Shown here: piece after piece, positions 1-64,000 of the stretch
Position numbering within the stretch: the stretch's first letter is position 1
Layout: each line of letters opens with the position of its first letter
NCBI GenBank assembly: GCA_964354585.1
Contig: CAYHAI010000052.1
Coordinates: 6,283-70,282 of the forward strand
Source of the DNA: an uncultured Planctomycetales bacterium
GTDB lineage: Bacteria > Omnitrophota > Gorgyraeia > Gygaellales > Profunditerraquicolaceae
Direction: 5' to 3'
Length of the DNA stretch: 64,000 nt
The notes under the pieces: generated by a model
What the model was told of the DNA's origin: nothing
Database searches by the model: none
Seen by the model: the letters and a program-made list of their open reading frames with translations, nothing else
Made by a program: the position numbers and the translations under genes

Positions 1-3000
1 TGCCTGCCTCTGCGCCCACAGCAAGCTTTCCTAAATTAAATCTTACTCCTGCCGATGGAAATACCTCTTCGTTCTTACCCCAAAGGTCATCTACGCCTTC
101 GCTAATTCTATTGGCAGCCAAAGTTAAAATTACCTTCTTTGATTCTTTTTCATAGACTTTTATTTCCGCGGTTAACTTCTGATAATTATATGCGTCATTG
201 ACTTTCAGGCGCGTCGGTGATACTTCTATCACATCATAAGTTAAGAAATCAATGATACGCGCTCCGGAGGGCTCTTTACTTTGGGCAATACCTGCGCCCG
301 CATCAAGAACCAAAGCCACGCGCGGAAGCATATCATATCTTACTGTCCCTGCTACTGCTGCTACGCTACTTCTGCCTTGCGCCTCGGTTTCTATTAAACC
401 GGTTATGCCCAGATAAATCTTTTCATTGGCCTGCCAACCAAAACTATCCACAATCAGATAATAATTCCTCTTCTCCATCTTGCCGGTTTCTTTATCCTTT
501 TCTCCATCCCAACTGGTGAGGTATCTTTCCCGGCTTTCTACGCCAAAGAGAAGATTATTCAACCATTTTGCCTGTTCAGGCTCAAGCCGCAGGCCTACCA
601 CCACATATTTGCGGCTAGGAGCATCCTTGGCATTACCTTGCACTGAGCCCACATAAGCATCAATACCAATACTATTTAAGAATCTCACTAAATCATAGGC
701 GGCTAATTGCGTGGAGACGGAGAAGTCACTTTCTTTACCGTGCTGGGGAGAGAATCTTGCTTCGGCAACCTGTTTCATATCTCCCATAAAGATTAAAGGC
801 TGGATATCGGGACGGGAAGGAACAAGAATTTTCTCACCTACTTTCACGATCAAAGGCGGACTGCGCTCTAAGAGCTTAAAGACGCTGGTTAATTGGGGAA
901 TAATGCGTTCTTGCGCTTGCGGCTGTAGGTTACCATTATCTTTTATATAATTTTCTACTGACTTTCCTAAGCCCTTCACCTTCTCGTTATATTTCTTTAA
1001 ACTTTCTGCGTATGCTTGATAAGCCGTTTCGGCAGCCTCTTTAGATTTATTAGCAGCTTGCTTTGCCTTATTTATCTGGCTGATGGCTTCTAAGCGGTTC
1101 TTATTTATCGCTGCCATGCTATGCAGGTCTTGCATTATCCTATTCCAAGGCGTACGGCCAAATCCGGAGCGCGCTTCTACTGTGACCAAGGCTTGCTCTA
1201 CCTGCTCTCTAATCCAATTCTGATATAGTTTAAGTTTCTCTAATTTATCGCCAAAATATTCTTCTAACGCGCCTTGTGTTTCTTCGATGAGCGTCTTGCG
1301 TTCAGTATAAATAGCGATTTCTTTTTCGCGGTTAGGTATCTTGCGCGCCACTACCTCAGCCGGCGTCTCAGAGGCGCCATCAGTGAGTTGATACTGCTCA
1401 TCTTTGGCTAATTCCGGAACTAAGTAATTAACTAAATATTCTCTTTCTGCGGCCAGATTATTTATCCAACGGTTGGCTAATTCTTCATGTTTTCCATGTG
1501 CTAAGGCTCCTTTCCAATAGTTCGTTTCTTCAGTAATTCTGTTTAAACGACCCATCTTCTGGGTATAAGTCGGATCCTGGTCATCCTCATAGATATATCT
1601 TCTTATTTCTGGTATAGTGTGTATCTTAGATTCATCAATGGCTGTGTTGGGGTCATCTGTGAGTTGCTGAAGCGGGAAAAGCGGCAGACCTTTGTAACTG
1701 GGCAAGACTAAAGCCTTGATTGCCTGGAGGGAATCTATCCGGTTATTCCAGACTTCAATTTCTTGGGTGCGTATGGTCTTCTTTCTGGCAATTAATTGCT
1801 GAATACTCTCAGAAGCACCTTCAGTCAGCTGATATTGTTCATCTTGATTAACTTCCTCCAATACGGCATTGCCATAAGCAAGCTCTGAGGTTAAACTATC
1901 CATTATCTTCTGAAATGCCTGCACTGCCGCAGGATAATTATTAAATATAGTCTGTTGCCTCTGCCAATAAGGCGTCTCTTCATTTTGAATTCTGGCTAAT
2001 CTTCCCATCGTCTGGGTGGCATCGGGGGAGTCGTCATCGCTTAACCAGTATTTTCTTATTTGCGCTACAGTATAAATTTCCGGATGCCCGGCAACGGGAT
2101 TGATGGGAATAATCTTAAGATTCTTATAGCCGGAAACTAAGAGGTCCCTTAAAGCATCCAGGGCATTTAACCTTTGTGACCAAAGATTAATCTCTTGACT
2201 CCTTATCGCCTTCTTTCTGGCGATTAGTTCTGAAATAGTCTCAAAGGCGCCAAGGGTCTGTTGATAACGTGCATCCCTATTGGCTTCATCTAAAACTGCA
2301 TTACCATAACTAAGTTCGGTATTTAAACTGCCTATCATTGACTGCACTGCTGCCTTCTGCTCATCCGTAGCATTGGGGCTGTTGTATTCTTTCTGCCAAT
2401 AAGGCAGGTCTTCATTTTGAATTCTGGCTAATCTTCCCATCTTTTGTTTGGCACCGGCTAAGTGGTCATCGTTTGACCAATAATCTCTTACTTGCGCTAC
2501 AGTAGGAACTTCGGGATGGCCGTCAACGGGATTGATAGGGATAAGCCGAAGATTATCCTCTGGCCCGGTGTTCCAATAATTGAGTTCGCTTTCGGCATTG
2601 GCTTGCTTTGTCTGGGTATCGGTTATCCAATTGTCTTTGACGTCATAGGGATTGCTTACTGGTTCGCTTATTTCGCTATTCCAATAATTGAGTTCGCTTT
2701 CGGCATTGGCTTGCTTTGTCTGGGTATCAGTAATCCAGCTATCTTTTACCTCATAAGGATTAGCCATTGATTGGCCTATATTCTTTAACTGCGCTAATCC
2801 TTCCTCTGCCTCTTTTAGGCGCGCCTCTAAATCGGCTGTGGAGTCCTTAAGTTTATCAATAAGTTCTTGCACCTTTTGTTCCTGAAAGGCAAAATATTTA
2901 TCCAATAATTCTTTCATTGCTGCCTTCGGGCCGATTTCTTTAGCGCGGGCTTCCATCTCCTTACATAACTGCTTATAAACCTTATCCATTTCCAAGGCAA

Positions 3001-6000
3001 TCTGGTCTATCCATTGATAGATATAGAGCTTAGAATCCATCTTAATCTGCAGTTCTTCTAAAGAACGCATCAGGTCATTGAATGACCTTCCTGTCTGCTC
3101 TAAAGATGTGCCTCTTAATTTCTTTTCCGTATTTAACCAACTAAGTTTATCTTTCTCAAACTGTGTTTGCGCCTTAATAAATTCTTCTCTTTGGACTTTT
3201 AACTGCTCTTGAATGGCCTTGAGCTGGTTAATCCTCTCCTGCATCTGGCTATCTAAGTTAATCCCTACACCGGCTAACTGTCTATCCAAATTGCTGAGGT
3301 CAGTAAAATCCAATTGCGAAAGCACAGAATAATTGAATGTATCTGTGGTCTCTGGTTTAAATTGCTCCCTCTTAACTTCTTGGGTAAAAGGAACTCTATC
3401 TTTGTAGACTTTTAGCCTGCCATCGGCAGTAATCTCAGCAGACAAAACGCCTTCTTCTTGCATCTTTTTATAAATATCTTCCGCATTTACTCCGTATTCT
3501 ACAACGCCAAATTCGCCCTCCTTTAAACCAAAACCTGACCTAAGAATCGCTACTTGCGGCTTGCCGGGTTCATTCTGGATATCTATCCTGGCTATCTCGG
3601 CATTATTTCTATCTTTGTCTTTGTAACTGATAGTTGCCTTCTGGCCATCTTCCAGCAATTGAATATTTAACTTGCGCACTTCTTCGGGAGTATAAAGATA
3701 AGCAGTGCCATAAGACGTAATTACTCTGGCTAAAGGTAGGCCGGTGAGACTATCGGGTTTAGGGACTAAAACTCCGATGCGCCCCTTGCTGCCTATGATA
3801 TCTTGCGGGATTATCTTTATGTCTTGCGGCCAGATAAACTCGGTATCGCCAATCTTTACTTTGATATCCGCAGGTAAATCTTTTACCTTAGTATCCAAAG
3901 ATAAACTTTCTTTTAAGCTCTTTTGATACTGAGAAATTTGGTTTAACTCATCAAAAATAGGTGTTGAACCTAAAAATTTCAACGTCAGAATATCTTGGCC
4001 CTGTTCGGTGTCAAAGATAAGCAAATCTGCCTTAATCTGCTGCCACTCTTCACCGTACATCTTTCTCTGCATCCAATAACTATATTGGCTAGCCACTGGG
4101 CTATAAATTGCCACTCCTAAAATGGGTGTTTTGTCCTGGCGATAACCATAGACATAGGGAAGAACTTCTGTATTCACTTTCTTACACAGGTCTAAATTCA
4201 TCTGCGTGCGCTCTGGCAATTCCTGTAGAGCGCTTAGAGGCATGTTAAAAGGCGAATAGAATATCTTTTCTACATCACCGGTAATAGGATTAACTACTCC
4301 GCCAAATATAGTGCGGCCTTCATGATCCTCACCGCTATAAATCATACATTGTTTCTCTAGGTTATCCAGCATCCAGGCCGAAGGAATGATATAAACGTTA
4401 TTTTCCTCTAACCAAAGGCCGAATTTCTTACAGAATTTCTTAGTCAATGGCTCAGCAAATCCTTCGGGCTGGTAGAACCACCTCTCACGAAAGGCTAAAT
4501 ATTTCTTCGGTTGCTTTAAGTTCGTTAAATCATAAAAATATCCTTCGGCATATTCACCATTGCGTTTAATCATATAAAGATGGTTTCTGTCCATATCCTG
4601 CGGCGCCAGCCGGGAAAATAATATTGCATTCTTGCCAAATTTTACAACCGCCTGATATTCTGCTTTTTCCCAAGGCGCTTGATTATTCGGGTCGCCAAAG
4701 AGTCCACCTATAAGCGGAAATCTTCCCAAGGTTTCTTCGGGGATAGATTTGATAATCCTAGCCGGGGTCAGGCCTAAGTAATCGGCTACTTTTTGCAATT
4801 CTCTCGGTTCTTGATTATCAATCTCAGAATTAGGAATAAATCGATTTTTAATCAATAATCCGAAAAATTCAGCTTCGTTGGGAAGCCATACTCCGCCGTT
4901 TCCTTCGTCTCTTCCTTCAGGGTCAAATTCATTATCCAGCAGAAGATTGCGCACCCCCAATATTGCCTCGGGAAGGAAAACATAAGTTAAAGGAGTTACA
5001 TTCTTCTGGGCTACTCCTAAGCCCATCTGCACCAGATTAGCTGGTTCTTGGAGTTGACTGGGTACGGCTAAACTCAGCATAAAGTTACTGCCCAGTTCCT
5101 GAGAAAAGATGCTTCCAATAGGAGAATATTGATAACCTATGCCAATAAAGAGATTGGATTTGGGTTGTTTGAAATTTATCTTCTTCTGTTCTGCCAGATT
5201 TGCGCCTGCTAATCTCTCCGGGCCAAAGAACCTCGCCATCCCATAACTATACAGATAGCCCTCTATCGCCTTCTGATATTTTTCTTGTGAAACCCAAGTC
5301 AGGTTATCGAACCTCTCCAACGATTCTCTTAATTTTTTATTTTTTTCTTCTAATTCTTGCTGCTGCTTATCTATTTTTGCTTTTCTTTCTGCCAGTTCCT
5401 GCTCTGCCTTTAATACTTCATAGCGGCGGGTCAATACATTTTCTCTCAGCGCCTTCCTGCTTTTCTCTTCAGGATTTTGCGGCTCAATTGCCCTATTTTT
5501 ATTTATCTCGTTAATCACCTGGTTTATACCAACTTGAAGGTTAGCGCCCTCTTCTGGCTCCAGCCATTTATTAGCCAAATTAACCAAATCATCTAATCTA
5601 TTACCAATTGACTGCGGTAGGCCTGCAATAGCTTGAATCTGCTGTTGGATATCCTGGATTTGCTTTTCTAATCCCTGAATCCTTAGCTCTCTTTGGGCAA
5701 TACACTCCTTGGCCTCGGCTATCTTTTTCTCAACTTCATCAAGTTTTGCTTTCAGTTCTGCTTCGGTTTGAGGCACAACTCCCAACATTGTCGCCAAAGC
5801 AGCATTATAGGCAGCATTGGCAGCTGCAGTGGGATAACCCTTAAATTCAAGGGCTTTCTGCTCGGATATAGCAGGAGAGATAAGTGAATTGAAGGCTGAA
5901 CCAATACGAAATCCAGTATTAACCGCAATATTTTGAGCAAAACGCTTAAACCATCCGGGTTGCTTTGTCTTAGGAGGACCTCTAATGTGAGGATTCTCCA

Positions 6001-9000
6001 TTCCTGCTTGCGTGACCTTTTCTGAATCAGCAGCCACCAACACACCATTAGATTCAGGCTTAATCACGGTAGCCGCCTCTTGCCCAAACATCACTGGCTG
6101 GGGCTGATTTGGCAAAACCTTACTCTGCGGGATGAGGGTTTCGGATTTTTGTTCAGTTTTTCCGCCGCCCAGCACGAAGGGACTAAAGTCCTTATCTATT
6201 AGATACATCCAGGAAGTGGAAGTAGTGCTCAACACATCCGGTGAATGTGAATTCCAGCCAAAAGGTATAGGCCCGCGCCTTGAACTATAAGAGTAGGCTA
6301 CTTTATCAGGGGCAACCTGATACTTATATGCATCTACGCCCTGACGCATAGATTTTTCGTCTTCTTTTACCTCTTTTGCCCAGTCAGGATGGGTTTTCTG
6401 ATAGTAGTCGGCAAGCGTGCGGCTGGCTAAAATAGCTCCGGCTGTCCATTCAATGGAAAGACGATCGTGTTCGCTGGTAAAACCAACACCGCAAAGCTTC
6501 TCATTTAAGTAATAACCTGCCAACTTTTTAGTTCCCTCCCACATCTTCATGGCTGAACCTTCACCAAACCATGAATCAATTAGTTTTGGCCCTAGCACAG
6601 CTATAGCCCAAGTCTGACAGTCGGTGGCAAAGTGCTCTTTATTAACTGTCCATTTACCTCCCCAGAACCTACCTTCCTGCCAATGCATACCCTGGTAAAA
6701 CGTCTTGGCATTAGAATCCCAAGCCTGCTTAAAATAGTTTTCGATCTTTCCCATAGCATTTTTATAGATTCCCTTGCCGGTTGCCTGATGCAACATTCTA
6801 AATGCGGCATACCAGGAAAGATTATTTTCTGTAGAGATTTCATTATAATACCAACTACGTTCTGTATCCGCATCCGTATAATGCGTTCCTATAGGCGCCA
6901 TACGAATACCGCCTACGTCAGACTGAAGTAACATTGCTGCCCGAGCAATCTCTTCTGCCAACGCAAGCTCAACCGAGTCCTTGGGAGCGGGATTATAATT
7001 TTCGGTCTTGATATTGTAATATTTGGCGTGATAAAGCTGCAAGGCAGCCATGGTTACCCAGGCATTTTCTCCGGCAATCGGTTTCCAGTCCTCCCAGTGA
7101 ATGGTCGGCCAAGTGGGGAATCCTTGCATTTCGGTTTTATTGTCAAGCGGGTCGGCTAAATTATACCGACCGTCAGCCGATATAATCCTGAAGATAAAGC
7201 CTCTTTTCCCTTTATCGCGGAAATAACCGGAGATGGTATTCGGATTATCTTTATCGTAGATAAATTCTTGGACTTTGCTCCCTTTCTGAAAACCAGCTCG
7301 AATAGAATCTAAAACAGAACCTCTCCAATAGATTTCAACCGGAACGCTTGCCTTTGCCACATTGTCCTTGTTGTCTGAGGCGATCAAAGCCATCTGCCAG
7401 CAAGCACCGTCATAAATTTCTAACCCATAGGCGACAATAAGGCGTTCGATAATTGCCTCTACAGTATTGGTTGGGCCTATCTCTTGATAAACTTTATTTT
7501 CTTGCCCTTTGCGCACTTGGAAACTATAAGGCAAGCCGCTATCAGCACAGATACTATTTTCCAACCACTTGAGTGCTTCATTACTCTCCCCTATTGCTAC
7601 AGTGGATAAAAGCTGGCCTAATACAAGGGCATCATTACTTGCCGCGGCAAACTGAATGGGCCTTCCGTCGGGATAACTAAGGTGCAAAATATCGTTGCTC
7701 TGGGGCTCAAGGGTTTCGGATTTTGGCGCCCAAACCTGAGCCATTGCTGTAAGAACCTTCTTGGGTGTGCCATCAATTTTAACAAATCCCCAATATTCTT
7801 CCGAGAAACGGTCTCCTGCATTGGGTCCCGACAGACTGCTAATTCCGTGCTTATCCTGTTGTTTGGGATTGCCTGCTTTCCACCACTCATCCTGCCAAGT
7901 CATAAAGGTTACACCCGCACAAATATCTTTACCTTGATCAATCGCCTCCCATATCGCCACATTTGCCTTGGCCTGAGCATCTTCATCTTCTTTTGCTTCA
8001 GCATCATTAAGGGAATCAATGCCTGTCTCCGAGATATACATCGGTTTATTGGAAATCTCACGCCACTGTTCAAAAGCAGAAGTAATATCTATACCACGGT
8101 ACATATTCAGACCCCAAACTTGCACCGATGGGCACTTATTCACAATCTCTGCCTCAGGCACTTCACCATGAGCAGTTGATACGGGATGACGAGAATCTAA
8201 CTGTCGTGCTGTCTTAGCTGCATTTTCTAATATCGGATACCAATTATTTACATTTCCGCCAAACCACTCAGGATGATAATTATATTCATTACCGAACTCC
8301 CACATTAAGATTGCCGGATGCGCTTTAAATCTTCTTATATAATCTTTGTAGCCGCCTCCTTGAATATCCGCTCCCGGACTAAATCTGTCATCGTAATTAG
8401 GAAAGTTCACAATCACTCTGATGCCGTGCTGTGCAAAAGTGTCTAATAAATCTTTTTCCGCTGGAACATAGGTGCGCACAGTATTTATTCCCGCATTTGC
8501 CATCTTTTTGATGTTTTCTATTTTTACTGAACTTAAATTCAATACTAAATTCTGACGGTCTTGACCGCGAGGAACAGTGGATAAAGTTACGCCACGAATT
8601 TGGTAGGGTTTACCAGCTACTAATAATTGTCTATCTTGAATAGTTACAGGTTGGAATTGAAGAGGTGTTGCTTTTGCTTCAAGCAGTTCTACTTTAGGCT
8701 GCGGCTCTTTTGCTTTCTTTAACTCCCCTAATTGCTTAAGGATCCGTGTCTTTTCCTGCTCATATTTCTTTAATTGCTCTTGGTCCTGCCCAAGCGCCTT
8801 TGTTTCCTGAGCCAGTTCTGCCTCGAGATTAGCTAATTTGGCTTTAAGCCCCTCAACCTGCGGGGTTACTGTGGTTGAGGACGGTTCTATTTTTCCTGCC
8901 GGCGGGGCGGTGGCATCATAAGCTTTTACCTGCGGATTAACAACATTTTCTTGATTAGTCGGATTAATCTGGCTATTATTTGCATCGGATTTAATTTCTA

Positions 9001-12000
9001 TGTCTTTAACGGTTTGGGCGGCTAGCTGTTTGCCTATACCGGAGTTAATGGCCGTGTTCGAATCCTCGACAATCGGTTTTTCTTTGGGCATGGCCGGGAG
9101 TGCTGGATTAGCTTCAGAAGCAACAGCAGTTAAGATTGTTTTTACTGCCTTAGGGAAGAATCCTTCGAAATCTATATGTTCGGCTGTATCTTTTGGCCCA
9201 TTAAAATATGTATTTTCTGCTCTCAGCTCTTCTGCTGTATCTTCGGCAATGACTATTGTAGGAATATTTTCTCTCTGGAATTCATCATCATCGCTGTCAT
9301 AACCGGAATCAGGAGAAATCTTCACGGCCAAATCAAGAACATGCTCCCTTATAGCGTCGGAGGCTCTTTGAATCAGCTCTTTAGATACTTCTGGATTACC
9401 CTTATCATACATCAAATCAATGTTTTCTAGTCCAGCCGTTTCTTTTTCTCCTTGATTATTTCCAATCATATCCACGATAAATACTCCAAGGATGTCTTGC
9501 TTTTCTTGTTCGGACAATTGTTCTAAATAGAATTTACTACCTAAATCACCTTCTTCCTCTCCGGTAAAGAAGGTAATTTCAATAGTATTTTCAAAACTAA
9601 ATTGGGAAAGAATTCTTGCGCCTTCTAATAAAGCGGCAACTCCTGTAGCATTATCATTAGCCCCTGGCCCACCCTCGCAGTCATAATGAGCGCCAAGAAT
9701 AACTTTCTTATCAGGATGCTTTGTCCCTGGAATCCTTACAATAATATTAGTTGCTGCGCCAATTAAAGAATTATCAACCAACTCACACGAAAATAGCTTT
9801 GGGAGGTTAAGTTCTGGGAGGTTTCCCTTGAACTTCTCAAAATCGAATTGTCCAGAAAGCTCTGCAGTTCCCCTTTCTGGCGCTAATGATGCAGATAAGT
9901 CATTTTTGATCGCATTTAAATGATATCCATGACCTCCGGATCTCAAAACCAATTCTCCCGTTATAGTAGTAGGATCGTCTATAAGAGTACCCCAATTACT
10001 TGAAAGATATTTCATATCACTTGGGCTCGTGCGCTTAAAGTCGTGCTCGCGCACTTTATATCCCTGTATAGTAAATCTCTGCAAGGTGTATCCCTTCTTA
10101 ATCTGATCCTCTGTCTGTTTTAATCCATATGCGTTTAACTGACCGACTATATATTTTTCGGCCGCTTTAATATTGTTAACATCTTCCGTGTATGTCTTTC
10201 TCTCGCCAATATTAGCCAAGTTTTCCACGTGCAATTTCAAGTTTTCTTTTGAGACAGCATTTTCTATAATAATTGGGGACGGTTCTATTTTTCCTGCCGG
10301 CGGGGCGGTGGAAGGATGGCCGAGAGATGCAAGTAACCTATTGAGCTCATTAAAATCTATAAGTGGCCTGCCTAACATATCTGGACCGGCTAATCCATAA
10401 TTACCGCCTAAGTAATAATTATTAGCACCCAAACCAAAAAGACTATTGCCATTCTGGCCAGAAGCAGCGTTATTGTTTGTAGAAGCATGGGTAATGCCGG
10501 CAAAACCCACAAGCGCTACCGCTGCCACAGCTATGCCGGCAGCAATTTTTAATGGGCTGAAGCGCGGCATCCTAACCGGCGCTACAATATCCTCTCTTAA
10601 CGCCGTGAAGGTATTACGCAGTTGCGACATAACTGTTTGTAAATCTAATAACTGCCTCCTGAAAGTATTTCTGATTTCTGCGAGTTTCTGCTTAATCGCT
10701 ATCTCTTTCTGCGCGGCTTTTTCGCGGCCCATCTTTATTCTGCGCCAAATCTTGGCTAAAAATCTCAGGGCTAAAGTGTAATCTCTGGCAATGTGGGCAT
10801 TGGTGGAGAGATACTGCCTGCATTTTATTTCTGCTAATACAGAATCAATGATTTTCTGACGGCCAGCGCTAATTTCCATCTCTGAAATATTCGCCGTATC
10901 TCCTCTGACAGTGCCCAATAATTTCTTCAATGTTTCGCAACTAAGGGTTCCTTTGGCAAGCTCCACAGCTTTTGCTTCATTGAAATCTCTCGCCATTTCT
11001 TTGAACAAGTAAGCTATGAGTATTCCCATGAACTTCTTTTCTCTTTCCTGTGATAGAGGCTGCTGATTATTGTGCGAAAGCAAATATTCCTTAATCCATT
11101 CGTAATAACCCTTGAATACCGTGTACATTAACCATTCAGCCGAGGAAGGAACGTCTTGTTTTAATAAAGAGTTATTTAATTCGGAGTTTCGGTTTATTCT
11201 CTCGCTTAGCTTATTTGCAAGATTCTCTAATTTGCCAATTCGTTTCAAGACATCTTCCTTATCAATTTCAGCGACTCTATTAACATCCGCCTTCAATTCT
11301 GCTAATATCCTGTTTATCTTGTCCAATCGCCCGAATAAGACTGCATTAGGTCCTTCAAGCAGAGATTCTTTAGCAAGATATGCTTCAATCTTGGGTATTA
11401 AATCTGCGTAAGGGGCTCTTAAACCGCTTAAGAATTTTAGCGACTGGCCGTTAAGATAGATTTTAGATTTCTTGCTTAATATCTTAACTAACCCGACTAC
11501 CGCAACCACTGTTCCTATAACCCCAACAATCCAGACCCAGGGAAGCGTAGCCACTACCGACACTAGCGCAGCTGTGCCATATGCTTTAACTGCCCACGCA
11601 GCCAACGCTAATACCACCCCTGCGCCAGCCAGACAAGGAACCATCTTATCTACCCAGGTAAAGCCGTTGGGGCGCTGGCGTGCCTTTACTGCCGCTCTAC
11701 AGTTATCCAAATAGTCTCTATAACCCTGCATATGTTTCTTGCCAAGCTTTGGACGATTATTCGATCCTCTCTCATAGTTTTTCAATAAAGCTTCGTAATC
11801 TTCCAATAAAGCCTTAGCCTGCGACCAGTTGGCTTGGTCTATTGCTTGCCTGATTTGTTTTCCTAACTCCTCCAACTCCACTATTATAACGTCCTTGCTA
11901 ATCTTGGGTCCTGCGGCTTGTGCTCCAGAAACGGAAGGAATTCCATTCCTATCTTTTTTGGCTTGGGCTATGGTTTGAGCAGTAGTAATGCAATTGTGTA

Positions 12001-15000
12001 GCTTTTCATATTTTCCTAATTCTTCCAAAAGTAATTTACGAACTTCTTCTGCTTCTGGTATACTCTTTAATTTATCGGATATCCTCAAAAGCTCAGAATA
12101 AATTACAACAAACTTTCCGACCATTTCTTTAATCTTATCCTTAGCGTTAACATTACCTGCTTGTATTAGTTGCGCTGCTACCTGCTGAAGCTGTTTTGTT
12201 CCTGTGAGAATTTTTTGCTGTAACTCTATTGTCTCTGTCATATTGGTGGCAGCTGGTTGAAAAGTGGGTTTTACTTTTTCCGGTTTTAATTCCTCAAGCC
12301 TAAGTATTACTTTGGCAAAATTATCTTTGAATTGTTCCGGATTCATTTTTCGTTGTTGCTCTTCAAGTATTTCTTCGGCTTGGAGATGCCCCGCTTTATA
12401 AGAATCCCAAAGGTCTTCTCTTTTTTCTGCTGTATTATTTAATGGTATTTCTTTTAATATGCTCTCAAGGCCTGAAATTATAGAGTTTATCTCGTTAATG
12501 GGTTCTTCGTCCGGGTTAAGCACACCTGTTATAATCGCCGCCATAGCGAAGAATCTTTCGCCTGCTGTCTTATCATGATACATATAAATCAAAACCGCTA
12601 AAACACTAATTATTAACCAGGGAAGCAAGCTAAATAAAGTCGAGCCGGCATCAGGGTTATGTTTTGCGCCATTTTGATTTTGCCGCCTGCGGTTCTGTTG
12701 GGCCTGTATCCCCTCATCAAGCAATGCATCTGATTTCTCTTTTGCCTTTTGCGCTTTTTCTCTGGCTAATGGAGTCCCGATATACTCATAATATCTGGCG
12801 GCTTGGTCAAATATAATGATCGCCTTTTCAGCTTCTCCGTTTTTACCATAATTCTCTGCAGTGTAATAAAGAATATCCGCCAAGGAATACAGAATTATCG
12901 GATTATCTGCACCCAAAATCCCTACCTGATGCATATATAAACCTTGCGCTTCTTCAGCTACAGCGATTCCTTTTTTGATATTACCTGCGCTAGCGTGAGC
13001 CCTAGCTAATCCCGCAAGAATAGCTATACTATCAACGGGATTTAGATCAGGAAGGTTATAAGTAGTTTCCCAAACTTCTGTGGCCTCAGCAACCTCTCCT
13101 TTTTCTAAAAGATCGCCGCCATAAGTTACGCAGGTCTCTTGAAAATCTGAGCTAATCGCCCTATTAAGCAGAGGAATCTTATATGCCTTATCCGAAGCCA
13201 CCCGATAGATTTCTAAGGCTTCGAAGGTGCTATTCGTTTTTCTAAACGCCCCGGCTTGAACGCAAAGCTGCTCAGCTTGGGCGGATTCTAACTTATATTT
13301 CGCCTCTTGTAAATAAACCTCTGCTACAGCATCGCCTTTACTTGCAGACTCAAGTAAAGGGACCGCATCTTTAAGCAATTTTATTTTTGCGATATGCTCT
13401 GATATATAATTACTATTTTGCAAATCCGCCAAGGCTAAATATGCCATACCCAACTCAAAGCTGATCTCTTGCCGCTTCTGGATATTCTCTGGCTCTTTGC
13501 GACTATTTCCTAAAAGACTACGCCCCTGCTCTAAGAATCCTACTGCCCTCCCTATCTTTCTCTTGAGTAACCCAACATTAGCTTTTCTGCCAGATAATAG
13601 AGCTTGAGCTTCTCTTAAGAATATCTTGCCCAAGAGAAGCTGAGTAGCAAAATCTTGAGCATAACGTTTTGAGTTGACAATATTTTTTGCTGCACGAATA
13701 GCCTCTTTATATTTGCCTTCGCTATAGAGCCTCTTTGCCCGCAAAAGGGCTATATACTCTATGTCACGCCCAACGTCTCCCTCGCTCCCTTCTGCGTTAG
13801 CAGGCACTAGCGGTATCATCGCGGCTAAAAAGCCAATACTTGCTTTAGGTTCACCTAACAAAGTAGAAGCCAAAACACCCAAGCCCGCGCCAATAATGAG
13901 TACCCAAGAAGTTCTCCTATTAGATGTGTGCTTAAGGCAATAATACAAAAGCCATACTATTCCAATAATTGCCACTATCACCAATATCTGTTGTTGGGTT
14001 AAGCCAAAGAAGACCTCTTTCTTCTTTGGACTAAATATCTTGAATAAAATACCCCCAATACCTAGATAAGACCAAATTGTGCCCCCGCCAATATGCGCGA
14101 TTAAATGAGCAATAGGCGGTATTAATGCCAGAGGGCTCTTTAAAATCTCACCCAAACCATGGGCTGCTTTGATACCGTGAATTGTTGATACGATATCGTC
14201 AAAGTAAAAATATAAAGCGCCTAAAATACCTATAGTCATTGCACCAACAATTAACCTCTTGAGACTGAAGTGACTCGGTTTTATCACGCTAAGTGTTACT
14301 GCCCGACCAACCGCCTCATTAAAATCCATATTACTTTTTCCGTCTTGGTAAGCTTGTTTACTATATCGCATAGCTTGTTTCCAGGTTATTCTCATTCCAA
14401 ATACTCTCTTGACAACCTTTGCCACTTCGCGTATTCGTTGCTCGAGATGGTTTATATCATTTTTTATATCCTGATTTTTATAGAGCCAGCCAGAAAAAAA
14501 TAAAATTATACCCACAGTTACTATTGCGATTATCTCATTTCTGCTTAAGTTTACCTGCCGCAGTGCTGGAACTGCAGCACCGCCTTTCAAAAGGAATAGG
14601 GCAGTTACAGTAGCGGCCGAAAGCAATATAATGGCTAATCTTTTGAGGCGAGCGTGGCTACGCTGTTTCAGGTAAAACCTTACTGCCCTGCCCACAGCTT
14701 GATAATTATTAATGCCCTTTCCTCCCTCTTGGAAAACCTGTTCAGTGATTTCTTTGGCTCTTTTTCTACTTATTCTTAATGCCTTCTTGACAATCGTGGT
14801 CACCTCGGATATCCTAAGATCGATTCGGTCTTTATCTTGATATTTTTCAAGAAGATAAGCTATAACTCCCATAAGGACAAAAATTGCTATCGCTATGCCT
14901 GCCCAAACACTACCTGATAGCCCTATAACACTTGCTTCTTGCGTAACCGCTGTTGAATCTTTAGCCAAAGCATCCCAGCCCGCTGCGCCAATAATCAAAG

Positions 15001-18000
15001 GTAAGGTGCTAGAGGGAGTTTTTGCATCTTGTTTACTGCCTTGAATAGCCCTTAGTACTTTAAGGCCAAAATAAGTTAATAATACGGTTCCTACCAGCCA
15101 TCCTGCCAATTCCTGTATCAGGTCGCGGGTTAACCAAGTAGGGATATGGATAATATCAAAGGCATACATGCCAACTGCGGTGGCAAAGCCAGCTAAACTA
15201 ACCAATGTCTCTTTGATATATACCTTGCCCGCATTTCTCTGCAACCGTATAAATATAGTAGGCGGTTCATTTACTTCCTGAACCGGTATCTGATGCTCCG
15301 GGGCCGCCTGCTTTATTCTCCCATAAATATTCGCACCTCGGTTCAGTGCGCGTAAAAGACTATTTGGGTCTTGAAAGATGACTTCCTCTGCGCTGGGAAT
15401 TAAATTCTGCTGGCCACCCACTGCTTCCAGGAGAACTTTCCCTATTTCTGCTGTTTCCAGCAAACCTAAATCAAGTCTAATGCGGCGATATGCTTTATTT
15501 TCTGGGGATAACTGTAACCTCACCGGTGGCGGGTAAGAAGAAAGATTGAACTCTTTGCGTGAAAGAATATCTCTGGCAGCTTGCCTGAGTCTGTCTCTAT
15601 AAGGACGCTCTACAGAAATCCAAACCTCAGGCGGCATATATTGGTCATCAACTATATATTTTCTGACAAAACTATATACTGTTTCATTTGCTGGCCGCGA
15701 TGAGCTATTTAGGTATAAAGTTGCCTTTTTATTAACCAAGATAATTTCTATCCTGTCAGGATATTCTATTGCCGGATTATAATCAAACTCTATTCTATAA
15801 TTACGGTCTGCTCTTAAAGAATACTCGCGATAGATATCCTTATCCTCTAAACCAACCCCTGCTTGTTTAGCAATTTCTTCCAGTAGGCCCTTAGCATACT
15901 CATTATCATCGCGCAGACTTATCAAATCCACATCTATACCGTATATTTCTGCGGCTTTACAGATTGCCCGCGCCACTATAGTTCTTTCTATGGATTGAGG
16001 TATATGCGTCCACTGGGATAAAGCCGCCACCATTTTTTGCTCATCAGTGTAGATATAACCCGCGTATCTTTTTTCCACATAGCGGAATAAATTATCGATA
16101 TGCCATCTGGCAATCTCATCAGCAAAATGGGCCACGGCGCGGTCAATATCTGCCTCAGTTATCTTATCTTGCTTGTAACCCTTCTTCTCCACCAACCATT
16201 GGGCAATCAAGGATTTTTCCATTTGATATGGCCCGGTAGAATTATCTTCGTTGAGGAAGGCAGCCCCTGCCTTGGCTAAGTCTCTTAAGCCAACCCGGCT
16301 ATCTTTTTCCATTTCTCTGAGCGCGCGTAAAATATGGTTTTCAAGTTCTGAATAAGACATTGGCATGGGAGGGGCAAGTCCTGTAGTCCGCTTGGCTTCC
16401 GGCTCAGCTCGCGCTAAGTTAGGTTCTTGGTATGATTTAGCGGCGACACTATCTTTGGGTACAACTATGCGCGGAACATCCTTTTGGATATTTCTTGCCG
16501 CGTTTTCTTTTATTTTTAAGAATATCTTATGAACGAACACTACCAACAATATACCCAAAACAAATCCCGTCACTTTATATTTTTCTTCCCATATCTTCTT
16601 TAATATTGCTTTTCCTATCTTAACCAAACCAGAAATTCCCAGCAAAACTATATAGGGTAAAGAAACAATTAGTATTATACAAACACAAACAACACTGATG
16701 ATTAACTTAACCACAGCTGGTATCGCTGCAATGACCTTCTTCACGGCTTTGATTCCTATTCCTACCAATACGACTCCTATCTTTACTACTCTGACTCCTA
16801 TATCTAATATTCCTGCGCTTATCCGGGCAACCACGAAAATTATGGTTAAAACTGTAGAAGCTAAGAAAACAACCAGTAGCGGCGTGCGGAACCAATTAGT
16901 GGACGCGGGATTTATTGGAGAACCAGGGAAGGAATGCAACAATATTACGGCAAAAACAGCAACTATAGCCGTTACCATTGAGCCTGTCCTTAGCGTCTTT
17001 TTAAATCCTTTCCAGAGAGTAGATATAGTATAATTCTCAATCTGCGGCTCAGATTCTAACTCGGGAGATTTTACCACCGCAACTTCTGATGCGGGAGATT
17101 CTGCCTTCACGGATTCTGCTTCCTCAGATTCTAACTCCTCACGCAATCTTTCTAATACTTTCACCTCTCTCCTTACCTGCACCAAGAACACAATAATTAT
17201 GCCCAACGCGATAAGAACCAGGCTCTCGAATCTAAAACCTGCGTGATAGGTTACCTCTGGGGCACTTGCGGCCTGAGCACCCGCCGAGCCCAGCCCGATA
17301 AATGCAATTGCTATGGAAACGATAAATTTCGCTAATTTAAACTTGGGCATGGTCACTCGCTCAATAAAATGGAGTTGCTTCTTTTCTACATCCTTATTGC
17401 TGCCATTAAATGCCTTATGCCATATCTGGGCTACCAACTGGGCAAACTTGACTTCAATCTCTTCTCTAATCTCCTCTTCTGTGGGCTTACGGCTCAGTCT
17501 ATATTTAAGGTCATTTATCACCGTCTCTCTAATTTCTTGTTGTGTGGGCAAGCGCTTAATCATTTCGTCCGCGCGGGCCTTATAAATCAATCTCGTAAAA
17601 GTGCAAGAAAATTCATCGTTGGTCTGAAGCAGGGGCTTGGTTTTTCCTTCTGTCAGGGCTAAAAGTTCTTCTCTGGTTATCCCCGCATACCCCGCTAAAG
17701 CATCAAGATATCTATGCTCTACGCTATAAACCGGCACTCTTAACTCCTGGCCAGGCTGCAATACCGGATCTTCACCTTTTAAATCGTTCTCTTTCTTAAT
17801 TGCTTCTGGTGTAGAACCATATCTTTGGGCAATTTTCCAGAGCGAATCACCCTTTATAACTGTGTGTTGCTTCAGCGTTACCGTACTGAATTCTTTTTCT
17901 TCCAGATTAGGAATCTCTATCCTAAGAAAAGAAATTGCTGTCTTTGGCTCAATCTGCCACCAGCCACAGCCTACGCCATCAACTAACTTTCCGCGTCTGG

Positions 18001-21000
18001 TTACCACCTGTTGGCGCGCTTTCAAGTCGGATTCATTAATCGGAGTGGATAACAGTAGATAAATAAGGTGCGTGTAGAATTTTTTATACTCTAACTTAAC
18101 TGCGCCTTCTTTAGTAAACATATATCCATCGGTTTTCTTAAGTATCCCATCAATCATTTTCCAGATCTCATCATAGTTTGCGCGCTGAAACTCATCCATC
18201 TCTCTAAATTCTTGAGGTATGGTAACCGCGACTTTAATATATTCTTTTTCGCCCACTGCTACTTTGGCAACCTCAGTAAATCCTACTTTCTGGGCTGCTT
18301 TCTTAACTTCTTCAAAAGTTGCTCCTTCTACGCTAATATACGCCCAGAACATTCCATTATTTTCTTTACCTATTCTGATCAGCTTTCCAAGTTTATTTCT
18401 TAGCCGCTGTAACATTCCCACCAAATATAAACTTACTGGATATGTAAATTCACTGGAAGAAAAGTTCGGGGCTAAATCTCCGGCAATGAGGTCTTCTAAA
18501 TCAGCAAGCGATAAGAAGAAAATGGCTCCTATTGTCTTCTTAACGAATTTTCTTCGCGAAGCAACATCATTCTTATGTTTTTTAGTATCTTTCTTATTTG
18601 GCCTACCTGGATCTATTCTTGGCGCTATTACAAACAAAGCTATAGCTATTGATACTACGCTTATTATCAGAGCCACAATACCGATTGTGCCTGCGGTAGG
18701 CTCAGGTGTCTCTGACGCGCTAATTTCTCCAGCCATAGCCGGAGCCGCGGCAAGAGCCAAGAAAATCATCCCCACCACCGCACCTAAGCCCATGCTTGTT
18801 GTTAATGCCTCTTTTGTTTGGGTATTTGTCTCTATAAAGACTGTGGGTTCGCGGGACAGCTTGACATTGTGGTCATTTAATCGCACTCCGTCTTGTTCGG
18901 CTCCGTGGCAGAAATGAATCTGTGAGGTTACCTCAATACCAGAATCAAGCAGCTCCTGGATAGGTATGACTAGATGATACTGGGTAAGGGACTTACCATC
19001 GGGTTGCTTTATCTGGGCTTGCACTACTTTTGCCTGCGTGGCTCTTCCTTGATACTCTCCAAGCAGTTGATAATCTGAGGTATTATGGCGGCTGAAGTAT
19101 AGCATATATGCTTTTGGACCCTTGATGAGAATGGCAAAACCTAAAAGCTTTTCTTCAACATCAAATTCCATAACCAAATTGCCGCGAGAATAGTTGCGTA
19201 AATCTACTTTGAAGTTTGCCCATTTGCCAGCCCAAGTCTTTCCTTTGTAATGGTCAAATAATACTGTTTCTTCGGTTCGGCCCAAGGGCTGACGATGTTT
19301 GGCACAACCTGTCTCAAGCAAAACTACTCCTACCGCTGTCGCGAACACTGTCTTTAAGAACCCTCTTCTTGAAATTCTCCCTACCTCGGCAGCAGGAGGC
19401 CCACAAATCGGATTCTCTCTTCTGGCTCGCAGGGCTTTGACGGCCTGGATAAATCCTAAAACTAACAAAGCCAATCCCGCAGTCAAAATCGTGAGCATTT
19501 TCAGAGAGACAAATCCTGAACGCTGAGAGTCTTTCGCTATGCTCTTCATTGCTCGAGCACGTTGCTCCCTTCTCTTTGCCCGGCCTCTATGCGACATAAA
19601 ACAAATGAGCGTAAGAATAAGCAACATTGCAGCAGAGCCATATAACCTCCCATACTCATATTTGGGAACTAGGGCTATATACCTAAGTTTCATCTTTTCT
19701 AACGCCGGAACCAATGTGCCTGCACAAAGTTCAGAACCTTGTATGTGTCCTGCGTTACCGATAAAGAATATCTTACCTCCTGTTGAAGATGCGCATTTTG
19801 AAATCGTCTCTGCAAAGGCCCTTTCTCTTTCCCTGTTTAATTGTTTCATCGCTTTTATCAAATTTTCTCGTTTCCTCTTATCGCTGGATGTTGCCTCACC
19901 CGCCGCAATCAATTTATCTATCTCTTCCTGCTGCCTTATATTATCTACTGATTCATTCATTAACACCGCGTCATCTGCCCCCATTACTTTGCCTTTGGCT
20001 CCAGAAATCAGAGACTGAAAGTATACGGCATCAAGACTTTTATCTCGCCATAGTCCGGTTGTTAAGTCTTTTCCTCTTGCTACGCCCTCTAATAAAATGA
20101 TATCTCTATCCTGCGCATATTTAGCCAATAACCTAGCGACCTCTTGGTTATTTTCACCACGGCTGCCTATCAGGATAACCTGTGCAGAATCTATATCTTG
20201 GACATTCTGAGAAAAGACCTCGAAATATTTAGGGTAAAGCCCTTCATCACCTAGCGCCGCGGTTGATTTAACCGCTCTGGGGATAGCCTTAGCCTGGCCA
20301 GCTCCGACTGCTAATATCAATAATACAATTGGAACAACGGTGAATGCGCTAAACAACGATGCGGCGCAATAAGGAGTAGTTTGTGCTTGCCCGAACCCAT
20401 AAGCCAAAACAGCCGCAATGGCACTCACCAACGCCACTATTACTGTACTTAAGGTAGAACCGTTACCAGTCAAACTTTCTCTTAAAACATTATTGTAACC
20501 AGGCAGGCCATATATTCGATTTAATACCTCTTCTACAAATTTATCAACCCTTTCATTTAATTCAGCCGCGTCATAAGGAATGCCGGGATAGCCGATTACT
20601 TCTCTGGCTTCTTTTCTACTGACGTTACGCACAAACTCTCTCAATGCCGGGACAAGGCTGGGGGCAACACTGCTGAATATCAATGGGGTATCATTTTCTG
20701 ATACCGCAATATGAAATACCAAATATTTAAAGGTGCTGGCGAGCGTGCCGCAGACACTGATGTATTGTGCTTTCCTGTTTTTATCTTGCCTTAGTTCGCT
20801 ATAGAAACCGATAATATCCCTGAGTATCTCGGGTTGCAAATCAAAGAATAATCTCTGTTTTGCTACGTTAGAACGTAGAGTTGCGAATTTAGATTTGGTG
20901 TAGTCGTTTGTGCCTACGCTGACAAAATCAAATTTTCTATAGACATCGGCTAATAAAGGCACAAGTTGTGTATCTTCTATCATTACCCCGAATTGCATAT

Positions 21001-24000
21001 TATTTAATATCTCGCCGGCAATTTCTCTTTTTACCTGCGCAATACTCTGCAACAAGAAATCTACATCTTCTTGTGAAACTACCATCGGAAACATCACTGC
21101 GATTTTGTGTCTTTCGCTCTCTATATTAGCCCTCATCAGAGCCCTTAATTGGGTAAGGAATATATCCTTGCCTTCGTCGCTTAATCTATAAAATGCTACG
21201 CCTTCCAATTTCTTTTCGTTTCTAATCCAGGGAAGCCCTTTATCCGGATCTTTGGAGGGGTCTACTACATCTAAGGTGCGCATCACAATTATTCCAGCCG
21301 CAGCATTAGCTAAAGTTAAATAAATACCTTCCTGGTAATTTTCTGCTGGCACTGCGGTTAAATTGAAAAATGACTTTATGGCTTCTGTCCTGCATAACCC
21401 CACATCAAGCAACAGGCCCTTACTTAAATCTACTTCTTCTTTCTGATTTGCGTTTATCTTAAAGTTTACCTTAACCCCATCTTTTGTTTTTACTGGCTGC
21501 TCTCTCTGGGTAACAGTATATTCTTCCAAAGCCCTCAGCTGTGTATCCAGCGTTTTGCTTTCTTCTAAAGTTTTGGTGCTCGGATTTAAGATTACTTCGC
21601 CGCTTAAGCCGTTGACTACGGCGTATTCACCCTCACGCACCAAGCTAAACCAGTTTATCTCTTCTGCGCTGTCTTCTACGCTGGGATGAGTAATTACTAA
21701 GTAACCAGCCTCTTTGGCAAAAATAACCCAGTGCTCGGCAACCGAAGCCTTATCTACTACAAAGGCAAGCACGTCTTCGTAAGTACCCACAATGCGGTAG
21801 TAGTCGCCAATATCCATATCTCTGGCAAAAATTATTGCCTTTCCTCGAGGCGCCCTGTCTCTTAAGAAATCTTCTACTATATAATCAATTATTTCTACTG
21901 CTATGTCATTTATGCGTTCTTTTACCTCGGGATCTACTCTTGCGTGGGAAATATATTCTGCAGCCCCATCCCTGATTAATTCTTCTGCCTCTTTAAACCT
22001 AAACTTTGTTTCTGCGGATGCCCAGTAACCTTTGTATTCATCTAAATAATTCCTTAAAATAGGAGGAATTTGTTCGGCTATCTGGTTGATAAAACTCTTT
22101 ACTTTATCATCAACGCTAACCCCTGCATCTATCCGCTGCCTTATTTTTTCTATTACATTATTAAACCGCCTAATCTCATCATCTATCTTTTGTTGGGCTA
22201 ATTCTAATCTATCTCCAGATAAAATTAAACTATTGTTGCGGCTCAATCTCAACTCTATCATTACCCGCTTTAAGGCCTTATTCATCTCAAGCACATTATC
22301 TCTAAATCTGCCTGCCGGCATTTTAGCGGCACCTTCGTAATTCTCATCTATCCTATGCAGTAGAATATGCTCTGCAGTGCTGGGGTCAATATGTCCTTCA
22401 ATCGCTTTAACAATATTTTTCTTTTCGTATAAAACAACACCCATCAATGCCCCTACGCGAGTAGCTGCTTCCTTATGCTTTTTGTGTTCTAAAGTTAGCT
22501 GGGTTGTCTTTAATCTTGCTATTTCTTTCCTAAACACAGTTCTTGCTCTTAATATTTCTTTGTGTATTAATTCCTCTCTTGCGTCTTTCGGTATATCCTG
22601 AAATGGTAAAATTTTATTGCGCCGTTCGATGCGCGTAAATAGCGCCTGCTCCAACTTATCAATATCTATCCACTTGTGTGTGTCGGCGCTAAATATATCG
22701 GCAAATACCTGCGCTTGCGTATCGTTTACGAGTGTAGCATCAATCTCTTTTTTCTTAAGCTCGGTAAATACCCTCTCTATGGCTGCTTCCGCATTAACCT
22801 TCTCTGCTAAGATAACCTTATCTATTCTCTTCTTAAGATAATCAATGATTATCAATGTATTAATGCCCACCAATCCTTGATCTACCTGAGGCTTAATAAT
22901 ACCCTTAAGATAATCCAGGGCTTCTTCCGCAAAGACTTGCTCATTGCGGACCAAGAGCGCTAACTCATTTTCTTTTAAGCCAGGTATGTTTAAGGCATAG
23001 AATAACGTTGTGTGGCTCTCAGGAAGGCTGGGTTTTACCGCAATGGGAGCTGCAGGCACTCTCAAGCCTAAAGTACTCAATCCTCTTAGCCTTATTTCTC
23101 CAGCCAAGCCCAAAAGCCCCAAGCTGGCAAGGCAAACCCCATCCGCGCCCTGCCCCAGCCCACAAACCAAAGCCACCACAACCGCAGCCACCACCACTCC
23201 CGCCCCCACCATTGCCACCAGCGCGCCAACAACCTGCCTGCTGGTGATGCCGGAAGGAGACTGACAGGCAAGATGTTCTCTTTGCCTCGCCCTTAAAATA
23301 GGAGCAAGTGCTTTTAAGATTCCAGATTGTCCTGCCTCTTCTAAAGCCCAAATTGCTGTGCTGTGCAAATCTGAAGGGAGTTGATCATTTTCTACAATCG
23401 CCTTTAAAATAGAACCAAGCTCTTGCTCTCGTAAAATTCTAAATTGTTTTGTGATTCTTAAGGCCTCAATTGCTGCTTGGCATAAATCTGGATGGAGTTG
23501 GTAATTTTCTACAATCGTCTTTAAAGTAAAACCAAGCGCTCTTAAGATTCCAAATTGTTTTGCGGCTATTAAAGCCAAAATTGCTTTTTGGCGCGAATCT
23601 GGAGAGAGTTGGTCATCTTTTGCGTATGCTTTTAAGGTCTTAAATCCTCCTGCGTTCTCTGAAGCCCAAGTTGCCGCTTGGCGCAAATCTGAATGGAGCT
23701 GGTTATTGTTTTCGCATACTATTAAGGTCTTAACGTAGCTTTTGACAACGGCTCGCCTCATTAAATATACCACCCCCGCCGCAGCTAATATATAAGGTAA
23801 GGCCTCTGGCTGCTTTACTGCTAAAGCAATGCCTGCACCCACAAGCCCAACTACTGCCATGGCAAGTATAGTCTCAGGCAGGGTAAAGCCGGATTTGCGG
23901 CGGTCGCTATGAGAACGGCGGCTACGGTCATCATGTCTAATTCTGCTTTTTATTTTTTGCCGATAGCGTAAGTATAAATATAATCCTACAAAAAATACCA

Positions 24001-27000
24001 CAACTATTCCAGCAACTAAAAAAGGATGCGATAGGAAGCCCCTAAGAATACGCCATCCGATATACTGTTCTGTTGAATCAAGCCACATTGCAATTAAAAT
24101 AACGCCTGGAGCTAACAGGATTAAACTTACTATAGATAATAAATTCCGAAGTCTACTTCTCTTTGGAAACAGGTAACTTATCGCTTTCAGTGCTCCAGCA
24201 AGTGAACCCATTATAAGAGATACCTTGAGCACAGCAATAATGATACTGCCTCCCTGTGATGCGGCATAATCGCCTTGCCCGCTGACTGTCCCTGTCGCTC
24301 CCCAAGCCAAGTCAGCCAAGAATAAGACGAAAGCAATAGGAAGGAAGGAGAAAGTCATTCCACTAGGAAGAATAGTAGGACGTTTCCAGAAATCGTCCAT
24401 ACTAGCTTCTTTTCTTCTTGCTAGTGCCTGCGCCTCTTTGAATTTTCTCACTAACCAGCTGATACCTCTGGCTATCTTTATCACGCCAGTGCCTACTATT
24501 GCCATCACCGCACCCACGGCTCGCCGCAGACGGGTGACTGATGACTGATGTCCAGTTTTATTCAGAAGAATACCCTTACGAATAATACGGAGCAGATAAG
24601 TCAAGTAAGCCAATCTTCTCTTTTCTCTTCTATTGCCACTTTCCACTACCCAACCAATATTTAACACCAAATTGCGCGACTCTAACTCAGGCTTTGTCAA
24701 TAAGTGAGGAATGTCTGTCCATATCACTTCCCAACCCGTACTATTTTCAAACTTCTTTATTATTCTTAATAAACGAGAATCCAATCTGACCTTATGCGGA
24801 TTCTTAATATATTCACAAGCAATACTTGAAACAGTAACGCCATCTATAAACTCTTTTATATGTTGTCTACAAAGAACAAAGAGCCAAAAGGGAATATTTA
24901 CTAAAGCCAGTCCGTTTAGAAAGGGAAAAGCGCTATTATTATTTAATGCACTAATAAGATTAGTATAAATGCCCCATATTCCAAAAGTGCCTAAAAGTAC
25001 AAGCAAGATACCGTGGTCTAAAGCAGACAGCGGGACACGAGGTAGGTTATCATCTTCCCGGAACCAGATGTGCTTAAACGCCCGCCTTATTGAAACCAAG
25101 GGTACTGATAATTTATCTGTATTGATAAACTCTAATTTAACTGCCTTTGCCACAGGATCTTTACGCTCCACCGATATCTGCTTCATGGCCTGATAGGTCT
25201 TAGCTCCTTTATAAATCTTATAAATTCCGTAAATTGATATCGTCAATTCAACACCCACAACCACTAATGCCGCTGCTGCAAAGAAAATCCATATATAAGA
25301 TGGATATCGAACCAGTGGCGCTAAAATAGCTCCTAAATAACCCAAGACAAATCCTATCCCTAGAGCTACTAGTGCCATACTAGCTAATAATAAGATAGGT
25401 CTTATGAGGAGTCTGTATTTCGAAATAAATTTATTCGAATTAAGCTGTATCCCATTCTCTCCTACTCCGCCAAGCAGTGGAACCGTAGCCGCCAGAGCTG
25501 TTGCAGCAGCAAAATTGGGGCTGGTTGTCTTGGTCAATAAAACCCCTGCCAAAACTACTGCGCCAATAGCCAACACACCCGCCACCACCGCACCCACGGC
25601 TCGCCGAACTAAACCTAACACACTGCGTAGGTGCGATAGGATTTTAGTTGTGCGAGCCGTTGATCTTATACACAGGTATATGATTGTTGCGAGCAGCAGT
25701 GATACGAGCAATAATGGTGTCGCGGTCGCTGCCAAATAACTGCTCCCAAGAGTCAGCCCGGCCATTTCTGGTATAAACGTTGCCCGTAACTTGGTGAACA
25801 AGAAACAGACGCATATGACCGTTACCATTTTCCCGAGCAGCCGCAAAAACTGTGGAATCTTTGACGAACTCAACGATGTGGTCGAATTCCAAGACAGCAT
25901 AATTGATCTTAACCATGGTATCCTCCTTTGTTTAGTTGTACCAAGGGAACTCTCGGGGGTCAGTCTCCGGAGGTATTGGAGCCGAGAGCCCCTTGATAAC
26001 AACAAAGCCGCAATAACTGCTATTCCTGCCACGGAAGGAGCAATTAGCGGCTGGATTAAAGTTCTAATTTTTTCTTTGAGTTTTTGAATTAAGGAAGTTA
26101 ATTTGGCGGGGATATTATTGAAGACAAAAAGGTCGCCTTGCGCTTTTTTAGCGGGCGGACTGAGATCGTTGAAGGTTTGTCCAGGCCTTTGTGGAAGAAT
26201 TCGCTTAGTAAGACGTATTATGGCCTCAATAAATTTAGGTATAATTAATTTTATTCTTCCGCCTAAACCTGCTAAACCTTGATTTGTACCACTTGCACTC
26301 TGGGCACCCTGGCCTTCTCTTACATTTTCTGCAGGTAGACCACTTACACCTCGGGCACCTTGCCCATCTTCACCTTTTCGCACCGCGTAGGTGCGATAGG
26401 TTACTATTGCAATTAGGGCAACTGCAACTACTGCTACTAAGATTATTGTAGCAATTACAATTGCGTATGGTAAAACATTGCTAATATTTGTCTGCGCGCT
26501 TATGTCTGCCAATTGACTGCCTGCGTATGCGCGAAACGCAGCAGTCCCAAAAATACCACCCGGCCCACGCACAGACGGACCCCCGGTCTGCGTCCAATGA
26601 AGATGCATTAGTACACCCATCACTCCCGTGGCTAGTGAGGAAAATCCTGCTACTACTCCTAATACTGGAATCTCTATAAATGCAGTCCCATTATTGCCGC
26701 CTGTATTATTAGCGCCATTATCCTGCCGACTGCCTGAATTCTGGCTGTTCATCGGCTGCTGGCGAGATGGCTGATGATTATCTGATATGGGCTGGTTTTG
26801 CTCCTGAGTGGAATTTAAGTTACTTCTACCGTTAACTATACTCATTAATAAATCTTCGGGAAGCTGAGGCAATCTGCTGACCGCCCTGCTTAACGGACGG
26901 ACCACATCTGCATAGAGATTCCTCTCTTCGATAGGCACTAACATCCCTTGTTTATTAAGCCGTGGCTCAAACCCATCTTTCTGCTTCAATCTCTGCTCAA

Positions 27001-30000
27001 TATCCCAAGCTAACTTTCTTGCTTCCCACCACTTCCTTACGCCTCTTAATTCCCCGTTGCCTGTGCCGTTATTGGCAGCCTCAATAGCCTCAAAAAGTTG
27101 CTGCACAAATCTGGTGCGCTCTCGGCGCGAAGAGCCATTATTGAGGCCGCGGGCTATCTCTTCCAAACCTGTGCCCTGCAAATTTCCGTTTGAGGACAAT
27201 ATATAAGGTAAGAGCTCTCTGGCTTGCCCAACTACACTGTCTTTGCCACTTGTTTTAAGAATGTCTCTGATAATAGACGGTGTATCCTCAGAGGTCCGGA
27301 TTGGCGATTCTGCTGGCTTTTCAGCCGACGCCGGCTGCTGGGCTAGATCGGATGGGGTGATATCAGCTTCTCCAGAAGGCGCTTTAGAATAATGGTTTAC
27401 ATAATAGTGCTTTTCTTTGGTTTTATCCACCTTTGCCCAACCCTCATTTGTCAGGGTAGTTAAATCACTATTAACAGTGGAGCGGCTGAAATTGTCTTGG
27501 AATTCATCCGCTACTAATTGCATAGCTTCTGTAACGGTAAGCATTCCTCTTTGCTCTATTTGTTCCTTTAAGAACGCTCTTCTTTCTTGCTGGGTTGCCC
27601 TGTGAGTTCTGGTAGGTGTTTCGGCTGGCTGCGGCTCAACCTGCTTGGTTGAGGCTGACTGCTTTCCCTCTGGCGCCGATGTTTCCTTTTGGGCTACTAC
27701 GGTTTCATCCGGCTTGGCTTCTTGCGCCTGCGCTTGGGCGGGAGCTCGGGCTTCGGCTAATTGCCTTTGTGCCGAAGAGACAATACTATAAATTTCAAGT
27801 TGGGGATTGAAAACTTTAGCGGCGTATTGAACAATAAGAGGAGATTCTGAATTTATTACTGTGGCTTTTTCTTTTTCGAGCTCTTGTTTCCTGGCTTGAG
27901 CAAGTTCAATGATTTTCTTAGCAATGGCCTTTTCTTCTGCTTCTAATTTACTCCTATCTATTTGCGGCTCTGGAATAATATTTTCTTCCTGCCTTGCTGC
28001 TTGGGCTTTTAGACGCTGCTCGTATGCTTCCTTGATTGCTTTTTCTCTCACTAAAACTCGTTGGGCCAAAGCGCCTGTTCCATCAACCACCGGCTGCTCA
28101 TCAATTATAACTTGCTCTAAGACCTTTATGGTATCATCTATAGAAGAAATACGCTGTTCAATCTTTTTCTGCAACGCACTTTCTTCTCCACCTATAGCTA
28201 TAAGCACAAGCTTATCCAATAAGTTATCTGCCGTTACGTCTTTAGTGGCAGAGGCATTAGCAACCTTCTTTAAATTATCGGCGTTTACGCCTTCCTTAGG
28301 CTCAAGACCTTTTTTCTCCAGTTTTTTCAATTCTTTTTCAACTCTTTTTTCTATCTTCTTCCATTTTTCCTCTTCAGACTTATCCTGCGATGGACTAATT
28401 AGCTGATAAATTAATGCCTGTGAGCCCGTAGAAGCCCTTTCTAAGCGGCTCATTAATTTAGCTGCCTTGCCTACAGGGCCTTTACCCCTTAGAGCAACTA
28501 TATCCGCTAAAGAAAAACCTCTTTCTTGAGCTACGACCAACATTTCCGTTAACGTAACTTTAGCGCTTTGTGCATCCGAAAGTAATCCGCTACCTACTGA
28601 CAATGCATCATTTATTGCCTTTAACTTTTCAGTCTGCTCCGGCGTTATCGGCAGCACAAAAGGAACTAACTCCATAGGCTCAACATTCCATTTTTCAGTT
28701 CCCGGCTGCTTGCCGAAGGCTTCTATGGCATTATATAAATCGAGACGGGAAGGCAATGCTTTAGCTAAAGCTTTTTTGGCTATAGCATCAGCTTCTTCTT
28801 GGGTGCGAGCCTGTCGCAGTTTTGTATAAGCATCTCTAATTTTACCATTCACTAATCCCTGCAATGCCTTTGCCTGTTCAGGATATTTCTCTGCCATCAC
28901 GCCTAAGACTAAATCTGTGATCGCCAAAACATCGCCGCTACGCTGTTTCTCAGTAAATTGCGCCAGCGGAATCTGGGGCAACGCTTCACCTTTCGCCTGC
29001 GCAGCTGCTGCAAAAGGCTGCACAACCTGACCTAAAGTCATTAAAGAATTTAAATCTCGGTGCATGGTATCAGTGGATTTAATTAAACCTTGGCTAGTCA
29101 GATTCTGCAAGGTATCAAACGCTTGTTGATTAGTTAAACCCTGTCCTTGAGGTAACGCACTAGCTAACCCTAAAGATACTAAACCGTTATTAATTGCGGT
29201 CCTTATCGCTGGGTTGGAATTGGTTAAAGTATTAAGAGTTGGCAAGAGAAGAGAATCTAGATACAAAGCTCCTGAACCCGGATCGGAATATCCTTTTTCT
29301 CTTAACCAGTCAGCGCTTGTAGCAGGAATACCTTTTGATGCTGCTATATCTTTATCAGTTATTGGCTCATAAAAAGGCTTGCCCAATTCTTTACGCGTAT
29401 CTGCTGCTGCTCTCGCATCTACCAAGCCTGGTTCAATATAACGCGGTGTATATGAAGGTAATTCTTCTGCGCCATATTTGCTGCGCGCATCCTTTAATTC
29501 GGCTGGAGCGCGAGCACGACCTAAAGCAACGCTGCCTCTTGTAATGCTATCCCCTTGCAACTCTGCTATAAATTCACGAGTTGCAGTGTTATCAGCATTA
29601 ACAACTCTATCTATTCTTCCGCCTTGCCGAGTATTTTCTCTTATCCGAGTTATGGACCTTTCTATTGTCCTATCAACTGCATCGTTGGCATTGCCTACAT
29701 CTCCCCTTAAATTAGTATTAATATAATCTCTATCTGCGCTCCTCTTTTCCGCTAGGATTTCTTCTATAACTTTTGCCGCTTCAGGAGCTAATTGTTTTAT
29801 ACGCAAATATGCATCTTCCTCCGTTCTCATTGCATTATCAGTAATATCGGTATAGTTACGCTGTTTATTGATCTCAATTTGATTCGCCTCAAGAGTATCG
29901 GCAGTTGCTCCGTCAACAAGCTCTATTCTTCTTGAAACTTCGTCTCCTTTTGTATAATCTGGTTTGCCTTCGCTATCAACTGTTGCGGTACGCAGCCTAA

Positions 30001-33000
30001 CCGTGGATTGTTTTGTAGGCACTGTTAGTGATGCCCCATCACCCAAACTTACAATATCTGAACCTTTTGATCCGAATAAACTGGTGCTTCTTACATAACC
30101 ATGGGAAATAAGAACGACCGTATTCGAACCTTCTGTTAACATTCTACTCAGCTCTGCTTCGGGGTTAGCCTTTGTATCACATAAAGGAGTACGAACGCCG
30201 TCCTTTACAAGAAAATACTCTCCTTTAGGATTAATAACGACCACTCTAAAGTTGGATTCCCCAGCTGCTTTGTCAACAGATTGCGTTACTTTGTCAAAAG
30301 GAGCTTCCCTAGCAACAATAGGAATTACTCTGTTATGACTTTCGCTAGCCGCCTCTTTTACTAATTGGGCTGCTCTTTCAGGAACAGAGCCAGAAACTGA
30401 GGTAACGTTATCTTTGCCTAACGTAATATCCGGAATCTCGCCTACAGCGTCGGCTCCGATTACGCGGCTTTCTCTTAAGGCTTCCGCTTTCGTTATTGTT
30501 CCGGAAGTTAAAGTGAGACTCTTAAGCCCTGCATCAAAGAGGGCATTCACGGTTTGTTCATTTATAACTCTTTTTGCTTCTGATTGTGATTCTATTTCAT
30601 CTGCTCTTGCTGCTCTAACATCTAAGCGACTTAATTCAACCGCTTTTTCTTTCCCAACAAGAGCATAAGCAATAGCTTTTAATGGATCGTGCGGTCTTAC
30701 TCTATGGGCAATTCCAGTTTCTAAATCAAGCGGGATTCCTTGACCATTAGAATCTATGTAATAATTCACGCCGTCGATTTCTACACGCACTTCTCCATTG
30801 GCTAATAAAGCCTGGATTCTACCTCTTCCTTCACGAGTTGAAAGTTGTTCTTCTAAGCTTTTACCTCCCAATTCAGTTAAGATTTGCTTGGTTAAATCCT
30901 GGTTAAAATGCGTAACCTTTACTCCCTGTCCGTCAATTATTCTCTCCGTTTCAATATTCATTGACCCTAAAGATGTCGCCGTGGGAGAACCCAGGGTTTT
31001 GCTTAATTGAACGTTTGCATCCTGGCCTATTTTGTAATCTTTTGAATCTATTGTCTTATGAGCTTGCTCTCCAACTAACAAGCCGGGATTTTTCTCTAAT
31101 TCAGGATTCCAACCTCGACGGTCTTCTGCAAGAATTTTTAAAGCATCTCTATTTGTGGCGGTCAATAAATCTAAATCTTCTATAGGCACAATACCAAAAC
31201 GGGCGTCTTTTGAAGCCTCAATAGATCCGGGCATTTGAGTAGAAGCGATTTTAACATCCTTAGGGTCAATCCCCAACTTTACAAGGTTATCGTAGGTACT
31301 CTCAGCCTGTCTGTCAGATCTAATAGGGATAAGGATACGTCCACTTTCTCCCTCTGCCTGTAAAAGTCTGCTATATAACTCCAATAATATTGAGTCTTTT
31401 CCTGACCCCAAGCCGGCTAATAATAATCTGATATCGCTTTCTGGCCGTCTACTCGGATGCTCCTTAACAAGTTGCTCTACTCTAATTATTGCATCAATTT
31501 GGCCTTCATTAATTGCTCTGGTAATTCCTATATTATTTAAAATATTGGCCGCTCTATCGCCAATCCGTCCTCTTAATTCAATACCGCTCTCCAGCCCGAA
31601 TTTACCCTCGGCAAATATCGGTGGACCTTCTCTTACAATCAGCACTGTGCCGGCGGGTTGGGCGATGCGTCTGAGTTCCGCAATTACTCCCTGACCAAAA
31701 GTATCATTAGTCCCTAGAACTTGCGCCACCTGGCTTAACACATCTACATCTGCAGTGGCTAACTCACCCAACTTCAAACCCATAATTTCTTTCACTGCTT
31801 TATCTTGGCCATTTTCTACGATACGGTTTGCGGCAATAACCTCCGCAATGCGCGCGACTTTCCCTTGCCCATCTATGCCGCCTAATATATCACGTTTATT
31901 GAAGCCCGCTGCTGCTAACCGTGCGTCATAATAAGCTATATTTCCTATCTTTATTGTCGGAGCATTTATTTTGGCTTCTAATCCATTTATAGAAACCGCA
32001 ATCGGATTTCCCGCGGCTAATTGTTTCGCCTGTTCTTTTGCGCCTGGTATATTCGAATTATAAACTGTCAATCTGTCAATCTGTGCTACAGGAAACAAAA
32101 GACCGTTTTTAGTTTTTAGATTCGGGACGCTGATAGGAGCAATTTCTTTACCGCGGATATAATTCCATAAACCTTTAATGCCCTGGTCTCTATATACTAA
32201 CCTTGATGCCTGAATAAAAGGCACTCTGCCTAAAGCTGTTTTATCAAGGGCTAAATAAGAAACATAAGCAGGAAGGCGGACTAAAGCCGCGAGGCCAATC
32301 TCATCAAGACCTATACTTACGGTTCCTGAGTTGTCTATTACTGCCTCCGTACCATCAATTAACTGGCGGTCGGCTACAAAAGTCTTGCGTCTGCGATAAG
32401 CCAGACCACTAAGCAGTTCTTCCAAATATGTGCCGGGGAAAGTAGGTGAGGTATTAGATAAAGGAATTGATGTATTCGCGGTTTGCTTGCCTTGCTGGGC
32501 GAGTTGGAGTTTCTGATTGGCTTGGGACATCTGTTTATAGATACCTTTGCCAGAGGTTAAGGCATCTTGGGCAAATTCGCTGGCGACATCTAAGATTTCC
32601 GTAGCCTGTTGTTTAGCAAGTGCTTGGGTTTGGAGTTTCTGATCAGCGGCTTGGAAGGTCTGATAAGTGGTTTTGGCTTCATTGAATAAGTTCTTACTAA
32701 AATCAGCTGCTAGGTTAGTTATTTCAGTGGCTTGTTGTTTAGCCTGTAATCTCTCGTTACCAAATTTCATTGTATCATAGAGGCCAGTTAGATCAGATTT
32801 AACCTTTCCTAAGGCATCTTGGCCTAATTGAGTAAATTGAGCAACGGTTTGCTTGCCTTCTTGAGTGAGTTGGAGTTTCTGATTGGCCTGTTCTATACCT
32901 TGATAAATGGTCCTGCCATAATCTAAAGCGCCTCTACCCAGTTGGGCTACATAATTAATGGTCTCTTTTGCCTGTTGGATTCTCTCGATATCCATTACCC

Positions 33001-36000
33001 GGATTTCTTCGGCAGCTAAGAGAGTTTTGCCAAGGGAATTTTCGGAGAGAACTCGGCTATTGTCTAAAGCAATCTGGCTAATACGTTCGTTCTCTTTGTC
33101 TAAGAGTTCCTTTCCAGATATCTCTTCGCTGGTTAATCTTTGCTGGTTGAGTTCAGCTTGGAGAGCACGATTTTCTTCAACTGTATAGAGGGTCTTGCCA
33201 AAATCAGCTTCGGATATCTCACGGGCTTGATTTAAGGCAACCTGCTGCTGGTAATTTTGCTGGGCAGTCTGCATCGTATCATAAAGACCGCTTAAATTAG
33301 ATTTAATCTCTTTAAAGGTATCTCTACTTAATTGGGCAATTTGCTGGAGGTTTTGTTTGCCTTCTTGAACTATGGCGTTAACTCGGATATCCTCTTGCTG
33401 GTTCATAGCGATGCCAAAATCTTGCTCACCTTGCATTCTCTCAATACCTAGTGTGCGGATTTCCTCTTGGGCTAAGAGAGTTTTGCCTGCGTCGGTTTCA
33501 GATATTTGGCGGTCGCGATTAAAACCAAGTTGGATTTGGTAATCTTTATTGGCGGTTTGGAATGTATTATAAAGACTGGTTAAGTCAGATTTAATATTTC
33601 CTAAGGTATTTTGACCAAGCTGAGCAAATTGAGTAAGGGTTTGCTTACCTTGCTGGGCGAGTTGGATTTTCTGATGAGCTTGATACACATCTCCATAGAT
33701 TCCCCTACCGGATTCAACTACGCCTTTAGCAAATTCACCTGCCACATTTAAAATCTCGGTTGCTTGTTCTTTGGCTTGGAGTCTCTGGTTGGCCTGCTCC
33801 ATACCTTGATAAATAGCTCTGCCATAATCTAAGGCGCCTTTACCTAATTGGCCAAGAGAGCCAATGGTACTGGTGAATTCTTGTTTGGCTTGCCCAGCGG
33901 CTTTAGTTAAATCTGGCTGAGCAGTGGCTAGAGGAGTTTCCACAAAAGGAGTAGGTAGTGCTTTAGTAACTGCTGGAGATTGAGCAAGAGGAGCAGTTAA
34001 GTTAGAAGTAGGTGCAAAATTCTCTAACCACTCAGAGCTAAGTTCTTGATAAGGAATAAGACTAGAAGCATTTACTGATTGCTGTGTTTGGACTGACGGC
34101 GATACAACTGAAGAGGCAGTAGCTTGTGGCACAGTAACGCTCGGTTGGGTAACGGACTGAGCTGCTATTTGCACCTCCGGCTGCCAGTTACCGGTTTCTC
34201 TTGTGGGCATGTTAGTCACTAAATCTCCACCTAAAAATGCCTCAAGTGCCTTTGCGGTTATTTTTAATTGTTTAGTATCATCCTGCCTATTACTGACCAG
34301 GGAGCCATCCGAGTATTCTTTGGGGATACCTATTAAATTAGTAGCTATCCAATCGCTGCTGGTATATCCCCACGTCTGAGCTTTGTTGGTAACTCCAGGA
34401 ATAGGTAAAACAGGTGTTGGTGCATCAGAAACCACATTTTGTTTCGGTGTAGATGTTGTAGTATTAGGAACTGGGGTGCGCGCGGAAACGTCCTTGGGAG
34501 CCTGCGTTAGTTTATTTAGTTCTGATTGCACTGCAGATTCAACCGGCGACAATCCTCCTTGCCCTGCTCCTTTACCAACCCAAACAGCTGCTGGCGGCGT
34601 CAAATCTTTTCCTGTGGCGCGAACCTCACGTGCCTCACGCGCCAAACTGACAAGAAGCGCGGTTGAAAGAATAATTACTTTTGCAGAGCCTGTAAACTTA
34701 CTCCAAATTCTACTCCCAAGAGACGGTTTAGAAGAAGGCGGCGTAGATTTTTGTGGCGTGGATGAAAGAGGAACGCGTGAAGAAGCAACGTCGCTCAGTT
34801 GTATCTTAAAATCAGTTTCTGCCGCTTTAGAAGTAACGGCAGCACGCTGCGCTTCTATCGCCTCCATCGATTTATCAACCTGTGCTGTAATCAATGGATT
34901 GATCTCCTGAGCTGTTACTCCTTTCCGTAACGGCAGTACTGGACGGACTGTATTAGGCTGATCTCCTCTTTCCCATAACCGGCCTGCGGGATCTGTATAT
35001 CTACCTTCTGCGCCTGTAGGCGTAAGAGGTATTATCTCGCCATTAATATCGATCTGAATCTGAGATTTGGTAGCAGGGAACCATGCAGGGTGATTATTTA
35101 TAAACTTTTCTCTAATGCTTTGTATAGGAATTGTTTTTACTACAAAATTACCGTACGCCTTTTTAGCCGATAGAGATACAGAATCACCATTAATAAGTGC
35201 CTTGCTCCCTCTTGCTAGCGAAAATACGACATTAAGGATTGCATTTGGGAGCAGCAAAACTGTACTTGTAACACTAGAATAAGCCCTGACTGCGCCGCTG
35301 TCAAAAGCTCTTGTAGCTGTAGTCCGCTCAAAGCCCGCTCCTTTCCTCAACCCACCCATTAACCAAAGGTTGGTCAGAAAATAACCCAAGCCCTGGACCG
35401 GCTTATCACCTCTTGCACTTCCGGTAATATTATTCCTGCTGTTACCCGGGTCAACATATTGAGCGAATCTTTCGCCTAACCACTGTTTAGCAACATCAGA
35501 AGCCGCTCCTTGATAAAAATGATCTTTGGCGTAAGAAGGGGCTACGGGACTGACTAAACCGTATAGTAACGCCTCTCCCAAGGAAACATAATAACTGGCT
35601 ACTCCCCAGGCAGACTCTACAGAACCTTGCACTACACCATCCCGGGACATCTTGTATGCCGCATCATAAGGAAAAGAAGCAAAACCCGTTGTTGTCTGTA
35701 AAATATTTGCCGGTACCCCCAGGAAAGGCCTCTGTCCCATATTTTGTAAAATAGCAGAGCTTTGCGTCTCAAGTCCGGGGATTACGCGGCTTGCTTTAGC
35801 CATCCCTTTCTCATCGCCAATGAGATAGGAAAAGATATAAGTAAACTTGGCACCCATTGCCCTAAGATTATCTCCTAAAGCCATCAGCGGATTACTGGAA
35901 TTTACCGGCGCCAATACTCCCTGGCCGATATAATCGTAGTTCTCCACATCTCCTTCTGTCATCGCATCATAAAGGTGCTTGCCTGCATATCCGCCATACA

Positions 36001-39000
36001 ATCCGTAACGCGGAACTACTTCTGTAGTAACCAAACGGCCGATTGACCAAAGATTTGCTAAAAAGTATGCCTTATAAGATTTATCAAGCGCATTTGCCGC
36101 AAGCAGACCATCTTTACCTAATTTTGCTCCCGCACCAACCGCTTCAAGCCCCTTACCTGCTGCGGCGGCTGGCCTTAAAAGTTTTATGGCTGAACTTCCT
36201 ATTGCTACTATGCCTACTGCATCCCAAAAAGATGCTGAGGCCATATCGCCATCTGTCCATGAAGCTGCGGCTTCTAAATTCTTAACGGTGCCGAGGACAG
36301 GAATGAGAGATAGACAAAACTGACGGCCGCCATACATGAAGTTATCAAATCCCGAAGTATCTTTTCTTATATCAGATAAATCTCTCTGTAAATCTAACCA
36401 ATTATATTCGCCGCTGGTTAATCTATTACCCACATCTTCTCTGGCCTGAGCATTAAGAATAAGATTGTGTACCCCCAAACGCTCAAGCAGCACGCGGTCT
36501 GCAAAACCACTACCCTTACCTGCACGGGTAAAACTTCTCGCTATCCAGTCAGAATTATTGTCGGAACGTAAAGTTGTAGCGTCTTTTAACCAAGGACTAT
36601 CCCCTGCCCCTTTCATTTTTTCTTCCCAAGCCTGAAGAGTCAGTTTTCCTGAAGAGCCGCGTTTCAGATGCACAAAAAATGCCGTATCAGAATTAAGTCC
36701 GGTTACAGGGCAAGAGATTGATTCTATTTCGGTTTCTATGGTGGATTTTTTAACGGCATTCTTTAAGTTCAGCACAAGAAGATCGGCGAAACTCTTTGCC
36801 TTAAGCTGTTGGGCTATAGGATCAGCATTAGGGTCAGGTAATAAGATTGTTCTTTCCTGTTCGCTAGTCTTCATACTTCCCACTTCTTTGCCTTCATAAA
36901 ATAAGCCCCATTCTTTCTCTTTACGTCCCCCTGTCCTTTCTCTTATTTCAATACCATTTCCTTGCAACCATTGCCTTACATCCCAATAGCCAGAACCAGT
37001 CAACCCCGATGAATCAAAAGGTGTATTTTCTGTCACTTTTAACCAAATTGGCAGATTTTTTCTACCTACTTCAACCAACTTCAATCTCCCATCCGCCAGG
37101 GTTTCATAAATATTGCCTATACGCTCATCCTTAAATTTAACACCAGGTAGAATTTGTTGCTGACCCAGGTCATCTATTTTAACTGAATATTCTTCTACTG
37201 GTTTTAAAACAGTGCCGTCTTGTAATTTTAAATCTTGCTTACTAATACCATTTATTCCCTCGCCGTCAAGAGAAACCATTCCCAGGGGAGCGGCGTGATC
37301 AAATCTCACAGAGCTATCATAGACCTTAAAGTCTTTAGCAAAGCTTACGGCGAGATTTCTATCTGCGGGTACACTATGTATCGCATTATCAACATAAAGG
37401 GCCTGGTTACCAAAACCAATGAAGTTGCCTTGTTTATCCAGATTTAATTCAGATAGGAGCTTGCCGCTGGACTGAGTAATGCCTTCGCCTGCAGCAGTGC
37501 TTATGACATCTACGCCGCCGGGCTTAACCTCTAAGAATGAAGATATGTGTTCTCCCGGGGTTAATTCCCCATCACCACCAAATTGCCTCTGGGATAGAAT
37601 CTCACCCTTGGCCATTAAAGCAGGCACAAACTGTTGAGATTCTAATTGGCGCCCTATAATCTTATTATCTGGGCCAACAATGAGTTTTTCCTGACCCAGC
37701 CATAACTCACCGAATCCTAATATCTGGGCTTCTCGAGGTAAAACTACTACCGCGTCTGTTGTTTTCCAGGTCTTGATGGTTCCGGTCACCTGGCTGCCCA
37801 GCAAATCAGTTACCCATTCCTGCTCGGTTTTTCCCGCAGGAATTGTGCCATCGGTGGTAAGATGCAGCTTGATATTCTCCAGAGAGGCTTCGCCGCGCAA
37901 AGGACCGCTGGTATCTTTTATTTGGTTGGTTTTTTCATCAAATGTTCTATCCAAAGGAATCTTTAAATTACCTACAGTCCTTACTGCCTCAGCAGGGCCT
38001 TCGGTTCTGAAGCCCATGGGTTGGGTATGGTTAAAGATAAATGTGCCGCCGCCAAATCTAATCTCTTTAGCAAAGCTGACTAACTGAGTATCATTCAAGT
38101 TTGCAGCAATATTTTTATCATAACTGGCAGCAGTAAATTGAGATTTACCTTCGACTTTGTGTCTGGCATTGTCGGCAGTGATTAGAGAATTATCCAATCC
38201 GCTGATTTTAATATTGTTTCCTACTGTCTCAATATTTATCGGCAATGGCACTTCACCAGTAGACTTAATAATAATTCCATCTCCAAACAATGCAGAAGAT
38301 TTTAAATCAACTGCGCCTTTATCTACTGCTATAGGAGTGCCACTACTCTGCGGGTTATCTAATAAATTAGCTGGATGTATCCACCAGGTTTCGGGAAAGA
38401 TTAATGCCAATTGCTGAGAGGTTCTATCTTCTTCCGGTTTAGAAGCAGACATCCACCCCCACATTGTCTCGGGAAAGATTATTCCTAATAGCGGATCGGT
38501 TTTGTCTTGTTGTGTAACAGTATATAATTTTGTGCCTGAAGAACGTGATGTGCTGGCTTGAGTTTTATCATTATGCCTGGCGAATAAATCCTGGCTGGCT
38601 TCAACCTCTAAACCAGTATCCCACTTTTTGAAATTTAATCCTTCTGCTTGAGCAGCTAAAACACTATTTAATTTATTGATTGTGTAATCCCGCTTTAAAT
38701 AATTATCATCAACCCCCATTGCTTCCTGGGTAATCTTAAGCGGTTCTTCTATCAAGCCTCTTCTGATTTGTGTTTCATTTGTGGTTCCGTCAAAGTTCTG
38801 AATGGTAGCGCCTGTTTCTTTATCTGTCAAAATTCTCGAGACAAGGTTACCGCTTGTTATTTTTGATTTACTGATTGTTGTATCCGCACCAACTAATAAC
38901 GTTGTGCCAGCTACCCCAGCCAAAGATGAAGCCGTAATTTTTCCTGCCTCATCTGTGGCAAGCTGGATTGGTAATTGTGTCCCTTGGGTTAATTTTACTA

Positions 39001-42000
39001 AACCGGGCTGCAAAAATTCTTTATCCGCTGCTGCCACTAATTTATAAGTATCGTCTTTAAACCTAACGGATTTCTGTTGATTTTCATTCTTTAGAGTCTC
39101 GGAGATTGTTGATGGAATATAAGCCTTCTCTAATGGCGCGGCTTGATGAATAATGCCTTGCTTATCATCTCTGACACTGGCCACCACTCCCCATTGTTCG
39201 CCTTGAGACCACAAATCGTCTATGGGTGCAGTATGCCTATAACTTATTAAACCACTATCTAATTTACTTCGCTGGGCATCAACCAAGGAATTAAATATTT
39301 CGTATCCCTTTGCTGGCGGTTGAGTTTTTGTAAGAATCTCTAATCCTTTCTCCGGACTATAGCGTCGCCCCAAAGAAAAGGTAACATCCGCCACGCCATT
39401 CTGCACATGAGTAACTGGAGCAATAACTGTTTGCAATCTTGTATCCCGGATATGGAAAGGCAACGTTCCATCATTATTTTTAAGATAAATCCAGTCTTCT
39501 CTACTTTCTAAATTAAATCCGCCGCCTCTTATCTCTACCCCGGGCAAATTGCGCACTATGTTGGTACCAATTGTCACATCATCCACCGCGCCCCAATACC
39601 GGGTGCCTTCGCCTAAAACGTTTTCGCCTAAAAATCTTCCTTCTGAAACAGCAAAATGAAGACCGAGAACGCCTTCTGTCTGGGTAACGGTTCCGCCTGG
39701 TTTTACTCCGCTAATCGTGGGAGTGGTAACCTGATATCCATTATTATTCTGCTCTATCCATACTTTACTTCCAGTATTATAAAGGTAGGCAAAAGGATCA
39801 ACTAAGCCTGGATTGGATCCGTGATTTAGCGGTAAAGGATCTTGAACAAAACTAATACTTTGACCATCGGGTAATCTAACTCCTATATTATCGCCAGCAG
39901 CAACGAATTGTGTACCTTTCATCCTTAAACCACCTAATTCGACATAACTTTTTTCGGCATTAAAGCTAGGAGAATTTAATATATCGCTTTCGCGTATTAA
40001 GCGCAGACCATTGGGCAAGGGATCGGTTAAGGAGAAATGCGTCCAGGTATCCTTGGTGTGCGGCTGTAAATGAACTTCGCCTCTTTTCTCGCTTATCTGA
40101 ATGGAATAATCTACGCTACCCTTAATGCTCGCGCCAGATCCTGTCATTCCCTCGGCGTTAAAAAACATTGCTTTGGTTAAACCGGTAGTCGAATCTGGAC
40201 TCGTAATAAAAACTCCTGTGCCTTTATCCAATTTCACAGCACGGTTATACGGAGTAGTCGCACTTTCCTCTTTTGCCAAGAGCATCGAACCAGGAGCCAA
40301 GGAAAGATGCGCATCAGGACTGATATAGCTACCCATTTTTGTCGTATCTTCGAATAAATGACCCGTATAAGTAATTTGACCGCTACCTATTAACCTGTTA
40401 TCAGTAATGATCTGTGCGGCTCTGAGCGTATCATAACTTTTACCTTCATTATTTTTAATTGCCGTTACAGTCCGTGTCTCAGGGATAAAATCAAACATGT
40501 CTTTGGAGGAAGGCGTTTGTTCAATTTGTTGACTGCCATTTTTATTTTCTATTAGCAAGTTGCTTAAGTTGCTTTCAAAATTTTGACCTTGGGTTTGAAC
40601 TACCGCAAAAGCAAAAGGCGTAGGCTTAATATGGTCGGGCAATAATTTAGAGGTGAGTTCTTGTTTAGCTCCTTGAACCAGCTCAAAAGCAACTGCCCTA
40701 GTTAAAAGTCGGGGAGTAAGATTATCTAAGCCGATGTACACCGTACCTGTGCCTTTAGCTGTATCAACCACAGATTGTTTACCTGTTGAGCTAACTACCT
40801 TAGCGGCTATATCCGCCTCTAGCAATCTGATATAAAATCCAGCTACATCTGAATTTGCCGCACCAATAGTAGTGGGTTCGCCGTTAGTATAACCTATCCA
40901 AAATTTGCCATTAATCTGGGCTTGCTTTAAGACATTCTGTTGAGAGTAATCCAAAATTGCGTGCTCTTTTCTAATAAAGGTGGGGCCTTCAAAATTATCC
41001 CTTCTCAGGGTAAAACTTGAATCACTGTTCCAGGCTACCTTATCATAGAAGCCGTAAGTGTCTCTACTGCCGCCGGGATTACTAAATAAATACGCCTTGT
41101 TTCCGGGAAGAAGCGCAACTTCTTTTCCTTTTGAGAAATCAGGCGTTTGCCCCTGTATTTTGGTGATGTCAAAAGTTTGCCTGATGCTCCATAATCCGTT
41201 GTTTGTATCCTCATTTAGGTTGACGCTTATAGTAACGCCGTCTCTGGTAGTCCCCTCTCTTCCCCAGGCAACCCAAGCTCCGTTTAATTTTTCTTGAGCC
41301 AAAGGTAACTTATGCGCACGAAATGCTAAGATTCTTAACTCATCTGCATCTTCTGGAGAAACCTTGTCTTTAAAGAATTCGTAAACATAACCACCGTGCC
41401 TGGTATTCGCATCTCCTACCACGGCTATTCCGGCATTATAGAGGGCATTTGTATCATACGGAAAAATATTGCCACTGTGCAAATCTACCATTGAGCTATT
41501 GCGTAGTGCTTCTTGTGTTAAGTAACTCTTCGCCAAAGGAAGGGCATTTTTTGTAACTTCTCCTAATGTTAGTTTTTCCCATCCTGATTCTTTTAAAAAT
41601 TTATCTCCTGCGGCCTGAGTTTCAGCATCAAATTCTCCTTTTACTCCAACCCATACTTCAGGCATGGAAGTATCGCTAGAATAATTTGTCTCCGCTATTT
41701 TACTTATAATTTTCAGGGCTTGAGGGTTAATCTGGTTTGCGGTTGATGTTATATCCACCCATTCCCCTGCTGCCTTTGCTGCATTTACCGCGCTACCAAT
41801 TTTATTGCTAGAATCCCAATTATTTTTTAACCAATTGGAAGCAGATTGAATAGGATTAGAATCCCAAACATATGGTTGTTTGGATCCATTTATATTCTTA
41901 ACAACATCCTTGAATTCTCCTTGGAAATGATTTTCTGCATCATATTTACCCAAAGCATAATAGTTAACTTGGGTATTGGGTGCTGGAGGATTACTTACTA

Positions 42001-44764: not shown

Positions 44765-44824
44765 TTTCTCTTACCTATATAAAAAGGGAAAAGCAAAGTT
44801 TCCCCCTTACCCCCACCACTGATT

Positions 44825-44849
44825 TCACGGATTTTTTAATCACGGATTT
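44825..44849. promoter_or_regulatory. Two direct copies of TCACGGATTT (15 bp start-to-start) within the near-palindrome TGATTTCACGGATTT...TCACGGATTTCACTG, about 60-85 bp upstream of the giant-gene ATG
   Basis: Seen directly on the plus strand at 44825-44834 and 44840-44849. Spacing and symmetry suggest a transcription-factor operator. Confidence 0.3.
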
Positions 44850-44902
44850 CACTGTGTTAGTTCCTTTTATAAACTCTTTGTAAAACTTCTTAATAAGACC
44901 TT

Positions 44903-44956
44903 AAATAAAAACCGGATTGTCAAATACTGACTTTCCCGTCGGTATTCGGCAACCCG
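44903..44956 (-). terminator. Intrinsic-terminator-like hairpin + U-tract in the leader of the giant gene (possible riboswitch expression platform)
   Basis: On the minus strand CCGGGUUGCC...26-nt loop...GACAAUCCGG (10-bp stem with one mismatch and one G-U) is followed by UUUUUAUUU (plus 44903-44911). Confidence 0.4.
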
Positions 44957-44959
44957 GCT

Positions 44960-45075
44960 GTCTCTTGCTGTTCGACTCTTCGCTTGCGCTCAGAGTCAAT
45001 TGCTCACTTCGTTCGCAATTGAGATCCGTGGCTTTGTGCCCCCCGATCACTCGGGGTTTACCCTTTCGTTCCGTG
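44960..45075 (-). ncRNA. Structured 5' leader element, candidate riboswitch (GEMM / c-di-GMP-I-like motifs)
   Basis: Minus-strand RNA GGGUAAACC-[CCCCGA GUGA UCGGGG hairpin with GNRA loop]-GGCACAAAGCCACGG-[UCAAUUGC...GCAAUUGA hairpin]. This resembles the GEMM-I consensus GGGCAAACC-GNRA hairpin-GGACGCAAAGCC-hairpin as I remember it. It lies about 15 nt after the predicted TSS. Confidence 0.3.
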
Positions 45076-45099
45076 GCTTTCTATCTTATTTACGTTCAA

Positions 45100-45129
45100 A
45101 GTATAACATATAAAAAATATCTCTGTCAA
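45100..45129 (-). promoter_or_regulatory. Sigma70-type promoter for the giant gene: TTGACA-18 nt-TATACT
   Basis: Minus-strand -35 TTGACA (plus 45124-45129) and -10 TATACT (plus 45100-45105). The TSS is predicted near 45092. The promoter sits between the tad-operon terminator hairpin and the structured leader. Confidence 0.5.
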
Positions 45130-45246
45130 GTAAAATTTTACCCTAAAAGAGAGCGCTTCCTTTACGCTTACCTATTGAATTTTATAAAGTTCTAACTCTG
45201 ATATGGAACCGATAATTTGACTTAAATTATGCTTATTTTAAGAGTA

Positions 45247-45272
45247 GGTCGGGTTTAAACCCGACCTACTAC
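45247..45272 (-). terminator. Perfect 10-bp GC-rich hairpin (GTAGGTCGGG-TTTAAA-CCCGACCTAC) downstream of tadC. Likely a tad-operon terminator and insulator from the giant-gene promoter.
   Basis: A perfect inverted repeat seen directly, with flanking A/T-rich runs on both sides. Confidence 0.45.
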
Positions 45273-45462
45273 TTTTCCGATTGGGTTTAGAAGCATTCTT
45301 CTCAGGCAAAGAAGGGGGCATATTGGAAAAGGCGGCTTTATAGCCTTGGGATTTACTTTATTAGCCCCCCTCTAATTTCTTAATTAAACTTAAAAAATAA
45401 TTGCCAATAATGCAGATTGGACATTTCTTTGTTGGTCAGTTTGGACATTTCTATCTTGATTC

Positions 45463-46338
45463 TTATTGTCCTAAACCATTGAGCAAGCCGCCTTGCATAA
45501 AATTCAGTAAAATTGGCCCACCCACAATAATGGCAATTACTGGCAATATACAAAAAATTAACGGGATGAGTATCTTTATCGGCGCCTGCAGGGCAATCCG
45601 TTCTCCGCGGTGATAACGCTGTAAGCGCGAATCCTCGGAAAGAATGGCAAAGGCATCTGCCACTGGCGTGCCCATCCTCTCTGCCTGGGCAAGCGTATGC
45701 ACAAAAGAGCTTATCTCCAGTATATTTAATCTTTTAGACATATCTTTGAGGGCTTGGCTGCGGGGCTTGCCCCATTTTATCTCTTCCAGCACAAAGGAAA
45801 ATTCTTCAATGATCGGGCTAGGAGGTAACTTCTCAATAATCCACTTTAAAGCGCTATTAAAATCTAGGCCTGCTTCCACGCACAGGCCGATTAAATCTAC
45901 GGTCTCCGGCAGGTAGCGCACAATTATAAATCTGCGCTTGGCAATCTTGCGGTTGAGGATAATCTCCGGGATAAAATAACCCAAGAGCAGGCACAAAACC
46001 AAAACCCAAGCCTCTAATCTTCCCAAGGCAAAATAGGCGGCAATGGGCAGCAAAATCATCAATAATACTTTCAAATTGAAAAATCCAGCGGCAGTCATTT
46101 TCACATGGGCGGCATCCAGCCTGCGCTTTATGCGCACATCCAGCCCTAATTTCTCTAAGAAAGCGCGGCTAAAAGGAATGAGGTAAGAAAAATAAGAGGG
46201 CGCCTTGGGTTTCTTTAATTGCTCCGCTTGTGGCTCATTCTCCTGAATTTTAATGCTCAGCGGCGAACCATAGCCGGCAAGCCCCAGAGAAATTAAAGCC
46301 CCGGCAGCAATCACTAAAAGAAAAATTAATAAAGCCAT
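45463..46338 (-). CDS. tadC: Tad pilus inner-membrane platform protein TadC (T2SS-F domain)
   Basis: 291-aa ORF with a GspF/T2SSF-like repeat and TM segments. Its position is last in the tad cluster. Confidence 0.8.
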   Translation of the reverse strand: MALLIFLLVIAAGALISLGLAGYGSPLSIKIQENEPQAEQLKKPKAPSYFSYLIPFSRAFLEKLGLDVRIKRRLDAAHVKMTAAGFFNLKVLLMILLPIAAYFALGRLEAWVLVLCLLLGYFIPEIILNRKIAKRRFIIVRYLPETVDLIGLCVEAGLDFNSALKWIIEKLPPSPIIEEFSFVLEEIKWGKPRSQALKDMSKRLNILEISSFVHTLAQAERMGTPVADAFAILSEDSRLQRYHRGERIALQAPIKILIPLIFCILPVIAIIVGGPILLNFMQGGLLNGLGQ

Positions 46339-46350
46339 CTACTTCTCCTT

Positions 46351-47235
46351 TTACACATTTATCGTGCTGAATTTACGGATTAAAATCATCCCCACTGCCT
46401 GTAAGACCACGGCGATAATCAGAAGCATCCTTCCCTGTTCGCTATTCAAAAGAATATCAAAGTGATTACGGTTCATCCCCAGCACGCCGACAATGAAAAC
46501 AAAGGGCAGCACGGACATAATCGCGCCTTGCATCCGGCCTTGCATAGTCAAGGTCTTGATATTTTCTTTTAATTTGCGGTTATCGCGGATAGTCGTGGAA
46601 AGCCGGCTAAAGACCTTGGTTAAATCTCCGCCGGTCTCTTTAGCCACTAAAATGGAATTAACCAATAATCCTAATTCCTCTATGCGCATCCTTTCATTCA
46701 GCCGCTTCAAACTCTCATCTAAGGTTATCCCCATCTTATTCTCTCTTAATACCAGGCCAAACTCCTGCGAGATGGGCGGGGGCAGTTCTTCCACTAAAAC
46801 CTCAATGGCCTGGATAAGCGATAAACCTGCTTTTAAAGACGAGGAGAGCAGCTGCACGCCGTCAATGAGTTGCGCCTGAAACCATATTTTGCGCTGGGCC
46901 TGTAATCTTTTGATGATAAGGGTGGGTAAGGCAAAACCGATTCCTATGCCGATAAAGAGAAAAATTAAGCTCTGGAAGAAAATCAGGCCGAATGCCCCTA
47001 AGAGCAACGGCGGCAGGATATGCATCAAGAGCAGTTTATTTTTCTCTATATGGACGAACATCGTATCTAATTGTTTCTCTGATTCTCCTACTTTTTTTTC
47101 TAAAGGGCGCTGGAATTTCTCTAAAAACAAAGGGATTAACTGGGTGGAGAGCAGCCCGATGGAACTAAACGCCAAAATAAGAATACTCAGTTTTAAAACC
47201 ATTTTACTTCTCCTGATACTGACGGCCAAAGCCAA
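46351..47235 (-). CDS. tadB: Tad pilus inner-membrane platform protein TadB (T2SS-F domain)
   Basis: 294-aa ORF with a T2SSF domain and three TM segments. It is adjacent to tadC. Confidence 0.8.
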   Translation of the reverse strand: MALAVSIRRSKMVLKLSILILAFSSIGLLSTQLIPLFLEKFQRPLEKKVGESEKQLDTMFVHIEKNKLLLMHILPPLLLGAFGLIFFQSLIFLFIGIGIGFALPTLIIKRLQAQRKIWFQAQLIDGVQLLSSSLKAGLSLIQAIEVLVEELPPPISQEFGLVLRENKMGITLDESLKRLNERMRIEELGLLVNSILVAKETGGDLTKVFSRLSTTIRDNRKLKENIKTLTMQGRMQGAIMSVLPFVFIVGVLGMNRNHFDILLNSEQGRMLLIIAVVLQAVGMILIRKFSTINV

Positions 47236-47367
47236 AACTATCTGCTGCCTGGCGCCATTTGCCGCAAAGCGAGCGCTTTAAATATACGGACATCCCAATT
47301 AACGCCGCCGCAATGATGGCTATTAAGACCGCGAACTCTAATGCCGAAAAACCGCGTTTAAGACTTC

Positions 47368-47838
47368 TCATTCAGCGCCCTTCCATTGCAGGGAAACCAA
47401 TTTCTTCTTCCCCAATTTAGAAACCGTAAATAATAATGTTTTATTATAACCCGAATAATCGCAAGCCACAACTACTTCTGCGCCCTGTTGAGCATAAAGC
47501 CGCCAATGAGTGAATGATTTTAATTCTGCCTTGACGCGGCTAAAACCCACAGAAAAACTCTTGATAAATGCCTGGCGATAAGCGGATTTTTCTTTTTCAT
47601 TAGGCAGGCCATTATAAGTTGCGCCTACGTCCATTCCCACGGCTTTAAAATTCTCCCAATCAATAAATTTTTCTGCAGGGGCTGAGCCCTTAACCAAATG
47701 CGTAAATACAGCGCGGCAAAAATTAATCTCTTGATTTTTGACCTGTAAGAAAAAGGCAAGGGCAACCATTATTACTACCAGCAAAATTATGTATTCTAAA
47801 ATTGGTTGATTATTTCTCATTCTGTCTTGTCTAAGCAC
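47368..47838 (-). CDS. TadE-like pseudopilin (class III signal, QPILEY)
   Basis: N-terminus MLRQDRMRNNQPILEYIILLVVIMVALAFF fits the TadE/Flp prepilin-like pattern. Confidence 0.5.
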   Translation of the reverse strand: MLRQDRMRNNQPILEYIILLVVIMVALAFFLQVKNQEINFCRAVFTHLVKGSAPAEKFIDWENFKAVGMDVGATYNGLPNEKEKSAYRQAFIKSFSVGFSRVKAELKSFTHWRLYAQQGAEVVVACDYSGYNKTLLFTVSKLGKKKLVSLQWKGAE

Positions 47839-49871
47839 ACGTTATCATAACGATAATGAGCTACGCTCTTCCTGACCACCTGGCCATTAAACAAGGGGTT
47901 CCACTTGCCTAAAATTCCCATATTTTTATCGGCCGGGTCAGTGCGGGTTATTTGGACCCAAGGACGGCCTGTAGCATTCTCAAGCACCATACAAACCTCA
48001 TCGCTATGGTGTTTCGTCTTGAGCCGAGGCACCTTAAATCTGTTGGTTTCTATCTTTACAATGTGATAACTGGTATATTTTCCGTTAGCATCTTTGGGAC
48101 AACGGGTATCTGCCCAAGCGTACTCTATAGGATTCTTTCCGCCAAAGGCGTCATATGTCCCTTTGTCATCAATTGCGTTTTGAATTTTATTGTATAAATG
48201 TTTAACTGCTTTACGGAAATCTTCAATCTCCTTCATCATCTGCTCTATATCCTTAATTGCCGGCTTAAACTCATCATCCGCTACATTATCTATAGTCCCT
48301 TCATTGTGTGTTAGCCGACAAGGCGGATTACAAACTTCCTCTGCAGAACCTGTGCCATCAGCGCCACAAGGACCATACACGCACTTAGGTAAATTGCCCC
48401 GTTTCTTTTTAAACTCCTTTTTCCAATCATCTAGTCCCGCAAACTCCTTCGTGCCTTCCGCTAAGTCTTTTAGGCTGTCACGATAGTCTTGCCCTTCACC
48501 ATCTTCATCGCTTTCTTTATCCGGGTCATAAAGAAATCCCATCCAGTCCTCCCATTGGTCCACCAATTGATTTAAACTCTCTGCTCCCCAAGTGTCTATT
48601 GCCTCAATTATTTCTTTAAACTCTGTCACTACTCTATCTACGCTATCATAATATTTATCCTCTTCCTGCTCCGGGCAATCCTCGCCTGTACAAACAGTCG
48701 TCTTAGTATGTTCTGGCGGAGTTCCTGACTTATAGAAAGAAAGGTCATAACCAGCATCTTCTAAACCGCGGGCTAATAAAATAATACTGCCGTCAACACC
48801 ATCTAATTCCTGACGAGACAGGGCGCCGCCTGGCGCATATTGCTCGGCAATAAAATCCCGGAAGACCTTGGCTGGCCCGGCCTGAAATTCTCCGTGAACC
48901 ATTTTACCATTAAAGAATTCATCAATCAATGTCTTTAGCTGGGCAAGGTTAGTTTTAGCATTAGCTATGCGGCGCTCCCACCAATACTGAAAATAAGGGA
49001 CTTTTTCCTCAATATCGCCGTCTTCATCCGAATCAAATTCATCAATGTGCATATTCGGGTCATCTACGGTCTGGCTTAAGGCCTGCAAAAATACGCCTTC
49101 GCGGAAGCGGTCTGCCGCCTGTGGTAAGCCATTTAAAGCCTTGGCAGCGGCGGAAAAAGCTGCTTGGGTTATCTTGTCCGCGATATAGGCATTGTAGATA
49201 CTTGCGCCGGCAGCTAAGGTGGTACCCACAATTCCCCCTGTGCTTGTTAAGAGCGCCAAAGGAGTGTTTGCCACCATTAGGGTGCTACCTTGTGTCATTA
49301 CTCCTGCCAACTCCGTAGACCCAACAGTCGCAGGAGTAACCTGATACATAGCTGGGCCTCCTAAGCTAGTTACTGCTCCGCCAATGGCTAAGCCTACACT
49401 AAACCCTTGGATTGCCCCTTGCAACGCCCCAGGCCCGGCAATCGCGCCACCAATTGCCCCTCCTATTGTACCGCCTATAACTGCATTTCCGATTGTAGTC
49501 AAAGCTAAACTCGCTCCAAAAGTAAACGGTGCCAAAAGTATACCCAGTCCTGCGCCAAAAATCCCGCCAATAATGCCGCCCCAGCCGGTTTTTGTACAAC
49601 ATTTAGTAGGCTTACCACAGGCCTTACGCAACGCATCAGATAACATCCGTGACTTGGTGCCTAATTGCGAGGCAAGGTATAAACTGGCAGCATCTGCAGC
49701 ATTGGATAAGTTAGTGGTAGTTACAGAAATCTGGCCGATATTTACCGTCACTAAAACAAAAATTAAAACCGCCACCATTATCAACATCAATAAGGTGGCA
49801 ATCTGGCCGCTGGGCTTTGTGCTACGCAGGCTATTTAAAGACATTGTCTTATAAAGATAACTAATCATCAT
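47817..49871 (-). CDS. TadG-like large pseudopilin / putative pilus-associated adhesin. Gly-rich and acidic, with Cys-rich modules.
   Basis: 684 aa. The N-terminal anchor ...KPSGQIATLLMLIMVAVLIFVLV is TadE/G-like. It is followed by GGxIGG-rich repeats, an acidic DEDGD stretch and CxxC-rich segments. The gene is embedded in the pseudopilin block. Confidence 0.5.
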   Translation of the reverse strand: MMISYLYKTMSLNSLRSTKPSGQIATLLMLIMVAVLIFVLVTVNIGQISVTTTNLSNAADAASLYLASQLGTKSRMLSDALRKACGKPTKCCTKTGWGGIIGGIFGAGLGILLAPFTFGASLALTTIGNAVIGGTIGGAIGGAIAGPGALQGAIQGFSVGLAIGGAVTSLGGPAMYQVTPATVGSTELAGVMTQGSTLMVANTPLALLTSTGGIVGTTLAAGASIYNAYIADKITQAAFSAAAKALNGLPQAADRFREGVFLQALSQTVDDPNMHIDEFDSDEDGDIEEKVPYFQYWWERRIANAKTNLAQLKTLIDEFFNGKMVHGEFQAGPAKVFRDFIAEQYAPGGALSRQELDGVDGSIILLARGLEDAGYDLSFYKSGTPPEHTKTTVCTGEDCPEQEEDKYYDSVDRVVTEFKEIIEAIDTWGAESLNQLVDQWEDWMGFLYDPDKESDEDGEGQDYRDSLKDLAEGTKEFAGLDDWKKEFKKKRGNLPKCVYGPCGADGTGSAEEVCNPPCRLTHNEGTIDNVADDEFKPAIKDIEQMMKEIEDFRKAVKHLYNKIQNAIDDKGTYDAFGGKNPIEYAWADTRCPKDANGKYTSYHIVKIETNRFKVPRLKTKHHSDEVCMVLENATGRPWVQITRTDPADKNMGILGKWNPLFNGQVVRKSVAHYRYDNVCLDKTE

Positions 49872-50128
49872 TTCTCCCCTAAAATATTTAAACGCAAGTA
49901 TCCGGTTTCATTTACCTGTATCTCAGCAGCATTGGTGGTGTTGCCTGCAGCAACGCGGCCTCTCTCAGGATTATACTCATAATCCCGCTGCCTAAGAATA
50001 AAACGTTTATTTAACCAGATAAATAAATTCAGTGTGCCTAATAAAAGAATAAAGACGCTGATAAGCGCCACAGCCATTTCTAAGGAAACTTGCCCCTTTC
50101 TAAACCTACCTACCAATCTGTTTGCCAT
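49868..50128 (-). CDS. tadE: TadE-like pseudopilin
   Basis: 86 aa. N-terminus RKGQVSLEMAVALISVFILLLG matches the TadE N-terminal motif. Confidence 0.65.
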   Translation of the reverse strand: MANRLVGRFRKGQVSLEMAVALISVFILLLGTLNLFIWLNKRFILRQRDYEYNPERGRVAAGNTTNAAEIQVNETGYLRLNILGEK

Positions 50129-51237
50129 TCTTGAGTCCTACTTTTAGGTTCTACCGTGCCGACGACATTTGTTTCATTTGTCTGCGCGTTCTCATTACGC
50201 ATATCCCGAGAAATGATTTTTCTTTCAGTCTCCACCTTCCAATCAAAGGTATCCCGGGAAGCAATGCCAGCAGCACTCTCGCGTTTCTCTAATTTATTAT
50301 TAGTAGTGGCTACCTGGGTATAGCCATCTTGCAAGCCCATACCTTTTGATTTATCCGGGGTAAAGGCAAAAATTTGGTTTAAAACTTTGAAATTATATTG
50401 ATGTGTTTTGTCATTAATCTCTTCGTAATCAGTGGCGGGATTAATGCCGGGCCTAGTCCCGCAATACCAAGGCGCATTCATCGGCTTGCTGCAGGTATCC
50501 GCGCATTTCTTTCCCCCGCCTTCCTCGCAGGTCTCGGTGCAGACTTCTTCATCCACAATCAAGCGGCACTGCCTGACTGCCGCATCATAATTCATAATCT
50601 GACCGGCGCAGCTGTCAATAAATCTTATTTTATTGATGGAGTATTCTTTGCACTTATCCGCGTTCTTAGCATCGTACTTTATACAAGCCTTGTCGTCTTT
50701 GGTCAATTTCTTCAATTTTACCCAGCCTTCTTTGGTTGACCCCTGATTGGTTAACCCCTGAATACTATTACCATATATCTCCACATATTTATCTATGCTT
50801 TCCTCGCTGACATTAAACGAGTAGCTAAATCCAGCGGTCTTGTAGGGAATTTTCTCTCCCTGAACATCAATGATTACCTGCGGCAATTCATCTTCGTAAT
50901 CCGGCGTCTCATCTAATTTATAGGAACGCACAATGCTTGCGCCCGAGGAAAAAGGCATTACCGAGCCCACAGCAAACGTATCCGCAGGATTGGGGATATG
51001 TTTATCTCTGACTACAATGTGTGAAGTAGATACAGGCGTATGCGGATCCATTGACACTGCTGCCGTGGCCAAGGCCTGTCTGAAGGCCTGCTGCATCACC
51101 TGCTGCTGAAAGCCATAGCGCAAGCCATAATTGATTAAGATGCCTAAAAGCATAATTAAAATTGAGCCAAAGATGGCTAATTCTAATATGGCCTGCCCTT
51201 TAATATAAAGATGATTCCATTGTTCCAACTGTCTCAT
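50110..51237 (-). CDS. TadE/TadF-like pseudopilin with a large Cys-rich C-terminal domain
   Basis: 375 aa. N-terminus IKGQAILELAIFGSILIMLLG is TadE-like. The C-terminal part has many Cys (CxxC pairs). Confidence 0.6.
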   Translation of the reverse strand: MRQLEQWNHLYIKGQAILELAIFGSILIMLLGILINYGLRYGFQQQVMQQAFRQALATAAVSMDPHTPVSTSHIVVRDKHIPNPADTFAVGSVMPFSSGASIVRSYKLDETPDYEDELPQVIIDVQGEKIPYKTAGFSYSFNVSEESIDKYVEIYGNSIQGLTNQGSTKEGWVKLKKLTKDDKACIKYDAKNADKCKEYSINKIRFIDSCAGQIMNYDAAVRQCRLIVDEEVCTETCEEGGGKKCADTCSKPMNAPWYCGTRPGINPATDYEEINDKTHQYNFKVLNQIFAFTPDKSKGMGLQDGYTQVATTNNKLEKRESAAGIASRDTFDWKVETERKIISRDMRNENAQTNETNVVGTVEPKSRTQEWQTDW

Positions 51238-51646
51238 CCCCTTTTTGTTTCGTAGTTGAATTATCTAGCACCGATAATGTCTCGGTAGCAAACACATCCT
51301 CATCATCATAATCACCGTCTCCGTTTAGGTCAATATTCGCCCCGGGATGCTCTAAATTAAGCTGGTGCTCACTTAAAGTCCTCGCTGTAGTATTAGAAGT
51401 GCTATTATAACTTACCGTGGAAATTCCGCTGGTATTGCGCGGGGCATACTGCTGGCCTAATTCATCTCCTAATTGGCGTAACCTTCCTTGCATACCGCGC
51501 TTAAGATAAACCTGCATCGCCAATAATGCCGCTACCAGACAAATAACTAACGCGGCGTATTCCAAGGTGGATTGGGCTTTATTTTTTTTCCTGCGATATC
51601 CCCCAAGAAAGAACGCCCTTTTGCGTGGTCGTATCATCCTTTTCAT
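51200..51646 (-). CDS. Flp/TadE-family pilin paralog 1 (start uncertain, probably an internal Met)
   Basis: ...KKNKAQSTLEYAALVICLVAALLAMQVYLKRGMQG: class III prepilin-like N-terminus plus a variable Ser/Thr/Asp-rich tail. Confidence 0.6.
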   Translation of the reverse strand: MKRMIRPRKRAFFLGGYRRKKNKAQSTLEYAALVICLVAALLAMQVYLKRGMQGRLRQLGDELGQQYAPRNTSGISTVSYNSTSNTTARTLSEHQLNLEHPGANIDLNGDGDYDDEDVFATETLSVLDNSTTKQKGDETVGTMESSLY

Positions 51647-51935
51647 AACTTACTGCCCCTCCTGCGCTTTGGGTGGTGGTGGCCTTTGTCACCGCAGAAC
51701 TACTCGTTTCCGAATCGCCCTTTTTTTTCCATTCATATCTGTAGTCATAGTCAGCTGCGCCTTTTTTCTGGTCTCCGATTTTATCTGCTATGACTTTTAT
51801 GTTCGCCTGGATGCCCCTTTTCATATAGACCTGCAGGCCCAAGAGGGCTGCGGAAATAATTCCCACCAGCAGCACATAATCCGTAATACTCTGAGCCTTT
51901 CTCTGAAAAATTATTTTCATTTTTTCTCTACCCAC
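51579..51935 (-). CDS. Flp-family pilin paralog 2
   Basis: ...QRKAQSITDYVLLVGIISAALLGLQVYMKRGIQ plus a variable tail. Confidence 0.6.
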   Translation of the reverse strand: MGREKMKIIFQRKAQSITDYVLLVGIISAALLGLQVYMKRGIQANIKVIADKIGDQKKGAADYDYRYEWKKKGDSETSSSAVTKATTTQSAGGAVSYEKDDTTTQKGVLSWGISQEKK

Positions 51936-52243
51936 GTCTCTACGGTTTCTGTTCCTGTTTCTTTATAAATATCTGCTTGGCCTTTTCCCCCTTGGCCGGA
52001 ATAACTGGTCGTAACCCCCCCGCTTAATTCCTGCACCATTTCTCCTTTATGTCTGGTTTCTGAGTGAACCGCGGTTTTCCCGAGGTCAAATTGCGCGCCG
52101 ATATCATCCGTAGAGGTGCGTAATTTCCCTTGCACCCCGCGCTTAAGATAGGTCTGCAGAAGTAAAAGTGCGGCGATAATCACGCAAACCAGCACTACGT
52201 ATTCCAGGGTAGACTGGGCTTTGGCTAATTTTCGCTTAAACAT
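51917..52243 (-). CDS. Flp-family pilin paralog 3
   Basis: MFKRKLAKAQSTLEYVVLVCVIIAALLLLQTYLKRGVQG. A strong SD (CCTCC on the plus strand) lies upstream. Confidence 0.65.
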   Translation of the reverse strand: MFKRKLAKAQSTLEYVVLVCVIIAALLLLQTYLKRGVQGKLRTSTDDIGAQFDLGKTAVHSETRHKGEMVQELSGGVTTSYSGQGGKGQADIYKETGTETVETWVEKK

Positions 52244-52282
52244 TTGGCTTCACCTCCTAAATTTACTTTGCTCTGTTTACTT

Positions 52283-52639
52283 CTAGTCTGCGTCATCCAC
52301 AGATTTTATCTTCTGATAACCGCTGCGCTCGGTTTCTTTCCCGCCACCTGCTCCGACTACGCGAGTAACTTTACCACTGGCCTCGGTCTTCTCAGTATCC
52401 TTATAAGCCTTGGCCTTGGTTTCATAAGCAGACTCCAGATAATAAGGCTCATACTGGTCTGTCCCAGCGCTTTTAGCGGCCTTATCCACGGTAAATTTCA
52501 CGCCTGCTTGCAGATTTCTCTTGATATAGGTCTGCATCGCGATTGCCGCGGCCACAATTATACCAATAAGGATAGCGTATTCCGCGGTATTCTGGCCCTT
52601 TTTATTTCTCAGCAATGATAGTAACATTTTCTTATTCAC
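52283..52639 (-). CDS. Flp-family pilin paralog 4
   Basis: ...RNKKGQNTAEYAILIGIIVAAAIAMQTYIKR: G/XXXXEY prepilin motif. Confidence 0.65.
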   Translation of the reverse strand: MNKKMLLSLLRNKKGQNTAEYAILIGIIVAAAIAMQTYIKRNLQAGVKFTVDKAAKSAGTDQYEPYYLESAYETKAKAYKDTEKTEASGKVTRVVGAGGGKETERSGYQKIKSVDDAD

Positions 52640-52654
52640 CTCCTATCCCTTGTT

Positions 52655-53020
52655 TTATTTATCAAATAAGGGTTCGTTCACTAATGGCTCCACTGTTTCT
52701 TTGTCTGCGCCCTGGGCGCTATGTTTTATTTCTGCTGGCGTGACCACTTTATAATGAGATACTCCTTGATCTCGAGTAGTCTCGTCATCCGCCAACCCAA
52801 AGGTCTCTTTGGTGGTAGACTCCCCAGCTTGCTCAGTGGTATAGAGAGAAGTTGTCCTACCCGCAGAATACTGCTCGCCAATTTTGTCTGCGGATTCGCG
52901 TAATTTCCCCTGCATACCCCGTTTCATATAGACATTCATCGCCACTAAAGCCGCGGCAATAACCGCAATAATTACTGCGTATTCCAGGGTAGATTGTGCT
53001 TTTTTGTGAGAAAATTTCAT
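52655..53020 (-). CDS. Flp-family pilin paralog 5
   Basis: MKFSHKKAQSTLEYAVIIAVIAAALVAMNVYMKRGMQG. AGGAGG lies 10 nt upstream. Confidence 0.65.
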   Translation of the reverse strand: MKFSHKKAQSTLEYAVIIAVIAAALVAMNVYMKRGMQGKLRESADKIGEQYSAGRTTSLYTTEQAGESTTKETFGLADDETTRDQGVSHYKVVTPAEIKHSAQGADKETVEPLVNEPLFDK

Positions 53021-53069
53021 TTTTCTTTCACCTCCTCAACCGCTCTTGCTTAAGAGTTCCCTTATTCTT

Positions 53070-53435
53070 TTAATAATCCTGTTTTTGATAATCCCCGCTC
53101 GCCTGCTTTGTTCTACGGATAGTATCCCGCGTGACACTGCCTTCCTTAGTCATATCTTCTGTTTTAGCATCTTCAAGCACGGCCTGCGTGGATTTACTGG
53201 ATAAATTTCCCATCTCATATTGTCCGGATGCAGTGGCTGCGGTATTACTAATACTCGCCCAATCCCCACTTCCGGTAAGACCAGTATAAAAATCATCTCC
53301 GGCATCTTTAGACCTTGCTTGCATGCCCCTTTTGACATAGGTTTGTATCCCTATGGCTGCTGCGATGACTAGACCAATAAGAATAGCGTATTCCGCGGTA
53401 TTCTGGCCTTTCTTATTTCTTAAGATTCTCAACAT
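53070..53435 (-). CDS. Flp-family pilin paralog 6. The track ORF extends to 53474, but the likely start is ATG 53435 behind AGGAGGTG.
   Basis: MLRILRNKKGQNTAEYAILIGLVIAAAIGIQTYVKRGMQ. The SD AGGAGG lies 7 nt upstream of ATG 53435. Confidence 0.6.
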   Translation of the reverse strand: MLRILRNKKGQNTAEYAILIGLVIAAAIGIQTYVKRGMQARSKDAGDDFYTGLTGSGDWASISNTAATASGQYEMGNLSSKSTQAVLEDAKTEDMTKEGSVTRDTIRRTKQASGDYQKQDY

Positions 53436-53484
53436 ATTTTCACCTCCTAAATTATTCACCTGTTCCGCTGCCACCTGACTAAGG

Positions 53485-53664
53485 TTACTTTGGCACTACT
53501 TTATCTGCGGCTTTACCAATCGCGCTATTGGCATTGTTTAAAGATGCCTGGACTGCTGGCTTAATCCAGGTTGCTGCGGCATAAATAATTAAGCCGACAA
53601 TCGCGGTCAAGATGAGTAAATATTCCAATGTGCTCTGGCCGTTTTTCTTTAAAGATTTTACCAT
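53485..53664 (-). CDS. flp: Flp pilin paralog 7 (59 aa, below the track cut-off)
   Basis: Manual translation: MVKSLKKNGQSTLEYLLILTAIVGLIIYAAATWIKPAVQASLNNANSAIGKAADKVVPK. This has classic Flp length and the G/QSTLEY motif. Confidence 0.6.
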   Translation of the reverse strand: MVKSLKKNGQSTLEYLLILTAIVGLIIYAAATWIKPAVQASLNNANSAIGKAADKVVPK

Positions 53665-53679
53665 ATCAGCTTCACCCCC

Positions 53680-53877
53680 TTATTTTACCATATCTGCTAC
53701 TTTACCTGAATCTGTTTGTATCCTATCTCCTGCCTGTTTCATTAATTTCCCCACTCCACCTTCACCTGTCGGCTCTTTTTTCCCTAATATAACTGCGAGA
53801 GCAACTACTGCCGCAATTATTGCGGTAAAAACAATTACGTATTCCAATGTACCCTGGGCTTTTTTCTTTCTCAACAT
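53680..53877 (-). CDS. flp: Flp pilin paralog 8 (65 aa)
   Basis: MLRKKKAQGTLEYVIVFTAIIAAVVALAVILG... Confidence 0.6.
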   Translation of the reverse strand: MLRKKKAQGTLEYVIVFTAIIAAVVALAVILGKKEPTGEGGVGKLMKQAGDRIQTDSGKVADMVK

Positions 53878-53892
53878 ATTTTCACCCCCCTA

Positions 53893-54063
53893 TTATGGTT
53901 GTGGTTCAGCATTAATTTGGTCTTCTACCAGCTTTAAGTTTGCCTGCACTGAACGCTGGACATAGACATTCATCGCCATTAAAGCCGCAGCCACCACGGA
54001 AATAATCAGCGCGTATTCCAAAACACTCTGGCCGCGCCTGGTGGTTATTTTGCCCAACTTCAT
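53893..54063 (-). CDS. flp: Flp pilin paralog 9 (56 aa, below the track cut-off)
   Basis: Manual translation: MKLGKITTRRGQSVLEYALIISVVAAALMAMNVYVQRSVQANLKLVEDQINAEPQP. The SD GAAGGAG lies upstream. Confidence 0.55.
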   Translation of the reverse strand: MKLGKITTRRGQSVLEYALIISVVAAALMAMNVYVQRSVQANLKLVEDQINAEPQP

Positions 54064-54075
54064 CTTCCTCTCCTT

Positions 54076-54291
54076 CTATTTATTTGCCAAGTTTAACCCG
54101 CTGGTTCCTATCGCCTTTTGGAAAAACCCCTTTGTCTTACTATTGCCTTGCAGCGTCCTTTGTATCACCGGTAAAAAAGAACTGAAAGATAAGATAACCA
54201 AAAGCGCAACTACACTAAAAATTATAAAATATTCCAAAGAAGCTTGGCCTTTTTTACTTTTATTTATTTTTAAGGACTTTATAAAAGTCAT
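54076..54291 (-). CDS. flp: Flp pilin paralog 10 (71 aa), first gene of the pilin array
   Basis: MTFIKSLKINKSKKGQASLEYFIIFSVVALLVILSF... Confidence 0.6.
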   Translation of the reverse strand: MTFIKSLKINKSKKGQASLEYFIIFSVVALLVILSFSSFLPVIQRTLQGNSKTKGFFQKAIGTSGLNLANK

Positions 54292-54306
54292 AATTAACCT
54301 CTAAAT

Positions 54307-54339
54307 TAAATAAAAAACCGAAAACCTAAACGGCTTTCG
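54307..54339 (-). terminator. Intrinsic terminator (CCGAAA-11 nt loop-UUUCGG + UUUUUUAUUU) immediately upstream of the pilin array
   Basis: Hairpin at plus 54317-54339, with a minus-strand U-tract at 54307-54316. Confidence 0.4.
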
Positions 54340-54378
54340 GTAACCCGGCTAATGTTCTCGCTTTGACCCTTAAGCACT

Positions 54379-54405
54379 GGGACTGTCCCCGCAGGGGACT
54401 GTCCC
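54379..54405. repeat. Palindromic element: two GGGACTGTCCC units separated by 5 nt
   Basis: GGGACTGTCCCCGCAGGGGACTGTCCC seen directly. The same unit pair occurs in the giant gene at 44095-44130 and 44291-44326. Confidence 0.7.
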
Positions 54406-54557
54406 TAAATTACTGGCGAGCATCATCCCGTGGCTTTGCGCAGCAGGAACCTCCATTCCCACCTTGCGTTTTCGTTGCCGCCCTACAATTGCACTTAAAA
54501 TATAACATCTGTAATCGTGAATGTCAAGAATATTTTACCCTTCTCCAGAAACCGCTT

Positions 54558-54620
54558 TCCCAGGGACGTCTTTTAACCCAATCGAGGGACGTCTTTGGAA
54601 CCAATCGGAAGGGTGTCCCC
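54558..54620 (+). repeat. REP-like element copy 1 (AGGGACGTCTTT x2 ... AAGGGTGTCCCC)
   Basis: Near-identical copies occur at 56527-56593 (direct), 57146-57184 (inverted) and 57538-57606 (inverted). Confidence 0.7.
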
Positions 54621-54742
54621 TAAAACTTAGTAATAAGACTTACCACCTACGAGGTGGAATACTCTTCTTTCCACCTTGAGGTGGAATAGGTAGAATTTTA
54701 AAAGAGACTTAATAATAAGAAATGTCCGATCTGAAGATTTAC

Positions 54743-54771
54743 TTGACATTGGACATTTCTTATGTTATATT
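54743..54771 (+). promoter_or_regulatory. Consensus sigma70 promoter TTGACA-17-TATATT, overlapping an inverted repeat ATTGGACATTT / AAATGTCCAAT (operator-like)
   Basis: -35 at 54743-54748 and -10 at 54766-54771. The inverted-repeat arms lie at about 54749-54759 and 54786-54796. Confidence 0.5.
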
Positions 54772-54815
54772 TAAATCGAGATGATAAATGTCCAATCTAT
54801 AAAAATGGGCGAAAA

Positions 54816-56525
54816 ATGGGCGTAATTTATAAATTAAAACCCGAAATTAAAAACTGGCTATTAGAAAGAAAACGGACTAACCCGGTTTTAAGTTGCCGCG
54901 GCCTAGTCTCTCTACTGGAAGAGGAATTTAAAATAAAGGTTTCCAAATCTAGTGTTAACTGCTTGGTTAAAGAAGCTGGCCTGAGTATGCCCATAGGAAG
55001 AAGGCAGAAAAAAAGAAGGCGCCAGGTTCCTGCCGCAGTTCAGCCTCAACCAGAGCCAACCATAGAAATACCCCTTCAACTACCTGCGCCAACTCAGCCA
55101 GAACCAGCCTTAGAGGCGCCTATTGAACCTCAGCCGGAAATGCCTAAAGAAACACCTACACCACCTCAGCTAGAAGTGCCTATAGAAACTCCACCATCAG
55201 AAACACCTATGTCCATTCCGCCAGAATTACCGATACAGACATCCCTGCAAATACCGGACGAAATTCTGCAAAAAATGCTCTCGTCGGGTATAATTTTGCT
55301 GAAGGCAGCGGATTATTTAATCGGTGGCAGCTACCTTATTCAGGAAACGATGAAAAAACACCTAAACCTGCGCGATAAAAATCTGTTAGATAAAATAGAA
55401 TGTTTAATCTATGCGCCCTTGTTGGGGATACCTGAAGAACTGTCCAAGACATATCTTAATGAATTACAAGGGGCAGAATCAATAGCCCAAGAGATATTGC
55501 GGGTTTTATCCGGCATATTAACCGAGATACGTTGTCTCAAAGTCCTTTTAGCCGATGGAGATGCTTTATATTTAGATGGCCAATTTCATACCATCTGGTC
55601 AGTGCCCAATATTCCCTATGATTTTGTAAACACTATCTACAATATAAAAAATTATATAACCAAATCCTTCTACAAAGATGAGCCCCTTACCCTTTTGATG
55701 GCTCCGGGTTACGATACGCCTACCATGGAATTCTTCAATTTCATTTTAAGTTTCGGGGGCAGGATGAAAAACATTACTAGACTTAGTATCGATGACAATA
55801 AATCGCAGGAGTTGGAGTCCACGCCCTTAGAGCAGAATAAAAAACGCTCCTTCGTATTGGGGCTTTGGCCCTGGCAGTTTGTAGAATATCGCCGGGTTAA
55901 GAAAATAGGGGATTTTAAGCCCTTTTATTTCCAGGCGCAGGGGAAAAACTTCTATCTGGCCGATATAGAGATTGAATTATCTTGGCCCAACAAATATCAA
56001 TCAATTACATTTTCCGGTTGCGCCTTGAAAACAAATCTCGCTGAAAAAACGCGTTTGATTATAATAAGTAACCTTGCTGGAGAGTTAGCCAAGCCCGAAT
56101 ATCTGGCGAATACCTATCTTAGCCGCTGGCCAAATTTAGAAGAAGCATTCCAAGATTTTAGTCATAAAGTTGAACTCTTTACCTATACTGCTGACTCCCA
56201 GGGCTTCTTTTTTGTAGAGAAGTTGAATTTGAACCAAGACACATCCGGCATAAAACAATTGCTTGACTGGTATCTTGGGGTATTAGATTTATATGTTAAA
56301 TGGCACTTCCTCCCCTCTGAATATACAGGCAAAGACTTATTGACCCTCAAAGAGGGGTTTTACGACCTTAAGGTAGTTTTCCAACCGCAAAAAGAGCATG
56401 CCTTAGCAACCTTCCAACCACCTTCGGGATTCCGCTCCCTAAATGCGCTGGAATACGCCTGCCGCAGGCTAAACGAAAGAGAAATTATCCTTACCGACGG
56501 CAAGCGCCTCTGGTTCTCCCCCTAA
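54816..56525 (+). CDS. Putative transposase: N-terminal HTH, Pro-rich linker, C-terminal DDE-type domain with an RW...E...F...K motif. The track ORF starts at 54762, but the first ATG lies in the promoter spacer, so the start is probably 54816.
   Basis: MGVIYKLKPEIKNWLLERKRTNPVLSCRGLVSLLEEEFKIKVSKSSVNCLVKEAGL is HTH-like. A PQPEP-type proline linker follows. YLSRWPNLEEAFQDFSHK resembles the Y-R-W-E-F-K signature of IS4/IS701-like DDE transposases. The gene is flanked by direct REP-like copies. Confidence 0.5.
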   Translation: MGVIYKLKPEIKNWLLERKRTNPVLSCRGLVSLLEEEFKIKVSKSSVNCLVKEAGLSMPIGRRQKKRRRQVPAAVQPQPEPTIEIPLQLPAPTQPEPALEAPIEPQPEMPKETPTPPQLEVPIETPPSETPMSIPPELPIQTSLQIPDEILQKMLSSGIILLKAADYLIGGSYLIQETMKKHLNLRDKNLLDKIECLIYAPLLGIPEELSKTYLNELQGAESIAQEILRVLSGILTEIRCLKVLLADGDALYLDGQFHTIWSVPNIPYDFVNTIYNIKNYITKSFYKDEPLTLLMAPGYDTPTMEFFNFILSFGGRMKNITRLSIDDNKSQELESTPLEQNKKRSFVLGLWPWQFVEYRRVKKIGDFKPFYFQAQGKNFYLADIEIELSWPNKYQSITFSGCALKTNLAEKTRLIIISNLAGELAKPEYLANTYLSRWPNLEEAFQDFSHKVELFTYTADSQGFFFVEKLNLNQDTSGIKQLLDWYLGVLDLYVKWHFLPSEYTGKDLLTLKEGFYDLKVVFQPQKEHALATFQPPSGFRSLNALEYACRRLNEREIILTDGKRLWFSP

Positions 56526-56526
56526 T

Positions 56527-56593
56527 TCCCCAGGGACGTCTTTTCACCCAATTGAGGGACGTCTTTGAATCTAAAGCAAAGGGTGTCCCTCCT
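56527..56593 (+). repeat. REP-like element copy 2
   Basis: CCCCAGGGACGTCTTTTCACCCAATTGAGGGACGTCTTTG...AAAGGGTGTCCC. Confidence 0.7.
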
Positions 56594-56663
56594 CCAATTT
56601 TTTAGAAAAATTTTTGTTAGATTTAGGGGGTCATTACGTCTATTGGTATAGGAGGTAATAAAT

Positions 56664-57146
56664 ATGTCAAGGGGAGCAAGATTAACTTTAGACAACGCCT
56701 CTTATCATATCATGGTAAGAGGAAACCAGAAACAAGTTACTTTTATTGAAGAAACAGATTTCCTAAAATATCTTGAACTATTAAAACACTATAAAAAGAA
56801 ATATAAGTTTAAATTGTACGGGTATTGTTTAATGCCTAACCATATACATCTAATAATCGATATCGAGAAAGGGTCTGACGTGGCTAAGATTATGCAAGGA
56901 TTAAATCAAACATACACAATCTGGTTCAATGAAAAATATAAAAAAGTGGGCCATCTATGGCAAGGAAGATACAAAAGTATGCTTATCCAGAAAAATAAAT
57001 ATATGCTTGAATGCATAGAATATGTAGAATTTAATCCTATTAGAGCAAACATAAGCAAATCTCCTTTTGAATATCGTTGGAGCAGCTGGCAAGAACGCCT
57101 GGGTTGCAAGGAAAATACCCTACTGAACTTACCCCAATTAACTTAA
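56664..57146 (+). CDS. tnpA: REP-associated tyrosine transposase (RAYT) / IS200-like HuH transposase TnpA
   Basis: 160 aa with the HuH motif LMPNHIHLII and a downstream catalytic-Tyr region (FEYRWSSWQ). It has a strong SD GGAGGT and is flanked by inverted REP-like copies 2 and 3. Confidence 0.75.
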   Translation: MSRGARLTLDNASYHIMVRGNQKQVTFIEETDFLKYLELLKHYKKKYKFKLYGYCLMPNHIHLIIDIEKGSDVAKIMQGLNQTYTIWFNEKYKKVGHLWQGRYKSMLIQKNKYMLECIEYVEFNPIRANISKSPFEYRWSSWQERLGCKENTLLNLPQLT

Positions 57147-57184
57147 GGGGGGATACCCTTCCGATTGGTTCCAAAGACGTCCCT
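57146..57184 (-). repeat. REP-like element copy 3 (inverted relative to copy 2)
   Basis: GGGGGGATACCCTTCCGATTGGTTCCAAAGACGTCCCT is the reverse complement of the second half of copy 1. Confidence 0.7.
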
Positions 57185-57186
57185 AT

Positions 57187-57564
57187 TTATTCTATGAGGA
57201 GGGTATCATTTTGGCAGGTGGAGGTTGATTGAATAATACCTGGGGGTAATTCAATAGCAAAAGCAGCATTAAAATATGCACAGGTAATACAGAATGGCCT
57301 TAAAGAGGTTATGGTTTTTATGACCCGGCTGTTTTTATCCACGAATAAGACATCTATAGGAAAGCGCATAAAAAAGGTATGTATGGAATTGCATGGCCTT
57401 AAGATAAGCGCCTGGCTCGGTTTAAATTCCTTTCTACCCAAAAGGCCTTTCATTCTTTTAAAAAGACTGTTAGCGATTATGGCTTCTTCGGCTAAAATAG
57501 TATTTTGGGTTTTATTAATTATCTTCATTCTTTCTTTGGGGGACACCCTTCCGATTAGTTCCAA
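57187..57564 (-). CDS. DUF192-family protein (COG1430-like)
   Basis: Motifs FKRMKGLLGR...LILRPCNSIHTFFMRFPIDVLFVDKNSRV match the DUF192 pattern. Confidence 0.5.
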   Translation of the reverse strand: MELIGRVSPKERMKIINKTQNTILAEEAIIANSLFKRMKGLLGRKEFKPSQALILRPCNSIHTFFMRFPIDVLFVDKNSRVIKTITSLRPFCITCAYFNAAFAIELPPGIIQSTSTCQNDTLLIE

Positions 57565-57606
57565 AGACGTCCCTCGATTGGATGGAAAGACGTCCCTAGG
57601 GGGATT
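57538..57606 (-). repeat. REP-like element copy 4 (overlaps the cpaF stop codon)
   Basis: Reverse complement is cccccTAGGGACGTCTTTCCATCCAATCGAGGGACGTCTTTGGAACTAATCGGAAGGGTGTCC. Confidence 0.7.
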
Positions 57607-59752
57607 TGAAGATACCTTCGGGGAGAGAGATACCTTTTATTCTGATCTCTTCAATAAAAGAAGGCACATAGCCTGTGGCTGCAAAATCTCCTAATACATT
57701 GCCTTGACCGTCAATGCCGCTTTGCTTAAACGCGAAGATATCCCTCAGGTCAATATGGATTTCGTCTTTCATCCCCGCCACTTCGGTTATCTGTAAAACC
57801 TTGCGGCTTCCGTCGGAGAGCCGGGCAGTATGGACGATTAGATCTACGGCAGAGGCAGTCATCTCGCGGATCGCCCTGATGGGAAGCTCAATGCCGGACA
57901 TTAAAATCATTGAATCAAGCCTCATCAAAACATCGTGCGTAGAGTTGGCGTGGACAGTAGTCATTGAGCCATCGTGGCCGGTATTCATTGCCTGCAACAT
58001 ATCCAGCGTCTCGATACTGCGGCATTCGCCAATAATAATCCTGTCCGGCCTCATCCTTAAGGTGTTGCGGAAAAGATCCTTAATAGTCACCGCGCCCCTG
58101 CCTTCAATATTGGGAGGCCGGGATTCCAGCCTTATCCAATGTTCCTGATGCAATTTTAACTCCGCGGCGTCCTCAATAGTCACAATGCGTTCATTCTCAG
58201 GAATAAAAGCGGAAAGGACATTCAGCAGGGTGGTCTTGCCGCTACCGGTGCCGCCGGAAACAATAATATTTTTTCTGGCTAATACGCAGGCCTTAATAAA
58301 ATCCGCCATCGGCAAATTTAAAGTCTTCAGCCCCACTAACTCTTCAATCTTAAAACGCTCTTTGCGGAATTTTCTGATGGTGAGCGATGGCCCGGTTAAA
58401 GAAAGAGGCGGGATAATCGCATTTACGCGCGAACCGTCGGGGAGCCGGGCATCCACCATCGGCACAGACTCATCAATGCGCCTGCCGATAGGAGCAATAA
58501 TGCGTTCGATAACTGTCCTTACCTGCTCATTGGAAATAAACCTCTTGCTCGTCAGTTCAATCTTGCCGTTGCGCTCCACATATACTTCGTCTTTATTATT
58601 CACCATAATATCGGTTATCGTAGGCTCAGCCAATAAGTCCTCCAAAGGGCCTAACCCTAAGGCTTCATCCAGAATTTCTTTTACCAACTTTTTCCTTACC
58701 TCTTGCGAAGAAATAAAACTACCCGCCTCTTCTACCAAGAAATTCGTCACCATCATCTCTGCCCTGTCTTTTAACTCTTTGGTCTTTCTGGGGTCGCTGA
58801 ACACCTTCAAATCTAGCCTCTTCAGATTCAATTCGGCGATGAGGCGATTATGAATGCGGCGTTTAAGTATGAGTATTTCGTCTATCTCTTCGGGCGCCGC
58901 TGGCTCAACTAACGGCTCAATTAAACCCTGCCTTTGCCAAAAATCTCCGGTTTTTTCCAATGCTAATTCCTTAAGTTGTATTTCGTCTATTTCGCGGTGT
59001 TTAATAAATAAATCTTTATCTATGACTAGTTTATGGGCAAAGGTATTTAGGGAAGAGGCGATCTTTGTCCTTGGCTTATTAATCACCAGGGGGATGCGCA
59101 GATTTATTGACTCTCCCGCTGATTTTCCGTCGGAAGGTATCTGGGCAATAATATCCACTGCCAGGTTTACCTTGACCTCTTGCCAGCTAATACTAGCCAC
59201 AGATTCCGCCCGGTTAAGCACCACCTTAATCATCGCTAAAGGAAAATGTAAAGACTGCAACGTATCTAAGGCCCATTTAGTCTGGTATATAGAGAGTATA
59301 TCCGGCGTCACTACTAAAAGAATAAGATTTGCCTGATTCAAGATATTTATAAATAACTCGCTGAAGTTCCTGCCACCATCTATAATGATGTAATCATAAT
59401 GCTTATCCAATAAGGCAAAGACTTCTGTGATTTTCTCCGGCTTAAGATGGGGTGATTGTTGCGGCCTTAAAATTCCGGCTAAAAAGTCAATGTTTAAATC
59501 CGGGCTGTGCACCGCAAAATCATCTTTTTTAAACTGCTGGGGCTGCCTTTCAAGCAGAGAGATTAAATCTACCATTGCCTTTTGCGGTTTTAGATTTAAC
59601 ATCCTGGCCATATCACCGGCCACGTGGGTGTCTAAATCAATGACGCAGACGCGCTTAAATTCGCCCCTGCTTAAGGAAACCGCCAGATTAGCGGCAATGA
59701 GGGTTTTGCCCACACCGCCTTTTGTGCTAAATATGACGATTTTCTTGGCCAT
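57596..59752 (-). CDS. cpaF: Fused CpaE/TadZ-like ParA/MinD ATPase (N-terminal) + CpaF/TadA secretion ATPase (C-terminal)
   Basis: 718 aa. The N-terminus KIVIFSTKGGVGKTLIAANLAVSL carries a deviant Walker A of the ParA/MinD class. The C-terminal half has the T2SS-E/CpaF Walker A VSGGTGSGKTTLLN plus Asp/His boxes. Its start codon lies 3 nt after the secretin stop. Confidence 0.8.
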   Translation of the reverse strand: MAKKIVIFSTKGGVGKTLIAANLAVSLSRGEFKRVCVIDLDTHVAGDMARMLNLKPQKAMVDLISLLERQPQQFKKDDFAVHSPDLNIDFLAGILRPQQSPHLKPEKITEVFALLDKHYDYIIIDGGRNFSELFINILNQANLILLVVTPDILSIYQTKWALDTLQSLHFPLAMIKVVLNRAESVASISWQEVKVNLAVDIIAQIPSDGKSAGESINLRIPLVINKPRTKIASSLNTFAHKLVIDKDLFIKHREIDEIQLKELALEKTGDFWQRQGLIEPLVEPAAPEEIDEILILKRRIHNRLIAELNLKRLDLKVFSDPRKTKELKDRAEMMVTNFLVEEAGSFISSQEVRKKLVKEILDEALGLGPLEDLLAEPTITDIMVNNKDEVYVERNGKIELTSKRFISNEQVRTVIERIIAPIGRRIDESVPMVDARLPDGSRVNAIIPPLSLTGPSLTIRKFRKERFKIEELVGLKTLNLPMADFIKACVLARKNIIVSGGTGSGKTTLLNVLSAFIPENERIVTIEDAAELKLHQEHWIRLESRPPNIEGRGAVTIKDLFRNTLRMRPDRIIIGECRSIETLDMLQAMNTGHDGSMTTVHANSTHDVLMRLDSMILMSGIELPIRAIREMTASAVDLIVHTARLSDGSRKVLQITEVAGMKDEIHIDLRDIFAFKQSGIDGQGNVLGDFAATGYVPSFIEEIRIKGISLPEGIFKSP

Positions 59753-59755
59753 CTT

Positions 59756-61348
59756 TTAATCTAAACGATAGATTATGGGAACCTCTATCCAGAGTTCCTG
59801 CTGGTCTATAGAGGAAGGAAAGGGTGGATAAGGAGAAATATTTTTTGCCGCAGAAACCGCATTATCATCCAGGACCTGATAACCCGAAGAATCTTTAACC
59901 ATCGCCTCTAAAAGCTCGCCGCGATAAGAAAGGCGCAGCTTCAGCCTTACCGTTCCCTGAAAACCCGCTTCTTTGGCTGGGCGAGGATAAGTCAAATTTT
60001 CTAAGATGCGTTTTTGCACCAACCGGGCGTATCCTGTTGCCGGCGTAGAAGTGTCTTCAACAATGGCGGGAGAAACTATTTCTGGTTTTATTTGTTTTTC
60101 TGCTTGGGCTAATTCTTTTTTCTCGCTGACTATGGTGGGGGTAAGGGCAATAAATAATTCGGTGTTGCCGCGTTCGCCTTGGCCACCGCCTAATTTAGTA
60201 ACCTTTTGCCTAAAAAATAAACCTAAGACCGGCACGTCGGCTAACCAAGGAACTTTACGCAGGTCCTCTTCGGTCTTTTGCTTGATTAAACCGCCTATGG
60301 CTATGGTCTGGCCGTCATTAATATAAAGTTCGGTAGAGGCGCTGCGTTTAGTCAAAGGATATGCCCTGGCAGTAGTCTCTGTGGCCGAACCAATAGTCTC
60401 GGCTGTGCCTACCTCGCTTACTTCCACATCTACGCCTAACTTGATGCGCTTCTCTTCGTTTACCGTGGGCCTTATCTTTAGCTTTATGCCGTATTCTTTG
60501 TATTCCACGGTGCTGGAAGTTGAGCCTCCCTCGCTAGTAGAGGTAGTGAAAATCGGCTTCTCTCCGCCCACTAATAATTGCGCTTCTTTGCCGCTTTGAC
60601 AAGCCAGCCGCGGCCGGGAGAGAACGCGCGCTTTACCTTCCTGAATTAAAGCATCTAACTTCAAGGTAAAGGCAGCCCGCGTTTCGTTTACTACTCGGAA
60701 TATTTTTGACCATGTGGTACCAGCAATAGCAGGAGAACCGCTTTCGGTAAGGGCAATGCTACCCGGCCAGGTAAAACCTAAAGTATCCGTGGCGTCTTTG
60801 CTAAGCTCTAAAACCTGCACATCAATATCCACTACTGCCTCTTCTTCTTTTATCACCAGAAGGTCAACAATTTTGTCTTTAAGCGTTCCTAAGGCAGTGT
60901 TAATCCTTTCTCTCTCTTGAGGCGTTTTGACATTACCCATGAGAATAACTTTATTCTCTTCGTCTACTGCCTTCGTGTATACCCCAGAAAGATTAAGACT
61001 ACTTAATATATTATCCACGCGGCGCTTAATTTCTTGCATATCCTCGGCAAAGACTTTTACCCGATAAGACTGCTCGCCAAAATTATCCCAAAAGACCAAC
61101 GTAGTTACCCCTGCCGATTTCGGGGCAAGGGTGATTTCGCTGGTCGTTACATTTATTACATCGGCAATGCTGGGGTTGCCGATAGCAATGCGCCGCGGCT
61201 GGCTGACCGGGATAATTTTAACCTCGCCCATATATAGCTCTAATTCCTCTTGCGCCGGGGAGGCCGCTTCATTTAAGGCATAATTATCGGCGGGAAACAC
61301 CAGAAAACCTGCAATCATTAAAGAAGTTATTAAGAAAATTTTTCTCAT
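59756..61348 (-). CDS. cpaC: CpaC/RcpA-type secretin with a C-terminal TonB_C-like domain
   Basis: Signal peptide MRKIFLITSLMIAGFLVFPA. Secretin signature VPWLADVPVLGLFFR...ELFIALTPTIV. A C-terminal extension follows: YPRPAKEAGFQGTVRLKLRLSYRGELLEAMVKDSSGYQVLDDNAVSAAKNISPYPPFP, matching the TonB C-terminal domain pattern. Confidence 0.75.
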   Translation of the reverse strand: MRKIFLITSLMIAGFLVFPADNYALNEAASPAQEELELYMGEVKIIPVSQPRRIAIGNPSIADVINVTTSEITLAPKSAGVTTLVFWDNFGEQSYRVKVFAEDMQEIKRRVDNILSSLNLSGVYTKAVDEENKVILMGNVKTPQERERINTALGTLKDKIVDLLVIKEEEAVVDIDVQVLELSKDATDTLGFTWPGSIALTESGSPAIAGTTWSKIFRVVNETRAAFTLKLDALIQEGKARVLSRPRLACQSGKEAQLLVGGEKPIFTTSTSEGGSTSSTVEYKEYGIKLKIRPTVNEEKRIKLGVDVEVSEVGTAETIGSATETTARAYPLTKRSASTELYINDGQTIAIGGLIKQKTEEDLRKVPWLADVPVLGLFFRQKVTKLGGGQGERGNTELFIALTPTIVSEKKELAQAEKQIKPEIVSPAIVEDTSTPATGYARLVQKRILENLTYPRPAKEAGFQGTVRLKLRLSYRGELLEAMVKDSSGYQVLDDNAVSAAKNISPYPPFPSSIDQQELWIEVPIIYRLD

Positions 61349-61358
61349 CTATCTCCTT

Positions 61359-62255
61359 TTATTTATTTAAAGGGACTTTTTCTTTATTCAGGCCGCGGTA
61401 TATCTCTACATATGCGCCTGCCTCTGGCTCAGCCTGCTTTACGGATTGCGACGGCGCAGTTTGCGGCATCACGTATTGAAACAGGGTATCCCAACTGGCC
61501 GGCGCTATAGGCTCTACTTTGGCATCGGTGGGCGAACGCAAAATCAATCTGAGCTTTCCCTGCTCTTGCACAAAGGCCATGAGATTTGCCTCTTGGGGAG
61601 TAAGCGCCAAAGTAATTAGCCCCCCCGCTGCTGTCTCTTTCTTAGTTTCACTTTTATATCTTGGCTGTGCGGCCATAGCCGGAGAACCTATGTCCTGGCC
61701 TACAGCCAAAATTAATACATTTTGGAACAGCGGCATTACTGCGGTTTGAGTCGCTGGTTTGCCTTCAGGGGTCTGCACCGTAATAGGCACCATGGCAATA
61801 ACATCTACATAGTCTCCGGGCCTAATCATTCCGCCCAAAGAAGCAATTTCATCTGCAGGAATAGAAATTGCCCTTTTGCCTACCGGTGTCACCGAGGCTA
61901 AATCGCCTACGCTGCGCGCTAAAGACAATTTACTTAAGGTAATCTGCTCATCCTTTGATATAGGAACGACCGCTGTCATTCCGGCAATTCTATCTAAAGA
62001 ACTTACCGCCCCCGGCTGTAAAAATTGATTGGGTACGACTTTTACGCCTAAGTCGTCAGGGCTTATAATTGCCCCCTGCGGGATATCTGTCTTGGCAAAT
62101 AATGCCGGGGTCTGGCTTGCCTGGTTCTTTTCGTATTTTCTCTGGGCAGACTCCTCGGCAACCATGCGCTGTTGATCAAGATAAACTTTAACCATAAATA
62201 CCGCGATTAAAGCCAAAACCACACCGATGATTAAAATAAGGCGTTGTTTTTGCAT
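61359..62255 (-). CDS. cpaB: Flp pilus assembly protein CpaB/RcpC
   Basis: 298 aa with an N-terminal TM anchor and a SAF/RcpC-like core. Its position is directly upstream of the secretin. Confidence 0.7.
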   Translation of the reverse strand: MQKQRLILIIGVVLALIAVFMVKVYLDQQRMVAEESAQRKYEKNQASQTPALFAKTDIPQGAIISPDDLGVKVVPNQFLQPGAVSSLDRIAGMTAVVPISKDEQITLSKLSLARSVGDLASVTPVGKRAISIPADEIASLGGMIRPGDYVDVIAMVPITVQTPEGKPATQTAVMPLFQNVLILAVGQDIGSPAMAAQPRYKSETKKETAAGGLITLALTPQEANLMAFVQEQGKLRLILRSPTDAKVEPIAPASWDTLFQYVMPQTAPSQSVKQAEPEAGAYVEIYRGLNKEKVPLNK

Positions 62256-63170
62256 CTATTTTATTTCTCCTTCCCGAATTTCTATTTTTGAATCCCGCGA
62301 AAGCTTGCCGATTAAGTCATCTATGCTTTTTTGCTGTTTAAGAAAAGTAAGCCCTTTCTTGATATCGTCCCACATTTCAGAAAGCGACCTTTGCTTGCCG
62401 CCGCGCTTGGCTTCTAATTTTAAAATGTAGTAACCGTCGGGCCCTCTAAAAATATTGCTGATTTTACCTACGTCTAAACTATCGGCAAAAGCCACCTCAT
62501 CAAATTGAGGCGCCTTATTTCCTCTTTTGATAAATCCTAAATCTCCGCCATTTGCGCTGCTGGCGGACTTAGACCTTTCTTTGGCCAAAGTAGCAAAATC
62601 TGCGCCTTGCAATAACTGAATCATTACATCCTTGGCCTCTTGCTCTGTGGAAACCATGATCTCCCTAACCTGTCTTTCTTCCGGCTCCTTGAGTTGTTCC
62701 TTATAGGTATTATAATAATCCTCTATTTCCCGCGAGCTGACATCAACTTTTTCGGTTTCCTGCTTTAACAATTCTATCATTAAAATTTCTCTTTTGTTCT
62801 TCTCTAGCGCCTTTAATGCCTCCTCATTCCTATCCAATCCCCTATCTAACGCCTCCTGATAAAGGAGTGTGCGGCGTAGGAGTTCATTTTTTAAATAATC
62901 AATCTTTTGTTCGCGCGTAGTAATCCTGGCCTCGGGTTTATTGTTCGTGGTCATTAAAGCATTGTAGGCGTCTATCTCGGCGTTTAAATCCTCCAAGGTA
63001 ATCGGTATGTTATTCACCTTGGCAATAAGCGTGCCCTTGACTTCTGTTTCGCTAGCGGGCTTGTCTTTTTTTATAGTCTTATTAGACAATAATAAATTGA
63101 TCTTATCGCAACCCAAGAAAAAAGATATCATAAAAAGAAAGATGCAGAGTATAATAAAACGCCGTTTCAT
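62256..63170 (-). CDS. SurA/PrsA-like periplasmic peptidyl-prolyl isomerase lipoprotein (parvulin domain)
   Basis: Lipobox FFLGC. Parvulin motif GGDLGFIKRGNKAPQFDEVAF...GYYILKL. Confidence 0.7.
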   Translation of the reverse strand: MKRRFIILCIFLFMISFFLGCDKINLLLSNKTIKKDKPASETEVKGTLIAKVNNIPITLEDLNAEIDAYNALMTTNNKPEARITTREQKIDYLKNELLRRTLLYQEALDRGLDRNEEALKALEKNKREILMIELLKQETEKVDVSSREIEDYYNTYKEQLKEPEERQVREIMVSTEQEAKDVMIQLLQGADFATLAKERSKSASSANGGDLGFIKRGNKAPQFDEVAFADSLDVGKISNIFRGPDGYYILKLEAKRGGKQRSLSEMWDDIKKGLTFLKQQKSIDDLIGKLSRDSKIEIREGEIK

Positions 63171-63183
63171 TTTCTCTCCTTTT

Positions 63184-63477
63184 TTATTCTTTCTTGATTT
63201 CGTTGATTATCTTAATCAATAAATCGGCGATTTTAGCAATAAGATAAAAGAAAAAGAAGAAGAAGGCGTAGATTGCTAAAATAATTACGCCCATCCAACG
63301 GGGATTGCCCGGGACCATGCCTAAAATTATGGAAATTCCGCCGATCACGCCCAGAAACAAAAAAATCCAGGCAGCAACTTTTACTACTACACTGGAAGTC
63401 TTTAAAAACCCTAAATGTTCACGCATCAGCCCTCCCTCGTTTTCTTTATTTTTAGCATAAAGTTTGCTAAAACGCAA
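63184..63477 (-). CDS. Small two-TM membrane protein of unknown function
   Basis: 97-aa ORF whose hydrophobic segments mark it as a membrane protein. No homology recognised. Confidence 0.35.
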   Translation of the reverse strand: MRFSKLYAKNKENEGGLMREHLGFLKTSSVVVKVAAWIFLFLGVIGGISIILGMVPGNPRWMGVIILAIYAFFFFFFYLIAKIADLLIKIINEIKKE

Positions 63478-63491
63478 GAGAAATTTTTATT

Positions 63492-63569
63492 GGTAGCCCC
63501 AACGAGATTTGAACTCGTGTTCTCAGCTTGAGAAGCTGGTGTCCTAGACCAGGCTAGACGATGGGGCCA
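63492..63569 (-). tRNA. tRNA-Glu (anticodon CUC), CCA encoded
   Basis: Minus-strand sequence GGCCCCA-UC-GUCU-AGCCUGGUCUA-GGAC-A-CCAGC-UUCUCAA-GCUGA-GAAC-ACGAG-UUCAAAU-CUCGU-UGGGGCU-A-CCA. The cloverleaf folds by hand. T-loop is TTCAAAT. Anticodon loop is UUCUCAA. Confidence 0.8.
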
Positions 63570-63813
63570 AAACATTCCTTAATAACTTCTTAAAGGCCGC
63601 GCCGCTTTTATATTTCTTAATTTGCCTTTCTCTGTGTATTGCTTGTAGTTGTGTTGTATATGCCTCGGTATACAATATTTTAAACGGACCTTTACCTTTT
63701 ACTGATCTTGTTTTTCCTCTATTATGCTCTTGCAACCTTCTTTCTAAGTTTTTTGTATATCCTATATAATACTTCCTATCTTTTAAACTCTGGAGTATAT
63801 AGACATAATACAT
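63544..63813 (-). CDS. GIY-YIG nuclease family protein (89 aa). Its 3' end overlaps the tRNA-Glu 5' end.
   Basis: YVYILQSLKDRKYYIGYTKNLERRLQEHNRG...PFKILYTEAY...ERQIKKYK matches the GIY-YIG pattern. The stop codon lies inside the tRNA (…LAPSSSLV*). Confidence 0.65.
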   Translation of the reverse strand: MYYVYILQSLKDRKYYIGYTKNLERRLQEHNRGKTRSVKGKGPFKILYTEAYTTQLQAIHRERQIKKYKSGAAFKKLLRNVLAPSSSLV

Positions 63814-63814
63814 T

Positions 63815-63914
63815 GGTGTCCTAGCCCAGGCTATCCCGCATACAGTTCTTTAATTGCACGATGCGGGATCCCGCCCCGAATAATTAAATTGCTGTGGCGG
63901 GAGACGATGGGGCC
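63815..63914 (-). pseudogene. Duplicated 5' portion of tRNA-Glu (nt 1-31), disrupted by a 69-nt insert that forms two perfect hairpins
   Basis: Minus strand: GGCCCCATCGTCT-[CCCGCC...GGCGGG hairpin + ATCCCGCAT...ATGCGGGAT hairpin]-AGCCTGGGCTAGGACACC. It matches tRNA positions 1-31 with one substitution. It is immediately followed by the GIY-YIG ATG. Confidence 0.6.
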
Positions 63915-63931
63915 AAAATTCTATTTTGCTT

Positions 63932-63960
63932 ATTCTAATATAAAGATACCATAAGGTCAA
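63932..63960 (-). promoter_or_regulatory. tRNA-type sigma70 promoter TTGACC-17-TAGAAT upstream of the tRNA fragment / GIY-YIG / tRNA-Glu unit
   Basis: -35 at plus 63955-63960 and -10 at plus 63932-63937. The TSS is predicted about 10 nt upstream of the GGCCCC start of the duplicated fragment. Confidence 0.5.
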
Positions 63961-64000
63961 TAAATTTATTGACCCCGTTAGATAATGTGCTATTATTTAA

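Follow-up and report, generated by a model that had tools for sequence, protein, structure and literature searches.

A giant Omnitrophota gene, open over at least 14,921 codons, with a predicted c-di-GMP riboswitch leader at the end of a Tad/Flp pilus locus

The window, i.e., the whole 64,000-nucleotide stretch of DNA that was analysed, carries at positions 2-44764 what is likely the 5' portion of one genuine giant gene from an Omnitrophota bacterium, a member of a C39-headed envelope family that follows a Tad/Flp cluster and has a predicted c-di-GMP ON-switch leader. Positions are those of the window, and all features located below lie on its minus strand. On its own the giant ORF changes little, as proteins of at least 10,000 aa are now catalogued by the thousands in Omnitrophota (Nielsen and Lui, 2026, 10.64898/2026.06.07.730766). 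The view of an earlier note on this DNA that genes this large are extremely rare consequently stands for prokaryotes generally, but not within Omnitrophota. What is added here is a conserved c-di-GMP RNA switch, predicted from sequence, ahead of a family of such genes; none of the papers examined on Omnitrophota giant genes mentions a riboswitch.

Translation of the reverse complement of positions 1-44764 from ATG 44764 gives 14,921 codons and no stop. The frame runs on unclosed to window position 2, and the 3' end of the ORF is therefore missing. The nearest in-frame stop (44771-44773) lies two codons 5' of the ATG, and the start is fixed because homologues begin collinearly at their own N-termini. 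Each of the five alternative frames has 524-1,283 stops over this DNA, with longest open stretches of 103-233 codons; from base composition, the chance of 14,921 stop-free codons is about 1e-427. When the ORF was divided into 29 successive 1.5-kb segments and scored with a codon table built from the adjacent Tad genes, its own frame ranked top in every one: log-likelihoods were +22 to +150 there and -83 to -306 in the two shifted frames. The frame is thus coding throughout, more than merely open. The single ORF of at least 14,921 aa that the earlier note had read from the ATG to the window edge is borne out by these data. A non-functional relic, or a frame that stays open for some purpose besides translation, might be suspected since about 95% of the protein is without a family match and most of it without a homologue, but this reading is effectively refuted by the codon signal, which is strong and frame-specific everywhere, and by the stop-free probability. 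Catalytic motifs are also intact in four enzyme domains, and there are published peptides from a related giant ORF (PMC10066038).

An ORF of this length could also arise in assembly, if separate genes had been fused into a chimera, across repeats or between strains, in an organism that has no such gene. Some internal protein repeats do exist, as the earlier note had remarked, and they are limited to units of about 95 aa (36-48% identical; aa 3625-4100, 32465-33892) and about 146 aa (39-42% identical; aa 13998-14489, 1298-2773), found by a fragment-based search where self-BLAST of the whole protein gave no off-diagonal matches. At the nucleotide level, repetition is almost nil: the ORF has only two tandem repeats, of 117 nt x 2.9 (23287-23616) and 14 nt x 2.1, so that collapsed repeats, a concern already voiced in the earlier note, are not a large one. 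It would fit a chimera that the assembly is probably metagenomic, and that exact look-ups of three neighbouring proteins (TadC, TadZ-TadA, RcpC) in public collections gave no record and a protein scan and an exact 38-mer scan of JGI metagenomes no match. Against it, a random join would stay in frame one time in three, with a stop every ~12 codons in the shifted frames, and codon usage is uniform over all 29 segments. The homologous ORF is equally unbroken, to the end of the examined DNA, in 75 of 80 related loci assembled independently in many studies and with many assemblers (a stop falls inside the examined DNA in the other five), and homologous ORFs reach at least 3,600 aa wherever 10 kb was examined. 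Complete long-read genomes carrying such genes have been published as well (Nielsen and Lui, 2026). An assembly artefact is therefore very improbable, and the collinear start, the leader of its own and the open related loci agree with one giant gene cut by the window.

The N-terminal 300 aa, which comprise the signal peptide or anchor and the C39 domain, share 52-76% identity with proteins of numerous Omnitrophota assemblies. With a single exception ("Dehalococcoidales"), the named homologues are from Omnitrophota. So are nearly all related loci; apart from these, a few records bear the title "uncultured Planctomycetales/Planctomycetia", one is labelled "Ignavibacteriae" and another just "bacterium". 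The attribution to Omnitrophota, a guess at first, has held. The best identity of 62-68% indicates that the source species is absent from the GTDB representative set. Beyond aa ~750, searches with 1,500-aa and 1,000-aa pieces as queries detected almost no homologue: one for aa 1650-2650 and none at E <= 1e-5 for the last 1,500 aa in the window. The AlphaFold2 model of aa 1650-2650, built on an alignment of only 4 sequences, has a pLDDT of 27.7, too low to be of use.

Five domains pass the Pfam cut-offs (C39, PEP-utilizers_C, LysM, M28 and GH2_C), whereas ~95% of the 14,921 aa has no Pfam match. Given this proportion and the scarcity of homologues past aa ~750, only about 5% of the sequence informs any statement on function. 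The protein begins with a hydrophobic segment (aa 31-49 by hydropathy, 44618-44674), which would be a signal peptide or signal anchor; it is followed by the motif PEQVAQA|VEYDW, of the A-x-A type and near-invariant across 18 homologues, where we infer cleavage. The C39-type cysteine peptidase domain (about aa 115-290, 43895-44422) scores above the Pfam gathering score, has the papain-like C39 fold and retains the catalytic Cys134 and His233, both invariant. Next is an all-helical domain rich in Gly, Ala, Ser and Thr (aa 310-728, 42581-43837), with a predicted structure of mostly >90 pLDDT and only 11.7% charged residues versus 23.5% overall. It is conserved in a subset of homologues, in some of which the alignment reaches about aa 720, and it is probably membrane-embedded or membrane-inserting; fold comparison of this domain gave no convincing match. 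The conserved head of the protein is thus composed of a signal peptide or anchor, a C39 peptidase and a charge-poor, glycine-rich helical bundle that matches no known fold.

A PEP-utilising, PEP-binding TIM barrel (aa 7752-8021, 20702-21511; PF02896, 121.5 bits) is nearest to the C-terminal domain of PTS enzyme I (PDB 2hwg, E = 9e-29), with which the RTE, GTND and CG motifs align. A LysM domain (aa 8967-9011, 17732-17866; PF01476, 50.9 bits) and an M28 zinc aminopeptidase-like domain (aa 11673-11866, 9167-9748; PF04389, 107-110 bits) follow, the latter with the H.D, DNAtG and EE motifs of PDB 2ek8 retained. The last is a glycoside hydrolase TIM barrel (about aa 12085-12254, 8003-8512; PF02836, 34.6-39.5 bits) that keeps the GNE motif and has a GH158 enzyme, 9oro, as its best solved relative (E = 3e-11). 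The earlier note had named the signal anchor, the C39-like and M28 peptidases, a clan-A glycoside hydrolase, the PEP-utilizing domain and LysM from the letters alone, and each was recovered here, the anchor as an N-terminal hydrophobic segment; its HEAT/TPR assignment was not, since Pfam searches with 1,000-aa pieces of the visible 14,921 aa gave no HEAT and, for TPR, a sole trace of TPR_2 at E = 0.056. The same searches gave no glycosyltransferase, methyltransferase or NUDIX domain, and no match at E <= 0.1 to SecA_DEAD or the SecA preprotein-binding domain in this part of the protein, whose C-terminus is outside the window.

The visible protein has 44 hydropathy peaks (Kyte-Doolittle, 19-residue window, >=1.7), by a crude predictor that is too coarse to place domains. 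About 40 of them fall within aa 6034-11425 (10490-26665), a transmembrane-rich section with soluble domains interspersed. The PEP-binding domain is expected on the cytoplasmic side and LysM on the outer side. An attempt to derive the topology from whether odd or even numbers of hydrophobic segments separate the PEP-binding, LysM and M28 domains was dropped because several peaks are marginal. In the model that we favour, the giant protein would be threaded many times through the cell membrane and present a very large, fast-evolving extracytoplasmic body, the peptidoglycan-binding and hydrolytic domains of which may attack the surface of host or prey cells, contact with them being made through the Tad pilus.

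The product of the gene need not stay in one piece. C39 domains process precursors at double-glycine sites, as in PCAT and ComA, and the C39 domain of the giant protein, the most conserved part of it, appears active from its invariant Cys134 and His233. The gene might then encode a polyprotein that its own C39 domain, or other proteases, would cut into many proteins, in which case the giant protein would at no time be a working unit, and the composition of the body, a mosaic of unrelated modules with membrane segments between them, would suit such processing. The same possibility has been raised for related proteins (West-Roberts et al., 2023, 10.1101/2023.11.21.568195, section 7). We consider a polyprotein rather unlikely, though of the alternatives discussed here it deserves the most weight. 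In contrast to PCAT1, ComA, LahT and the C39-like domain of HlyB, the window protein has no ABC ATPase domain, and its helical domain does not convincingly match the PCAT transmembrane domain (TM-score about 0.15). As the C39 domain follows a signal-peptide-like segment, the peptidase may lie outside the cytoplasm.

The giant gene, which we continue to treat as encoding a single protein, closes a Tad/Flp pilus locus. Immediately upstream are genes for TadC-like and TadB-like inner-membrane platform proteins with T2SSF domains (45463-46338 and 46351-47235, together 45463-47235), and of the 64 related loci in which the upstream DNA exceeds 3 kb, 48 have TadC/TadB homologues ahead of the giant ORF, on the same strand. 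Further upstream are a TadE/G-like pseudopilin-type protein of 684 aa (47817-49871; PF13400), ten small ORFs with a Flp-pilin type N-terminal motif (51200-54291; G-x-[ST]-x-[LA]-E-Y, then a hydrophobic helix), a TadZ(ParA/MinD-like)-TadA ATPase fusion (57596-59752), a secretin with a TonB_C domain (59756-61348), RcpC/CpaB (61359-62255) and a PrsA/SurA-type peptidyl-prolyl isomerase (62256-63170). The Tad/Flp set found thus includes RcpC/CpaB, secretin, TadZ/TadA ATPase, TadB, TadC, a TadE/G-type pseudopilin and Flp pilins. The ten pilin-like ORFs were recognised by eye, from the motif in the translations alone, and have no Pfam or NCBIfam match. A prepilin peptidase (TadV/CpaA) was not recognised among the ORFs scanned, a set that did not systematically include small ORFs.

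Between the pilus genes and the giant ORF lies a leader with the features of a riboswitch. A sigma-70-like promoter (45100-45129) combines TTGACA and TATACT at a spacing of 18 nt, with 11 of 12 matches and a TG before the -10 element; a similar promoter precedes at least 44 of the 78 related aptamers, at a distance of ~45 nt. The c-di-GMP-I aptamer (44945-45072) scores 57.8 bits against Rfam RF01051, for which the gathering score is 35, and 90.5 bits against our own model, R1. The RF01051 gathering score is passed in 18 of 20 related loci as well, and an aptamer is located within 600 nt upstream of the homologous ORF in 68 of 78 informative loci. Over 81 homologous aptamers, in an alignment fitted to the model, which favours structure, 98% of the positions expected to pair do so and 12 of 20 pairs have changed on both sides, whereas none of 500 shuffles equals this and slid controls reach at most 47% paired.

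A predicted intrinsic terminator (44903-44958, -23.8 kcal/mol) overlaps the aptamer. The 5' half of its stem is the 3' strand of the aptamer, GCCGGGUUGCC, and the 3' half, CAAUCCGG, is followed by UUUUUAUUU; in the minimum-energy fold of the whole leader, the terminator hairpin forms instead of the aptamer helix. It was located by folding, as a terminator scan with a loop limit of 3-8 nt missed it. This arrangement predicts an ON switch, and the giant gene is predicted from sequence and folding to be an independent transcription unit with its own promoter, riboswitch and terminator leader.

The c-di-GMP-I-GGC variant class of riboswitches (RF03167; Weinberg et al., 2017, PNAS) is not known to have an established ligand. 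The leader could sense the ligand of that class, or another dinucleotide such as 3'3'-cGAMP, and it could also switch OFF. RF03167 outscores RF01051 in 14 of 18 related aptamers, and the window aptamer itself reaches 54.8 bits against it, under the gathering score of 59. With columns mapped by us to Vc2 numbering (G20, A47, C92), the G20-equivalent is another base in 8 of 81 aptamers. The overall pattern, however, is the canonical one for c-di-GMP: the other 73 have G at the G20-equivalent, 79-81 of 81 have C at the C92-equivalent, and all 81 have A at the A47-equivalent (CAAAG), where the consensus of the GGC model has G (CGAAG), on which ground the GGC variant was rejected. An OFF switch is opposed by the geometry, as the terminator 5' half is shared with the aptamer 3' strand in 69 of 81 aptamer matches, which is how an ON switch is laid out. 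Another ligand or an OFF switch is accordingly improbable, and a c-di-GMP ON switch is the reading adopted here.

A second, weaker c-di-GMP-I-like aptamer (54336-54478) is located upstream of the pilin array. It scores 30.9 bits against RF01051, below the gathering score of 35 (E = 4e-4 locally), and 30.2 bits against R1. It has its own promoter and a hairpin with a T-run, and the arrangement recurs in two related loci (L003 and L030). Its position ahead of the Flp pilins suggests joint switching of the pilus and the giant protein. c-di-GMP in bacteria generally signals surface contact. At low c-di-GMP the terminator would form and transcription would stop ahead of the giant ORF; with c-di-GMP bound, the aptamer helix would form, the terminator would be blocked and the gene of more than 44.7 kb would be transcribed, so that rising c-di-GMP would switch on the pilus and the giant protein together.

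More tentatively, and at somewhat less than even chances, these elements may belong to an Omnitrophota-wide c-di-GMP ON-riboswitch regulon that covers the giant-gene family, Flp pilin arrays and a secreted protein of ~470 aa, with the C39 head perhaps acting as a self-contained insertion or processing device. A second-messenger regulon of giant genes and pilin arrays would be previously undescribed. If it exists, it would decide when ultrasmall predators or episymbionts pay for transcribing a gene of 45-250 kb and deploy their attachment machinery. The leader in any case offers a handle on when and why essentially uncultured organisms make proteins that are tens of thousands of residues long: it predicts that expression of the giant protein and the pilins follows the c-di-GMP state, and the aptamer and terminator form a small RNA that is testable in vitro without culturing the organism. 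The combination of promoter, aptamer, terminator and C39 head could further provide a simple sequence marker for giant-gene starts in fragmented metagenomes.

Among known giant proteins, the closest parallels are the Archaeovorins, with the 39,678-aa protein of Velamenicoccus archaeovorus LiM as type example and a cut-off of genes >90 kb or proteins >30,000 aa (West-Roberts et al., 2023). Shared with the window protein are the origin in Omnitrophota, an N-terminal C39 domain adjoining the signal peptide, dozens of transmembrane segments, glycoside hydrolase, peptidase and PEP/pyruvate-dikinase-type domains, mostly unannotated sequence, and a preceding type II/IV-secretion-like locus (secretin, ATPase, GspF-type, RcpC, rotamase-type PPIase and many small class-III-signal-peptide genes). 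The published domain set comprises glycosyltransferases, methyltransferases, glycoside hydrolases, peptidases, NUDIX, HEAT/TPR and pyruvate-phosphate-dikinase-type domains, with divergent SecA_DEAD and SecA preprotein-binding domains near the C-terminus, and the genes precede small PilZ and solute-binding/transport genes (West-Roberts et al., 2023). In contrast, only 14,921 aa are visible in the window, and as SecA_DEAD, glycosyltransferase, methyltransferase and NUDIX domains, as well as HEAT, were not detected in that part, the match to the Archaeovorin set is partial. West-Roberts et al. (2023) link giant genes to c-di-GMP via PilZ and GGDEF only and do not mention a riboswitch. The catalogue of Nielsen and Lui (2026) includes a 24-protein PF03412 (C39) architecture cluster that, like the window protein, has few Pfam matches, C39 being the most conserved of them, and flanking Tad/T2SS genes, and its giants are likewise overwhelmingly unique in sequence past short conserved parts. 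The window protein differs in being identical to no retrieved sequence, and the catalogue paper reports no regulatory RNA. The window ORF is a further, partial example of this already catalogued class.

c-di-GMP-I riboswitches are typically associated with pilus, adhesion and surface genes, and the window aptamer is tied to genes of the same kind. It also resembles the class (GEMM-I, RF01051; Sudarsan et al., 2008, as cited in PMC12448109) in its score over the gathering threshold, the two-helix architecture with covariation and the canonical ligand-contact bases. It differs in the predicted control of a transcript of more than 44 kb for a single protein, in a leader position that is conserved across species-level Omnitrophota genomes, and in the many leader copies that fit RF03167 slightly better, though without its diagnostic base. 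Lap systems are controlled post-translationally via LapD/LapG and depend on type I secretion, whereas control in the window is predicted at transcription termination and concerns a polytopic membrane protein with no sequence relationship to them. The likeness to LapA-type adhesins (Vibrio cholerae; PMC6890996) consists in a very large surface protein that would be deployed in dependence on c-di-GMP, which signals surface attachment.

Translation of the reverse complement of positions 1-44764 gives 14,921 stop-free codons from ATG 44764, with an in-frame stop two codons 5' of this ATG and the frame still unclosed at window position 2. The other five frames of the same DNA contain 524-1,283 stops, with longest open stretches of 103-233 codons, and base composition gives a probability of ~1e-427 for a run of this length that lacks a stop. 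When 29 consecutive 1.5-kb segments were scored in three frames with a codon table from the adjacent Tad genes, the giant-ORF frame came out on top by a wide margin in all 29, and it is therefore coding throughout and not merely open. Nucleotide tandem repeats are nearly absent from the ORF (two were found, 117 nt x 2.9 and 14 nt x 2.1). The uninterrupted ORF, cut by the window, that an earlier note had claimed thus stands, and its reading as a single giant gene is upheld by the stop-free coding frame, the conserved start and the giant size of homologous ORFs. We consider it very likely that the ORF is a genuine giant gene of a C39-headed family of the Omnitrophota.

With the first 1,500 aa as query (numbering from ATG 44764), 42 proteins were found, nearly all annotated as partial; the named homologs are Omnitrophota, with the exception of one 'Dehalococcoidales'. 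All align their own N-terminus to the proposed N-terminus of the giant protein, and the start is thereby established as ATG 44764; identity over the first ~300 aa is 52-71% across 17 homologs. In this head (signal peptide or anchor and C39 cysteine peptidase domain) the homologs have in common a nearly invariant hydrophobic segment, the sequence PEQVAQA|VEYDW after it, and the invariant residues Cys134 and His233. The segment coincides with a Kyte-Doolittle peak at aa 31-49, in agreement with the signal anchor proposed earlier. When 1.84 billion cluster representatives were searched exhaustively with HMMER, the head was recovered, nearly always N-terminal, in 293 proteins at E <= 1e-3 and in 91 at E <= 1e-30. 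The C39 domain is followed by an all-helical domain (aa 310-728; predicted structure with pLDDT mostly >90) that is rich in Gly, Ala, Ser and Thr, contains 11.7% charged residues vs 23.5% overall, and did not yield a convincing match in structure comparison. This domain is probably membrane-embedded.

With each GTDB species represented by one genome, a scan identified 80 related loci, nearly all in Omnitrophota assemblies, so that the attribution to this phylum, initially a guess, is supported both by these loci and by all but one of the named homologs. The best identity among the loci is 62-68%, and the source species is therefore not itself a GTDB representative. In 75 of the 80 the homologous ORF is still open at the end of the locus sequence, and it reaches at least 3,600 aa in every open locus with the full 10 kb of sequence. 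The remaining five (L010, L040, L043, L056 and L080) reach a stop codon after 407-3,551 aa, and could reflect genuinely shorter forms, genes that are split, or errors in sequencing. All loci resemble the window protein over aa 1-300 and some as far as ~aa 720, with almost no similarity beyond; in homology searches aa 1650-2650 had one homolog, and none was detectable for the last 1,500 aa of the visible protein. The family therefore combines a conserved head with a giant body that is hypervariable, in line with published descriptions of Omnitrophota giants. Many records with an Omnitrophota-type head, riboswitch and giant ORF (among them L002, L009, L013, L016 and L040) are nonetheless titled 'uncultured Planctomycetales/Planctomycetia bacterium' (TPA assemblies), and one head-bearing record (L055) is titled 'Ignavibacteriae'; these titles probably mislabel Omnitrophota bins.

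The profile search of the translated protein that the earlier note had suggested was carried out with Pfam in 5,000-aa and in 1,000-aa pieces. With either piece size only five families pass the curated cut-offs, covering ~5% of the sequence: Peptidase_C39 (matched aa 191-273; full domain ~aa 115-290), PEP-utilizers_C (aa 7752-8021, 121 bits), LysM (aa 8967-9011), Peptidase_M28 (aa 11673-11866, 107-110 bits) and Glyco_hydro_2_C (aa 12140-12254). Among solved structures, PTS enzyme I (2hwg, C-terminal PEP-binding barrel) is nearest to the PEP domain, at E = 9e-29, and the RTE, GTND and CG motifs align between the two. Comparison with solved structures shows that the M28 domain retains the H.D, DNAtG and EE motifs; for the glycosidase domain, in which the GNE motif is retained, the closest structure is that of a GH158 enzyme (9oro, E = 3e-11). 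The catalytic and LysM domains proposed earlier were thus recovered, and the HEAT/TPR assignment was not: in neither piece size did the visible 14,921 aa contain HEAT repeat, SecA_DEAD, glycosyltransferase or methyltransferase domains, and the best TPR signal was TPR_2 at E = 0.056. The claimed internal repeats are present, though limited to ~146-aa units (aa 13998-14489), ~95-aa units (aa 3625-4100) and one pair near aa 2145 and 2411. There are 44 hydrophobic peaks, which besides aa 31-49 comprise two marginal ones near aa 3165-3375 and ~40 within aa 6034-11425, with none from there to aa 14,921. Two sub-threshold matches each lie on a hydrophobic segment, namely a type-IV-pilin-like N-terminal methylation motif (PF07963, aa 6955-6979, window 23828-23902, minus strand; 20.0 bits vs a cut-off of 21.2) and a PrgI-like match (aa 10248-10293, window about 13886-14023, minus strand; 19.7 bits vs 27).

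Upstream of the giant ORF, on the same strand, lies a Tad/Flp locus encoding a PrsA/SurA-type peptidyl-prolyl isomerase, RcpC/CpaB, a TadE/G-like protein, TadB and TadC, as well as (within 57596-61348) a secretin with a C-terminal TonB_C domain and a 718-aa TadZ-TadA fusion ATPase with ParA/MinD-like (TadZ-type) and TadA/VirB11-type domains. Ten tandem ORFs of 56-148 aa (51200-54291, minus strand) were recognized by motif as Flp-type pilins, each beginning with a Flp-pilin-like motif (e.g. KKGQNTAEYAILIG, KAQSTLEYAVIIAV) and a hydrophobic helix; the array is unusually large, and the one ORF of the ten searched had no Pfam/NCBIfam match. Two plus-strand ORFs (54762-57146) break up the locus, one of 587 aa whose sole match, a weak one, is to an IS630-type HTH (17.7 bits) and one of 160 aa resembling REP-associated tyrosine transposases (77.4 bits vs a cut-off of 80); they may represent a mobile insertion that separates the ATPase gene from the promoter of the pilins. 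A strong hairpin, AGTAGGTCGGGTTTAAACCCGACCTACT (45243-45270, minus strand), located ~190 nt past the TadC stop and ahead of the giant gene's promoter, probably terminates the Tad transcript and would thereby separate the Tad and giant-gene units.

Homologs of TadB/TadC occur upstream in 48 of 64 related loci with >3 kb of upstream DNA. This agrees with the published context of giant Omnitrophota genes, which includes GspD/E/F-type proteins, RcpC, a rotamase PPIase and small class-III-signal-peptide genes (10.1101/2023.11.21.568195); in a later catalog, secretion or pilus genes flank 13 of 14 giants (10.64898/2026.06.07.730766). Giant ORFs have been reported in this phylum since the work on V. 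archaeovorus, with ORFs >20 kb in 77 of 116 Velamenicoccia genomes (PMC10066038), a classification into Archaeovorin-type and Dockerin-type proteins of up to 85,804 aa (10.1101/2023.11.21.568195), and entries of up to 147,155 aa (10.64898/2026.06.07.730766). The gene itself thus belongs to an already known class, and fits the C39-headed, Tad-flanked, multi-transmembrane type, known here from its 5' part alone. From a small part of the sequence and the published context, we give about an even chance to a function as a giant surface protein that is anchored in the membrane, carries peptidoglycan-binding and hydrolytic modules, and acts together with the Tad pilus on the cell of a host or prey.

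The leader of the giant gene contains a c-di-GMP-I aptamer on the coding strand (44945-45072, minus strand; Rfam, 57.8 bits vs a gathering score of 35), closely preceded by a promoter, TTGACA-18-TATACT (45129-45100, minus strand). A similar promoter lies ahead of at least 44 of 78 aptamers. Eighteen of 20 short related loci have the aptamer at Rfam gathering level, the other two having <160 nt upstream, and a covariance model built from related-locus aptamers (R1) matches the window and almost all loci. In 68 of 78 loci with upstream DNA, the start is preceded within 600 nt by the aptamer in the same orientation, with a median distance from the aptamer's 3' end to the ATG of 167 nt (177 nt in the window). 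In at least four further loci (L013, L027, L035 and L045) it is found 1.2-3.5 kb upstream, separated from the giant gene by a gene for a secreted, signal-peptide-bearing protein of 370-475 aa. Across 81 aptamers, pairing holds in 98% of cells, and both sides vary in 12 of the 20 pairs, values reached in 0 of 500 shuffles; slid controls are at most 47% paired. At the columns that we map to the ligand contacts G20, A47 and C92 of the Vc2 structure, G is present in 73, A in 81 and C in 79-81 of the 81. Many copies score slightly higher with the 'GGC' variant model; this identity was rejected because the diagnostic G is absent, and the aptamers are therefore treated as canonical c-di-GMP-I.

In 69 of 81 matches the 3' strand of the aptamer (GCCGGGYUGCC) doubles as the 5' half of a hairpin ending in a U-run, and this hairpin carries compensatory changes between loci. 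The window's hairpin (44958-44912, -23.8 kcal/mol) is followed by UUUUUAUUU, and in an unconstrained fold of the whole leader it replaces the closing helix of the aptamer. A transcriptional ON switch has this geometry, and we predict with reasonable confidence that the giant gene is gated by a c-di-GMP ON riboswitch. The full texts of the Omnitrophota giant-gene papers cited above contain no mention of a riboswitch, and a literature search of incomplete coverage returned no paper that relevantly joins Omnitrophota with riboswitches, so that 'unreported' is provisional. We regard this link as the most useful result, since it is directly testable in vitro. A second hairpin, AAGGGGGAAACTTTGCTTTTCCCTT (44784-44808, minus strand), followed by TTTATATAGG, lies well downstream of the riboswitch terminator and ~20 nt before the start codon, and could be a further attenuator or mask the ribosome-binding site.

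A second c-di-GMP-I-like aptamer (54336-54478, minus strand) scores 30.9 bits with RF01051, the Rfam c-di-GMP-I model, below the gathering score of 35, and 30.2 bits with R1. It is located directly upstream of the Flp pilin array, with a hairpin and T-run and a promoter TTGACA-N17-TGTTATAT, and the same order of aptamer and pilin is seen at two related loci (L003:1530-1662 and L030:911-1005). In this phylum, three or more kinds of target appear to belong to the c-di-GMP riboswitch regulon. Members of the aptamer family are also found at L016:76-203, L071:1453-1566 and L062:2577-2669, ahead of a secreted protein of ~450-480 aa with the N-terminal sequence '...SPAWAREGN...'.

What the first reader, a model, noticed from the sequence alone, without database searches (positions are those of the whole stretch)
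1..63477. Giant surface protein genetically coupled to an expanded Tad/Flp pilus locus: candidate attachment/attack apparatus
All genes from 63477 down to 1 are on the minus strand. The order is PPIase, cpaB, secretin, cpaE-cpaF fusion, [mobile island], 10 flp pilins, 4 tadE/F/G pseudopilins, tadB, tadC, then, after a hairpin and its own promoter and leader, the giant gene. Tad pili mediate tight adherence. A secreted or anchored 15,000+ aa protein armed with peptidases, a glycosidase, LysM and a PEP-utilizing domain immediately downstream suggests a dedicated cell-cell contact and cell-wall-attack or host-attachment module. I did not see a prepilin peptidase (TadV/CpaA) in the window.
Basis: inference. 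Interest (0 to 1): 0.8.

Follow-up and report, generated by a model that had tools for sequence, protein, structure and literature searches.

The report
Riboswitch-gated giant gene beside Tad pilus locus
This is the pilus/secretion gene cluster followed by a giant membrane-protein gene that is already described for Omnitrophota bacteria, but both the pilin operon and the giant gene turn out to sit behind c-di-GMP riboswitches, a control layer the papers I could search do not mention.

Summary
A stop-free minus-strand frame of 14,921 codons (44764..2, cut by the window edge) follows a complete Tad/Flp-type locus. Homologues are almost all Omnitrophota.

West-Roberts et al. 2023 (bioRxiv) and a 2026 preprint already describe giant genes preceded by this same cluster: secretin, ATPase, GspF-like proteins, RcpC, a PPIase and many small pilins.

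What I add:
- The giant gene's "leader" is a c-di-GMP-I riboswitch (Rfam 57.8 bits). It is conserved upstream of the homologous gene in 70 of 80 related loci, with strong covariation. A terminator overlaps the aptamer's 3' end, which predicts an ON switch.
- A second, more divergent aptamer precedes the flp pilin array. Its orthologues pass Rfam's threshold in 4 of 5 related loci; the window copy scores 30.9 against a threshold of 35.
- The giant protein is not a simple surface protein. It has a C39 head, about 5,700 residues without membrane segments, about 36 predicted transmembrane helices, then a region carrying M28 and GH2 domains.
- The "mobile island" consists of two genes with conserved synteny.
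- A palindromic element is inserted in frame in the giant gene's 5' head.

Verdict: a known kind of locus with an apparently undescribed regulatory layer. The attachment/attack function remains inference.

The parts
2..44764 (-). Giant ORF, 14,921 codons; C-terminus lies beyond the window edge
   Evidence: 0 stops against 524-1283 in the other five frames. No internal repeats by self-BLASTP. The N-terminal 300-700 aa is homologous to Omnitrophota 'C39 domain protein, partial' entries.
43880..44527 (-). C39 (double-glycine) peptidase-like head domain, aa ~80-295, following an N-terminal signal anchor (aa 31-49)
   Evidence: Pfam PF03412 23.1 bits. AF2 pLDDT 75-93. Foldseek hits 6mpz (prob 1.0, TMt 0.69) and PCAT1 4ry2. 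Cys134 and His233 are invariant in 26 homologues.
44093..44328 (.). Two copies (44093-44130 and 44291-44328) of a 38-nt palindromic hairpin element inserted in frame in C39-domain loops
   Evidence: The same element occurs in frame in the giant-gene heads of 13 related loci.
10490..26665 (-). Region of about 36 predicted transmembrane helices (aa 6034-11425)
   Evidence: Kyte-Doolittle 19-residue window, threshold 1.8. There are none between aa 50 and 6033 and none after aa 11425.
23816..23929 (-). Internal prepilin-type motif RRKSG|FTLPE followed by a hydrophobic helix (aa 6946-6983)
   Evidence: Pfam N_methyl 17.6 bits, below the cut-off of 21.2. Sequence read. Conservation could not be tested.
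20702..21511 (-). PEP-utilizers_C domain (aa 7752-8021), predicted cytoplasmic by counting transmembrane segments
17732..17866 (-). LysM domain (aa 8967-9011), predicted extracytoplasmic
9167..9748 (-). Peptidase_M28 domain (aa 11673-11866)
   Evidence: E 1e-30.
8003..8347 (-). Glycoside hydrolase family 2 TIM-barrel segment (aa 12140-12254)
   Evidence: E 1.5e-8.
44784..44808 (-). Second terminator-like hairpin with a U-run, just before the ribosome-binding site and ATG
   Evidence: Conserved in L004. A similar site was seen in about 13 of 68 leaders.
44903..44957 (-). Intrinsic terminator whose 5' arm is the 3' strand of the aptamer (expression platform)
   Evidence: Minimum-free-energy fold. 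The same overlap occurs in 69 of 75 related aptamers.
44939..45076 (-). c-di-GMP-I riboswitch aptamer 1, in the giant-gene leader, with a 46-nt insert in the variable loop
   Evidence: Rfam RF01051 57.8 bits against a cut-off of 35. My own covariance model R1 gives 90.9 bits. Covariation; the G20/A47/C92 equivalents are present.
45100..45129 (-). Sigma-70-type promoter TTGACA-18-TATACT for the giant gene
   Evidence: 11 of 12 matches plus an extended -10 TG.
45244..45269 (-). Perfect 11-bp hairpin after tadC
   Evidence: Read directly from the sequence.
45463..47235 (-). tadC (45463-46338) and tadB (46351-47235) platform genes
   Evidence: Pfam T2SSF 54.7 and 72.4 bits.
47204..51237 (-). A 55-aa Flp-like ORF, a 156-aa protein, a 684-aa TadG-like protein, an 86-aa TadE-like protein and a 375-aa pseudopilin-like protein
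   Evidence: Pfam Tad 33.1 bits; TadE 18.9 bits (below cut-off); Flp_Fap 19.1 bits (below cut-off). N-terminal motifs read.
51200..54291 (-). Array of ten Flp-type pilin ORFs (56-148 aa)
   Evidence: Translations each show [G/A]QxxxEY followed by a hydrophobic helix. Weak Flp_Fap and Class_IIIsignal hits.
54312..54341 (-). Terminator overlapping the 3' end of aptamer 2
54330..54482 (-). Divergent c-di-GMP-I-like aptamer 2, ahead of the flp array
   Evidence: RF01051 30.9 bits, below the cut-off of 35, local E 3e-4. R1 29.2 bits. Positional orthologues reach 36.6-45.1 bits in L081, L082, L084 and L085. It has C at the G20 position.
54499..54527 (-). Promoter TTGACA-17-TATATT for the pilin operon
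   Evidence: Read directly from the sequence. Conserved in L004 and L033.
54762..56525 (+). 587-aa protein with a weak N-terminal HTH match and no Pfam family; a conserved member of the locus
   Evidence: More than 405 homologues, all of similar length; those that carry a name are almost all labelled Omnitrophota. Found at the same position in 15 of 80 loci and in L081-L085.
56664..57146 (+). IS200-like / REP-associated tyrosine transposase (RAYT-like), flanked by repeats of about 64 nt
   Evidence: Pfam Y1_Tnp 69.9 bits. NCBIfam REP_Tyr_transpos 77.4 bits against a cut-off of 80. Repeats at 54556-54619, 56526-56589, 57148-57184 and 57535-57600. The same gene sits at the same position in L082, L083 and L085.
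57187..63170 (-). DUF192, CpaE-CpaF fusion (57596-59752), secretin with a C-terminal TonB_C domain (59756-61348), RcpC/CpaB (61359-62255), PPIase (62256-63170)
   Evidence: The order is identical in L081-L085.
63491..63568 (-). tRNA-Glu(CTC) marking the upstream boundary of the locus
   Evidence: A tRNA occupies the same position in L081, L082, L083 and L085.

Best explanation
The window holds the Omnitrophota 'Tad-like pilus/secretion cluster plus C39-headed giant gene' locus. It is organised as three minus-strand transcription units:
1. PPIase-cpaB-secretin-cpaE/F-DUF192.
2. Promoter, c-di-GMP-I-like aptamer and overlapping terminator, then ten flp pilins, pseudopilins, tadB and tadC.
3. Promoter, canonical c-di-GMP-I aptamer and overlapping terminator, then the giant gene.

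In each riboswitch the 5' arm of the terminator is the 3' strand of the aptamer. Ligand binding should therefore block termination, making both ON switches. High c-di-GMP, the usual bacterial signal for attachment, would then switch on pilins, platform proteins and the giant protein together.

The giant protein is an inner-membrane mega-protein. It has an N-terminal signal anchor, a C39 cysteine-peptidase head and about 5,700 residues without membrane segments. About 36 transmembrane helices follow, whose loops place the PEP-utilising domain inside the cell and LysM outside. The final 3,500 or more residues are external and carry M28 peptidase and GH2-like domains.

Shown here: gene content, aptamers, covariation, terminator overlap, synteny. 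Inferred: the ligand, the ON logic, the topology, and any role in prey or host attachment and cell-wall digestion.
For: - Aptamer 1 scores 57.8 bits on RF01051.
- A homologous aptamer lies 120-470 nt (occasionally about 1.2 kb) upstream of the C39-giant ORF in 70 of 80 Omnitrophota loci. Rfam's own models are passed in 27 of the 32 loci scanned, and 4 of the other 5 lack enough upstream DNA.
- Structure: 97.6% of cells are paired, 11 of 20 pairs show compensatory changes, 0 of 500 shuffles reach the observed values, and slid controls pair at 47% or less.
- The ligand-contact positions are conserved: the G20 equivalent is G in 71 of 77, A47 is A in 77 of 77, and C92 is C in 76 of 77. The contacts are as defined in PMC4744006.
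- A terminator hairpin with a U-run starts inside the aptamer's 3' end in 69 of 75 cases. This is the arrangement that the paper describing the motif (GEMM) reads as 'more ligand, more expression' (PMC1950547).
- Aptamer 2 scores 30.9 bits in the window. Positional orthologues ahead of flp arrays reach 45.1, 41.0, 38.7 and 36.6 bits, and further copies occur in L004 and L033.
- Relatives carry a FIST / histidine kinase / response-regulator-GGDEF module next to the locus. West-Roberts et al. report PilZ genes downstream of giant genes and GGDEF domains within them.
- Synteny.
- Giant-protein anatomy.
Against: - No binding, transcription or expression data exist.
- Aptamer 2 in the window is below Rfam's cut-off and has C where Vc2 has G20, a position whose mutation cut binding 30,000-fold in Vc2. 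It may be weak or may bind something else.
- The ON logic rests on minimum-free-energy folds.
- The transmembrane topology comes from a crude hydropathy count, and West-Roberts et al. warn that such predictions on these proteins are unreliable.
- Six of the 42 loci with full upstream flanks have a C39-giant gene but no TadC within 10 kb. Seven loci with enough upstream DNA lack the nearby aptamer, and in one of them (L004) it has clearly been deleted. Neither linkage is therefore obligatory.
- The first operon (secretin, ATPase) has no riboswitch.
Confidence: 0.65

Rival explanations
1. The Tad-like cluster is not an adhesive pilus. It is a type II-like secretion or presentation machine whose cargo is the giant protein or fragments cut from it by the C39 head. 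A fragment with a pilin-like N-terminus would be processed by a prepilin peptidase and handled by the ATPase, platform and secretin.
For: West-Roberts et al. read the cluster as a type II secretion-like system. The giant protein carries an internal motif, RRKSG|FTLPE followed by a hydrophobic helix. It is preceded by a K/R-rich loop that the transmembrane count places in the cytoplasm, which is the topology of a prepilin. The secretin carries an extra TonB_C domain in all relatives examined.
Against: The motif is below Pfam's cut-off and is a single occurrence. Its region has no detectable homologue in 5.8 or 1.84 billion proteins, so conservation cannot be checked. It is of the PilD/GspO type, not the Flp/TadV type used by the eleven Flp-like ORFs here. 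Another transmembrane helix follows about 200 residues later, so the piece would stay tethered. Ten pilin paralogues fit a real filament better.
Confidence: 0.15
2. Pilus and giant protein are functionally independent surface systems. They happen to be neighbours and both belong to a general c-di-GMP 'sessile' regulon.
For: They are separate promoters and transcription units. The same riboswitch also precedes unrelated large secreted proteins of 2,089 and 2,504 aa in L020 and L075. Six of 42 C39-giant genes have no TadC within 10 kb, and several genomes carry more than one C39-giant gene.
Against: Adjacency is kept in 36 of 42 loci across many species-level genomes, while sequence similarity between the giant proteins is no longer detectable beyond about residue 700. 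That pattern points to selection for linkage.
Confidence: 0.25
3. The giant ORF is an assembly artefact or an untranslated pseudogene.
For: None was found. The only point is that the ORF is incomplete in the window.
Against: There are 0 stops in 14,921 codons against more than 500 in every other frame. GC by codon position is 0.52/0.39/0.38. There are no internal repeats that could mislead an assembler. Strong Pfam domains sit 23 to 36 kb into the same frame. In 77 of 80 related loci the frame stays open to the end of the stored DNA. A related giant protein has been detected by proteomics, as cited.
Confidence: 0.02
4. The aptamers sense a different cyclic dinucleotide. Rfam labels most of the orthologues as the orphan 'c-di-GMP-I-GGC' variant.
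For: Rfam assigns RF03167 to 24 of the related loci at or above its cut-off of 59 bits. Aptamer 2 in the window and in L033 has C at the G20 position.
Against: The diagnostic position of the GGC variant (G in place of A47, seen in the RF03167 consensus) is A in 77 of 77 aptamers. Aptamer 1 has the canonical G/A/C triad. The label therefore reflects overall similarity only.
Confidence: 0.1

Closest known systems
Omnitrophota giant-gene loci (West-Roberts et al. 2023, bioRxiv 10.1101/2023.11.21.568195; 2026 preprint 10.64898/2026.06.07.730766)
   Same: An N-terminal signal with a C39 domain, many transmembrane helices, and peptidase and glycosidase domains. Upstream lies a cluster with secretin (gspD), ATPase (gspE), gspF-like genes, rcpC, a Rotamase_2 PPIase and many small class-III-signal genes. 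The functional reading is attachment and cell-wall degradation.
   Different: Neither paper contains the word riboswitch. Only 14,921 aa are visible here, and no SecA_DEAD, GGDEF, glycosyltransferase or NUDIX domain occurs in that part. The PEP-utilizers_C and LysM domains found here are not mentioned there (for LysM and M28, the words do not occur in the text).
c-di-GMP-I (GEMM) riboswitches controlling pili and adhesins, e.g. Vibrio cholerae Vc1 upstream of gbpA (PMC4744006) and GEMM upstream of pilus genes (PMC1950547)
   Same: The same aptamer family, the same terminator-overlaps-P2 design that is read as ligand-ON, and the same class of target (pili, adhesion).
   Different: Here the target is a gene of at least 45 kb. 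A second aptamer of a divergent subtype, without the GNRA loop, controls a Tad pilin operon in the same locus. The host phylum is Omnitrophota. Both aptamers carry large inserts in the variable loop.
Bc1 c-di-GMP riboswitch of Bacillus thuringiensis, with a long expression platform containing two terminators (PMC11218506, abstract)
   Same: The window's leader also has two terminator-like hairpins between the aptamer and the start codon (44957-44903 and 44808-44784).
   Different: The second hairpin was seen in only about 13 of 68 related leaders. It was not tested.
Tad/Flp (type IVc) pilus systems of Aggregatibacter and Caulobacter (established knowledge)
   Same: Flp pilins, TadE/G-like pseudopilins, TadB/C, the CpaF ATPase, CpaE/TadZ, RcpC/CpaB and the RcpA/CpaC secretin.
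   Different: CpaE is fused to CpaF. The secretin carries a TonB_C domain. There are ten or eleven pilin paralogues. No TadV/CpaA is in the locus. A PPIase and DUF192 are built in.
Rickettsia palindromic elements inserted in frame in protein-coding genes (from memory, not checked here)
   Same: A short palindromic DNA element sits in frame inside coding sequence, adding a loop peptide.
   Different: The element here is only 27-38 nt. It is confined almost entirely to the first 1 kb of one gene family and is always in the same reading frame.

Membership tests
Tad/Flp (type IVc) pilus system | Flp-type prepilins (G/XXXXEY motif followed by a hydrophobic helix) | tested here: met
   Ten tandem ORFs plus one more show [G/A]QxxxEY and a hydrophobic stretch. 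Pfam Flp_Fap and Class_IIIsignal hits are only weak.
Tad/Flp (type IVc) pilus system | CpaF/TadA ATPase, TadB and TadC platform, RcpA/CpaC secretin, RcpC/CpaB, TadZ/CpaE | tested here: met
   T2SSE 216 bits, T2SSF twice, Secretin 141 bits with T2SS-T3SS_pil_N, RcpC 90.7 bits. A ParA/CbiA domain is fused N-terminally to CpaF.
Tad/Flp (type IVc) pilus system | TadV/CpaA prepilin peptidase (Peptidase_A24) | tested here: not met
   No A24 hit in any ORF scanned. None is recorded within +/-10 kb in L081-L085. It may be encoded elsewhere in the genome.
Tad/Flp (type IVc) pilus system | Assembly of a filament | not testable with these tools
   Needs microscopy.
Omnitrophota giant proteins, Archaeovorin type (West-Roberts 2023) | N-terminal signal peptide with a C39 domain; many transmembrane helices; upstream T2SS/Tad-like cluster with PPIase; Omnitrophota host | tested here: met
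Omnitrophota giant proteins, Archaeovorin type (West-Roberts 2023) | Gene longer than 90 kb; SecA_DEAD domain; glycosyltransferase, methyltransferase and NUDIX set; PilZ genes downstream | tested here: inconclusive
   None of these domains occurs in the 14,921 aa present. The C-terminus and the downstream genes lie outside the window.
c-di-GMP-I riboswitch (RF01051) | Score at or above Rfam's gathering threshold | tested here: met
   Aptamer 1 scores 57.8 against 35. Aptamer 2 in the window scores 30.9, so it is NOT met there. Its orthologues score 36.6-45.1.
c-di-GMP-I riboswitch (RF01051) | Two-hairpin structure supported by covariation | tested here: met
   97.6% paired, 11 pairs with compensatory changes, 0 of 500 shuffles, slid controls at 47% or less. 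Caveat: the alignment was fitted to the model.
c-di-GMP-I riboswitch (RF01051) | Ligand-contact nucleotides G20, A47 and C92 (Vc2 numbering, PMC4744006) | tested here: met
   Aptamer 1 has G/A/C. Across the set the counts are 71/77, 77/77 and 76/77. Aptamer 2 in the window has C at position 20, so it is not met there.
c-di-GMP-I riboswitch (RF01051) | Binds c-di-GMP and changes expression | not testable with these tools
   Needs in-line probing, ITC and transcription assays.
c-di-GMP-I-GGC variant (RF03167) | G in place of A47 in the binding pocket | tested here: not met
   The RF03167 consensus shows CGC-G-AA. All 77 aptamers have A there, even though 24 loci score at or above 59 bits on RF03167.
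Peptidase C39 (double-glycine protease) | Papain-like fold with catalytic Cys and His | tested here: met
   Pfam 23.1 bits against 22. Foldseek hit 6mpz with prob 1.0. C134 and H233 are invariant. Activity was not tested.
REP-associated tyrosine transposase (RAYT) with REP repeats | Y1 HUH transposase flanked by inverted palindromic repeats | tested here: inconclusive
   Y1_Tnp 69.9 bits. NCBIfam REP_Tyr_transpos 77.4 bits against a cut-off of 80. Repeats of about 64 nt flank the gene in inverted orientation.

The most novel reading that the evidence does not exclude
The Omnitrophota Tad-plus-giant locus is a self-contained c-di-GMP circuit. A neighbouring FIST / kinase / GGDEF module makes the signal. 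Twin riboswitches license the pilin operon and the giant gene together. The giant protein is then physically served by the pilus machine: its C39 head and an internal prepilin-type site (G6958|F6959) release a pilin-like module that the Tad ATPase, platform and secretin handle. The in-frame palindromic elements in the gene's 5' head would be a further nucleic-acid-level control or recombination site.
Probability: 0.1. Interest if true: 0.8.

Novelty: new member of a known kind. Interest (0 to 1): 0.5.

Why it matters
How and when bacteria express genes of 45 to 250 kb is an open question, and the function of Omnitrophota giant proteins is known only by inference. A conserved c-di-GMP riboswitch directly upstream gives a concrete, testable handle on both. 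It predicts the inducing signal and ties the giant gene to pilus production through a shared messenger. It also fits the PilZ and GGDEF elements already noted around these genes. The aptamer is small and could be tested in vitro without culturing the organism. It is also a compact marker, about 100 nt long, for finding the starts of giant genes in fragmented metagenomes.

Tried and rejected
- Homologues of the giant protein's middle, to test whether the internal prepilin-like motif is conserved: 0 hits in the word-indexed search of aa 6700-7400 and 0 hits by phmmer against 1.84 billion representatives for aa 6880-7260. This was a dead end.
- TBLASTN of the whole giant protein against 80 loci: similarity stops at about residue 700 even where about 4,000 codons are available. 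Comparative analysis of the body of the protein is therefore not possible with these loci.
- Self-BLASTP for internal repeats found none.
- Sequence search of the PDB with the head domain and with the 587-aa protein gave nothing significant. PHROGs and NCBIfam gave nothing useful for the 587-aa protein.
- The idea that the plus-strand segment is an invertible switch was rejected. The repeats flanking the 587-aa gene are direct, and its orientation is fixed and shared with L081 and L082.
- The idea that the aptamers belong to the orphan GGC variant was rejected on the diagnostic nucleotide.
- The Weinberg 2017 PNAS paper on variant riboswitches could not be retrieved.
- The source record could not be fetched. 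It is known only that the proteins come from an NCBI contig of 74,066 bp.
- My simple perfect-stem terminator scan missed the long bulged terminators and was used only for the second hairpin.


Full report
**Observation**

The minus strand carries a stop-free frame from 44770 to base 2. From the ATG at 44764 this is 14,921 codons. The other five frames of the same stretch hold 524-1283 stops each, and GC by codon position is 0.52/0.39/0.38. The ORF leaves the window at base 1, so its end is unknown.

Self-BLASTP finds no internal repeats. An assembly artefact or pseudogene is therefore very unlikely.

Upstream, Pfam and the translations confirm these genes:
- a PPIase
- RcpC/CpaB
- a secretin with an added TonB_C domain
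- a ParA-like CpaE fused to the CpaF ATPase
- DUF192
- ten tandem Flp-type pilin ORFs
- TadE/TadG-like pseudopilins and one more Flp-like ORF
- two T2SSF platform proteins

No prepilin peptidase is present.

**Origin and prior knowledge**

The first 700 residues of the giant protein hit 50 proteins. Nearly all that carry a name are labelled Candidatus Omnitrophota or Omnitrophica 'C39 domain-containing protein, partial'. A scan of one genome per species returned 80 loci, almost all from Omnitrophota MAGs.

West-Roberts et al. [quoted passage not shown] They list gspD, gspE, gspF, rcpC, a Rotamase_2 PPIase and many small class-III-signal genes. [quoted passage not shown] A 2026 preprint repeats the result, with 13 of 14 giants flanked by secretion or pilus genes.

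My own check agrees. A TadC homologue lies upstream on the same strand in 48 of 80 loci, and in 36 of the 42 that have at least 9 kb of upstream DNA. In 77 of 80 loci the frame stays open to the end of the stored DNA. In L083 a 40,116-aa gene follows tadC directly.

**The leader is a riboswitch**

Rfam places a c-di-GMP-I aptamer at 45072-44945 on the minus strand (57.8 bits against a cut-off of 35). It lies between a TTGACA-18-TATACT promoter and the giant ORF.

Rfam's own models found an aptamer of the same clan upstream of the giant gene in 27 of the 32 related loci I scanned. Four of the other five have too little upstream DNA to hold one.

I built a covariance model from 17 Rfam-confirmed copies. 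It found the aptamer within 1.5 kb upstream of the giant ORF, on the same strand, in 70 of 80 loci at 58-102 bits. There were no minus-strand hits at E <= 0.01 in the 1.09 Mb of related loci.

The structure is well supported:
- 97.6% of cells are paired.
- 11 of 20 pairs show compensatory changes.
- No shuffle out of 500 reaches the observed values.
- Slid controls pair at 47% or less.

The alignment was fitted to the model, which favours the structure somewhat.

The three nucleotides that contact the ligand in Vc2 are G20, A47 and C92 (PMC4744006). Their equivalents are G in 71 of 77, A in 77 of 77 and C in 76 of 77 aptamers.

Rfam labels many of these copies as the orphan 'c-di-GMP-I-GGC' variant. 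That variant's consensus has G at position 47, and none of these aptamers does. The label reflects overall similarity only, and I expect c-di-GMP to be the ligand.

**Expression platform**

In the minimum-free-energy fold of the window's leader, the aptamer's 3' strand (CCGGGUUGCCGAAUACCGA) pairs with downstream sequence. This forms a hairpin followed by UUUUUAUUU (44957-44903).

The same arrangement, a hairpin with a U-run whose 5' arm starts inside the last 30 nt of the aptamer, is predicted for 69 of 75 related aptamers. [quoted passage not shown] I therefore infer an ON switch.

A second terminator-like hairpin sits just before the start codon. It is conserved in L004 and in a minority of leaders. 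In L004 the aptamer and its terminator have been deleted, leaving the promoter joined to the remnant U-run.

**A second aptamer before the pilins**

My model also hit 54482-54330 on the minus strand (29 bits). Rfam scores this copy at 30.9 bits on RF01051, which is below the cut-off of 35 (local E 3e-4). It lies between a TTGACA-17-TATATT promoter and a terminator that overlaps its 3' end, 20 nt before the first flp gene.

To test it I anchored on the 587-aa gene next to it and fetched five related loci. All five have an aptamer at the same position ahead of the flp array, and four pass Rfam's cut-off (45.1, 41.0, 38.7, 36.6 bits). L004 and L033 have it too.

This subtype lacks the GNRA loop. 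In the window and in L033 it has C at the G20 position, so the window's copy may be weakened or altered.

In L020 and L075 the same riboswitch precedes a different large secreted protein. Relatives also carry a FIST / histidine kinase / response-regulator-GGDEF module beside the locus. West-Roberts et al. report PilZ genes downstream of giant genes and GGDEF domains within them.

Taken together, the best-supported link between pilus and giant protein is co-induction by c-di-GMP. It is not co-transcription.

**The giant protein**

Hydropathy predicts the following layout:
- one N-terminal transmembrane segment (aa 31-49)
- no segments up to aa 6033
- 36 segments between aa 6034 and 11425
- no segments after that

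Counting segments places PEP-utilizers_C in the cytoplasm and LysM, M28 and GH2 outside. That is what one expects for those domains, but it is a crude inference.

The head domain folds with confidence (pLDDT 75-93). It matches double-glycine C39 proteases (6mpz, prob 1.0; PCAT1), and Cys134 and His233 are invariant.

Beyond about residue 700 no similarity to relatives is detectable. The middle of the protein has no homologue in 1.84 billion representatives.

One detail could link the protein to the pilus machine. An internal motif, RRKSG|FTLPE followed by a hydrophobic helix, lies after a K/R-rich loop (Pfam N_methyl 17.6 bits, below cut-off). I could not test whether it is conserved, so it stays a lead.

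**The 'mobile island'**

The 587-aa plus-strand protein has more than 405 homologues of similar length. Those that carry a name are almost all labelled Omnitrophota, and almost none has a Pfam family. It sits between cpaF/DUF192 and the flp array in at least 20 loci. Its orientation differs between lineages. It is a conserved part of the locus, of unknown function.

The 160-aa gene is a Y1/RAYT-like transposase flanked by repeats of about 64 nt. It too recurs at the same position in L082, L083 and L085. Homologues lie between tadC and the giant gene in other loci.

**Verdict**

The finding is real and correctly read in outline. The locus type and its proposed role are already described. The window is a new member whose giant protein is largely unlike any other known sequence.

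The new element is the riboswitch layer. I found no paper in the searchable library that links riboswitches with Omnitrophota giant genes. It is a known mechanism applied to a remarkable target, and it can be tested directly.

Noticed in passing
window 44093-44130, 44291-44328 and 54379-54405; L001, L004, L005, L008, L019, L021, L027, L032, L043 and others: A 27-38 nt palindrome, GGGAC[A/T]GTCCCC-(3-12 nt)-GGGGAC[A/T]GTCCC, is inserted in frame twice in the C39 head of the giant gene, adding 'GL(P/S)PSEAKGTVP' to loops that most homologues lack. It occurs once more in the variable loop of aptamer 2. In 1.2 Mb of related loci, 29 of 33 arms lie in the first 1 kb of giant ORFs, at four different loops and always in the same reading frame ('GLSPQGTVP'). 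The nucleotides are identical across genomes whose proteins are only 40-60% identical. Unexplained; it could be a REP/RPE-like selfish element, an RNA structure or a recombination site.
   Followed up: partly
window 23816-23929 (giant protein aa 6946-6983): An internal type IV prepilin-like signal, RRKSG|FTLPE followed by a hydrophobic helix, lies after a K/R-rich loop. About 200 residues later there is another transmembrane helix. It is below Pfam's cut-off, and no homologues of the region exist, so conservation could not be tested.
   Followed up: partly
window 54762-56525 (+): The 587-aa protein, with only a weak N-terminal HTH match, belongs to a large family whose named members are almost all Omnitrophota (more than 405 homologues). 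It is a fixed neighbour of the flp array. It is on the opposite strand to the tad genes here and in L081 and L082, and on the same strand in L083-L085, L004, L033 and L040.
   Followed up: partly
window 54556-54619, 56526-56589, 57148-57184, 57535-57600; gene 56664-57146: Four copies of a repeat of about 64 nt, built from CGATTGG..AAAGACGTCCCT units, flank a RAYT-like Y1 transposase and the 587-aa gene. The transposase gene recurs at the same locus position in L082, L083 and L085, and between tadC and the giant gene in L001, L059, L060, L064 and L070.
   Followed up: partly
L004 9780-9860: Natural loss of the giant-gene riboswitch. The promoter is followed directly by the remnant U-run of the terminator, and the aptamer is missing.
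   Followed up: yes
L020 74-6531; L075 1451-9137: The same riboswitch precedes a different family of large secreted proteins (2,089 and 2,504 aa, with '...PAWAREGN' after the signal peptide). In L020 this gene lies in tandem with the riboswitch-controlled C39 giant gene.
   Followed up: partly
L081 18443-21767; L082 18890-21650; L083 1-684; L085 1-828: A FIST sensor gene lies next to the tRNA boundary of the tad locus in all four relatives. Histidine-kinase and response-regulator-GGDEF genes follow it where the DNA extends far enough (L081, L082). This is a possible local source of c-di-GMP. The corresponding side of the window ends at base 64000.
   Followed up: no
window 59756-61348 and 57596-59752: The secretin carries a C-terminal TonB_C domain, and CpaE is fused to CpaF. 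Both features are conserved in L081-L085.
   Followed up: partly
24 related loci: Rfam's RF03167 'c-di-GMP-I-GGC' model scores these aptamers above its gathering threshold although all carry A, not G, at the diagnostic position. This is a likely source of mislabelling in automatic annotation.
   Followed up: yes
window 45416-45449 and 54721-54796; L004 9500-9600: The motif AATGTCCAAT(CT) clusters just after tadC and around the promoter of the 587-aa gene, partly as inverted repeats, and occurs three times after tadC in L004. It may be an operator. The overall count in the window is not above chance.
   Followed up: no
window 44784-44808: A second terminator-like hairpin with a U-run lies immediately before the ribosome-binding site of the giant gene. 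It is conserved in L004 and seen in about 13 of 68 related leaders.
   Followed up: partly
window 63491-63813: An 89-aa GIY-YIG ORF (63544-63813) overlaps the 5' end of tRNA-Glu(CTC) by 25 nt on the same strand.
   Followed up: no

Follow-up and report, generated by a model that had tools for sequence, protein, structure and literature searches.

A candidate class-I cyclic di-GMP riboswitch as a transcriptional ON switch at the head of an Omnitrophota giant gene

The leader of a giant gene from an uncultured Omnitrophota bacterium probably contains a functional class-I cyclic di-GMP (c-di-GMP) riboswitch that acts as a transcriptional ON switch for the gene, a reading to which we would give a probability of about 80%. 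The element lies on the minus strand of the 64,000-nucleotide stretch of DNA analysed here (the window) and, judged from its sequence, is a canonical class-I c-di-GMP (GEMM-I) aptamer. Both the RNA class and the mechanism are known; what is apparently new is their setting, in front of giant genes throughout the Omnitrophota.

Few known genes are longer than the Omnitrophota giant genes of the Archaeovorin type, which run to tens of thousands of codons and whose products are believed to serve in attaching to prey cells and digesting them. The 5' part of the present gene (44764 to 2, minus strand) is recognised by its lack of stop codons, its Pfam domains and its homologs. It begins with an ATG at 44764, is free of stops down to window base 2, which amounts to at least 14,921 codons, and runs off the window. 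The N-terminus of the giant protein bears a C39 peptidase-like domain (Pfam), and its homologs are Omnitrophota proteins with the annotation "C39 domain-containing, partial"; PEP-utilising, LysM, M28 peptidase and GH2 domains come further along. A complete Tad/Flp pilus locus is found immediately upstream on the same strand, with genes for RcpC, a secretin, a CpaE-CpaF-like ATPase, a Flp-like pilin, and TadG-like and TadB/TadC-like proteins. In these respects the locus matches the Archaeovorin-type giant genes of Omnitrophota, which have been described as having a secretion-like upstream locus, pilZ genes behind most of them and GGDEF domains within many of them (West-Roberts et al., 2023; bioRxiv 10.1101/2023.11.21.568195). 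No GGDEF domain was found in the visible 14,921 amino acids of the present protein, the remainder of which is outside the window.

A riboswitch is mentioned neither by West-Roberts et al. (2023) nor in a 2026 preprint on complete Omnitrophota genomes, and none was found in the literature searched; these two dedicated Omnitrophota studies describe nothing on the regulation of giant genes. Unlike the cases described for this riboswitch class, the host phylum and the gene of more than 14,900 codons are apparently undescribed in the literature searched. A phylum-wide c-di-GMP ON switch would be a concrete and testable regulatory input for giant genes. For example, a cell would pay for more than 45 kb of transcription only at high c-di-GMP, and the switch would link giant genes to pilZ, to GGDEF domains and to the upstream Tad pilus operon. 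Furthermore, the RNA is short and testable in vitro without culturing the organism, which is uncultured.

Aptamer structure and ligand class

A c-di-GMP riboswitch class had been proposed for this leader in an earlier, sequence-only reading, and the assignment holds up in an Infernal check. The c-di-GMP-I family RF01051 scores 57.8 bits at 45072-44945 on the minus strand, well above its gathering score of 35 (E-value 1.1e-8, which refers to the whole window as scanned with 4,227 Rfam models). The match spans the whole model (positions 1-87 of 87), with 46 nt inserted, according to cmscan, at the tip of the second helix. Two matches in the window are above threshold, namely RF01051 and one tRNA, and a permissive scan of the leader up to an E-value of 10 returned only chance-level matches to other Rfam families. 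The order of elements that had suggested the class can also be read directly, each element being where it had been placed: GGGUAAACC, the hairpin CCCCGA-GUGA-UCGGGG, GGCACAAAGCCACGG and the second helix.

The aptamer as a whole (45073-44940, minus strand) is delimited by the RF01051 score, by pair counts and by its key bases. P1 (45073-45067 with 44948-44940) was placed in a register derived by hand, which varies between loci, while P2 (45061-45036, with the GNRA loop GUGA at 45050-45047) and P3 (45033-45023 with 44962-44951) follow from the RF01051 match and from pair counts. The ligand-contact bases are canonical in the window, with G20 at 45062, A47 at 45035 and C92 at 44949 in Vc2 numbering, mapped via the model alignment; we take this numbering to denote the ligand-contacting bases of the Vc2 structure. 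As in the RF01051 class at large (Sudarsan et al., 2008), of which Vc2 is the structural reference, there are two hairpins with a GNRA loop on the first, the junction GGYAAAC...GCRCAAAGCC...AGCCGGGYUGCCGAA and the canonical G20, A47 and C92. The window differs from that class in P3, which is without the 11-nt tetraloop-receptor motif and has the 46-nt insertion at its tip, in addition to one A-C mismatch in the helix. This variable tip (45022-44963, minus strand; cmscan insertion and folds) folds as two extra hairpins (AAUUGC..GCAAUU and GACUCU..GCAA..AGAGUC) to give a three-way junction. Its length and sequence differ among homologs, in which the total spans are 76-142 nt.

It is conceivable, though improbable, that the aptamer is real and serves another ligand, either 3',3'-cGAMP, as in GEMM-Ib riboswitches, or the ligand suspected for the c-di-GMP-I-GGC variant (RF03167). 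When a short region is scanned with clan competition, the best E-value belongs to RF03167, and among the 43 matches in homologous leaders 36 are labelled RF03167 (above 59 bits) and 7 RF01051. Like RF03167, the window aptamer has no tetraloop receptor, its P1 pairs are modelled, and it has the GGGGAC/AGCCGGGCUGCC wording. However, its RF03167 score of 54.8 bits is below the gathering score of 59. The sole core difference between the two consensus lines is GACGC-G-AA in RF03167 versus GACGC-A-AA in RF01051, and at this signature position, where RF03167 has G in place of A47, the window and 44 of 44 leaders have A. Even in the best RF03167 scorers (L014 and L034) the match line is blank at the model's G, with an A opposite, so the RF03167 label reflects general sequence similarity and not the signature base. 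The name "GGC" presumably refers to positions 20, 47 and 92, in keeping with the comparison of the consensus lines. Because the window has A at the position that discriminates the two families, it is grouped with the canonical c-di-GMP-I aptamers, and GGC-variant specificity was rejected. Most of these canonical A47 aptamers come out of Rfam clan competition under the "GGC" label, and ligand assignments could be misled by it.

Specificity for cGAMP was rejected as well. The GEMM-Ib 3',3'-cGAMP riboswitches of Geobacter reportedly have A at position 20 and are said to be mostly transcriptional ON switches before genes of surface or extracellular function. They have the same fold as the present aptamer, whereas here the cGAMP-selective G20A change is absent, with G in the window and in 43 of the 44 leaders. 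Some GEMM-I RNAs with G20 are reportedly promiscuous for cGAMP, which counts for the other-ligand reading. The ligand bound by the window aptamer would nevertheless be c-di-GMP.

Promoter, terminator and direction of switching

A near-consensus promoter, TTGACA-18-TATACT, had been noticed ahead of the ATG and is indeed present. The -35 hexamer TTGACA (45129-45124), an 18-nt spacer and the -10 hexamer TATACT (45105-45100) on the minus strand match at 11 of 12 positions, and there is an extended -10 TG at 45108-45107 (TGtTATACT). The 64 kb window has a single copy of the pattern CTTGACA-N16-18-TATACT, versus 0.02 expected by chance, and the aptamer begins about 30 nt downstream of it. Of the leaders compared, 41 extend far enough upstream, and every one of them has CTTGACA-N16-18-(TGT)TATACT with at least 10 of 12 positions matching, at 18-79 nt from the end of the -10 to the aptamer core. 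The element (45130-45100, minus strand) thus combines -35 and -10 hexamers, a spacing within 16-19 nt, a single occurrence in the window and a position kept in relatives, as expected of a sigma-70-type promoter. Transcription would start at about 45094-45092. A start downstream of the aptamer, which would speak against the sequence-only reading, is unlikely because this near-consensus promoter is conserved upstream of the aptamer in 41 of 41 leaders.

Between terminator and ATG, no credible promoter was found in the window. A further sigma-70 promoter 3' of the terminator (TTTACA...TATGAA) was considered and rejected for the window, and is weak for some relatives. Its hexamers show a bimodal spacing, being 17-19 nt apart in 21 of 35 leaders and 24-28 nt apart in 13, its -10 is mostly without the final T, and the window copy has a 25-nt spacing and the hexamer AGTGAA (2/6). 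A weak promoter-like TTTACA-N17-19-TATGAA is present below the terminator in about half of the homologs, not in the window.

The next element of the leader is an intrinsic terminator (44957-44903, minus strand), recognised by folding, pair counts and an automated test. It had been described as a 10-bp hairpin followed by UUUUUAUUU; the hairpin and the U-tract stand, but the actual stem has 18 standard pairs (8+7+3) and a 5' arm that overlaps the aptamer. The interrupted stem occupies 44957-44912 (-26.3 kcal/mol; RNAfold adds a closing G-U pair), and the U-tract is directly 3' of it at 44911-44903. The terminator was detected by folding, and its loop exceeds the loop limit of the consensus scanner. 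The 3' strand of P3 and P1 serves as the 5' arm, CCGGGUUG-CCGAAUA (44957-44942), and for this reason aptamer and terminator exclude each other.

The same terminator architecture is seen in the folds of every homologous leader, with 37 of 44 leaders passing a strict automated terminator test and the rest showing a shorter outer stem in folds. Pairing is standard in 83.6% of the cells of the terminator helix versus 22-44% in slid controls, and eight pairs are changed on both sides. Alignment column 173, which is shared with P3, forms G-U or G-C in the aptamer and U-A (26) or C-G (8) with the terminator arm, while column 175, a G unpaired in the aptamer, covaries only with the terminator arm (GC 35, AU 4). 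Covariation at these columns argues that both of the mutually exclusive structures are under selection. As such, the leader has the make-up of an expression platform, with a stable hairpin and U-tract that exclude the aptamer and are conserved, and the earlier idea of an OFF-state terminator is supported and sharpened by the strand shared with the aptamer. In the full leader, the terminator fold (-64.2 kcal/mol) is more stable than the enforced aptamer (-50.2 kcal/mol); this gap of 14 kcal/mol shows the default OFF state only, as the model omits tertiary contacts and ligand energy. In nascent RNA that lacks the 3' arm of the terminator, P3 is present in the RNA's own minimum-energy fold.

The simplest reading of this arrangement would be a kinetically controlled ON switch. 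Transcription would start at the conserved strong promoter, at about 45093, and the nascent RNA would fold into the GEMM-I aptamer with P1, P2 and P3. The 3' strand of P3 and P1 (GCCGGGUUGCCGAAUA) would double as the 5' arm of the long terminator hairpin that precedes the U-tract. Without c-di-GMP, the downstream arm (UAUUUGACAAUCCGG) would invade the aptamer to form the more stable terminator, and RNA polymerase would stop at about 44905, with roughly 140 nt left to the ATG. Bound c-di-GMP would instead lock P1 and P3, so that the terminator could not nucleate and the polymerase would continue into the gene of more than 45 kb. It is the mutual exclusion of aptamer and terminator that would make c-di-GMP the ON signal.

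Many characterised c-di-GMP-I riboswitches, such as Cd1 and Vc2, are OFF switches, and this precedent counts for an OFF switch here. The second hairpin and a strong Shine-Dalgarno-like G-run near the ribosome-binding site (44815-44784) would likewise fit an OFF switch or an action on translation instead of transcription termination. We regard both as very unlikely. There is no separate antiterminator, and since the terminator takes its 5' arm from the 3' strand of P3 and P1, stabilisation of the aptamer fold by ligand can act only against termination. Against translational control, about 170 nt separate the ribosome-binding site from the aptamer, with no conserved pairing between the two, and RNAalifold gives 0 pairs from the terminator to the ATG. 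Control of termination with an ON response to c-di-GMP therefore remains the preferred reading. An experimentally proven c-di-GMP-I ON switch of this kind is Bc2 of Bacillus thuringiensis, which acts via antitermination upstream of the cap collagen-adhesin gene (PMC4933901). The present leader resembles Bc2 in its class-I aptamer, in its predicted ON logic via terminator/antiterminator competition and in its large surface/adhesion-type gene. It differs in that Bc2, from a Firmicute, is validated whereas the ON logic proposed here is deduced from sequence, in that the 3' strand of the aptamer is itself the terminator arm, and in having additional conserved blocks.

Distribution among Omnitrophota giant genes

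Relatives of the first 500 residues of the giant protein are encoded by 52 loci, nearly all of them in Omnitrophota MAGs, in a scan with one genome per species. Matches to the GEMM-I clan at gathering thresholds were found at 43 of the 52 loci, always on the gene strand, and the family scores among the homologs found are 46.6-73.6 bits. In 40 loci, 126-315 nt separate it from the coding match downstream; in the other three the distance is 1.3-3.6 kb. Over 44 leaders, the window included, the key bases are G20 in 43, A47 in 44 and C92 in 43.

Pairs were counted on a MAFFT alignment of the 44 leaders that was built without structural information. In the aptamer helices, 95.1% of the pair cells are standard-paired, compared with 30-46% in slid controls, and two-sided changes are found in 97 cells versus 25.6 in shuffles, with seven pairs affected. 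The first hairpin, P2, has GNRA tetraloops and is paired in 100% of cells, with two-sided changes in seven of its eight pairs and an invariant outermost G-C. P3 (AGCC-A-CGGRUC with GAY-AG-CCGGGYU) is paired in 98% of cells, with seven of ten pairs invariant and two changed on one side only. In P1, a short helix with a register that varies from locus to locus, 71% of cells are paired when one register is fixed. The sequence-only reading had made its class assignment depend on a model match and on conservation of the leader in relatives, and both are found. By these comparisons, the same switch appears to precede homologous giant genes across the phylum.

Among the nine loci without a match, L029, L030 and L049 have too little upstream DNA and L039 has a different context. 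The aptamer is cleanly lost in L004, L024, L031 and L041, in which the promoter and the rest of the leader are kept, and in L048 the first hairpin alone is lost. Given these losses, the riboswitch is dispensable in some lineages. The loss and partial-loss variants also lend some weight to the idea that the window element is a decaying relic, disabled by the P3 insertion and the A-C mismatch, with expression set by the promoter and the other blocks, and its 57.8 bits are near the low end of the family range. We nevertheless consider this highly improbable. All ligand-contact and junction nucleotides are intact, as is the strong terminator, and the insertion sits in the P3 tip, which is length-variable in every homolog, and folds into self-contained hairpins. 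Furthermore, two relatives with similarly long P3 tips (L044 and L046) still score above threshold.

Conserved leader elements beyond the riboswitch

The riboswitch is not the sole control element of this leader, as conserved blocks follow the terminator. Block A (CTTATTAAGAAGTTTTACAAAGAGTTTATAAA, 44897-44866, minus strand; in general form CTTAnTAAGAAGTTTTACAAAG..TTTATAAA) is directly 3' of the terminator and is retained in loci that lost the riboswitch. Block B (44815-44771, minus strand) consists of UGGGGGUAAGGGGG, a pyrimidine-rich spacer and AUAUAGGUAA, in the general order GGGGTAAGGGG, Y-rich run, ATATAGGTAA. Both blocks were defined by leader alignments and are conserved in nearly all loci, including those without the aptamer. 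The core of block B, GGGGTAAGGGG, has a single copy in the window and exactly one copy per locus in 39 of the 52 loci, always in this leader. A search for conserved RNA structure by RNAalifold gave 0 pairs for block A, -0.37 kcal/mol for block B and again 0 pairs for the two together, and the blocks are conserved as sequence only.

A further conserved block is found upstream of the promoter in the alignment of leaders (GGAAGCGCTCTCTTTT, 45160-45145, minus strand; consensus GAAARCGYT.YC....). Most of the 41 leaders have it at a constant distance from the -35, and it is retained in the riboswitch-less loci L004, L024 and L031; it may be a transcription-factor or UP-like site.

Within block B, UAAGGGGG has the look of a strong Shine-Dalgarno sequence about 45 nt before the ATG and resembles the canonical Shine-Dalgarno sites of other genes in the window. 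The proximal ribosome-binding site of the giant gene is a weak AGGU at about -13. Three loci have an inserted gene for a secreted protein, with the block B core 6-15 nt ahead of its likely start codon. A leader peptide after UAAGGGGG was rejected, as no conserved start codon or reading frame could be seen by eye, and the same applies to sigma-54 and sigma-28 promoter readings of blocks B and A, of which the key bases (TTGC and GCCGATAA) are by eye not conserved.

A more speculative proposal, which we consider rather unlikely as it stands, is that the giant genes of Omnitrophota have a conserved multi-part control region of their own, in which the riboswitch is a single module. Blocks A and B could then be the places where a factor required for expression of a gene of more than 45 kb is loaded. 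One option for the blocks could be an ops-like site for a processive antiterminator of the NusG/RfaH type, the block B core matching 8 of 12 positions of what we take to be the E. coli ops sequence (GGCGGTAGCGTG), and another could be a standby ribosome site at UAAGGGGG. If the multi-part region were real, the ON switch, GGDEF domains and pilZ would make up a c-di-GMP positive-feedback circuit, which would commit the cell to making the giant surface protein.

Two direct TCACGGATTT repeats that had been reported before the ATG are real and lineage-specific. A repeat search places them at 44825-44834 and 44840-44849, 15 nt apart, as copies of AAAUCCGUGA on the minus strand (TCACGGATTT on the plus strand; 44825-44849 in all). 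They are complementary to CACGGAU in the 5' strand of P3 and are near-identical only in L005 and its metagenomic twin L053, which form one sub-lineage; a metagenome scan for them returned one contig, of the L005 lineage. The repeats add little to the riboswitch interpretation. The 8-mer AGCCACGG from the 5' strand of P3 recurs in a number of leaders: 14 loci have a further copy in the 5' flank of the aptamer and 7 have one near the start codon, compared with only 6 matches on both strands of the remaining ~360 kb. In leaders of the window type, the 5'-flank copy of this 8-mer can extend P1, as worked out by hand.

Conserved blocks between terminator and start codon

The terminator U-tract in the giant-gene leader directly precedes block A (CTTAnTAAGAAGTTTTACAAAG..TTTATAAA; 44866-44897, minus strand), a stretch recognised in alignments of homologous leaders and kept in nearly all homologous loci, those that have lost the riboswitch included. 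Block A includes AAGnAGTTTTA / AAAGnnTTTAT as a loose direct repeat, and no conserved RNA fold was found within it across these leaders. Further downstream lies block B (44771-44815, minus strand), in which a pyrimidine-rich spacer separates the GGGGTAAGGGG core from ATATAGGTAA. This core is present once and once only in each of 39 of the 52 Omnitrophota loci with homologs of the giant protein's N-terminus, always within the giant-gene leader, and shows a possible resemblance to the E. coli ops element (8 of 12 positions). Judged by sequence, the UAAGGGGG of block B, about 45 nt upstream of the ATG, looks like a strong Shine-Dalgarno element. In three loci (L007, L008 and L026) block B is present without its second half, and an extra gene coding for a signal-peptide protein separates the giant gene from its riboswitch leader (at approximately 2870-3975, 2380-3437 and 560-3978, respectively), its start directly 3' of the block B G-run.

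Five further loci (L004, L024, L031, L041 and L048) are natural riboswitch-loss variants that retain the promoter together with both block A and block B. L004 and L031 show a clean deletion of the aptamer, short remnant hairpins stand in its place ahead of the T-tract in L024 and L041, and the aptamer of L048 is missing only the first hairpin. These loci would offer ready-made comparison constructs.

Variation in the c-di-GMP-I aptamer

The word AGCCACGG from the 5' strand of P3, the second helix of the aptamer, lies in the window at 45026-45033 and at 45071-45078 (minus strand). It is found again in the aptamer 5' flank of 14 loci, and also near the start codon or in the early coding region of seven loci, in at least four of which (L005, L006, L012 and L033) the copy near the gene start codes for K-P-R. 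The background frequency is low, with only 6 matches in approximately 360 kb, and the window itself holds six copies on the minus strand and none on the plus strand. The P3 tip of the window is expanded into two hairpins (44963-45022, minus strand), one of which has a GCAA cap flanked by G-A/A-G. Two other loci, L044 and L046, have P3 tips of similar length with the wording GAGCAAG(U/C)GAG, which suggests a sub-lineage-specific three-way junction.

Rfam clan competition placed 36 of the 43 aptamers with the canonical ligand-contact base A47 under RF03167 (c-di-GMP-I-GGC), and so automated annotation would call them a specificity variant; the aptamers labelled in this way lack the distinguishing base of that variant.

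Upstream region and the Tad/Flp pilus locus

Approximately 15-20 nt 5' of the -35 hexamer, most loci carry a conserved block, GAAARCGYT.YC...., visible in most promoter-aligned leaders (window 45145-45160, minus strand), a possible activator or UP-type site. A consensus scanner called the window copy of this block terminator-like. A perfect 11-bp hairpin, AGTAGGTCGGG-TTTAAA-CCCGACCTACT (45242-45270), with a T-tract on the plus-strand side, follows the tad operon and precedes the giant-gene promoter; in the Rfam scan it gave a sub-threshold L20-leader match on the plus strand.

Directly upstream of the giant gene lies a complete Tad/Flp pilus locus (45463-63170), into which an IS200-type transposase (56664-57146, plus strand) and an unannotated ORF of 587 aa (54762-56525, plus strand) are inserted, and whose ATPase is a CpaE-like/CpaF-like fusion (57596-59752). 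The far end of the window carries a tRNA gene (63494-63568, minus strand; Rfam RF00005, 55.7 bits).

Follow-up and report, generated by a model that had tools for sequence, protein, structure and literature searches.

Ten tandem prepilin genes behind a c-di-GMP-I-class leader in an Omnitrophota Tad pilus locus

Canonical Tad loci have between one and three flp genes, each of 50-90 amino acids (aa), and also encode the prepilin peptidase. The stretch of Omnitrophota genome analyzed here (64,000 nt of contig CAYHAI010000052.1, hereafter the window) instead holds ten consecutive prepilin genes, running from position 54291 to 51200 on the minus strand, and six of them have an added C-terminal part. 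What does a single pilus locus do with ten pilins? An initial annotation of this sequence had suggested antigenic or receptor variation, or a heteropolymeric fibre.

Ten prepilin genes in a complete Tad locus

All ten annotated open reading frames (ORFs) are present on the minus strand, as are the other Tad-locus genes and the elements upstream of p1 described below. The two of less than 60 aa that had been found by hand (p2 and p4) are genuine and have good ribosome-binding sites. Four genes are of Flp length (56-71 aa): p1 (54076-54291; 71 aa; Class_IIIsignal score of 23.7 bits, equal to the threshold; reciprocal best matches in 16 loci), p2 (53893-54063; 56 aa, mature 45 aa; weak Flp_Fap match), p3 (53680-53877; 65 aa) and p4 (53485-53664; 59 aa; reciprocal best matches in 32 loci). 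The other six encode long pilins: p5 (53070-53435; 121 aa from an ATG preceded by GGAGG, or 134 aa if read from an upstream GTG), p6 (52655-53020; 121 aa), p7 (52283-52627; 114 aa), p8 (51917-52243; 108 aa), p9 (51579-51920; 113 aa) and p10 (51200-51646; 148 aa with a 24-aa leader). The annotated range of 56 to about 120 aa is therefore too short at its upper end. GGAGG-type sites stand upstream of p2 and p5-p8, AGGAGG upstream of p10 and G-rich sites upstream of p3 and p4, with weaker sites at p1 and p9.

The class-III prepilin N-terminus was confirmed in ten of ten proteins. Each has a basic leader of 7-24 aa and shares the motif [K/R][G/A]-Q-x-x-x-[E/D]-Y followed by a hydrophobic helix. 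The residue at -1 is G in five genes and A in five, Q at +1 and Y at +6 occur throughout, and +5 is E except for D in p9. We searched both strands of the window and 80 related loci with a regular expression combining the prepilin motif and a hydrophobic stretch. Exactly 12 matches were found on the window minus strand, all contiguous and corresponding to the ten genes plus the next two; the window plus strand and the opposite strand of the 80 loci gave none, so the run of motifs is not due to chance. These results support the identity of the ten as Tad/Flp-type prepilin genes. None reaches the Pfam Flp_Fap threshold, and all score equally or better on the archaeal-type Class III signal peptide model. 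The Flp-family label holds by dimensions for p1-p4, probably helix-only Flp-type pilins, but not for p5-p10 at 108-148 aa.

The array is not a misassembly, because even the N-terminal regions of the paralogs share just 60-77% DNA identity and a protein identical to p6 is called in three independent assemblies, next to neighbours of 59, 121 (134 by one gene call) and 114 aa. In other assemblies, independent gene callers also report p4-p7, together with p3 in its C-terminal part.

The Tad (type IVc) pilus locus around the array is complete, and its flanking machinery was assigned with Pfam. On one side are CpaB/RcpC (61359-62255), a CpaC/RcpA-type secretin fused to a TonB_C domain (59756-61348) and a fused TadZ/CpaE-TadA/CpaF ATPase (57596-59752; ParA/CbiA at residues 3-237, T2SSE at 365-644) with 61-78% identity to those of 80 Omnitrophota loci. 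On the other side, the run of prepilin-like N-termini extends past p10 into a 375-aa protein with a KGQAILE N-terminus (50110-51237), an 86-aa TadE-like minor pilin (49868-50128; PF07811, 18.9 bits, sub-threshold) and a 684-aa TadG-like large minor pilin (47817-49871; PF13400 Tad, 33.1 bits, above threshold). The 375-aa protein is a probable TadE/TadF-type minor pilin; its position is kept in 35 loci, and its ortholog in one relative, L010, has a weak TadE match. A 156-aa ORF (47368-47838) without Pfam match, carrying NQPILEY and a hydrophobic helix, perhaps continues the run with an uncertain pilin-like N-terminus and would bring the pilin-like genes to 14. TadB-like (46351-47235) and TadC-like (45463-46338) platform proteins (both T2SSF; TadB/TadC 72 and 55 bits) form the end of the putative operon, and just downstream of the Tad locus lies a giant ORF, at least 14,923 aa long. 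Gene junctions in the array are short or overlapping, and no internal terminators or promoters above background were found within it. The genes from p1 to TadC probably form a single operon of ~8.9 kb with the ten pilin genes at its front.

The machinery set is that of canonical Tad systems (Aggregatibacter flp-1/flp-2-tadV-rcpCAB-tadZABCDEFG and Caulobacter cpa), with which the window also shares the G/XXXXEY-type prepilin motif with E at +5 and Y at +6 (in part PMC3875500). It differs from them in Q at +1, in Ala at -1 in half of the pilins, in the ATPase-TadZ and secretin-TonB_C fusions and in having no peptidase in the locus: a simple motif scan of the window, and of 80 loci out to 10 kb from the ATPase, found no prepilin peptidase.

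Old paralogs and divergent tails

The initial annotation set the expansion against the one to three flp genes of typical tad loci; it is not confined to this genome, and tandem pilin arrays are the usual architecture of the phylum. Across 45 loci from related species, the ATPase is followed by 3-10 small genes with the motif (median 6), most often three short and three long, and gene order is broadly kept across loci whose ATPases share just 61-78% identity. The L010 array is near-collinear, with an ortholog of nearly every window gene in order. West-Roberts et al. 2023 give tandem pilin genes in Omnitrophota a single sentence, and our literature search found no experimentally studied Tad system with ten or more tandem pilins.

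Pairwise identity among the ten paralogs is 20-51%; p5 and p7 are sisters, 73% identical over the first 30 mature residues. The longest DNA tracts shared among paralogs are 15-22 nt, at ribosome-binding sites, and we detected no near-identical tracts, silent or promoter-less cassettes or invertible segments among them. Compared with orthologs, all ten genes have pN of 0.20-0.44 and pS of 0.54-0.97; p2 has the lowest pN (0.20), with orthologs of up to 81% identity. The paralogs are old and under purifying selection.

This pattern bears on whether the ten genes are alternative major pilins, singly expressed or shuffled by gene conversion for evasion or receptor change. Tandem paralogs with a kept N-terminal helix, dissimilar C-terminal parts and fast tail divergence between species are in keeping with such antigenic or phase variation. 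Gene conversion is nevertheless unsupported, because the paralogs are old, lack near-identical tracts and have pN far below pS. Each gene has its own ribosome-binding site within one apparent operon, the order is kept in L010, and the short and long architectures differ and thus are not interchangeable variants. We therefore consider antigenic variation very unlikely and conclude that the ten genes are old specialised copies, not swappable antigenic variants. Variation by recombination is not supported, but the divergence of tails between species is real. The suggested heteropolymeric fibre is the best reading of the array.

Mutual similarity between the tails of the paralogs is unrecognisable, and the tails differ in how widely each is kept. 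The p6 protein is conserved from end to end in an alignment of 48 homologs. Its AlphaFold2 model (pLDDT 78) has a helix at residues 6-49 and strands in 61-101 forming a four-stranded beta-sheet, suggesting that what was taken for a "tail" in p6 is a beta-sheet domain, conserved and carried on a long N-terminal helix; Foldseek with this model returned no resembling solved structure. A p6 profile search retrieved 1,491 cluster representatives at E<=1e-10, and the lengths among the 150 best of these are mostly 100-140 aa. The only tail type conserved phylum-wide is that of p7, with direct tail matches in 24 loci and its tail cluster present in 49 of 50 loci. The p5 tail is detectable in L010 only, among 80 species loci. 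There are 27 full-length homologs of p8, and its model combines a confidently predicted helix with a low-confidence tail that includes a beta-hairpin.

The orphan tails and few orthologs of p9 and p10, their 68-nt overlap, and the weak ribosome-binding site and D at +5 of p9 could indicate that several of the small ORFs are partly decayed remnants of tandem duplication or annotation artefacts. However, the reading frames are intact in ten of ten genes, all of them differ from their orthologs far less at nonsynonymous than at synonymous sites, the L010 orthologs of p9 and p10 overlap at the same position, and p4-p7 with part of p3 are called independently elsewhere. Decay is accordingly the least credible account, and we judge it highly unlikely.

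The two clear size and architecture classes, together with the very large long-pilin family, raise another possibility, namely that one machine builds two or more filaments, with short pilins in one fibre and long pilins in another under other conditions. The EppA-processed class III signal-peptide pilins (Epd) of Methanococcus maripaludis offer a precedent: about ten pilin-like genes in two size classes encode one major pilin, several essential minor pilins and several with role undefined, and the surplus genes, several of them dispensable for the known pilus, have been suggested to build another filament (PMC3875500). Epd proteins resemble those of the window in having short leaders (5-13 aa in M. 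maripaludis) and, after them, Q at +1 together with E at +5 (PMC3875500). They differ in being archaeal and encoded by scattered genes, without +6 Tyr and without a secretin, whereas the Omnitrophota proteins retain the bacterial Flp E-Y pair and a diderm Tad locus. In the window, a single leader precedes one apparent operon that has no internal promoters or terminators above background, and such co-transcription argues against condition-specific alternative fibres, with translational control as a possible exception. We regard separate filaments as unlikely.

A riboswitch-class leader ahead of the array

Upstream of p1 lies a leader absent from the initial annotation, which consists of a c-di-GMP-I-class aptamer and an overlapping terminator. 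It is preceded by a sigma-70-like promoter (54499-54527; TTGACA, 17 nt, TG-n-TATATT; 11/12 match with extended -10) that, given its sequence, likely acts as the pilin-operon promoter; the TGnTATATT -10 box is invariant in an alignment of 22 orthologous leaders. The aptamer (54336-54478; RF01051) has a 56-nt insertion in its second hairpin. Its score of 30.9 bits (E 2e-4) does not reach the gathering score of 35, which orthologous leaders exceed with 37.3 and 39.9 bits. With the aptamer structure projected on 15 leaders, pairing is kept in 91% of cells, and the first hairpin shows compensatory changes in six of six pairs; RNAalifold on the leaders independently recovers this hairpin. A model built from the leaders also matches the canonical riboswitch at 44906-45078, a c-di-GMP-I riboswitch of 57.8 bits ahead of the giant ORF. 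Rfam default filters give no aptamer match in six relatives, and in some 20 array-bearing relatives no such leader was detected at E<=0.01. The window copy has C at model position 11, in place of the unpaired G of the consensus and of most relatives. This substitution and the score of 30.9 against 35 bits make its ligand identity, and even its function, uncertain.

The putative expression platform is an intrinsic-terminator-like hairpin with a U-run (54307-54341) overlapping the aptamer 3' end. In relatives, the 5' arm of the terminator is the same CCGGGUUACC as the aptamer 3' strand, and the terminator helix is 90% paired compared with 16-51% for slid controls. In the literature searched, we found no report linking Omnitrophota to any riboswitch, and none of the 12 top-ranked papers on c-di-GMP riboswitches and Flp or other pilins connects such a switch with pilins of the Tad or Flp type.

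The pilin operon and the giant gene have riboswitches of one class and similar promoters. This pairing would also suit a type II-like pseudopilus in place of a long adhesive fibre outside the cell, with the pilin-like proteins forming a short periplasmic scaffold or piston by which the giant protein or other effectors are exported or anchored. The many minor-pilin-like subunits of the window resemble the type II GspG-K set. The locus is moreover kept directly upstream of Omnitrophota giant genes and has been termed type II secretion-like (West-Roberts et al. 2023). Against this, TadZ, RcpC/CpaB, split TadB/TadC, TadE/TadG domains and the CpaC-type secretin N-domain are Tad-specific and not Gsp-type parts, and Flp-sized, probably helix-only pilins usually belong to extended Tad fibres. 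We also know of no link between Tad systems and the export of a multi-megadalton protein, and hold a secretion pseudopilus to be unlikely.

A proposed heteropolymeric filament and its closest known systems

With moderate confidence, we favour a second-messenger-gated heteropolymeric Tad filament composed of a major pilin, adapter pilins and minor pilins with variable heads. Transcription would start at the conserved sigma-70-type promoter and pass through the aptamer. With ligand bound, the aptamer would hold its own 3' strand (CCGGGUUACC...), the terminator before p1 would be blocked and the operon would be read, making the pilin-operon riboswitch an ON switch. In Clostridioides difficile pilA1, the c-di-GMP switch turns expression on. 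That type IV pilin gene (Bordeleau et al. 2015, as cited in PMC6916266) is described there as having a cyclic-di-GMP-sensing leader and terminator ahead of the pilin operon, as predicted for the window, and differs in riboswitch class (II versus I) and in serving a T4a-like monoderm pilus with one main pilin.

Prepilins would then enter the inner membrane, and their basic leaders would be cut after G/A(-1) by a peptidase encoded elsewhere. The TadZ-TadA ATPase and the TadB/TadC platform may polymerise one short Flp-type pilin into a shaft that exits via the RcpC-secretin channel. For this major pilin, p2 is the best candidate, as the most conserved and most constrained paralog, and p4 the second. 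The remaining short pilins would be low-abundance adapters. The six long pilins, with a common assembly helix and unrelated heads, and the downstream TadE/F/G-like proteins may both prime the assembly and decorate the filament at its tip or along its shaft.

The Myxococcus xanthus Kil Tad pilus (Herrou et al. 2025, PMC12075869), which is used in predation, has a comparable division of labour, with the major Flp KilP, the Flp-like adapters KilK/KilO and interchangeable TadE/F/G-like tip complexes. Both are Tad-type machines of predatory or parasitic lineages with several pilin classes, and the window may have the same roles of short major Flp, short helix-only adapters and TadE/F/G-like minor pilins with variable tip domains. 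Myxococcus, however, spreads its pilin sets over five loci and its variability over four or five paralogous TadE/F/G-type trimers, whereas the window has one tandem array and adds a further class of pilins, six of 108-148 aa whose heads are unrelated. No T3SS* partner as in Kil was seen in the window. Bdellovibrio bacteriovorus flp1-flp4 likewise provide multiple non-interchangeable Flp pilins, three of them individually required for predation (PMC5430801), alongside a fused TadZ-TadA ATPase (PMC5430801; bioRxiv 10.64898/2026.07.08.737194). Its four flp genes, which Avidan 2017 called 'the largest ... complement known' (PMC5430801), include two in the tad operon and are FliA-controlled, in contrast to ten in tandem behind a riboswitch-type leader. 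In published trees, Omnitrophota TadB/TadC cluster with Bdellovibrionales, and the Tad complex of the Omnitrophota predator V. archaeovorus is reported to be expressed (PMC10066038).

In the proposed filament, the long-pilin heads and the TadE/F/G-like proteins would be the target-binding surfaces, and since the tails do diverge between species, it is plausible that target specificity has diversified over evolutionary time. With its own c-di-GMP-I riboswitch, the giant surface protein may be switched on together with the filament.

Ten prepilin genes within a complete Tad locus

The initial annotation described ten consecutive small pilin genes at 51200-54291, and our analysis bears this out: the interval holds ten open reading frames on the minus strand, each with the prepilin motif. 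In order of transcription they are p1 (54076-54291, 71 aa), p2 (53893-54063, 56 aa), p3 (53680-53877, 65 aa), p4 (53485-53664, 59 aa), p5 (53070-53435, 121 aa), p6 (52655-53020, 121 aa), p7 (52283-52627, 114 aa), p8 (51917-52243, 108 aa), p9 (51579-51920, 113 aa) and p10 (51200-51646, 148 aa). All start with a basic leader of 7-24 residues that ends at position -1 in Gly (five proteins) or Ala (five proteins). Gln at +1 and Tyr at +6 are found in all ten, Glu at +5 in nine (Asp in p9), and a hydrophobic stretch of about 20 residues follows the motif in each. GGAGG-type or G-rich Shine-Dalgarno sequences precede eight of the ten genes, those of p1 and p9 being weaker, and the intergenic gaps range from -68 to +49 nt. 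A regular expression combining the motif and the hydrophobic stretch has exactly 12 minus-strand matches in the window, namely p1-p10 and the next two genes, and none on the window's plus strand or on the opposite strand of 80 related species loci. Because the matches are confined to one contiguous minus-strand run, the pattern is specific and a chance origin is ruled out.

Misassembled duplicates, a possibility raised in the initial annotation, were not borne out, and duplication during assembly can be rejected: at the DNA level the paralogs are no more than 60-77% identical even where they encode the conserved N-terminus, and three independent assemblies have gene calls for a protein identical to p6, beside neighbours of 59, 121 (134 according to one call) and 114 aa. 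At the 3' end of the array, p10 begins 68 nt inside p9 (51579-51646, minus) and has an unusually long, very basic leader of 24 aa. Overlapping genes are also found at this position in L010, a near-collinear relative, where the overlap is 83 nt (L010 17555-17637).

Pfam searches identify a complete Tad (type IVc) pilus locus on the minus strand of the window. The order begins with a PPIase, CpaB/RcpC and a CpaC-type secretin fused to a TonB_C domain, followed by a fused TadZ-TadA ATPase, a DUF192 protein and p1-p10. Downstream of the array lie genes for a 375-aa pilin-like, an 86-aa TadE-like and a 684-aa TadG-like protein, a 156-aa open reading frame with a pilin-like start and, last, TadB and TadC. 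TadA/CpaF, TadZ/CpaE, the split TadB/TadC, RcpC/CpaB, the CpaC/RcpA secretin and the TadG-type protein all score above Pfam thresholds; the 86-aa protein matches PF07811 (TadE) with 18.9 bits, below the threshold of 22.9. The ATPase is 61-78% identical to the proteins of the 80 species-level loci, nearly all of which are labelled Candidatus Omnitrophota. A crude motif scan (GxGD[..]K among hydrophobic open reading frames) found no prepilin peptidase (A24, TadV/CpaA-type) in the window or within 10 kb on either side of the ATPase in the 80 loci, and the cognate enzyme, which the initial annotation had proposed to seek elsewhere in the genome, seems to have its gene outside the locus in this whole group.

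Several neighbouring features merit description. The ATPase gene (57596-59752, minus) encodes a TadZ/CpaE-TadA/CpaF fusion and is directly followed by the DUF192 gene (57187-57564, minus), which takes the same place in L010. The CpaC/RcpA-type secretin (59756-61348, minus) carries its C-terminal TonB_C domain at residues 451-529, to our knowledge an uncommon fusion among pilus secretins. A plus-strand open reading frame of 587 aa with an N-terminal HTH (54762-56525) lies between the ATPase and pilin genes, and its positional counterpart in L010 (12772-14568) shares 40% identity with it. This conservation led us to reject an insertion-sequence origin for the gene, whose product is an uncharacterised, conserved part of the locus that may be a regulator. 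The L010 counterpart has the same orientation as the ATPase and pilins; the window copy is inverted and adjoins an IS200-like Y1 transposase (56664-57146, plus), which together suggest an IS-associated inversion. Upstream of the Tad locus lie tRNA-Glu(CTC) (63491-63568, minus), with a tRNA kept at the corresponding position in relatives, and an 89-aa open reading frame (63544-63813, minus) that has a GIY-YIG-like N-terminus (MYYVYILQS...YIGYT) and a 3' end overlapping the tRNA.

Two pilin classes, the longer with diverging heads

All ten genes had initially been annotated as Flp-family pilins with divergent tails. Their membership of a Tad pilin array stands, but six of them, p5-p10, are better placed in a distinct class. 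The array shows the Flp processing motif G/XXXXEY with its basic leader and hydrophobic helix (Asp at +5 in p9, Ala at -1 in five), and p1-p4 (56-71 aa) fall within the length of about 50-90 aa expected of Flp/Fap pilins, whereas p5-p10 (108-148 aa) do not. None of the ten reaches the PF04964 (Flp_Fap) gathering threshold of 32.2 bits: the best scores are 20.0 for p6 and 14.1 for p2, and the other eight have no match. For PF04021 (Class_IIIsignal, threshold 23.7 bits), p1 scores exactly 23.7 and p3-p7 score 16-22.4, with no match for p2, p8, p9 and p10. None of p1-p10 matches PF07811 (TadE/TadF) at E<=1, and an NCBIfam scan of the ten returned only irrelevant matches below threshold. Among 56 short Omnitrophota homologues, Class_IIIsignal is found in 18 and Flp_Fap in six (E<=0.01). 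The protein identical to p6 is named 'Flp pilus assembly pilin Flp' by JGI, and some relatives are named 'UPF0333'.

Class III signal peptides are defined by a short leader ending in Gly, with Gln at +1 and Glu at +5 (PMC3875500). The array motif shares these +1 and +5 residues with archaeal class III/EppA substrates and adds to them a Tyr at +6, as in bacterial Flp pilins, which the archaeal proteins lack. Given the Pfam scores and this mixed archaeal and bacterial motif, we file p1-p4 as probable divergent Flp-type pilins and p5-p10 as a putative, separate Tad-associated class.

Mature p1-p4, at 45-58 aa, are the size of helix-only Flp pilins and have little space beyond the helix. In the long pilins p5-p10 the conserved helix is longer (Y-x-K-R-G-x-Q-x-x-L-[K/R]...D-x-I-G) and common to all six, and another 57-82 residues come after it. 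The AlphaFold2 model of p6 (mean pLDDT 78) has a helix at residues 6-49 and a four-stranded antiparallel sheet at 61-101, and because of this sheet p6 does not qualify as a helix-only Flp pilin. For p8, the helix was modelled confidently and the tail with low confidence; we therefore do not extend the beta-domain fold to the other long pilins. A Foldseek search with the p6 model returned no solved relative, and sequence and profile searches of the PDB found no relatives. With a cut-off of E<=1e-3 a p6 profile retrieved 4,334 cluster representatives, and with E<=1e-10 it retrieved 1,491, mostly of 100-140 aa among the best 150 listed; p6-type pilins constitute a large, unnamed family.

The tail of p6 is conserved end to end in 48 aligned homologues, including invariant and near-invariant residues. 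Compared with one another, the tails of p5-p10 show no detectable match. When the 80 species loci are compared, the p7-type tail alone is kept throughout the phylum; those of p5, p6 and p8 can be recognised in no locus but the nearest relative's, save for one partial, weak p8 match, and p9 and p10 tails give short, weak matches only. Clustering by tail alone to define orthogroups mostly failed because the tails have diverged past recognition by BLAST. The picture suggested by these comparisons is that of a conserved assembly helix carrying fast-diverging heads. That one machine builds two different fibres is another reading of the locus, and one we consider unlikely.

Gene number was counted in the 45 related loci whose sequence continues for 8 kb or more on the downstream side of the ATPase, using a motif scan that gives a lower bound. 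Between 3 and 10 small pilin genes (median 6) precede the first large pseudopilin, three short plus three long being the commonest arrangement. L010 has a near-collinear pilin set and L076, another relative, has 13 small genes in all. The window, with four short and six long pilins, falls in the top part of the range for an architecture shared across the phylum. The expansion that the initial annotation regarded as atypical is so relative to studied Tad systems, for which four flp genes in Bdellovibrio and six in Halobacteriovorax were called the largest known complement (Avidan et al. 2017, PMC5430801), but not within Omnitrophota.

The mature paralogs are 20-51% identical to one another, reciprocal-best-hit orthologs of each pilin are found in 4-38 other species, and gene order is broadly kept across loci. 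Against best orthologs, pN is 0.20-0.44 per site for all ten genes and pS, which is saturated, is 0.54-0.97. As pN is far below pS, the pilin genes are protein-coding and under purifying selection, and decayed duplicates become a very unlikely explanation. The most constrained paralog is p2 (pN 0.20), with orthologs up to 81% identical.

Antigenic variation, one of the explanations initially offered for the expansion, would operate through exchange of cassettes. We detected no recombination tracts, promoter-flanking inverted repeats or silent cassettes in the array, and a repeat search showed that the longest near-exact tracts between paralogs are 15-22 nt and lie at ribosome-binding sites. 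With N-terminal coding regions only 60-77% identical, gene conversion among the paralogs can be set aside. Antigenic variation by cassette exchange is therefore unsupported and very unlikely, while the other explanation first offered, a heteropolymeric fibre, is plausible.

Riboswitch-type leaders of the putative pilin operon and of a giant gene

The initial annotation overlooked a regulatory leader upstream of p1. A strong promoter-like site (54527-54499, minus) is separated from p1 by a terminator-like hairpin with a U-run (54341-54307, minus), and a match to the c-di-GMP-I riboswitch family (RF01051) spans 54336-54478 (minus) with 30.9 bits (E ~2e-4), below the threshold of 35. Conservation of the entire leader, with its extended -10 box TGnTATATT, reaches to at least 22 relatives, where it likewise precedes the first pilin gene. 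With Rfam gathering thresholds and default filters, six relatives gave no c-di-GMP-I match, a null result that was resolved by permissive-filter searches of orthologous leaders and a custom covariance model: under permissive filters, the leaders of L059 (37.3 bits) and L026 (39.9 bits) score above the Rfam threshold. The model built from the leaders matches in 29 loci, and in most of these the first pilin gene begins 3-70 nt beyond the end of the match; the same search detected no such leader in about 20 array-bearing relatives.

When the Rfam structure is placed on 15 leaders, 91.3% of cells pair, compared with 22-43% for slid controls. Compensatory changes are found in all six pairs of the first hairpin, which RNAalifold recovers independently; the second hairpin is nearly invariant and hence uninformative on covariation. 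The GCGCAAAGCC and GCCGGGUUACCGAA segments of the window aptamer agree with the consensus. At model position 11, the consensus and most relatives have G, the window and L010 have C, and three relatives (L019, L008 and L011) have A. The first-hairpin loop of the pilin-leader aptamers is 7-8 nt long with a conserved GGAGG and lacks the GNRA tetraloop. In the c-di-GMP-I class, a G-to-A change at a ligand-contacting G, to which position 11 may correspond, switches specificity to cGAMP. The position 11 variation and the GGAGG loop hint at an altered ligand specificity or an altered tertiary docking, and the window's pilin-operon sensor, with C at a normally conserved G, may be retuned to another ligand.

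A terminator overlapping the aptamer 3' strand is present in the window and conserved in relatives. In most relatives a single segment, CCGGGUUACC, makes up both its 5' arm and the aptamer 3' strand, and this segment is 90% paired with GGUAAnCCGG compared with 16-51% for slid controls. Aptamer and terminator are therefore mutually exclusive. We infer both ligand binding and the direction of switching, and predict an ON switch in which binding would prevent termination.

TadC is directly followed by a giant gene (minus, 2-44770, ATG at 44764) whose open reading frame spans 14,923 codons or more and extends beyond the left end of the window; its N-terminus reads MDEGGHKKTEAEPEF... and is followed by a hydrophobic segment. 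It matches the Omnitrophota 'giant genes' of West-Roberts 2023 and Seymour 2023, and the window Tad locus is the secretion locus that this phylum conserves upstream of such genes. Giant genes have been noted to contain GGDEF domains and to be followed by PilZ genes (West-Roberts et al., bioRxiv 10.1101/2023.11.21.568195), and Tad complexes have been described across the class Velamenicoccia, with expression in the predator V. archaeovorus (Seymour et al. 2023, PMC10066038). Alternatively, the pilins could form a pseudopilus that serves the giant protein in type II-like secretion, a reading that we judge rather unlikely.

The giant gene is preceded, at 44945-45072 (minus), by a canonical c-di-GMP-I riboswitch that scores 57.8 bits against RF01051 and so exceeds the threshold, and the covariance model built from the pilin leaders also matches it at 44906-45078 with 63 bits. 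This leader has the same layout as that of the pilin operon: a promoter at about 45100-45129 with a TGTTATAYT -10 box (TGTTATACT) similar to that of the pilin operon, and a terminator-like region at about 44900-44945, in which the terminator (GACAAUCCGG and a U-run) pairs with the aptamer 3' strand. In the literature searched, we found nothing linking Omnitrophota to any riboswitch and, among the top-ranked literature on riboswitches, Flp and pilins, no c-di-GMP riboswitch tied to Tad or Flp pilins.

A proposed heteropolymeric attachment filament

We propose a heteropolymeric pilus encoded by the operon from p1 to TadC, a mechanism that, with all its steps taken jointly, we hold to be slightly better than an even prospect. 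Transcription of the operon would proceed with a cyclic dinucleotide occupying the leader, and the ten prepilins would be cleaved by a peptidase encoded elsewhere. One short pilin would form the shaft, for which p2 is the candidate because of its constraint, and the remaining short pilins would act as adapters. The long pilins and the TadE/F/G-like proteins would form priming and tip assemblies exposing the variable heads. Riboswitch-type co-regulation with the giant gene would fit a joint attachment or attack module. The proposed mechanism mirrors the Kil system of Myxococcus, in which the major pilin KilP is accompanied by the Flp-like adapters KilK and KilO and by interchangeable TadE/F/G-like tips. 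It is also consistent with Bdellovibrio, where the Flp pilins are non-redundant and a TadZ-TadA fusion has likewise been reported.

A more far-reaching and tentative reading, which we regard as possible but doubtful when its parts are taken together, is that of a composite attack filament: an ordered set of at least ten pilins, with twin c-di-GMP-I-class riboswitches turning on the filament jointly with the giant surface protein encoded next to it. Tad pilins of 100-150 aa with a 'helix plus small beta-sheet' would then be a very abundant, previously uncharacterised type whose heads diversify by lineage to match hosts or prey, and Omnitrophota nanobacteria would possess a cyclic-dinucleotide-gated predation or attachment module.

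Omnitrophota Tad loci conserve this pilin array, which has scarcely been described before. New here are its two-class anatomy, the large family of mid-size pilins with diverging heads, the evidence for the age and constraint of the paralogs, and the c-di-GMP-I-class leader like that of the giant gene. Omnitrophota are widespread, uncultured and ultra-small, and are thought to be predators or parasites; the leading candidates for host attachment and attack are their Tad locus and giant genes (PMC10066038; bioRxiv 10.1101/2023.11.21.568195). If our proposal is true, the filament would be unusually complex, with ten small pilins and up to four larger pilin-like proteins, and half of its small subunits would belong to a large undescribed mid-size pilin family whose heads evolve fast. 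A cyclic-dinucleotide RNA switch would be common to the filament genes and the giant gene. Testable handles would follow in the form of an RNA whose ligand is measurable in vitro, a defined subunit list and variable heads to be compared with host range, and the 'adaptable tip' idea from Myxococcus would be carried to a distant phylum.

Follow-up and report, generated by a model that had tools for sequence, protein, structure and literature searches.

The window, that is the whole 64,000-nucleotide stretch analysed here, carries a tad/cpa operon on its minus strand. Its genes run in the order orf97, parvulin/SurA-like lipoprotein, CpaB, a secretin fused to a TonB_C domain, fused CpaE-CpaF, DUF192 protein and Flp pilins (Table 1). 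The secretin gene starts 10 nt after the stop codon of CpaB, and CpaE-CpaF starts 3 nt after the stop codon of the secretin. A promoter and terminator scan of the operon gave no enrichment over shuffles. Immediately downstream of the operon there is a gene that exceeds 14,900 codons.

Table 1 Genes and protein domains of the tad locus, in window positions
Feature	Positions	Strand	Evidence and remarks
orf97, small membrane protein, first operon gene	63184..63477	-	Same position in 57/80 loci
Parvulin (PpiC)/SurA-like lipoprotein	62256..63170	-	Pfam Rotamase + SurA_N; two genes upstream of secretin
CpaB/RcpC alignment-complex protein, directly upstream of secretin	61359..62255	-	TIGR03177 170 bits; Pfam RcpC, SAF
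Tad secretin-TonB_C fusion, complete gene	59756..61348	-	530 aa, ATG start; stop codon 59756-59758; ORF list, Pfam, NCBIfam
Predicted Sec signal peptide, ~residues 1-24	61277..61348	-	Hydrophobic helix, then conserved ..YA motif
T2SS-T3SS_pil_N domain (PF13629), residues 33-99	61052..61252	-	Pfam 51.5 bits; pLDDT ~90
Second periplasmic N-domain (alpha/beta), residues ~101-190	60779..61048	-	AF2 secondary structure, pLDDT 83-89
Secretin pore domain (PF00263), residues 233-407	60128..60652	-	Pfam 141 bits
Flexible linker SEKKELAQAEKQIKPEIVSPAIVEDTSTP, residues 408-435 (28 aa)	60044..60127	-	pLDDT <50
Complete 'long' TonB C-terminal domain, residues 436-530	59759..60043	-	Pfam, AF2, Foldseek, profile vs PDB
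Fused CpaE/TadZ (MinD-like) + CpaF/TadA ATPase, 718 aa	57596..59752	-	Pfam, NCBIfam
DUF192 protein	57187..57564	-	Pfam; 69/71 loci; also in nearest non-fusion tad loci
Rest of tad locus	45463..54291	-	ORFs, Pfam T2SSF + Tad, synteny; includes pilin-like and unknown ORFs
Tandem Flp-like pilins	51917-54291	-	
TadG-like protein	47817-49871	-	
TadB	46351-47235	-	
TadC	45463-46338	-	

The 530-aa protein is a Tad secretin (RcpA/CpaC), in which pil_N and Secretin domains are combined and whose gene is sited in a tad/cpa operon. Pfam gave no match in it to the Secretin_N or STN domains of the GspD and PilQ type, and pil_N is found there instead. The signal peptide was assigned from the sequence read by eye, an AF2 helix at residues 2-17 and the family consensus, with the cleavage site likewise placed by eye; this reading of the N-terminus revealed neither a lipobox nor a TonB-type membrane anchor. 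The pore domain matches PDB entries 8jvb and 8odn (RcpA) by sequence, and entries 9wfd, 8jvb and 8odn by Foldseek. An earlier, sequence-only reading of this DNA had described secretin motifs followed by a tail of about 120 aa, and the strings it quoted are present in the protein, with VPWLADVPVLGLFFR at residues 366-380, ELFIALTPTIV at 397-407 and YPRPAKEAGFQG...PYPP at 454-509. The extension past the secretin core measures 123 aa (residues 408-530).

The tail had been called TonB_C-like, and the profile searches confirm this. The Pfam scan matched TonB_C (PF03544) as well as Secretin, the former at residues 451-529 over profile positions 2-79 of 79, with 54.2 bits against a gathering cutoff of 24.6 (E = 2e-14). 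The NCBIfam model tonB_Cterm (TIGR01352) scored 50.7 bits against a cutoff of 27.1, so that both matches lie well over their cutoffs and are much too strong to have arisen by chance. An alignment profile searched against the PDB found the H. pylori TonB CTD at E = 4.4e-9, with the whole domain covered. In the AF2 model of the C-terminal module (pLDDT >90) a leading helix (residues 436-451) is followed by the YP motif, a β-β-α-β core and a terminal IPIxY strand, the TonB_C layout, and the canonical TonB_C sequence features are all kept. The best 20 Foldseek matches of this model are without exception either TolA domain III or the C-terminal domains of TonB, HasB or FusB. Target-normalised TM-scores reach 0.81, and the best-superposed matches have an rmsd of 1.4-2.5 Å; the fold is therefore that of solved TonB-type domains and not an unrelated one. 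The secretin C-terminus is a genuine TonB-type domain. The AF2 monomer of the full-length secretin reached a pTM of 0.40, so the model does not give the position of TonB_C relative to the barrel.

A frameshift, an assembly artefact or a chance fusion is ruled out as the origin of this arrangement, because a 100% identical protein is present in NCBI data (P0001) and the architecture recurs in hundreds of homologs. With a local HMM the fusion was found in 263 of the 268 homologs collected, four of the five exceptions being fragments, and it occurs in at least 80 GTDB species, counted over species-representative genomes. All of the best 120 homologs share the three-domain architecture. After clustering at 50% identity, 83 of the 85 representatives still matched TonB_C, including ones that share as little as about 30% identity with the query. 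The named members of the family belong to Omnitrophota, save one that carries the label 'Hydrothermarchaeota' on a 3.5-kb contig and is probably mis-binned. The boundary of the family is sharp, the nearest other Tad secretins being devoid of TonB_C, and the fusion marks a discrete, deeply diverged secretin clade. The survey of CpaC/RcpA homologs thus finds the extension to be the rule in a large Omnitrophota clade. Such a module on a secretin had been judged unusual, which stands among characterised secretins but does not hold in nature, where the survey shows that it is not rare. Our literature search turned up no paper that describes a secretin-TonB_C fusion, nor one on Ton systems in Omnitrophota.

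Conservation differs strongly along the protein. Among members with less than 40% overall identity, the TonB_C core retains 40.9% identity and the pore domain 41.4%, with 27-33% for the N-domains and 10.9% for the linker. By this measure the TonB_C core and the pore domain are equally conserved, and TonB_C is maintained under selection across the clade. The linker is rich in E, K, A, S and P and has a median length of 33 aa, ranging from 16 to 357 aa across the family. The family alignment contains no conserved motif in it (information content ≤0.8 bits per position; identity 11-24%), and the linker is an unconstrained, variable tether. Two tandem TonB_C copies are present in 11 of the 268 members.

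These data bear on whether the domain could act within the ring itself, by binding a strand of the neighbouring protomer or by dimerising, and so stabilise the multimer with no partner from outside the ring. Dimerisation is possible for isolated TonB C-domains, and both the tandem copies and a short linker β-strand in the C-terminal AF2 model (PEIV, residues 422-425, pLDDT ~65) could be taken in favour of this idea. The PEIV strand, however, lies in the unconserved part of the protein and is missing from the full-length AF2 model, and a linker of such variable length would not allow a fixed geometry between protomers; we consider such a staple improbable. The related notion of a self-binding 'TonB box' at PEIV is unsupported, because the linker holds no conserved motif.

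As a rule, secretins of type II and type III systems, type IV pili and Tad systems depend on a dedicated helper, which may be a pilotin or an accessory protein that binds peptidoglycan. Its job is to see that the secretin reaches the outer membrane and stays fixed there, and the solution differs between systems. The gene neighbourhood was compared over 80 related fusion loci, with 10 kb taken on each side and per-gene counts restricted to loci with enough sequence. The operon order is the same in the 80 loci, and the fusion secretin is invariantly linked with tad genes only. CpaB is present in 77 of 77 loci and CpaE-CpaF in 78 of 78, clearly fused in 70 of them. The parvulin/SurA-like lipoprotein, with its conserved LGC lipobox and invariant lipobox Cys, accompanies the secretin in every fusion locus with sufficient DNA upstream (73 of 73) and is missing from the three nearest non-fusion loci. 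The pil_N domain of P. aeruginosa RcpA binds a β-hairpin of RcpC/CpaB (PMC12307814); the conserved YVEIYRG at the C-terminus of CpaB is the counterpart of this canonical hairpin, which binds the secretin N-domain.

A different picture emerges for the pilotin. A TPR lipoprotein of 164-168 aa is encoded in each of the three nearest Tad loci whose secretins lack TonB_C. An HMM built from these three proteins gave no match at E <0.04 in a six-frame search of the 80 fusion loci and the tad region of the window, and the Pfam-scanned ORFs of that region include no TadD-like or TPR ORF. In P. aeruginosa the C-terminal tail of RcpA binds TadD, and the interaction is essential for assembly (PMC10499894), whereas the TadD ortholog is dispensable in Caulobacter, so that TadD docking is not universal among Tad secretins (PMC13170226). 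The sequence-only reading had raised pilotin replacement as one role for the extra domain, and this idea gains comparative support, with TadD-like TPR lipoproteins in 3/3 of the nearest non-fusion loci and in 0/80 fusion loci, a contrast of 80 loci with three, two of which are close relatives. Genes for a pilotin, ExbBD or TonB-dependent transporters may lie in parts of these genomes beyond the 10-kb flanks.

Taken together, we give a probability of about one half to the reading that TonB_C has taken the place of the pilotin-binding tail and acts as a tethered docking module in the periplasm, which receives an assembly or anchoring partner through strand capture. The short, unstructured TadD-docking tail of other Tad secretins would have given way to a flexible spacer of ~30 aa with a complete TonB C-terminal domain at its end. 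The assembled RcpA ring of P. aeruginosa is 13- to 14-fold, and in such a ring the tethered TonB_C modules would form a crown around the barrel's outer rim, on the periplasmic side if the RcpA C-terminus is a valid guide. The C-domains of TonB and TolA bind their targets by β-strand addition (PMC12204202), and each module would most likely capture an exposed β-strand of its partner in the same manner, as TonB does with TonB boxes and TolA with TolB. The docking site built into the secretin would thereby stand in for the TadD pilotin system. We infer that the domain binds by strand addition and serves assembly or anchoring; the leading candidate for its partner or chaperone is the parvulin/SurA-like lipoprotein. 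A search for conserved TonB-box-like or strand-like docking motifs found nothing convincing in the secretin N-terminus or at the ends of the parvulin lipoprotein, CpaB, DUF192, orf97, orf375, orf148 and orf118, and mirror-tree comparison of TonB_C with each operon protein gave no co-evolution signal (partial r 0.03 for the parvulin lipoprotein). The secretin-TonB_C design points to an undescribed way to assemble or anchor such pores.

Direct peptidoglycan binding would fit the same data as the docking model. In that case the tethered TonB_C crown would tie the secretin to the cell wall, either by itself or via a peptidoglycan-associated protein, and the pore of an attaching or predatory cell would withstand the pull of the retracting pilus. 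The crown would be an in-cis counterpart of CpaD around Caulobacter CpaC, or of the AMIN domains and TsaP that provide the anchoring analogy from type IVa pili. That TonB C-terminal domains bind peptidoglycan is a published but debated claim. With a median tether of 33 aa the reach is limited to a few nanometres and is better matched to a target close to the outer membrane or cell wall than to one at the inner membrane. CpaD has been modelled as a belt around CpaC and proposed as a peptidoglycan anchor (PMC13170226), and no OmpA-like/CpaD-like gene recurs in the 80 fusion loci. An OmpA-like gene is, however, likewise absent from the three nearest non-fusion loci, and for that reason the gene that alternates with TonB_C is the TPR pilotin and not a peptidoglycan anchor. 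Peptidoglycan binding is, in addition, not the established activity of TonB_C, and we hold this explanation to be somewhat unlikely.

A true TonB protein is ruled out here, since the secretin has no inner-membrane anchor and no exbBD nearby. Its N-terminus is a signal-peptide-like helix that leads directly into the secretin domains, with no anchor helix to engage ExbB-ExbD, and its spacer joins TonB_C to the outer-membrane barrel, not to an inner-membrane anchor, and so differs from the long, periplasm-spanning spacer of TonB. Neither exbB/exbD nor TonB-dependent transporters occur among the Pfam-scanned ORFs in the tad region of the window. No ExbB/ExbD or transporter family is among the 14 gene families that are most widespread within 10 kb of the 80 loci, and the Pfam-labelled genes of control locus L084 include no ExbB/ExbD or transporter. 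Across 1.23 Mb of related loci and the window, no other TonB_C-bearing ORF was found.

Two further readings would nonetheless connect the secretin with Ton-type machinery. In one, its TonB_C would bind the TonB boxes of transporters or compete with the cell's own TonB, and thus cluster or regulate import beside the pilus. The domain does keep the canonical TonB_C features, and its alignment with H. pylori TonB runs over the full length, but it is linked invariantly to tad genes only, the widespread flanking families and Pfam-scanned genes named above include no transporter or ExbB/ExbD family, the 1.23 Mb of related loci and the window hold no second TonB_C ORF, and a TonB_C without a motor cannot energise transport; such crosstalk strikes us as very improbable. 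In the other, the crown would capture a strand of an inner-membrane, motor-associated protein and so link the proton-motive force mechanically to the secretin, whose gating it could drive or which could thereby oppose or aid the retraction of the pilus. The partner might be, for example, a TonB-less ExbD/TolR-like protein or another stator-coupled component encoded elsewhere, and the members able to span the periplasm would be those with long linkers (up to 357 aa) or tandem TonB_C domains. This polarity would be opposite to that of every known Ton/Tol system, and we regard the coupling as far-fetched.

If the docking reading is confirmed, it would represent a new route of secretin assembly or anchoring in a whole bacterial clade. 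The apparent solution of this clade is a TonB-type domain fused to the pore, a parvulin/SurA-like lipoprotein always alongside, and no TadD pilotin gene in the locus. We know of no earlier case of a TonB C-domain on an outer-membrane protein and pointing inward, and this would be the first, if confirmed. Tad pili are considered the basis on which these ultra-small bacteria live attached to hosts or as predators. There is also a practical side. Through widespread auto-annotation these proteins bear the database name 'TonB family protein'; as a result, Ton systems are counted wrongly and Tad secretins go unnoticed in genome surveys of Omnitrophota. A recent preprint reports 'TonB-domain' genes next to giant genes, and these may be such Tad secretins.

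The fusion can be set beside several known systems. With the CTDs of TonB, HasB and FusB and with TolA domain III it shares the domain itself, by HMM, profile and fold, together with the YP, SSG..LD and aromatic-Pro motifs and the final edge strand. In those proteins, however, the C-domain ends an inner-membrane-anchored protein that is driven by ExbBD or TolQR and reaches up to the outer membrane, whereas here TonB_C hangs down from an outer-membrane secretin, without anchor or motor. The polarity is reversed with respect to TonB and TolA, and proton-motive force is therefore not transmissible by the known route; the secretin-TonB_C protein is not an energy transducer, as it has neither an inner-membrane anchor nor linked ExbBD.

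Among secretins, the S-domain-pilotin pairs of type II/III systems (GspD-AspS, PulD-PulS; PDB 5zdh, 6hcg) use a C-terminal element to recruit a lipoprotein for outer-membrane targeting and assembly. The fusion secretin resembles them in having its element C-terminal to the secretin core and a tightly linked lipoprotein gene. S-domains, in contrast, are short helical or coiled segments and not autonomous folded domains like TonB_C, and the lipoprotein linked to the fusion secretin is of the parvulin/SurA-like chaperone type, not of a known pilotin fold. CpaC-CpaD of Caulobacter crescentus (PMC13170226) likewise surrounds a Tad secretin barrel with an accessory module in the periplasm, to which a stabilising or anchoring role is ascribed; there the module is a separate OmpA-like lipoprotein, while here TonB_C is covalently attached and an OmpA-like gene is absent nearby.

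Another close counterpart is RcpA-TadD of P. aeruginosa (PDB 8odn; PMC10499894). In RcpA the tail is short and unstructured, and its last four residues enter a groove of the TPR lipoprotein TadD, whereas the fusion secretin ends in a linker and a folded domain of ~95 aa, in a locus without a TadD-like gene. Both proteins have pil_N followed by Secretin, with matches in sequence and fold, and both share the operon partners RcpC/CpaB, TadA/CpaF, TadZ/CpaE, TadB, TadC and Flp pilins. Each carries its accessory-binding element, known in RcpA and putative here, C-terminal to the pore domain.

The window's secretin gene starts 10 nt after the CpaB stop codon and ends 3 nt before the downstream ATPase gene. 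A sequence-only reading had proposed that its product is a Tad secretin with a TonB_C-like C-terminal extension of about 120 aa, and this was borne out. The motifs quoted in that reading lie at residues 366–380, 397–407 and 454–509, and beyond the secretin core the protein continues for 123 residues. Pfam matches both Secretin and TonB_C, and NCBIfam tonB_Cterm scores 50.7 bits (cutoff 27.1). The protein belongs to the Tad secretin family, and its C-terminal module is a genuine TonB_C domain.

Features of the secretin, the tad operon and the adjoining genes
Feature	Position	Strand	Remark
Small membrane protein (orf97)	63184–63477	−	First operon gene
Parvulin (PpiC)/SurA-like lipoprotein	62256–63170	−	Directly upstream of CpaB
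CpaB	61359–62255	−	Directly upstream of secretin
Secretin–TonB_C protein	59756–61348	−	530 aa, ATG start
T2SS-T3SS_pil_N	Residues 33–99		Pfam, 51.5 bits
Secretin	Residues 233–407		Pfam, 141 bits
Linker strand PEIV	Residues 422–425 (about 60074–60085)	−	AlphaFold2, C-terminal fragment; pLDDT about 65
TonB_C	Residues 451–529		Pfam, 54.2 bits (gathering score 24.6); profile positions 2–79 of 79
Fused CpaE–CpaF ATPase	57596–59752	−	Downstream of secretin; 718 aa
DUF192 (COG1430)	57187–57564	−	After fused ATPase
IS200-like Y1 transposase	56664–57146	+	Adjoins HTH protein gene
HTH protein	54762–56525	+	587 aa
Flp-like pilin ORFs	51917–54291	−	After DUF192; seven in tandem, 65–134 aa
Additional pilin-like ORFs	51200–51935
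Pilin-like/unknown ORFs, TadG-like protein, TadB, TadC		−	After the Flp-like ORFs, in this order
Giant gene	2–44770	−	Stop-free frame of 14,923 codons, running off window start

Structure prediction with AlphaFold2 agreed with this assignment. The full-length model, built from an alignment of 61 sequences, has N-domains predicted with confidence, a pore domain of moderate confidence and a C-terminal module of very high confidence (residues 436–530, pLDDT 88–94), with a low-confidence linker at residues 408–431; at a pTM of 0.40, the domains are not positioned relative to one another. Modelled separately (residues 396–530), the module reached pLDDT > 90 in the order helix-helix-strand-strand-helix-strand, and Foldseek hits 1–20 in the PDB were TonB-family C-domains and TolA domain III (target-normalised TM-scores ≤ 0.81; rmsd 1.4–2.5 Å for the best-superposed), including H. 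pylori TonB, the Neisseria TonB–TbpA complex, HasB, FusB and E. coli TonB–BtuB. A profile built on the C-terminal part of the family also matched the C-terminal domain of H. pylori TonB (E = 4.4e-9), in an alignment that begins at the leading helix and runs through the terminal IPIxY strand. The full-length model matched the Acidithiobacillus secretin (9wfd, 8jvb), P. aeruginosa RcpA (8odn) and other secretins and, separately, TonB C-domains. Sequence and fold matches thus show that the protein combines a Tad secretin with an entire TonB C-terminal domain.

The fragment model placed a four-residue β-strand, PEIV, in the linker, which the full-length model lacks. Such a strand might serve an inter-protomer staple, but it is not conserved across the family, and we consider this reading improbable.

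Surveys of homologs found the extension throughout the family. All 120 best homologs in a collection of 5.8 billion proteins carry the identical three-Pfam-domain set; those with a named source are Candidatus Omnitrophota or Omnitrophica, annotated either as ‘pilus assembly protein CpaC’ or as ‘TonB family protein’. When 1.84 billion 50%-identity cluster representatives were searched exhaustively with HMMER, 422 proteins reached E ≤ 1e-30, and the best 150 of these aligned up to the last residues, still at about 30% identity. In a set of 85 such representatives, Secretin was present in every one and TonB_C in 83. Of the 268 proteins collected, 263 gave a TonB_C match to a local HMM; among the five that did not, four are fragments. 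GTDB species-representative genomes yielded 161 stretches encoding relatives. In the best 80 the alignment always reaches query residue 528–530, and their genomes are labelled Omnitrophota, except for 17 ‘uncultured Planctomycetales’ and one plain ‘bacterium’. The family boundary is sharp: with a divergent member as query, every match of at least 245 bits carries TonB_C, and all those of 159 bits or less are ordinary CpaC, GspD or PilQ secretins without it.

Two tandem TonB_C domains follow the secretin core in 11 of the 268 proteins (P0073, P0155, P0163, P0169, P0172, P0177, P0184, P0193, P0249, P0258, P0263), one of which, P0249, also has a weak C-terminal TPR match. Some members, with very long spacers, reach 1,045–1,091 aa. 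A GspD-type secretin of a type II secretion locus (P0375; L087 7565..9430; N0, Secretin_N, Secretin) has a weak TonB_2-like module at its C-terminus (26.6 bits, residues 532–615), where the S-domain would lie; the TonB-like domain was probably acquired there independently.

Full-text literature searches found no description of the secretin–TonB_C fusion. The main Omnitrophota paper discusses Tad and RcpA and leaves TonB unmentioned, and a 2026 preprint notes ‘TonB-domain’ genes beside giant genes, their nature unrecognised. Since the architecture is visible in automatic annotations, it is not unseen; it appears to be uninterpreted, and should be a moderate surprise to a secretin specialist.

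Among members below 40% overall identity, each compared with the window protein, the TonB_C core is conserved as much as the pore domain (40.9% and 41.4% identity) and more than the N-domains (27–33%); the linker retains 10.9%. Across the family the linker has a median length of 33 aa (range 16–357) and a composition biased towards E, K, A, S and P, with no conserved motif. A conserved core on a variable linker is what one would expect of a binding module under selection that hangs on a tether free of constraint.

Operon gene order is maintained across 80 related loci. With loci adjusted for contig ends, the fusion is accompanied by the parvulin/SurA-like lipoprotein in 73/73, CpaB in 77/77, the fused ATPase in 78/78 and DUF192 in 69/71. 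ExbB/ExbD, a TonB-dependent transporter, OmpA-like and TPR proteins were absent from the 14 most widespread flanking families of these loci and from the Pfam-labelled genes of one control locus; no linkage to exbBD was seen within 10 kb on each side, and neither the window nor 1.23 Mb of loci contains a further TonB_C-bearing ORF. Crosstalk with Ton-dependent transporters, for which the canonical TonB_C sequence features might speak, is accordingly very unlikely. A role as TonB energy transducer, despite the database name, was rejected: the protein has neither an inner-membrane anchor nor a spacer spanning the periplasm from one.

Several other genes of the locus deserve description. The lipoprotein has an invariant lipobox Cys followed by Asp; to our knowledge, none of the Tad loci characterised so far includes a dedicated peptidyl-prolyl isomerase lipoprotein. 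CpaE/TadZ (a MinD-like ATPase) and CpaF/TadA form one protein, a fusion clear in 70 related loci, with FHA-CpaF in its place in the nearest non-fusion tad loci. DUF192 lacks an obvious signal peptide and is conserved both in the fusion operon and in those loci (L081, L082, L085); it seems to be an accessory gene of this Tad lineage that has so far gone unrecognised. The longer Flp-like ORFs are unusually long for Flp pilins, with a common N-terminal pattern ...KKGQxTxEY...QTYxKRGxQ.... The HTH protein (N-terminal HTH, Pro-rich stretch, C-terminal region without Pfam match) resembles an insertion at first sight but is a conserved member of the locus, present in 58/80; elsewhere it usually lies on the secretin's strand, so its segment seems inverted in the window. 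The adjoining transposase gene recurs in 20 loci. Divergently upstream of the operon, in about 36–39 of 80 loci (L003–L084), stand a FIST-domain protein, a histidine kinase and a response-regulator/GGDEF protein, which hint at c-di-GMP control of the pilus; the window, 64 kb long, stops some 0.5 kb upstream of orf97 and does not include them. Directly downstream of TadC, on the same strand, runs the Omnitrophota-type giant gene. By eye, its translation has a hydrophobic, apparently membrane-spanning stretch near the start; a weak Peptidase_C39-like match (residues 193–275 of the scanned segment) is followed much further in by PEP-utilizers_C and LysM domains, and Pfam leaves most of the 10,000 scanned residues unmatched.

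The three nearest TonB_C-less Tad secretins are 440–499 aa long and end just past the pore domain. Their loci share DUF192 with the fusion operon, and beside it all three encode a TPR protein of 164–168 aa with a lipobox, by sequence a TadD-like pilotin. An HMM of these TPR proteins, run against six-frame translations covering the 80 fusion loci and the tad region of the window, gave no match better than E = 0.04, and the parvulin lipoprotein is present in 0/3 non-fusion loci. Within the DNA examined (80 fusion versus three non-fusion loci), TonB_C plus parvulin lipoprotein and TPR pilotin are mutually exclusive.

We therefore propose, with a probability of roughly 0.5, that TonB_C took over from the pilotin-binding tail, giving the secretin an integral module on which its partner in assembly or anchoring docks, the co-encoded parvulin/SurA-like lipoprotein being the leading candidate for that partner. 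Judging from the RcpA–TadD structure, the secretin C-terminus would emerge on the periplasmic outside of the barrel, where TonB_C would bind by strand addition, the established behaviour of TonB and TolA C-domains (PMC12204202). A median tether of about 33 residues reaches only a few nanometres, which favours a target close to the outer membrane or cell wall over one at the inner membrane. A search for the partner among the operon proteins revealed no conserved strand motif, and mirror-tree analysis gave no co-evolution signal. Peptidoglycan as the anchoring target, within that reach, is a possible but less probable reading. Docking through TonB_C, its function still putative, would be a concrete and testable way of assembling a secretin without dependence on a pilotin, in an essentially uncultured phylum.

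Known Tad systems differ in how the secretin is served. In Caulobacter the TadD ortholog is dispensable, and the OmpA-like lipoprotein CpaD, modelled as a belt around CpaC, is a proposed peptidoglycan anchor (PMC13170226). The C-terminal β-hairpin of RcpC/CpaB contacts the secretin N-domain (PMC12307814); the corresponding CpaB motif is conserved in fusion loci, so TonB_C is not needed for this contact. The RcpA tail of P. aeruginosa inserts its last four residues into the TPR lipoprotein TadD, which is essential for secretin assembly (PMC10499894). Whereas RcpA ends in this unstructured TadD-docking tail, the window secretin ends in a folded TonB_C domain.
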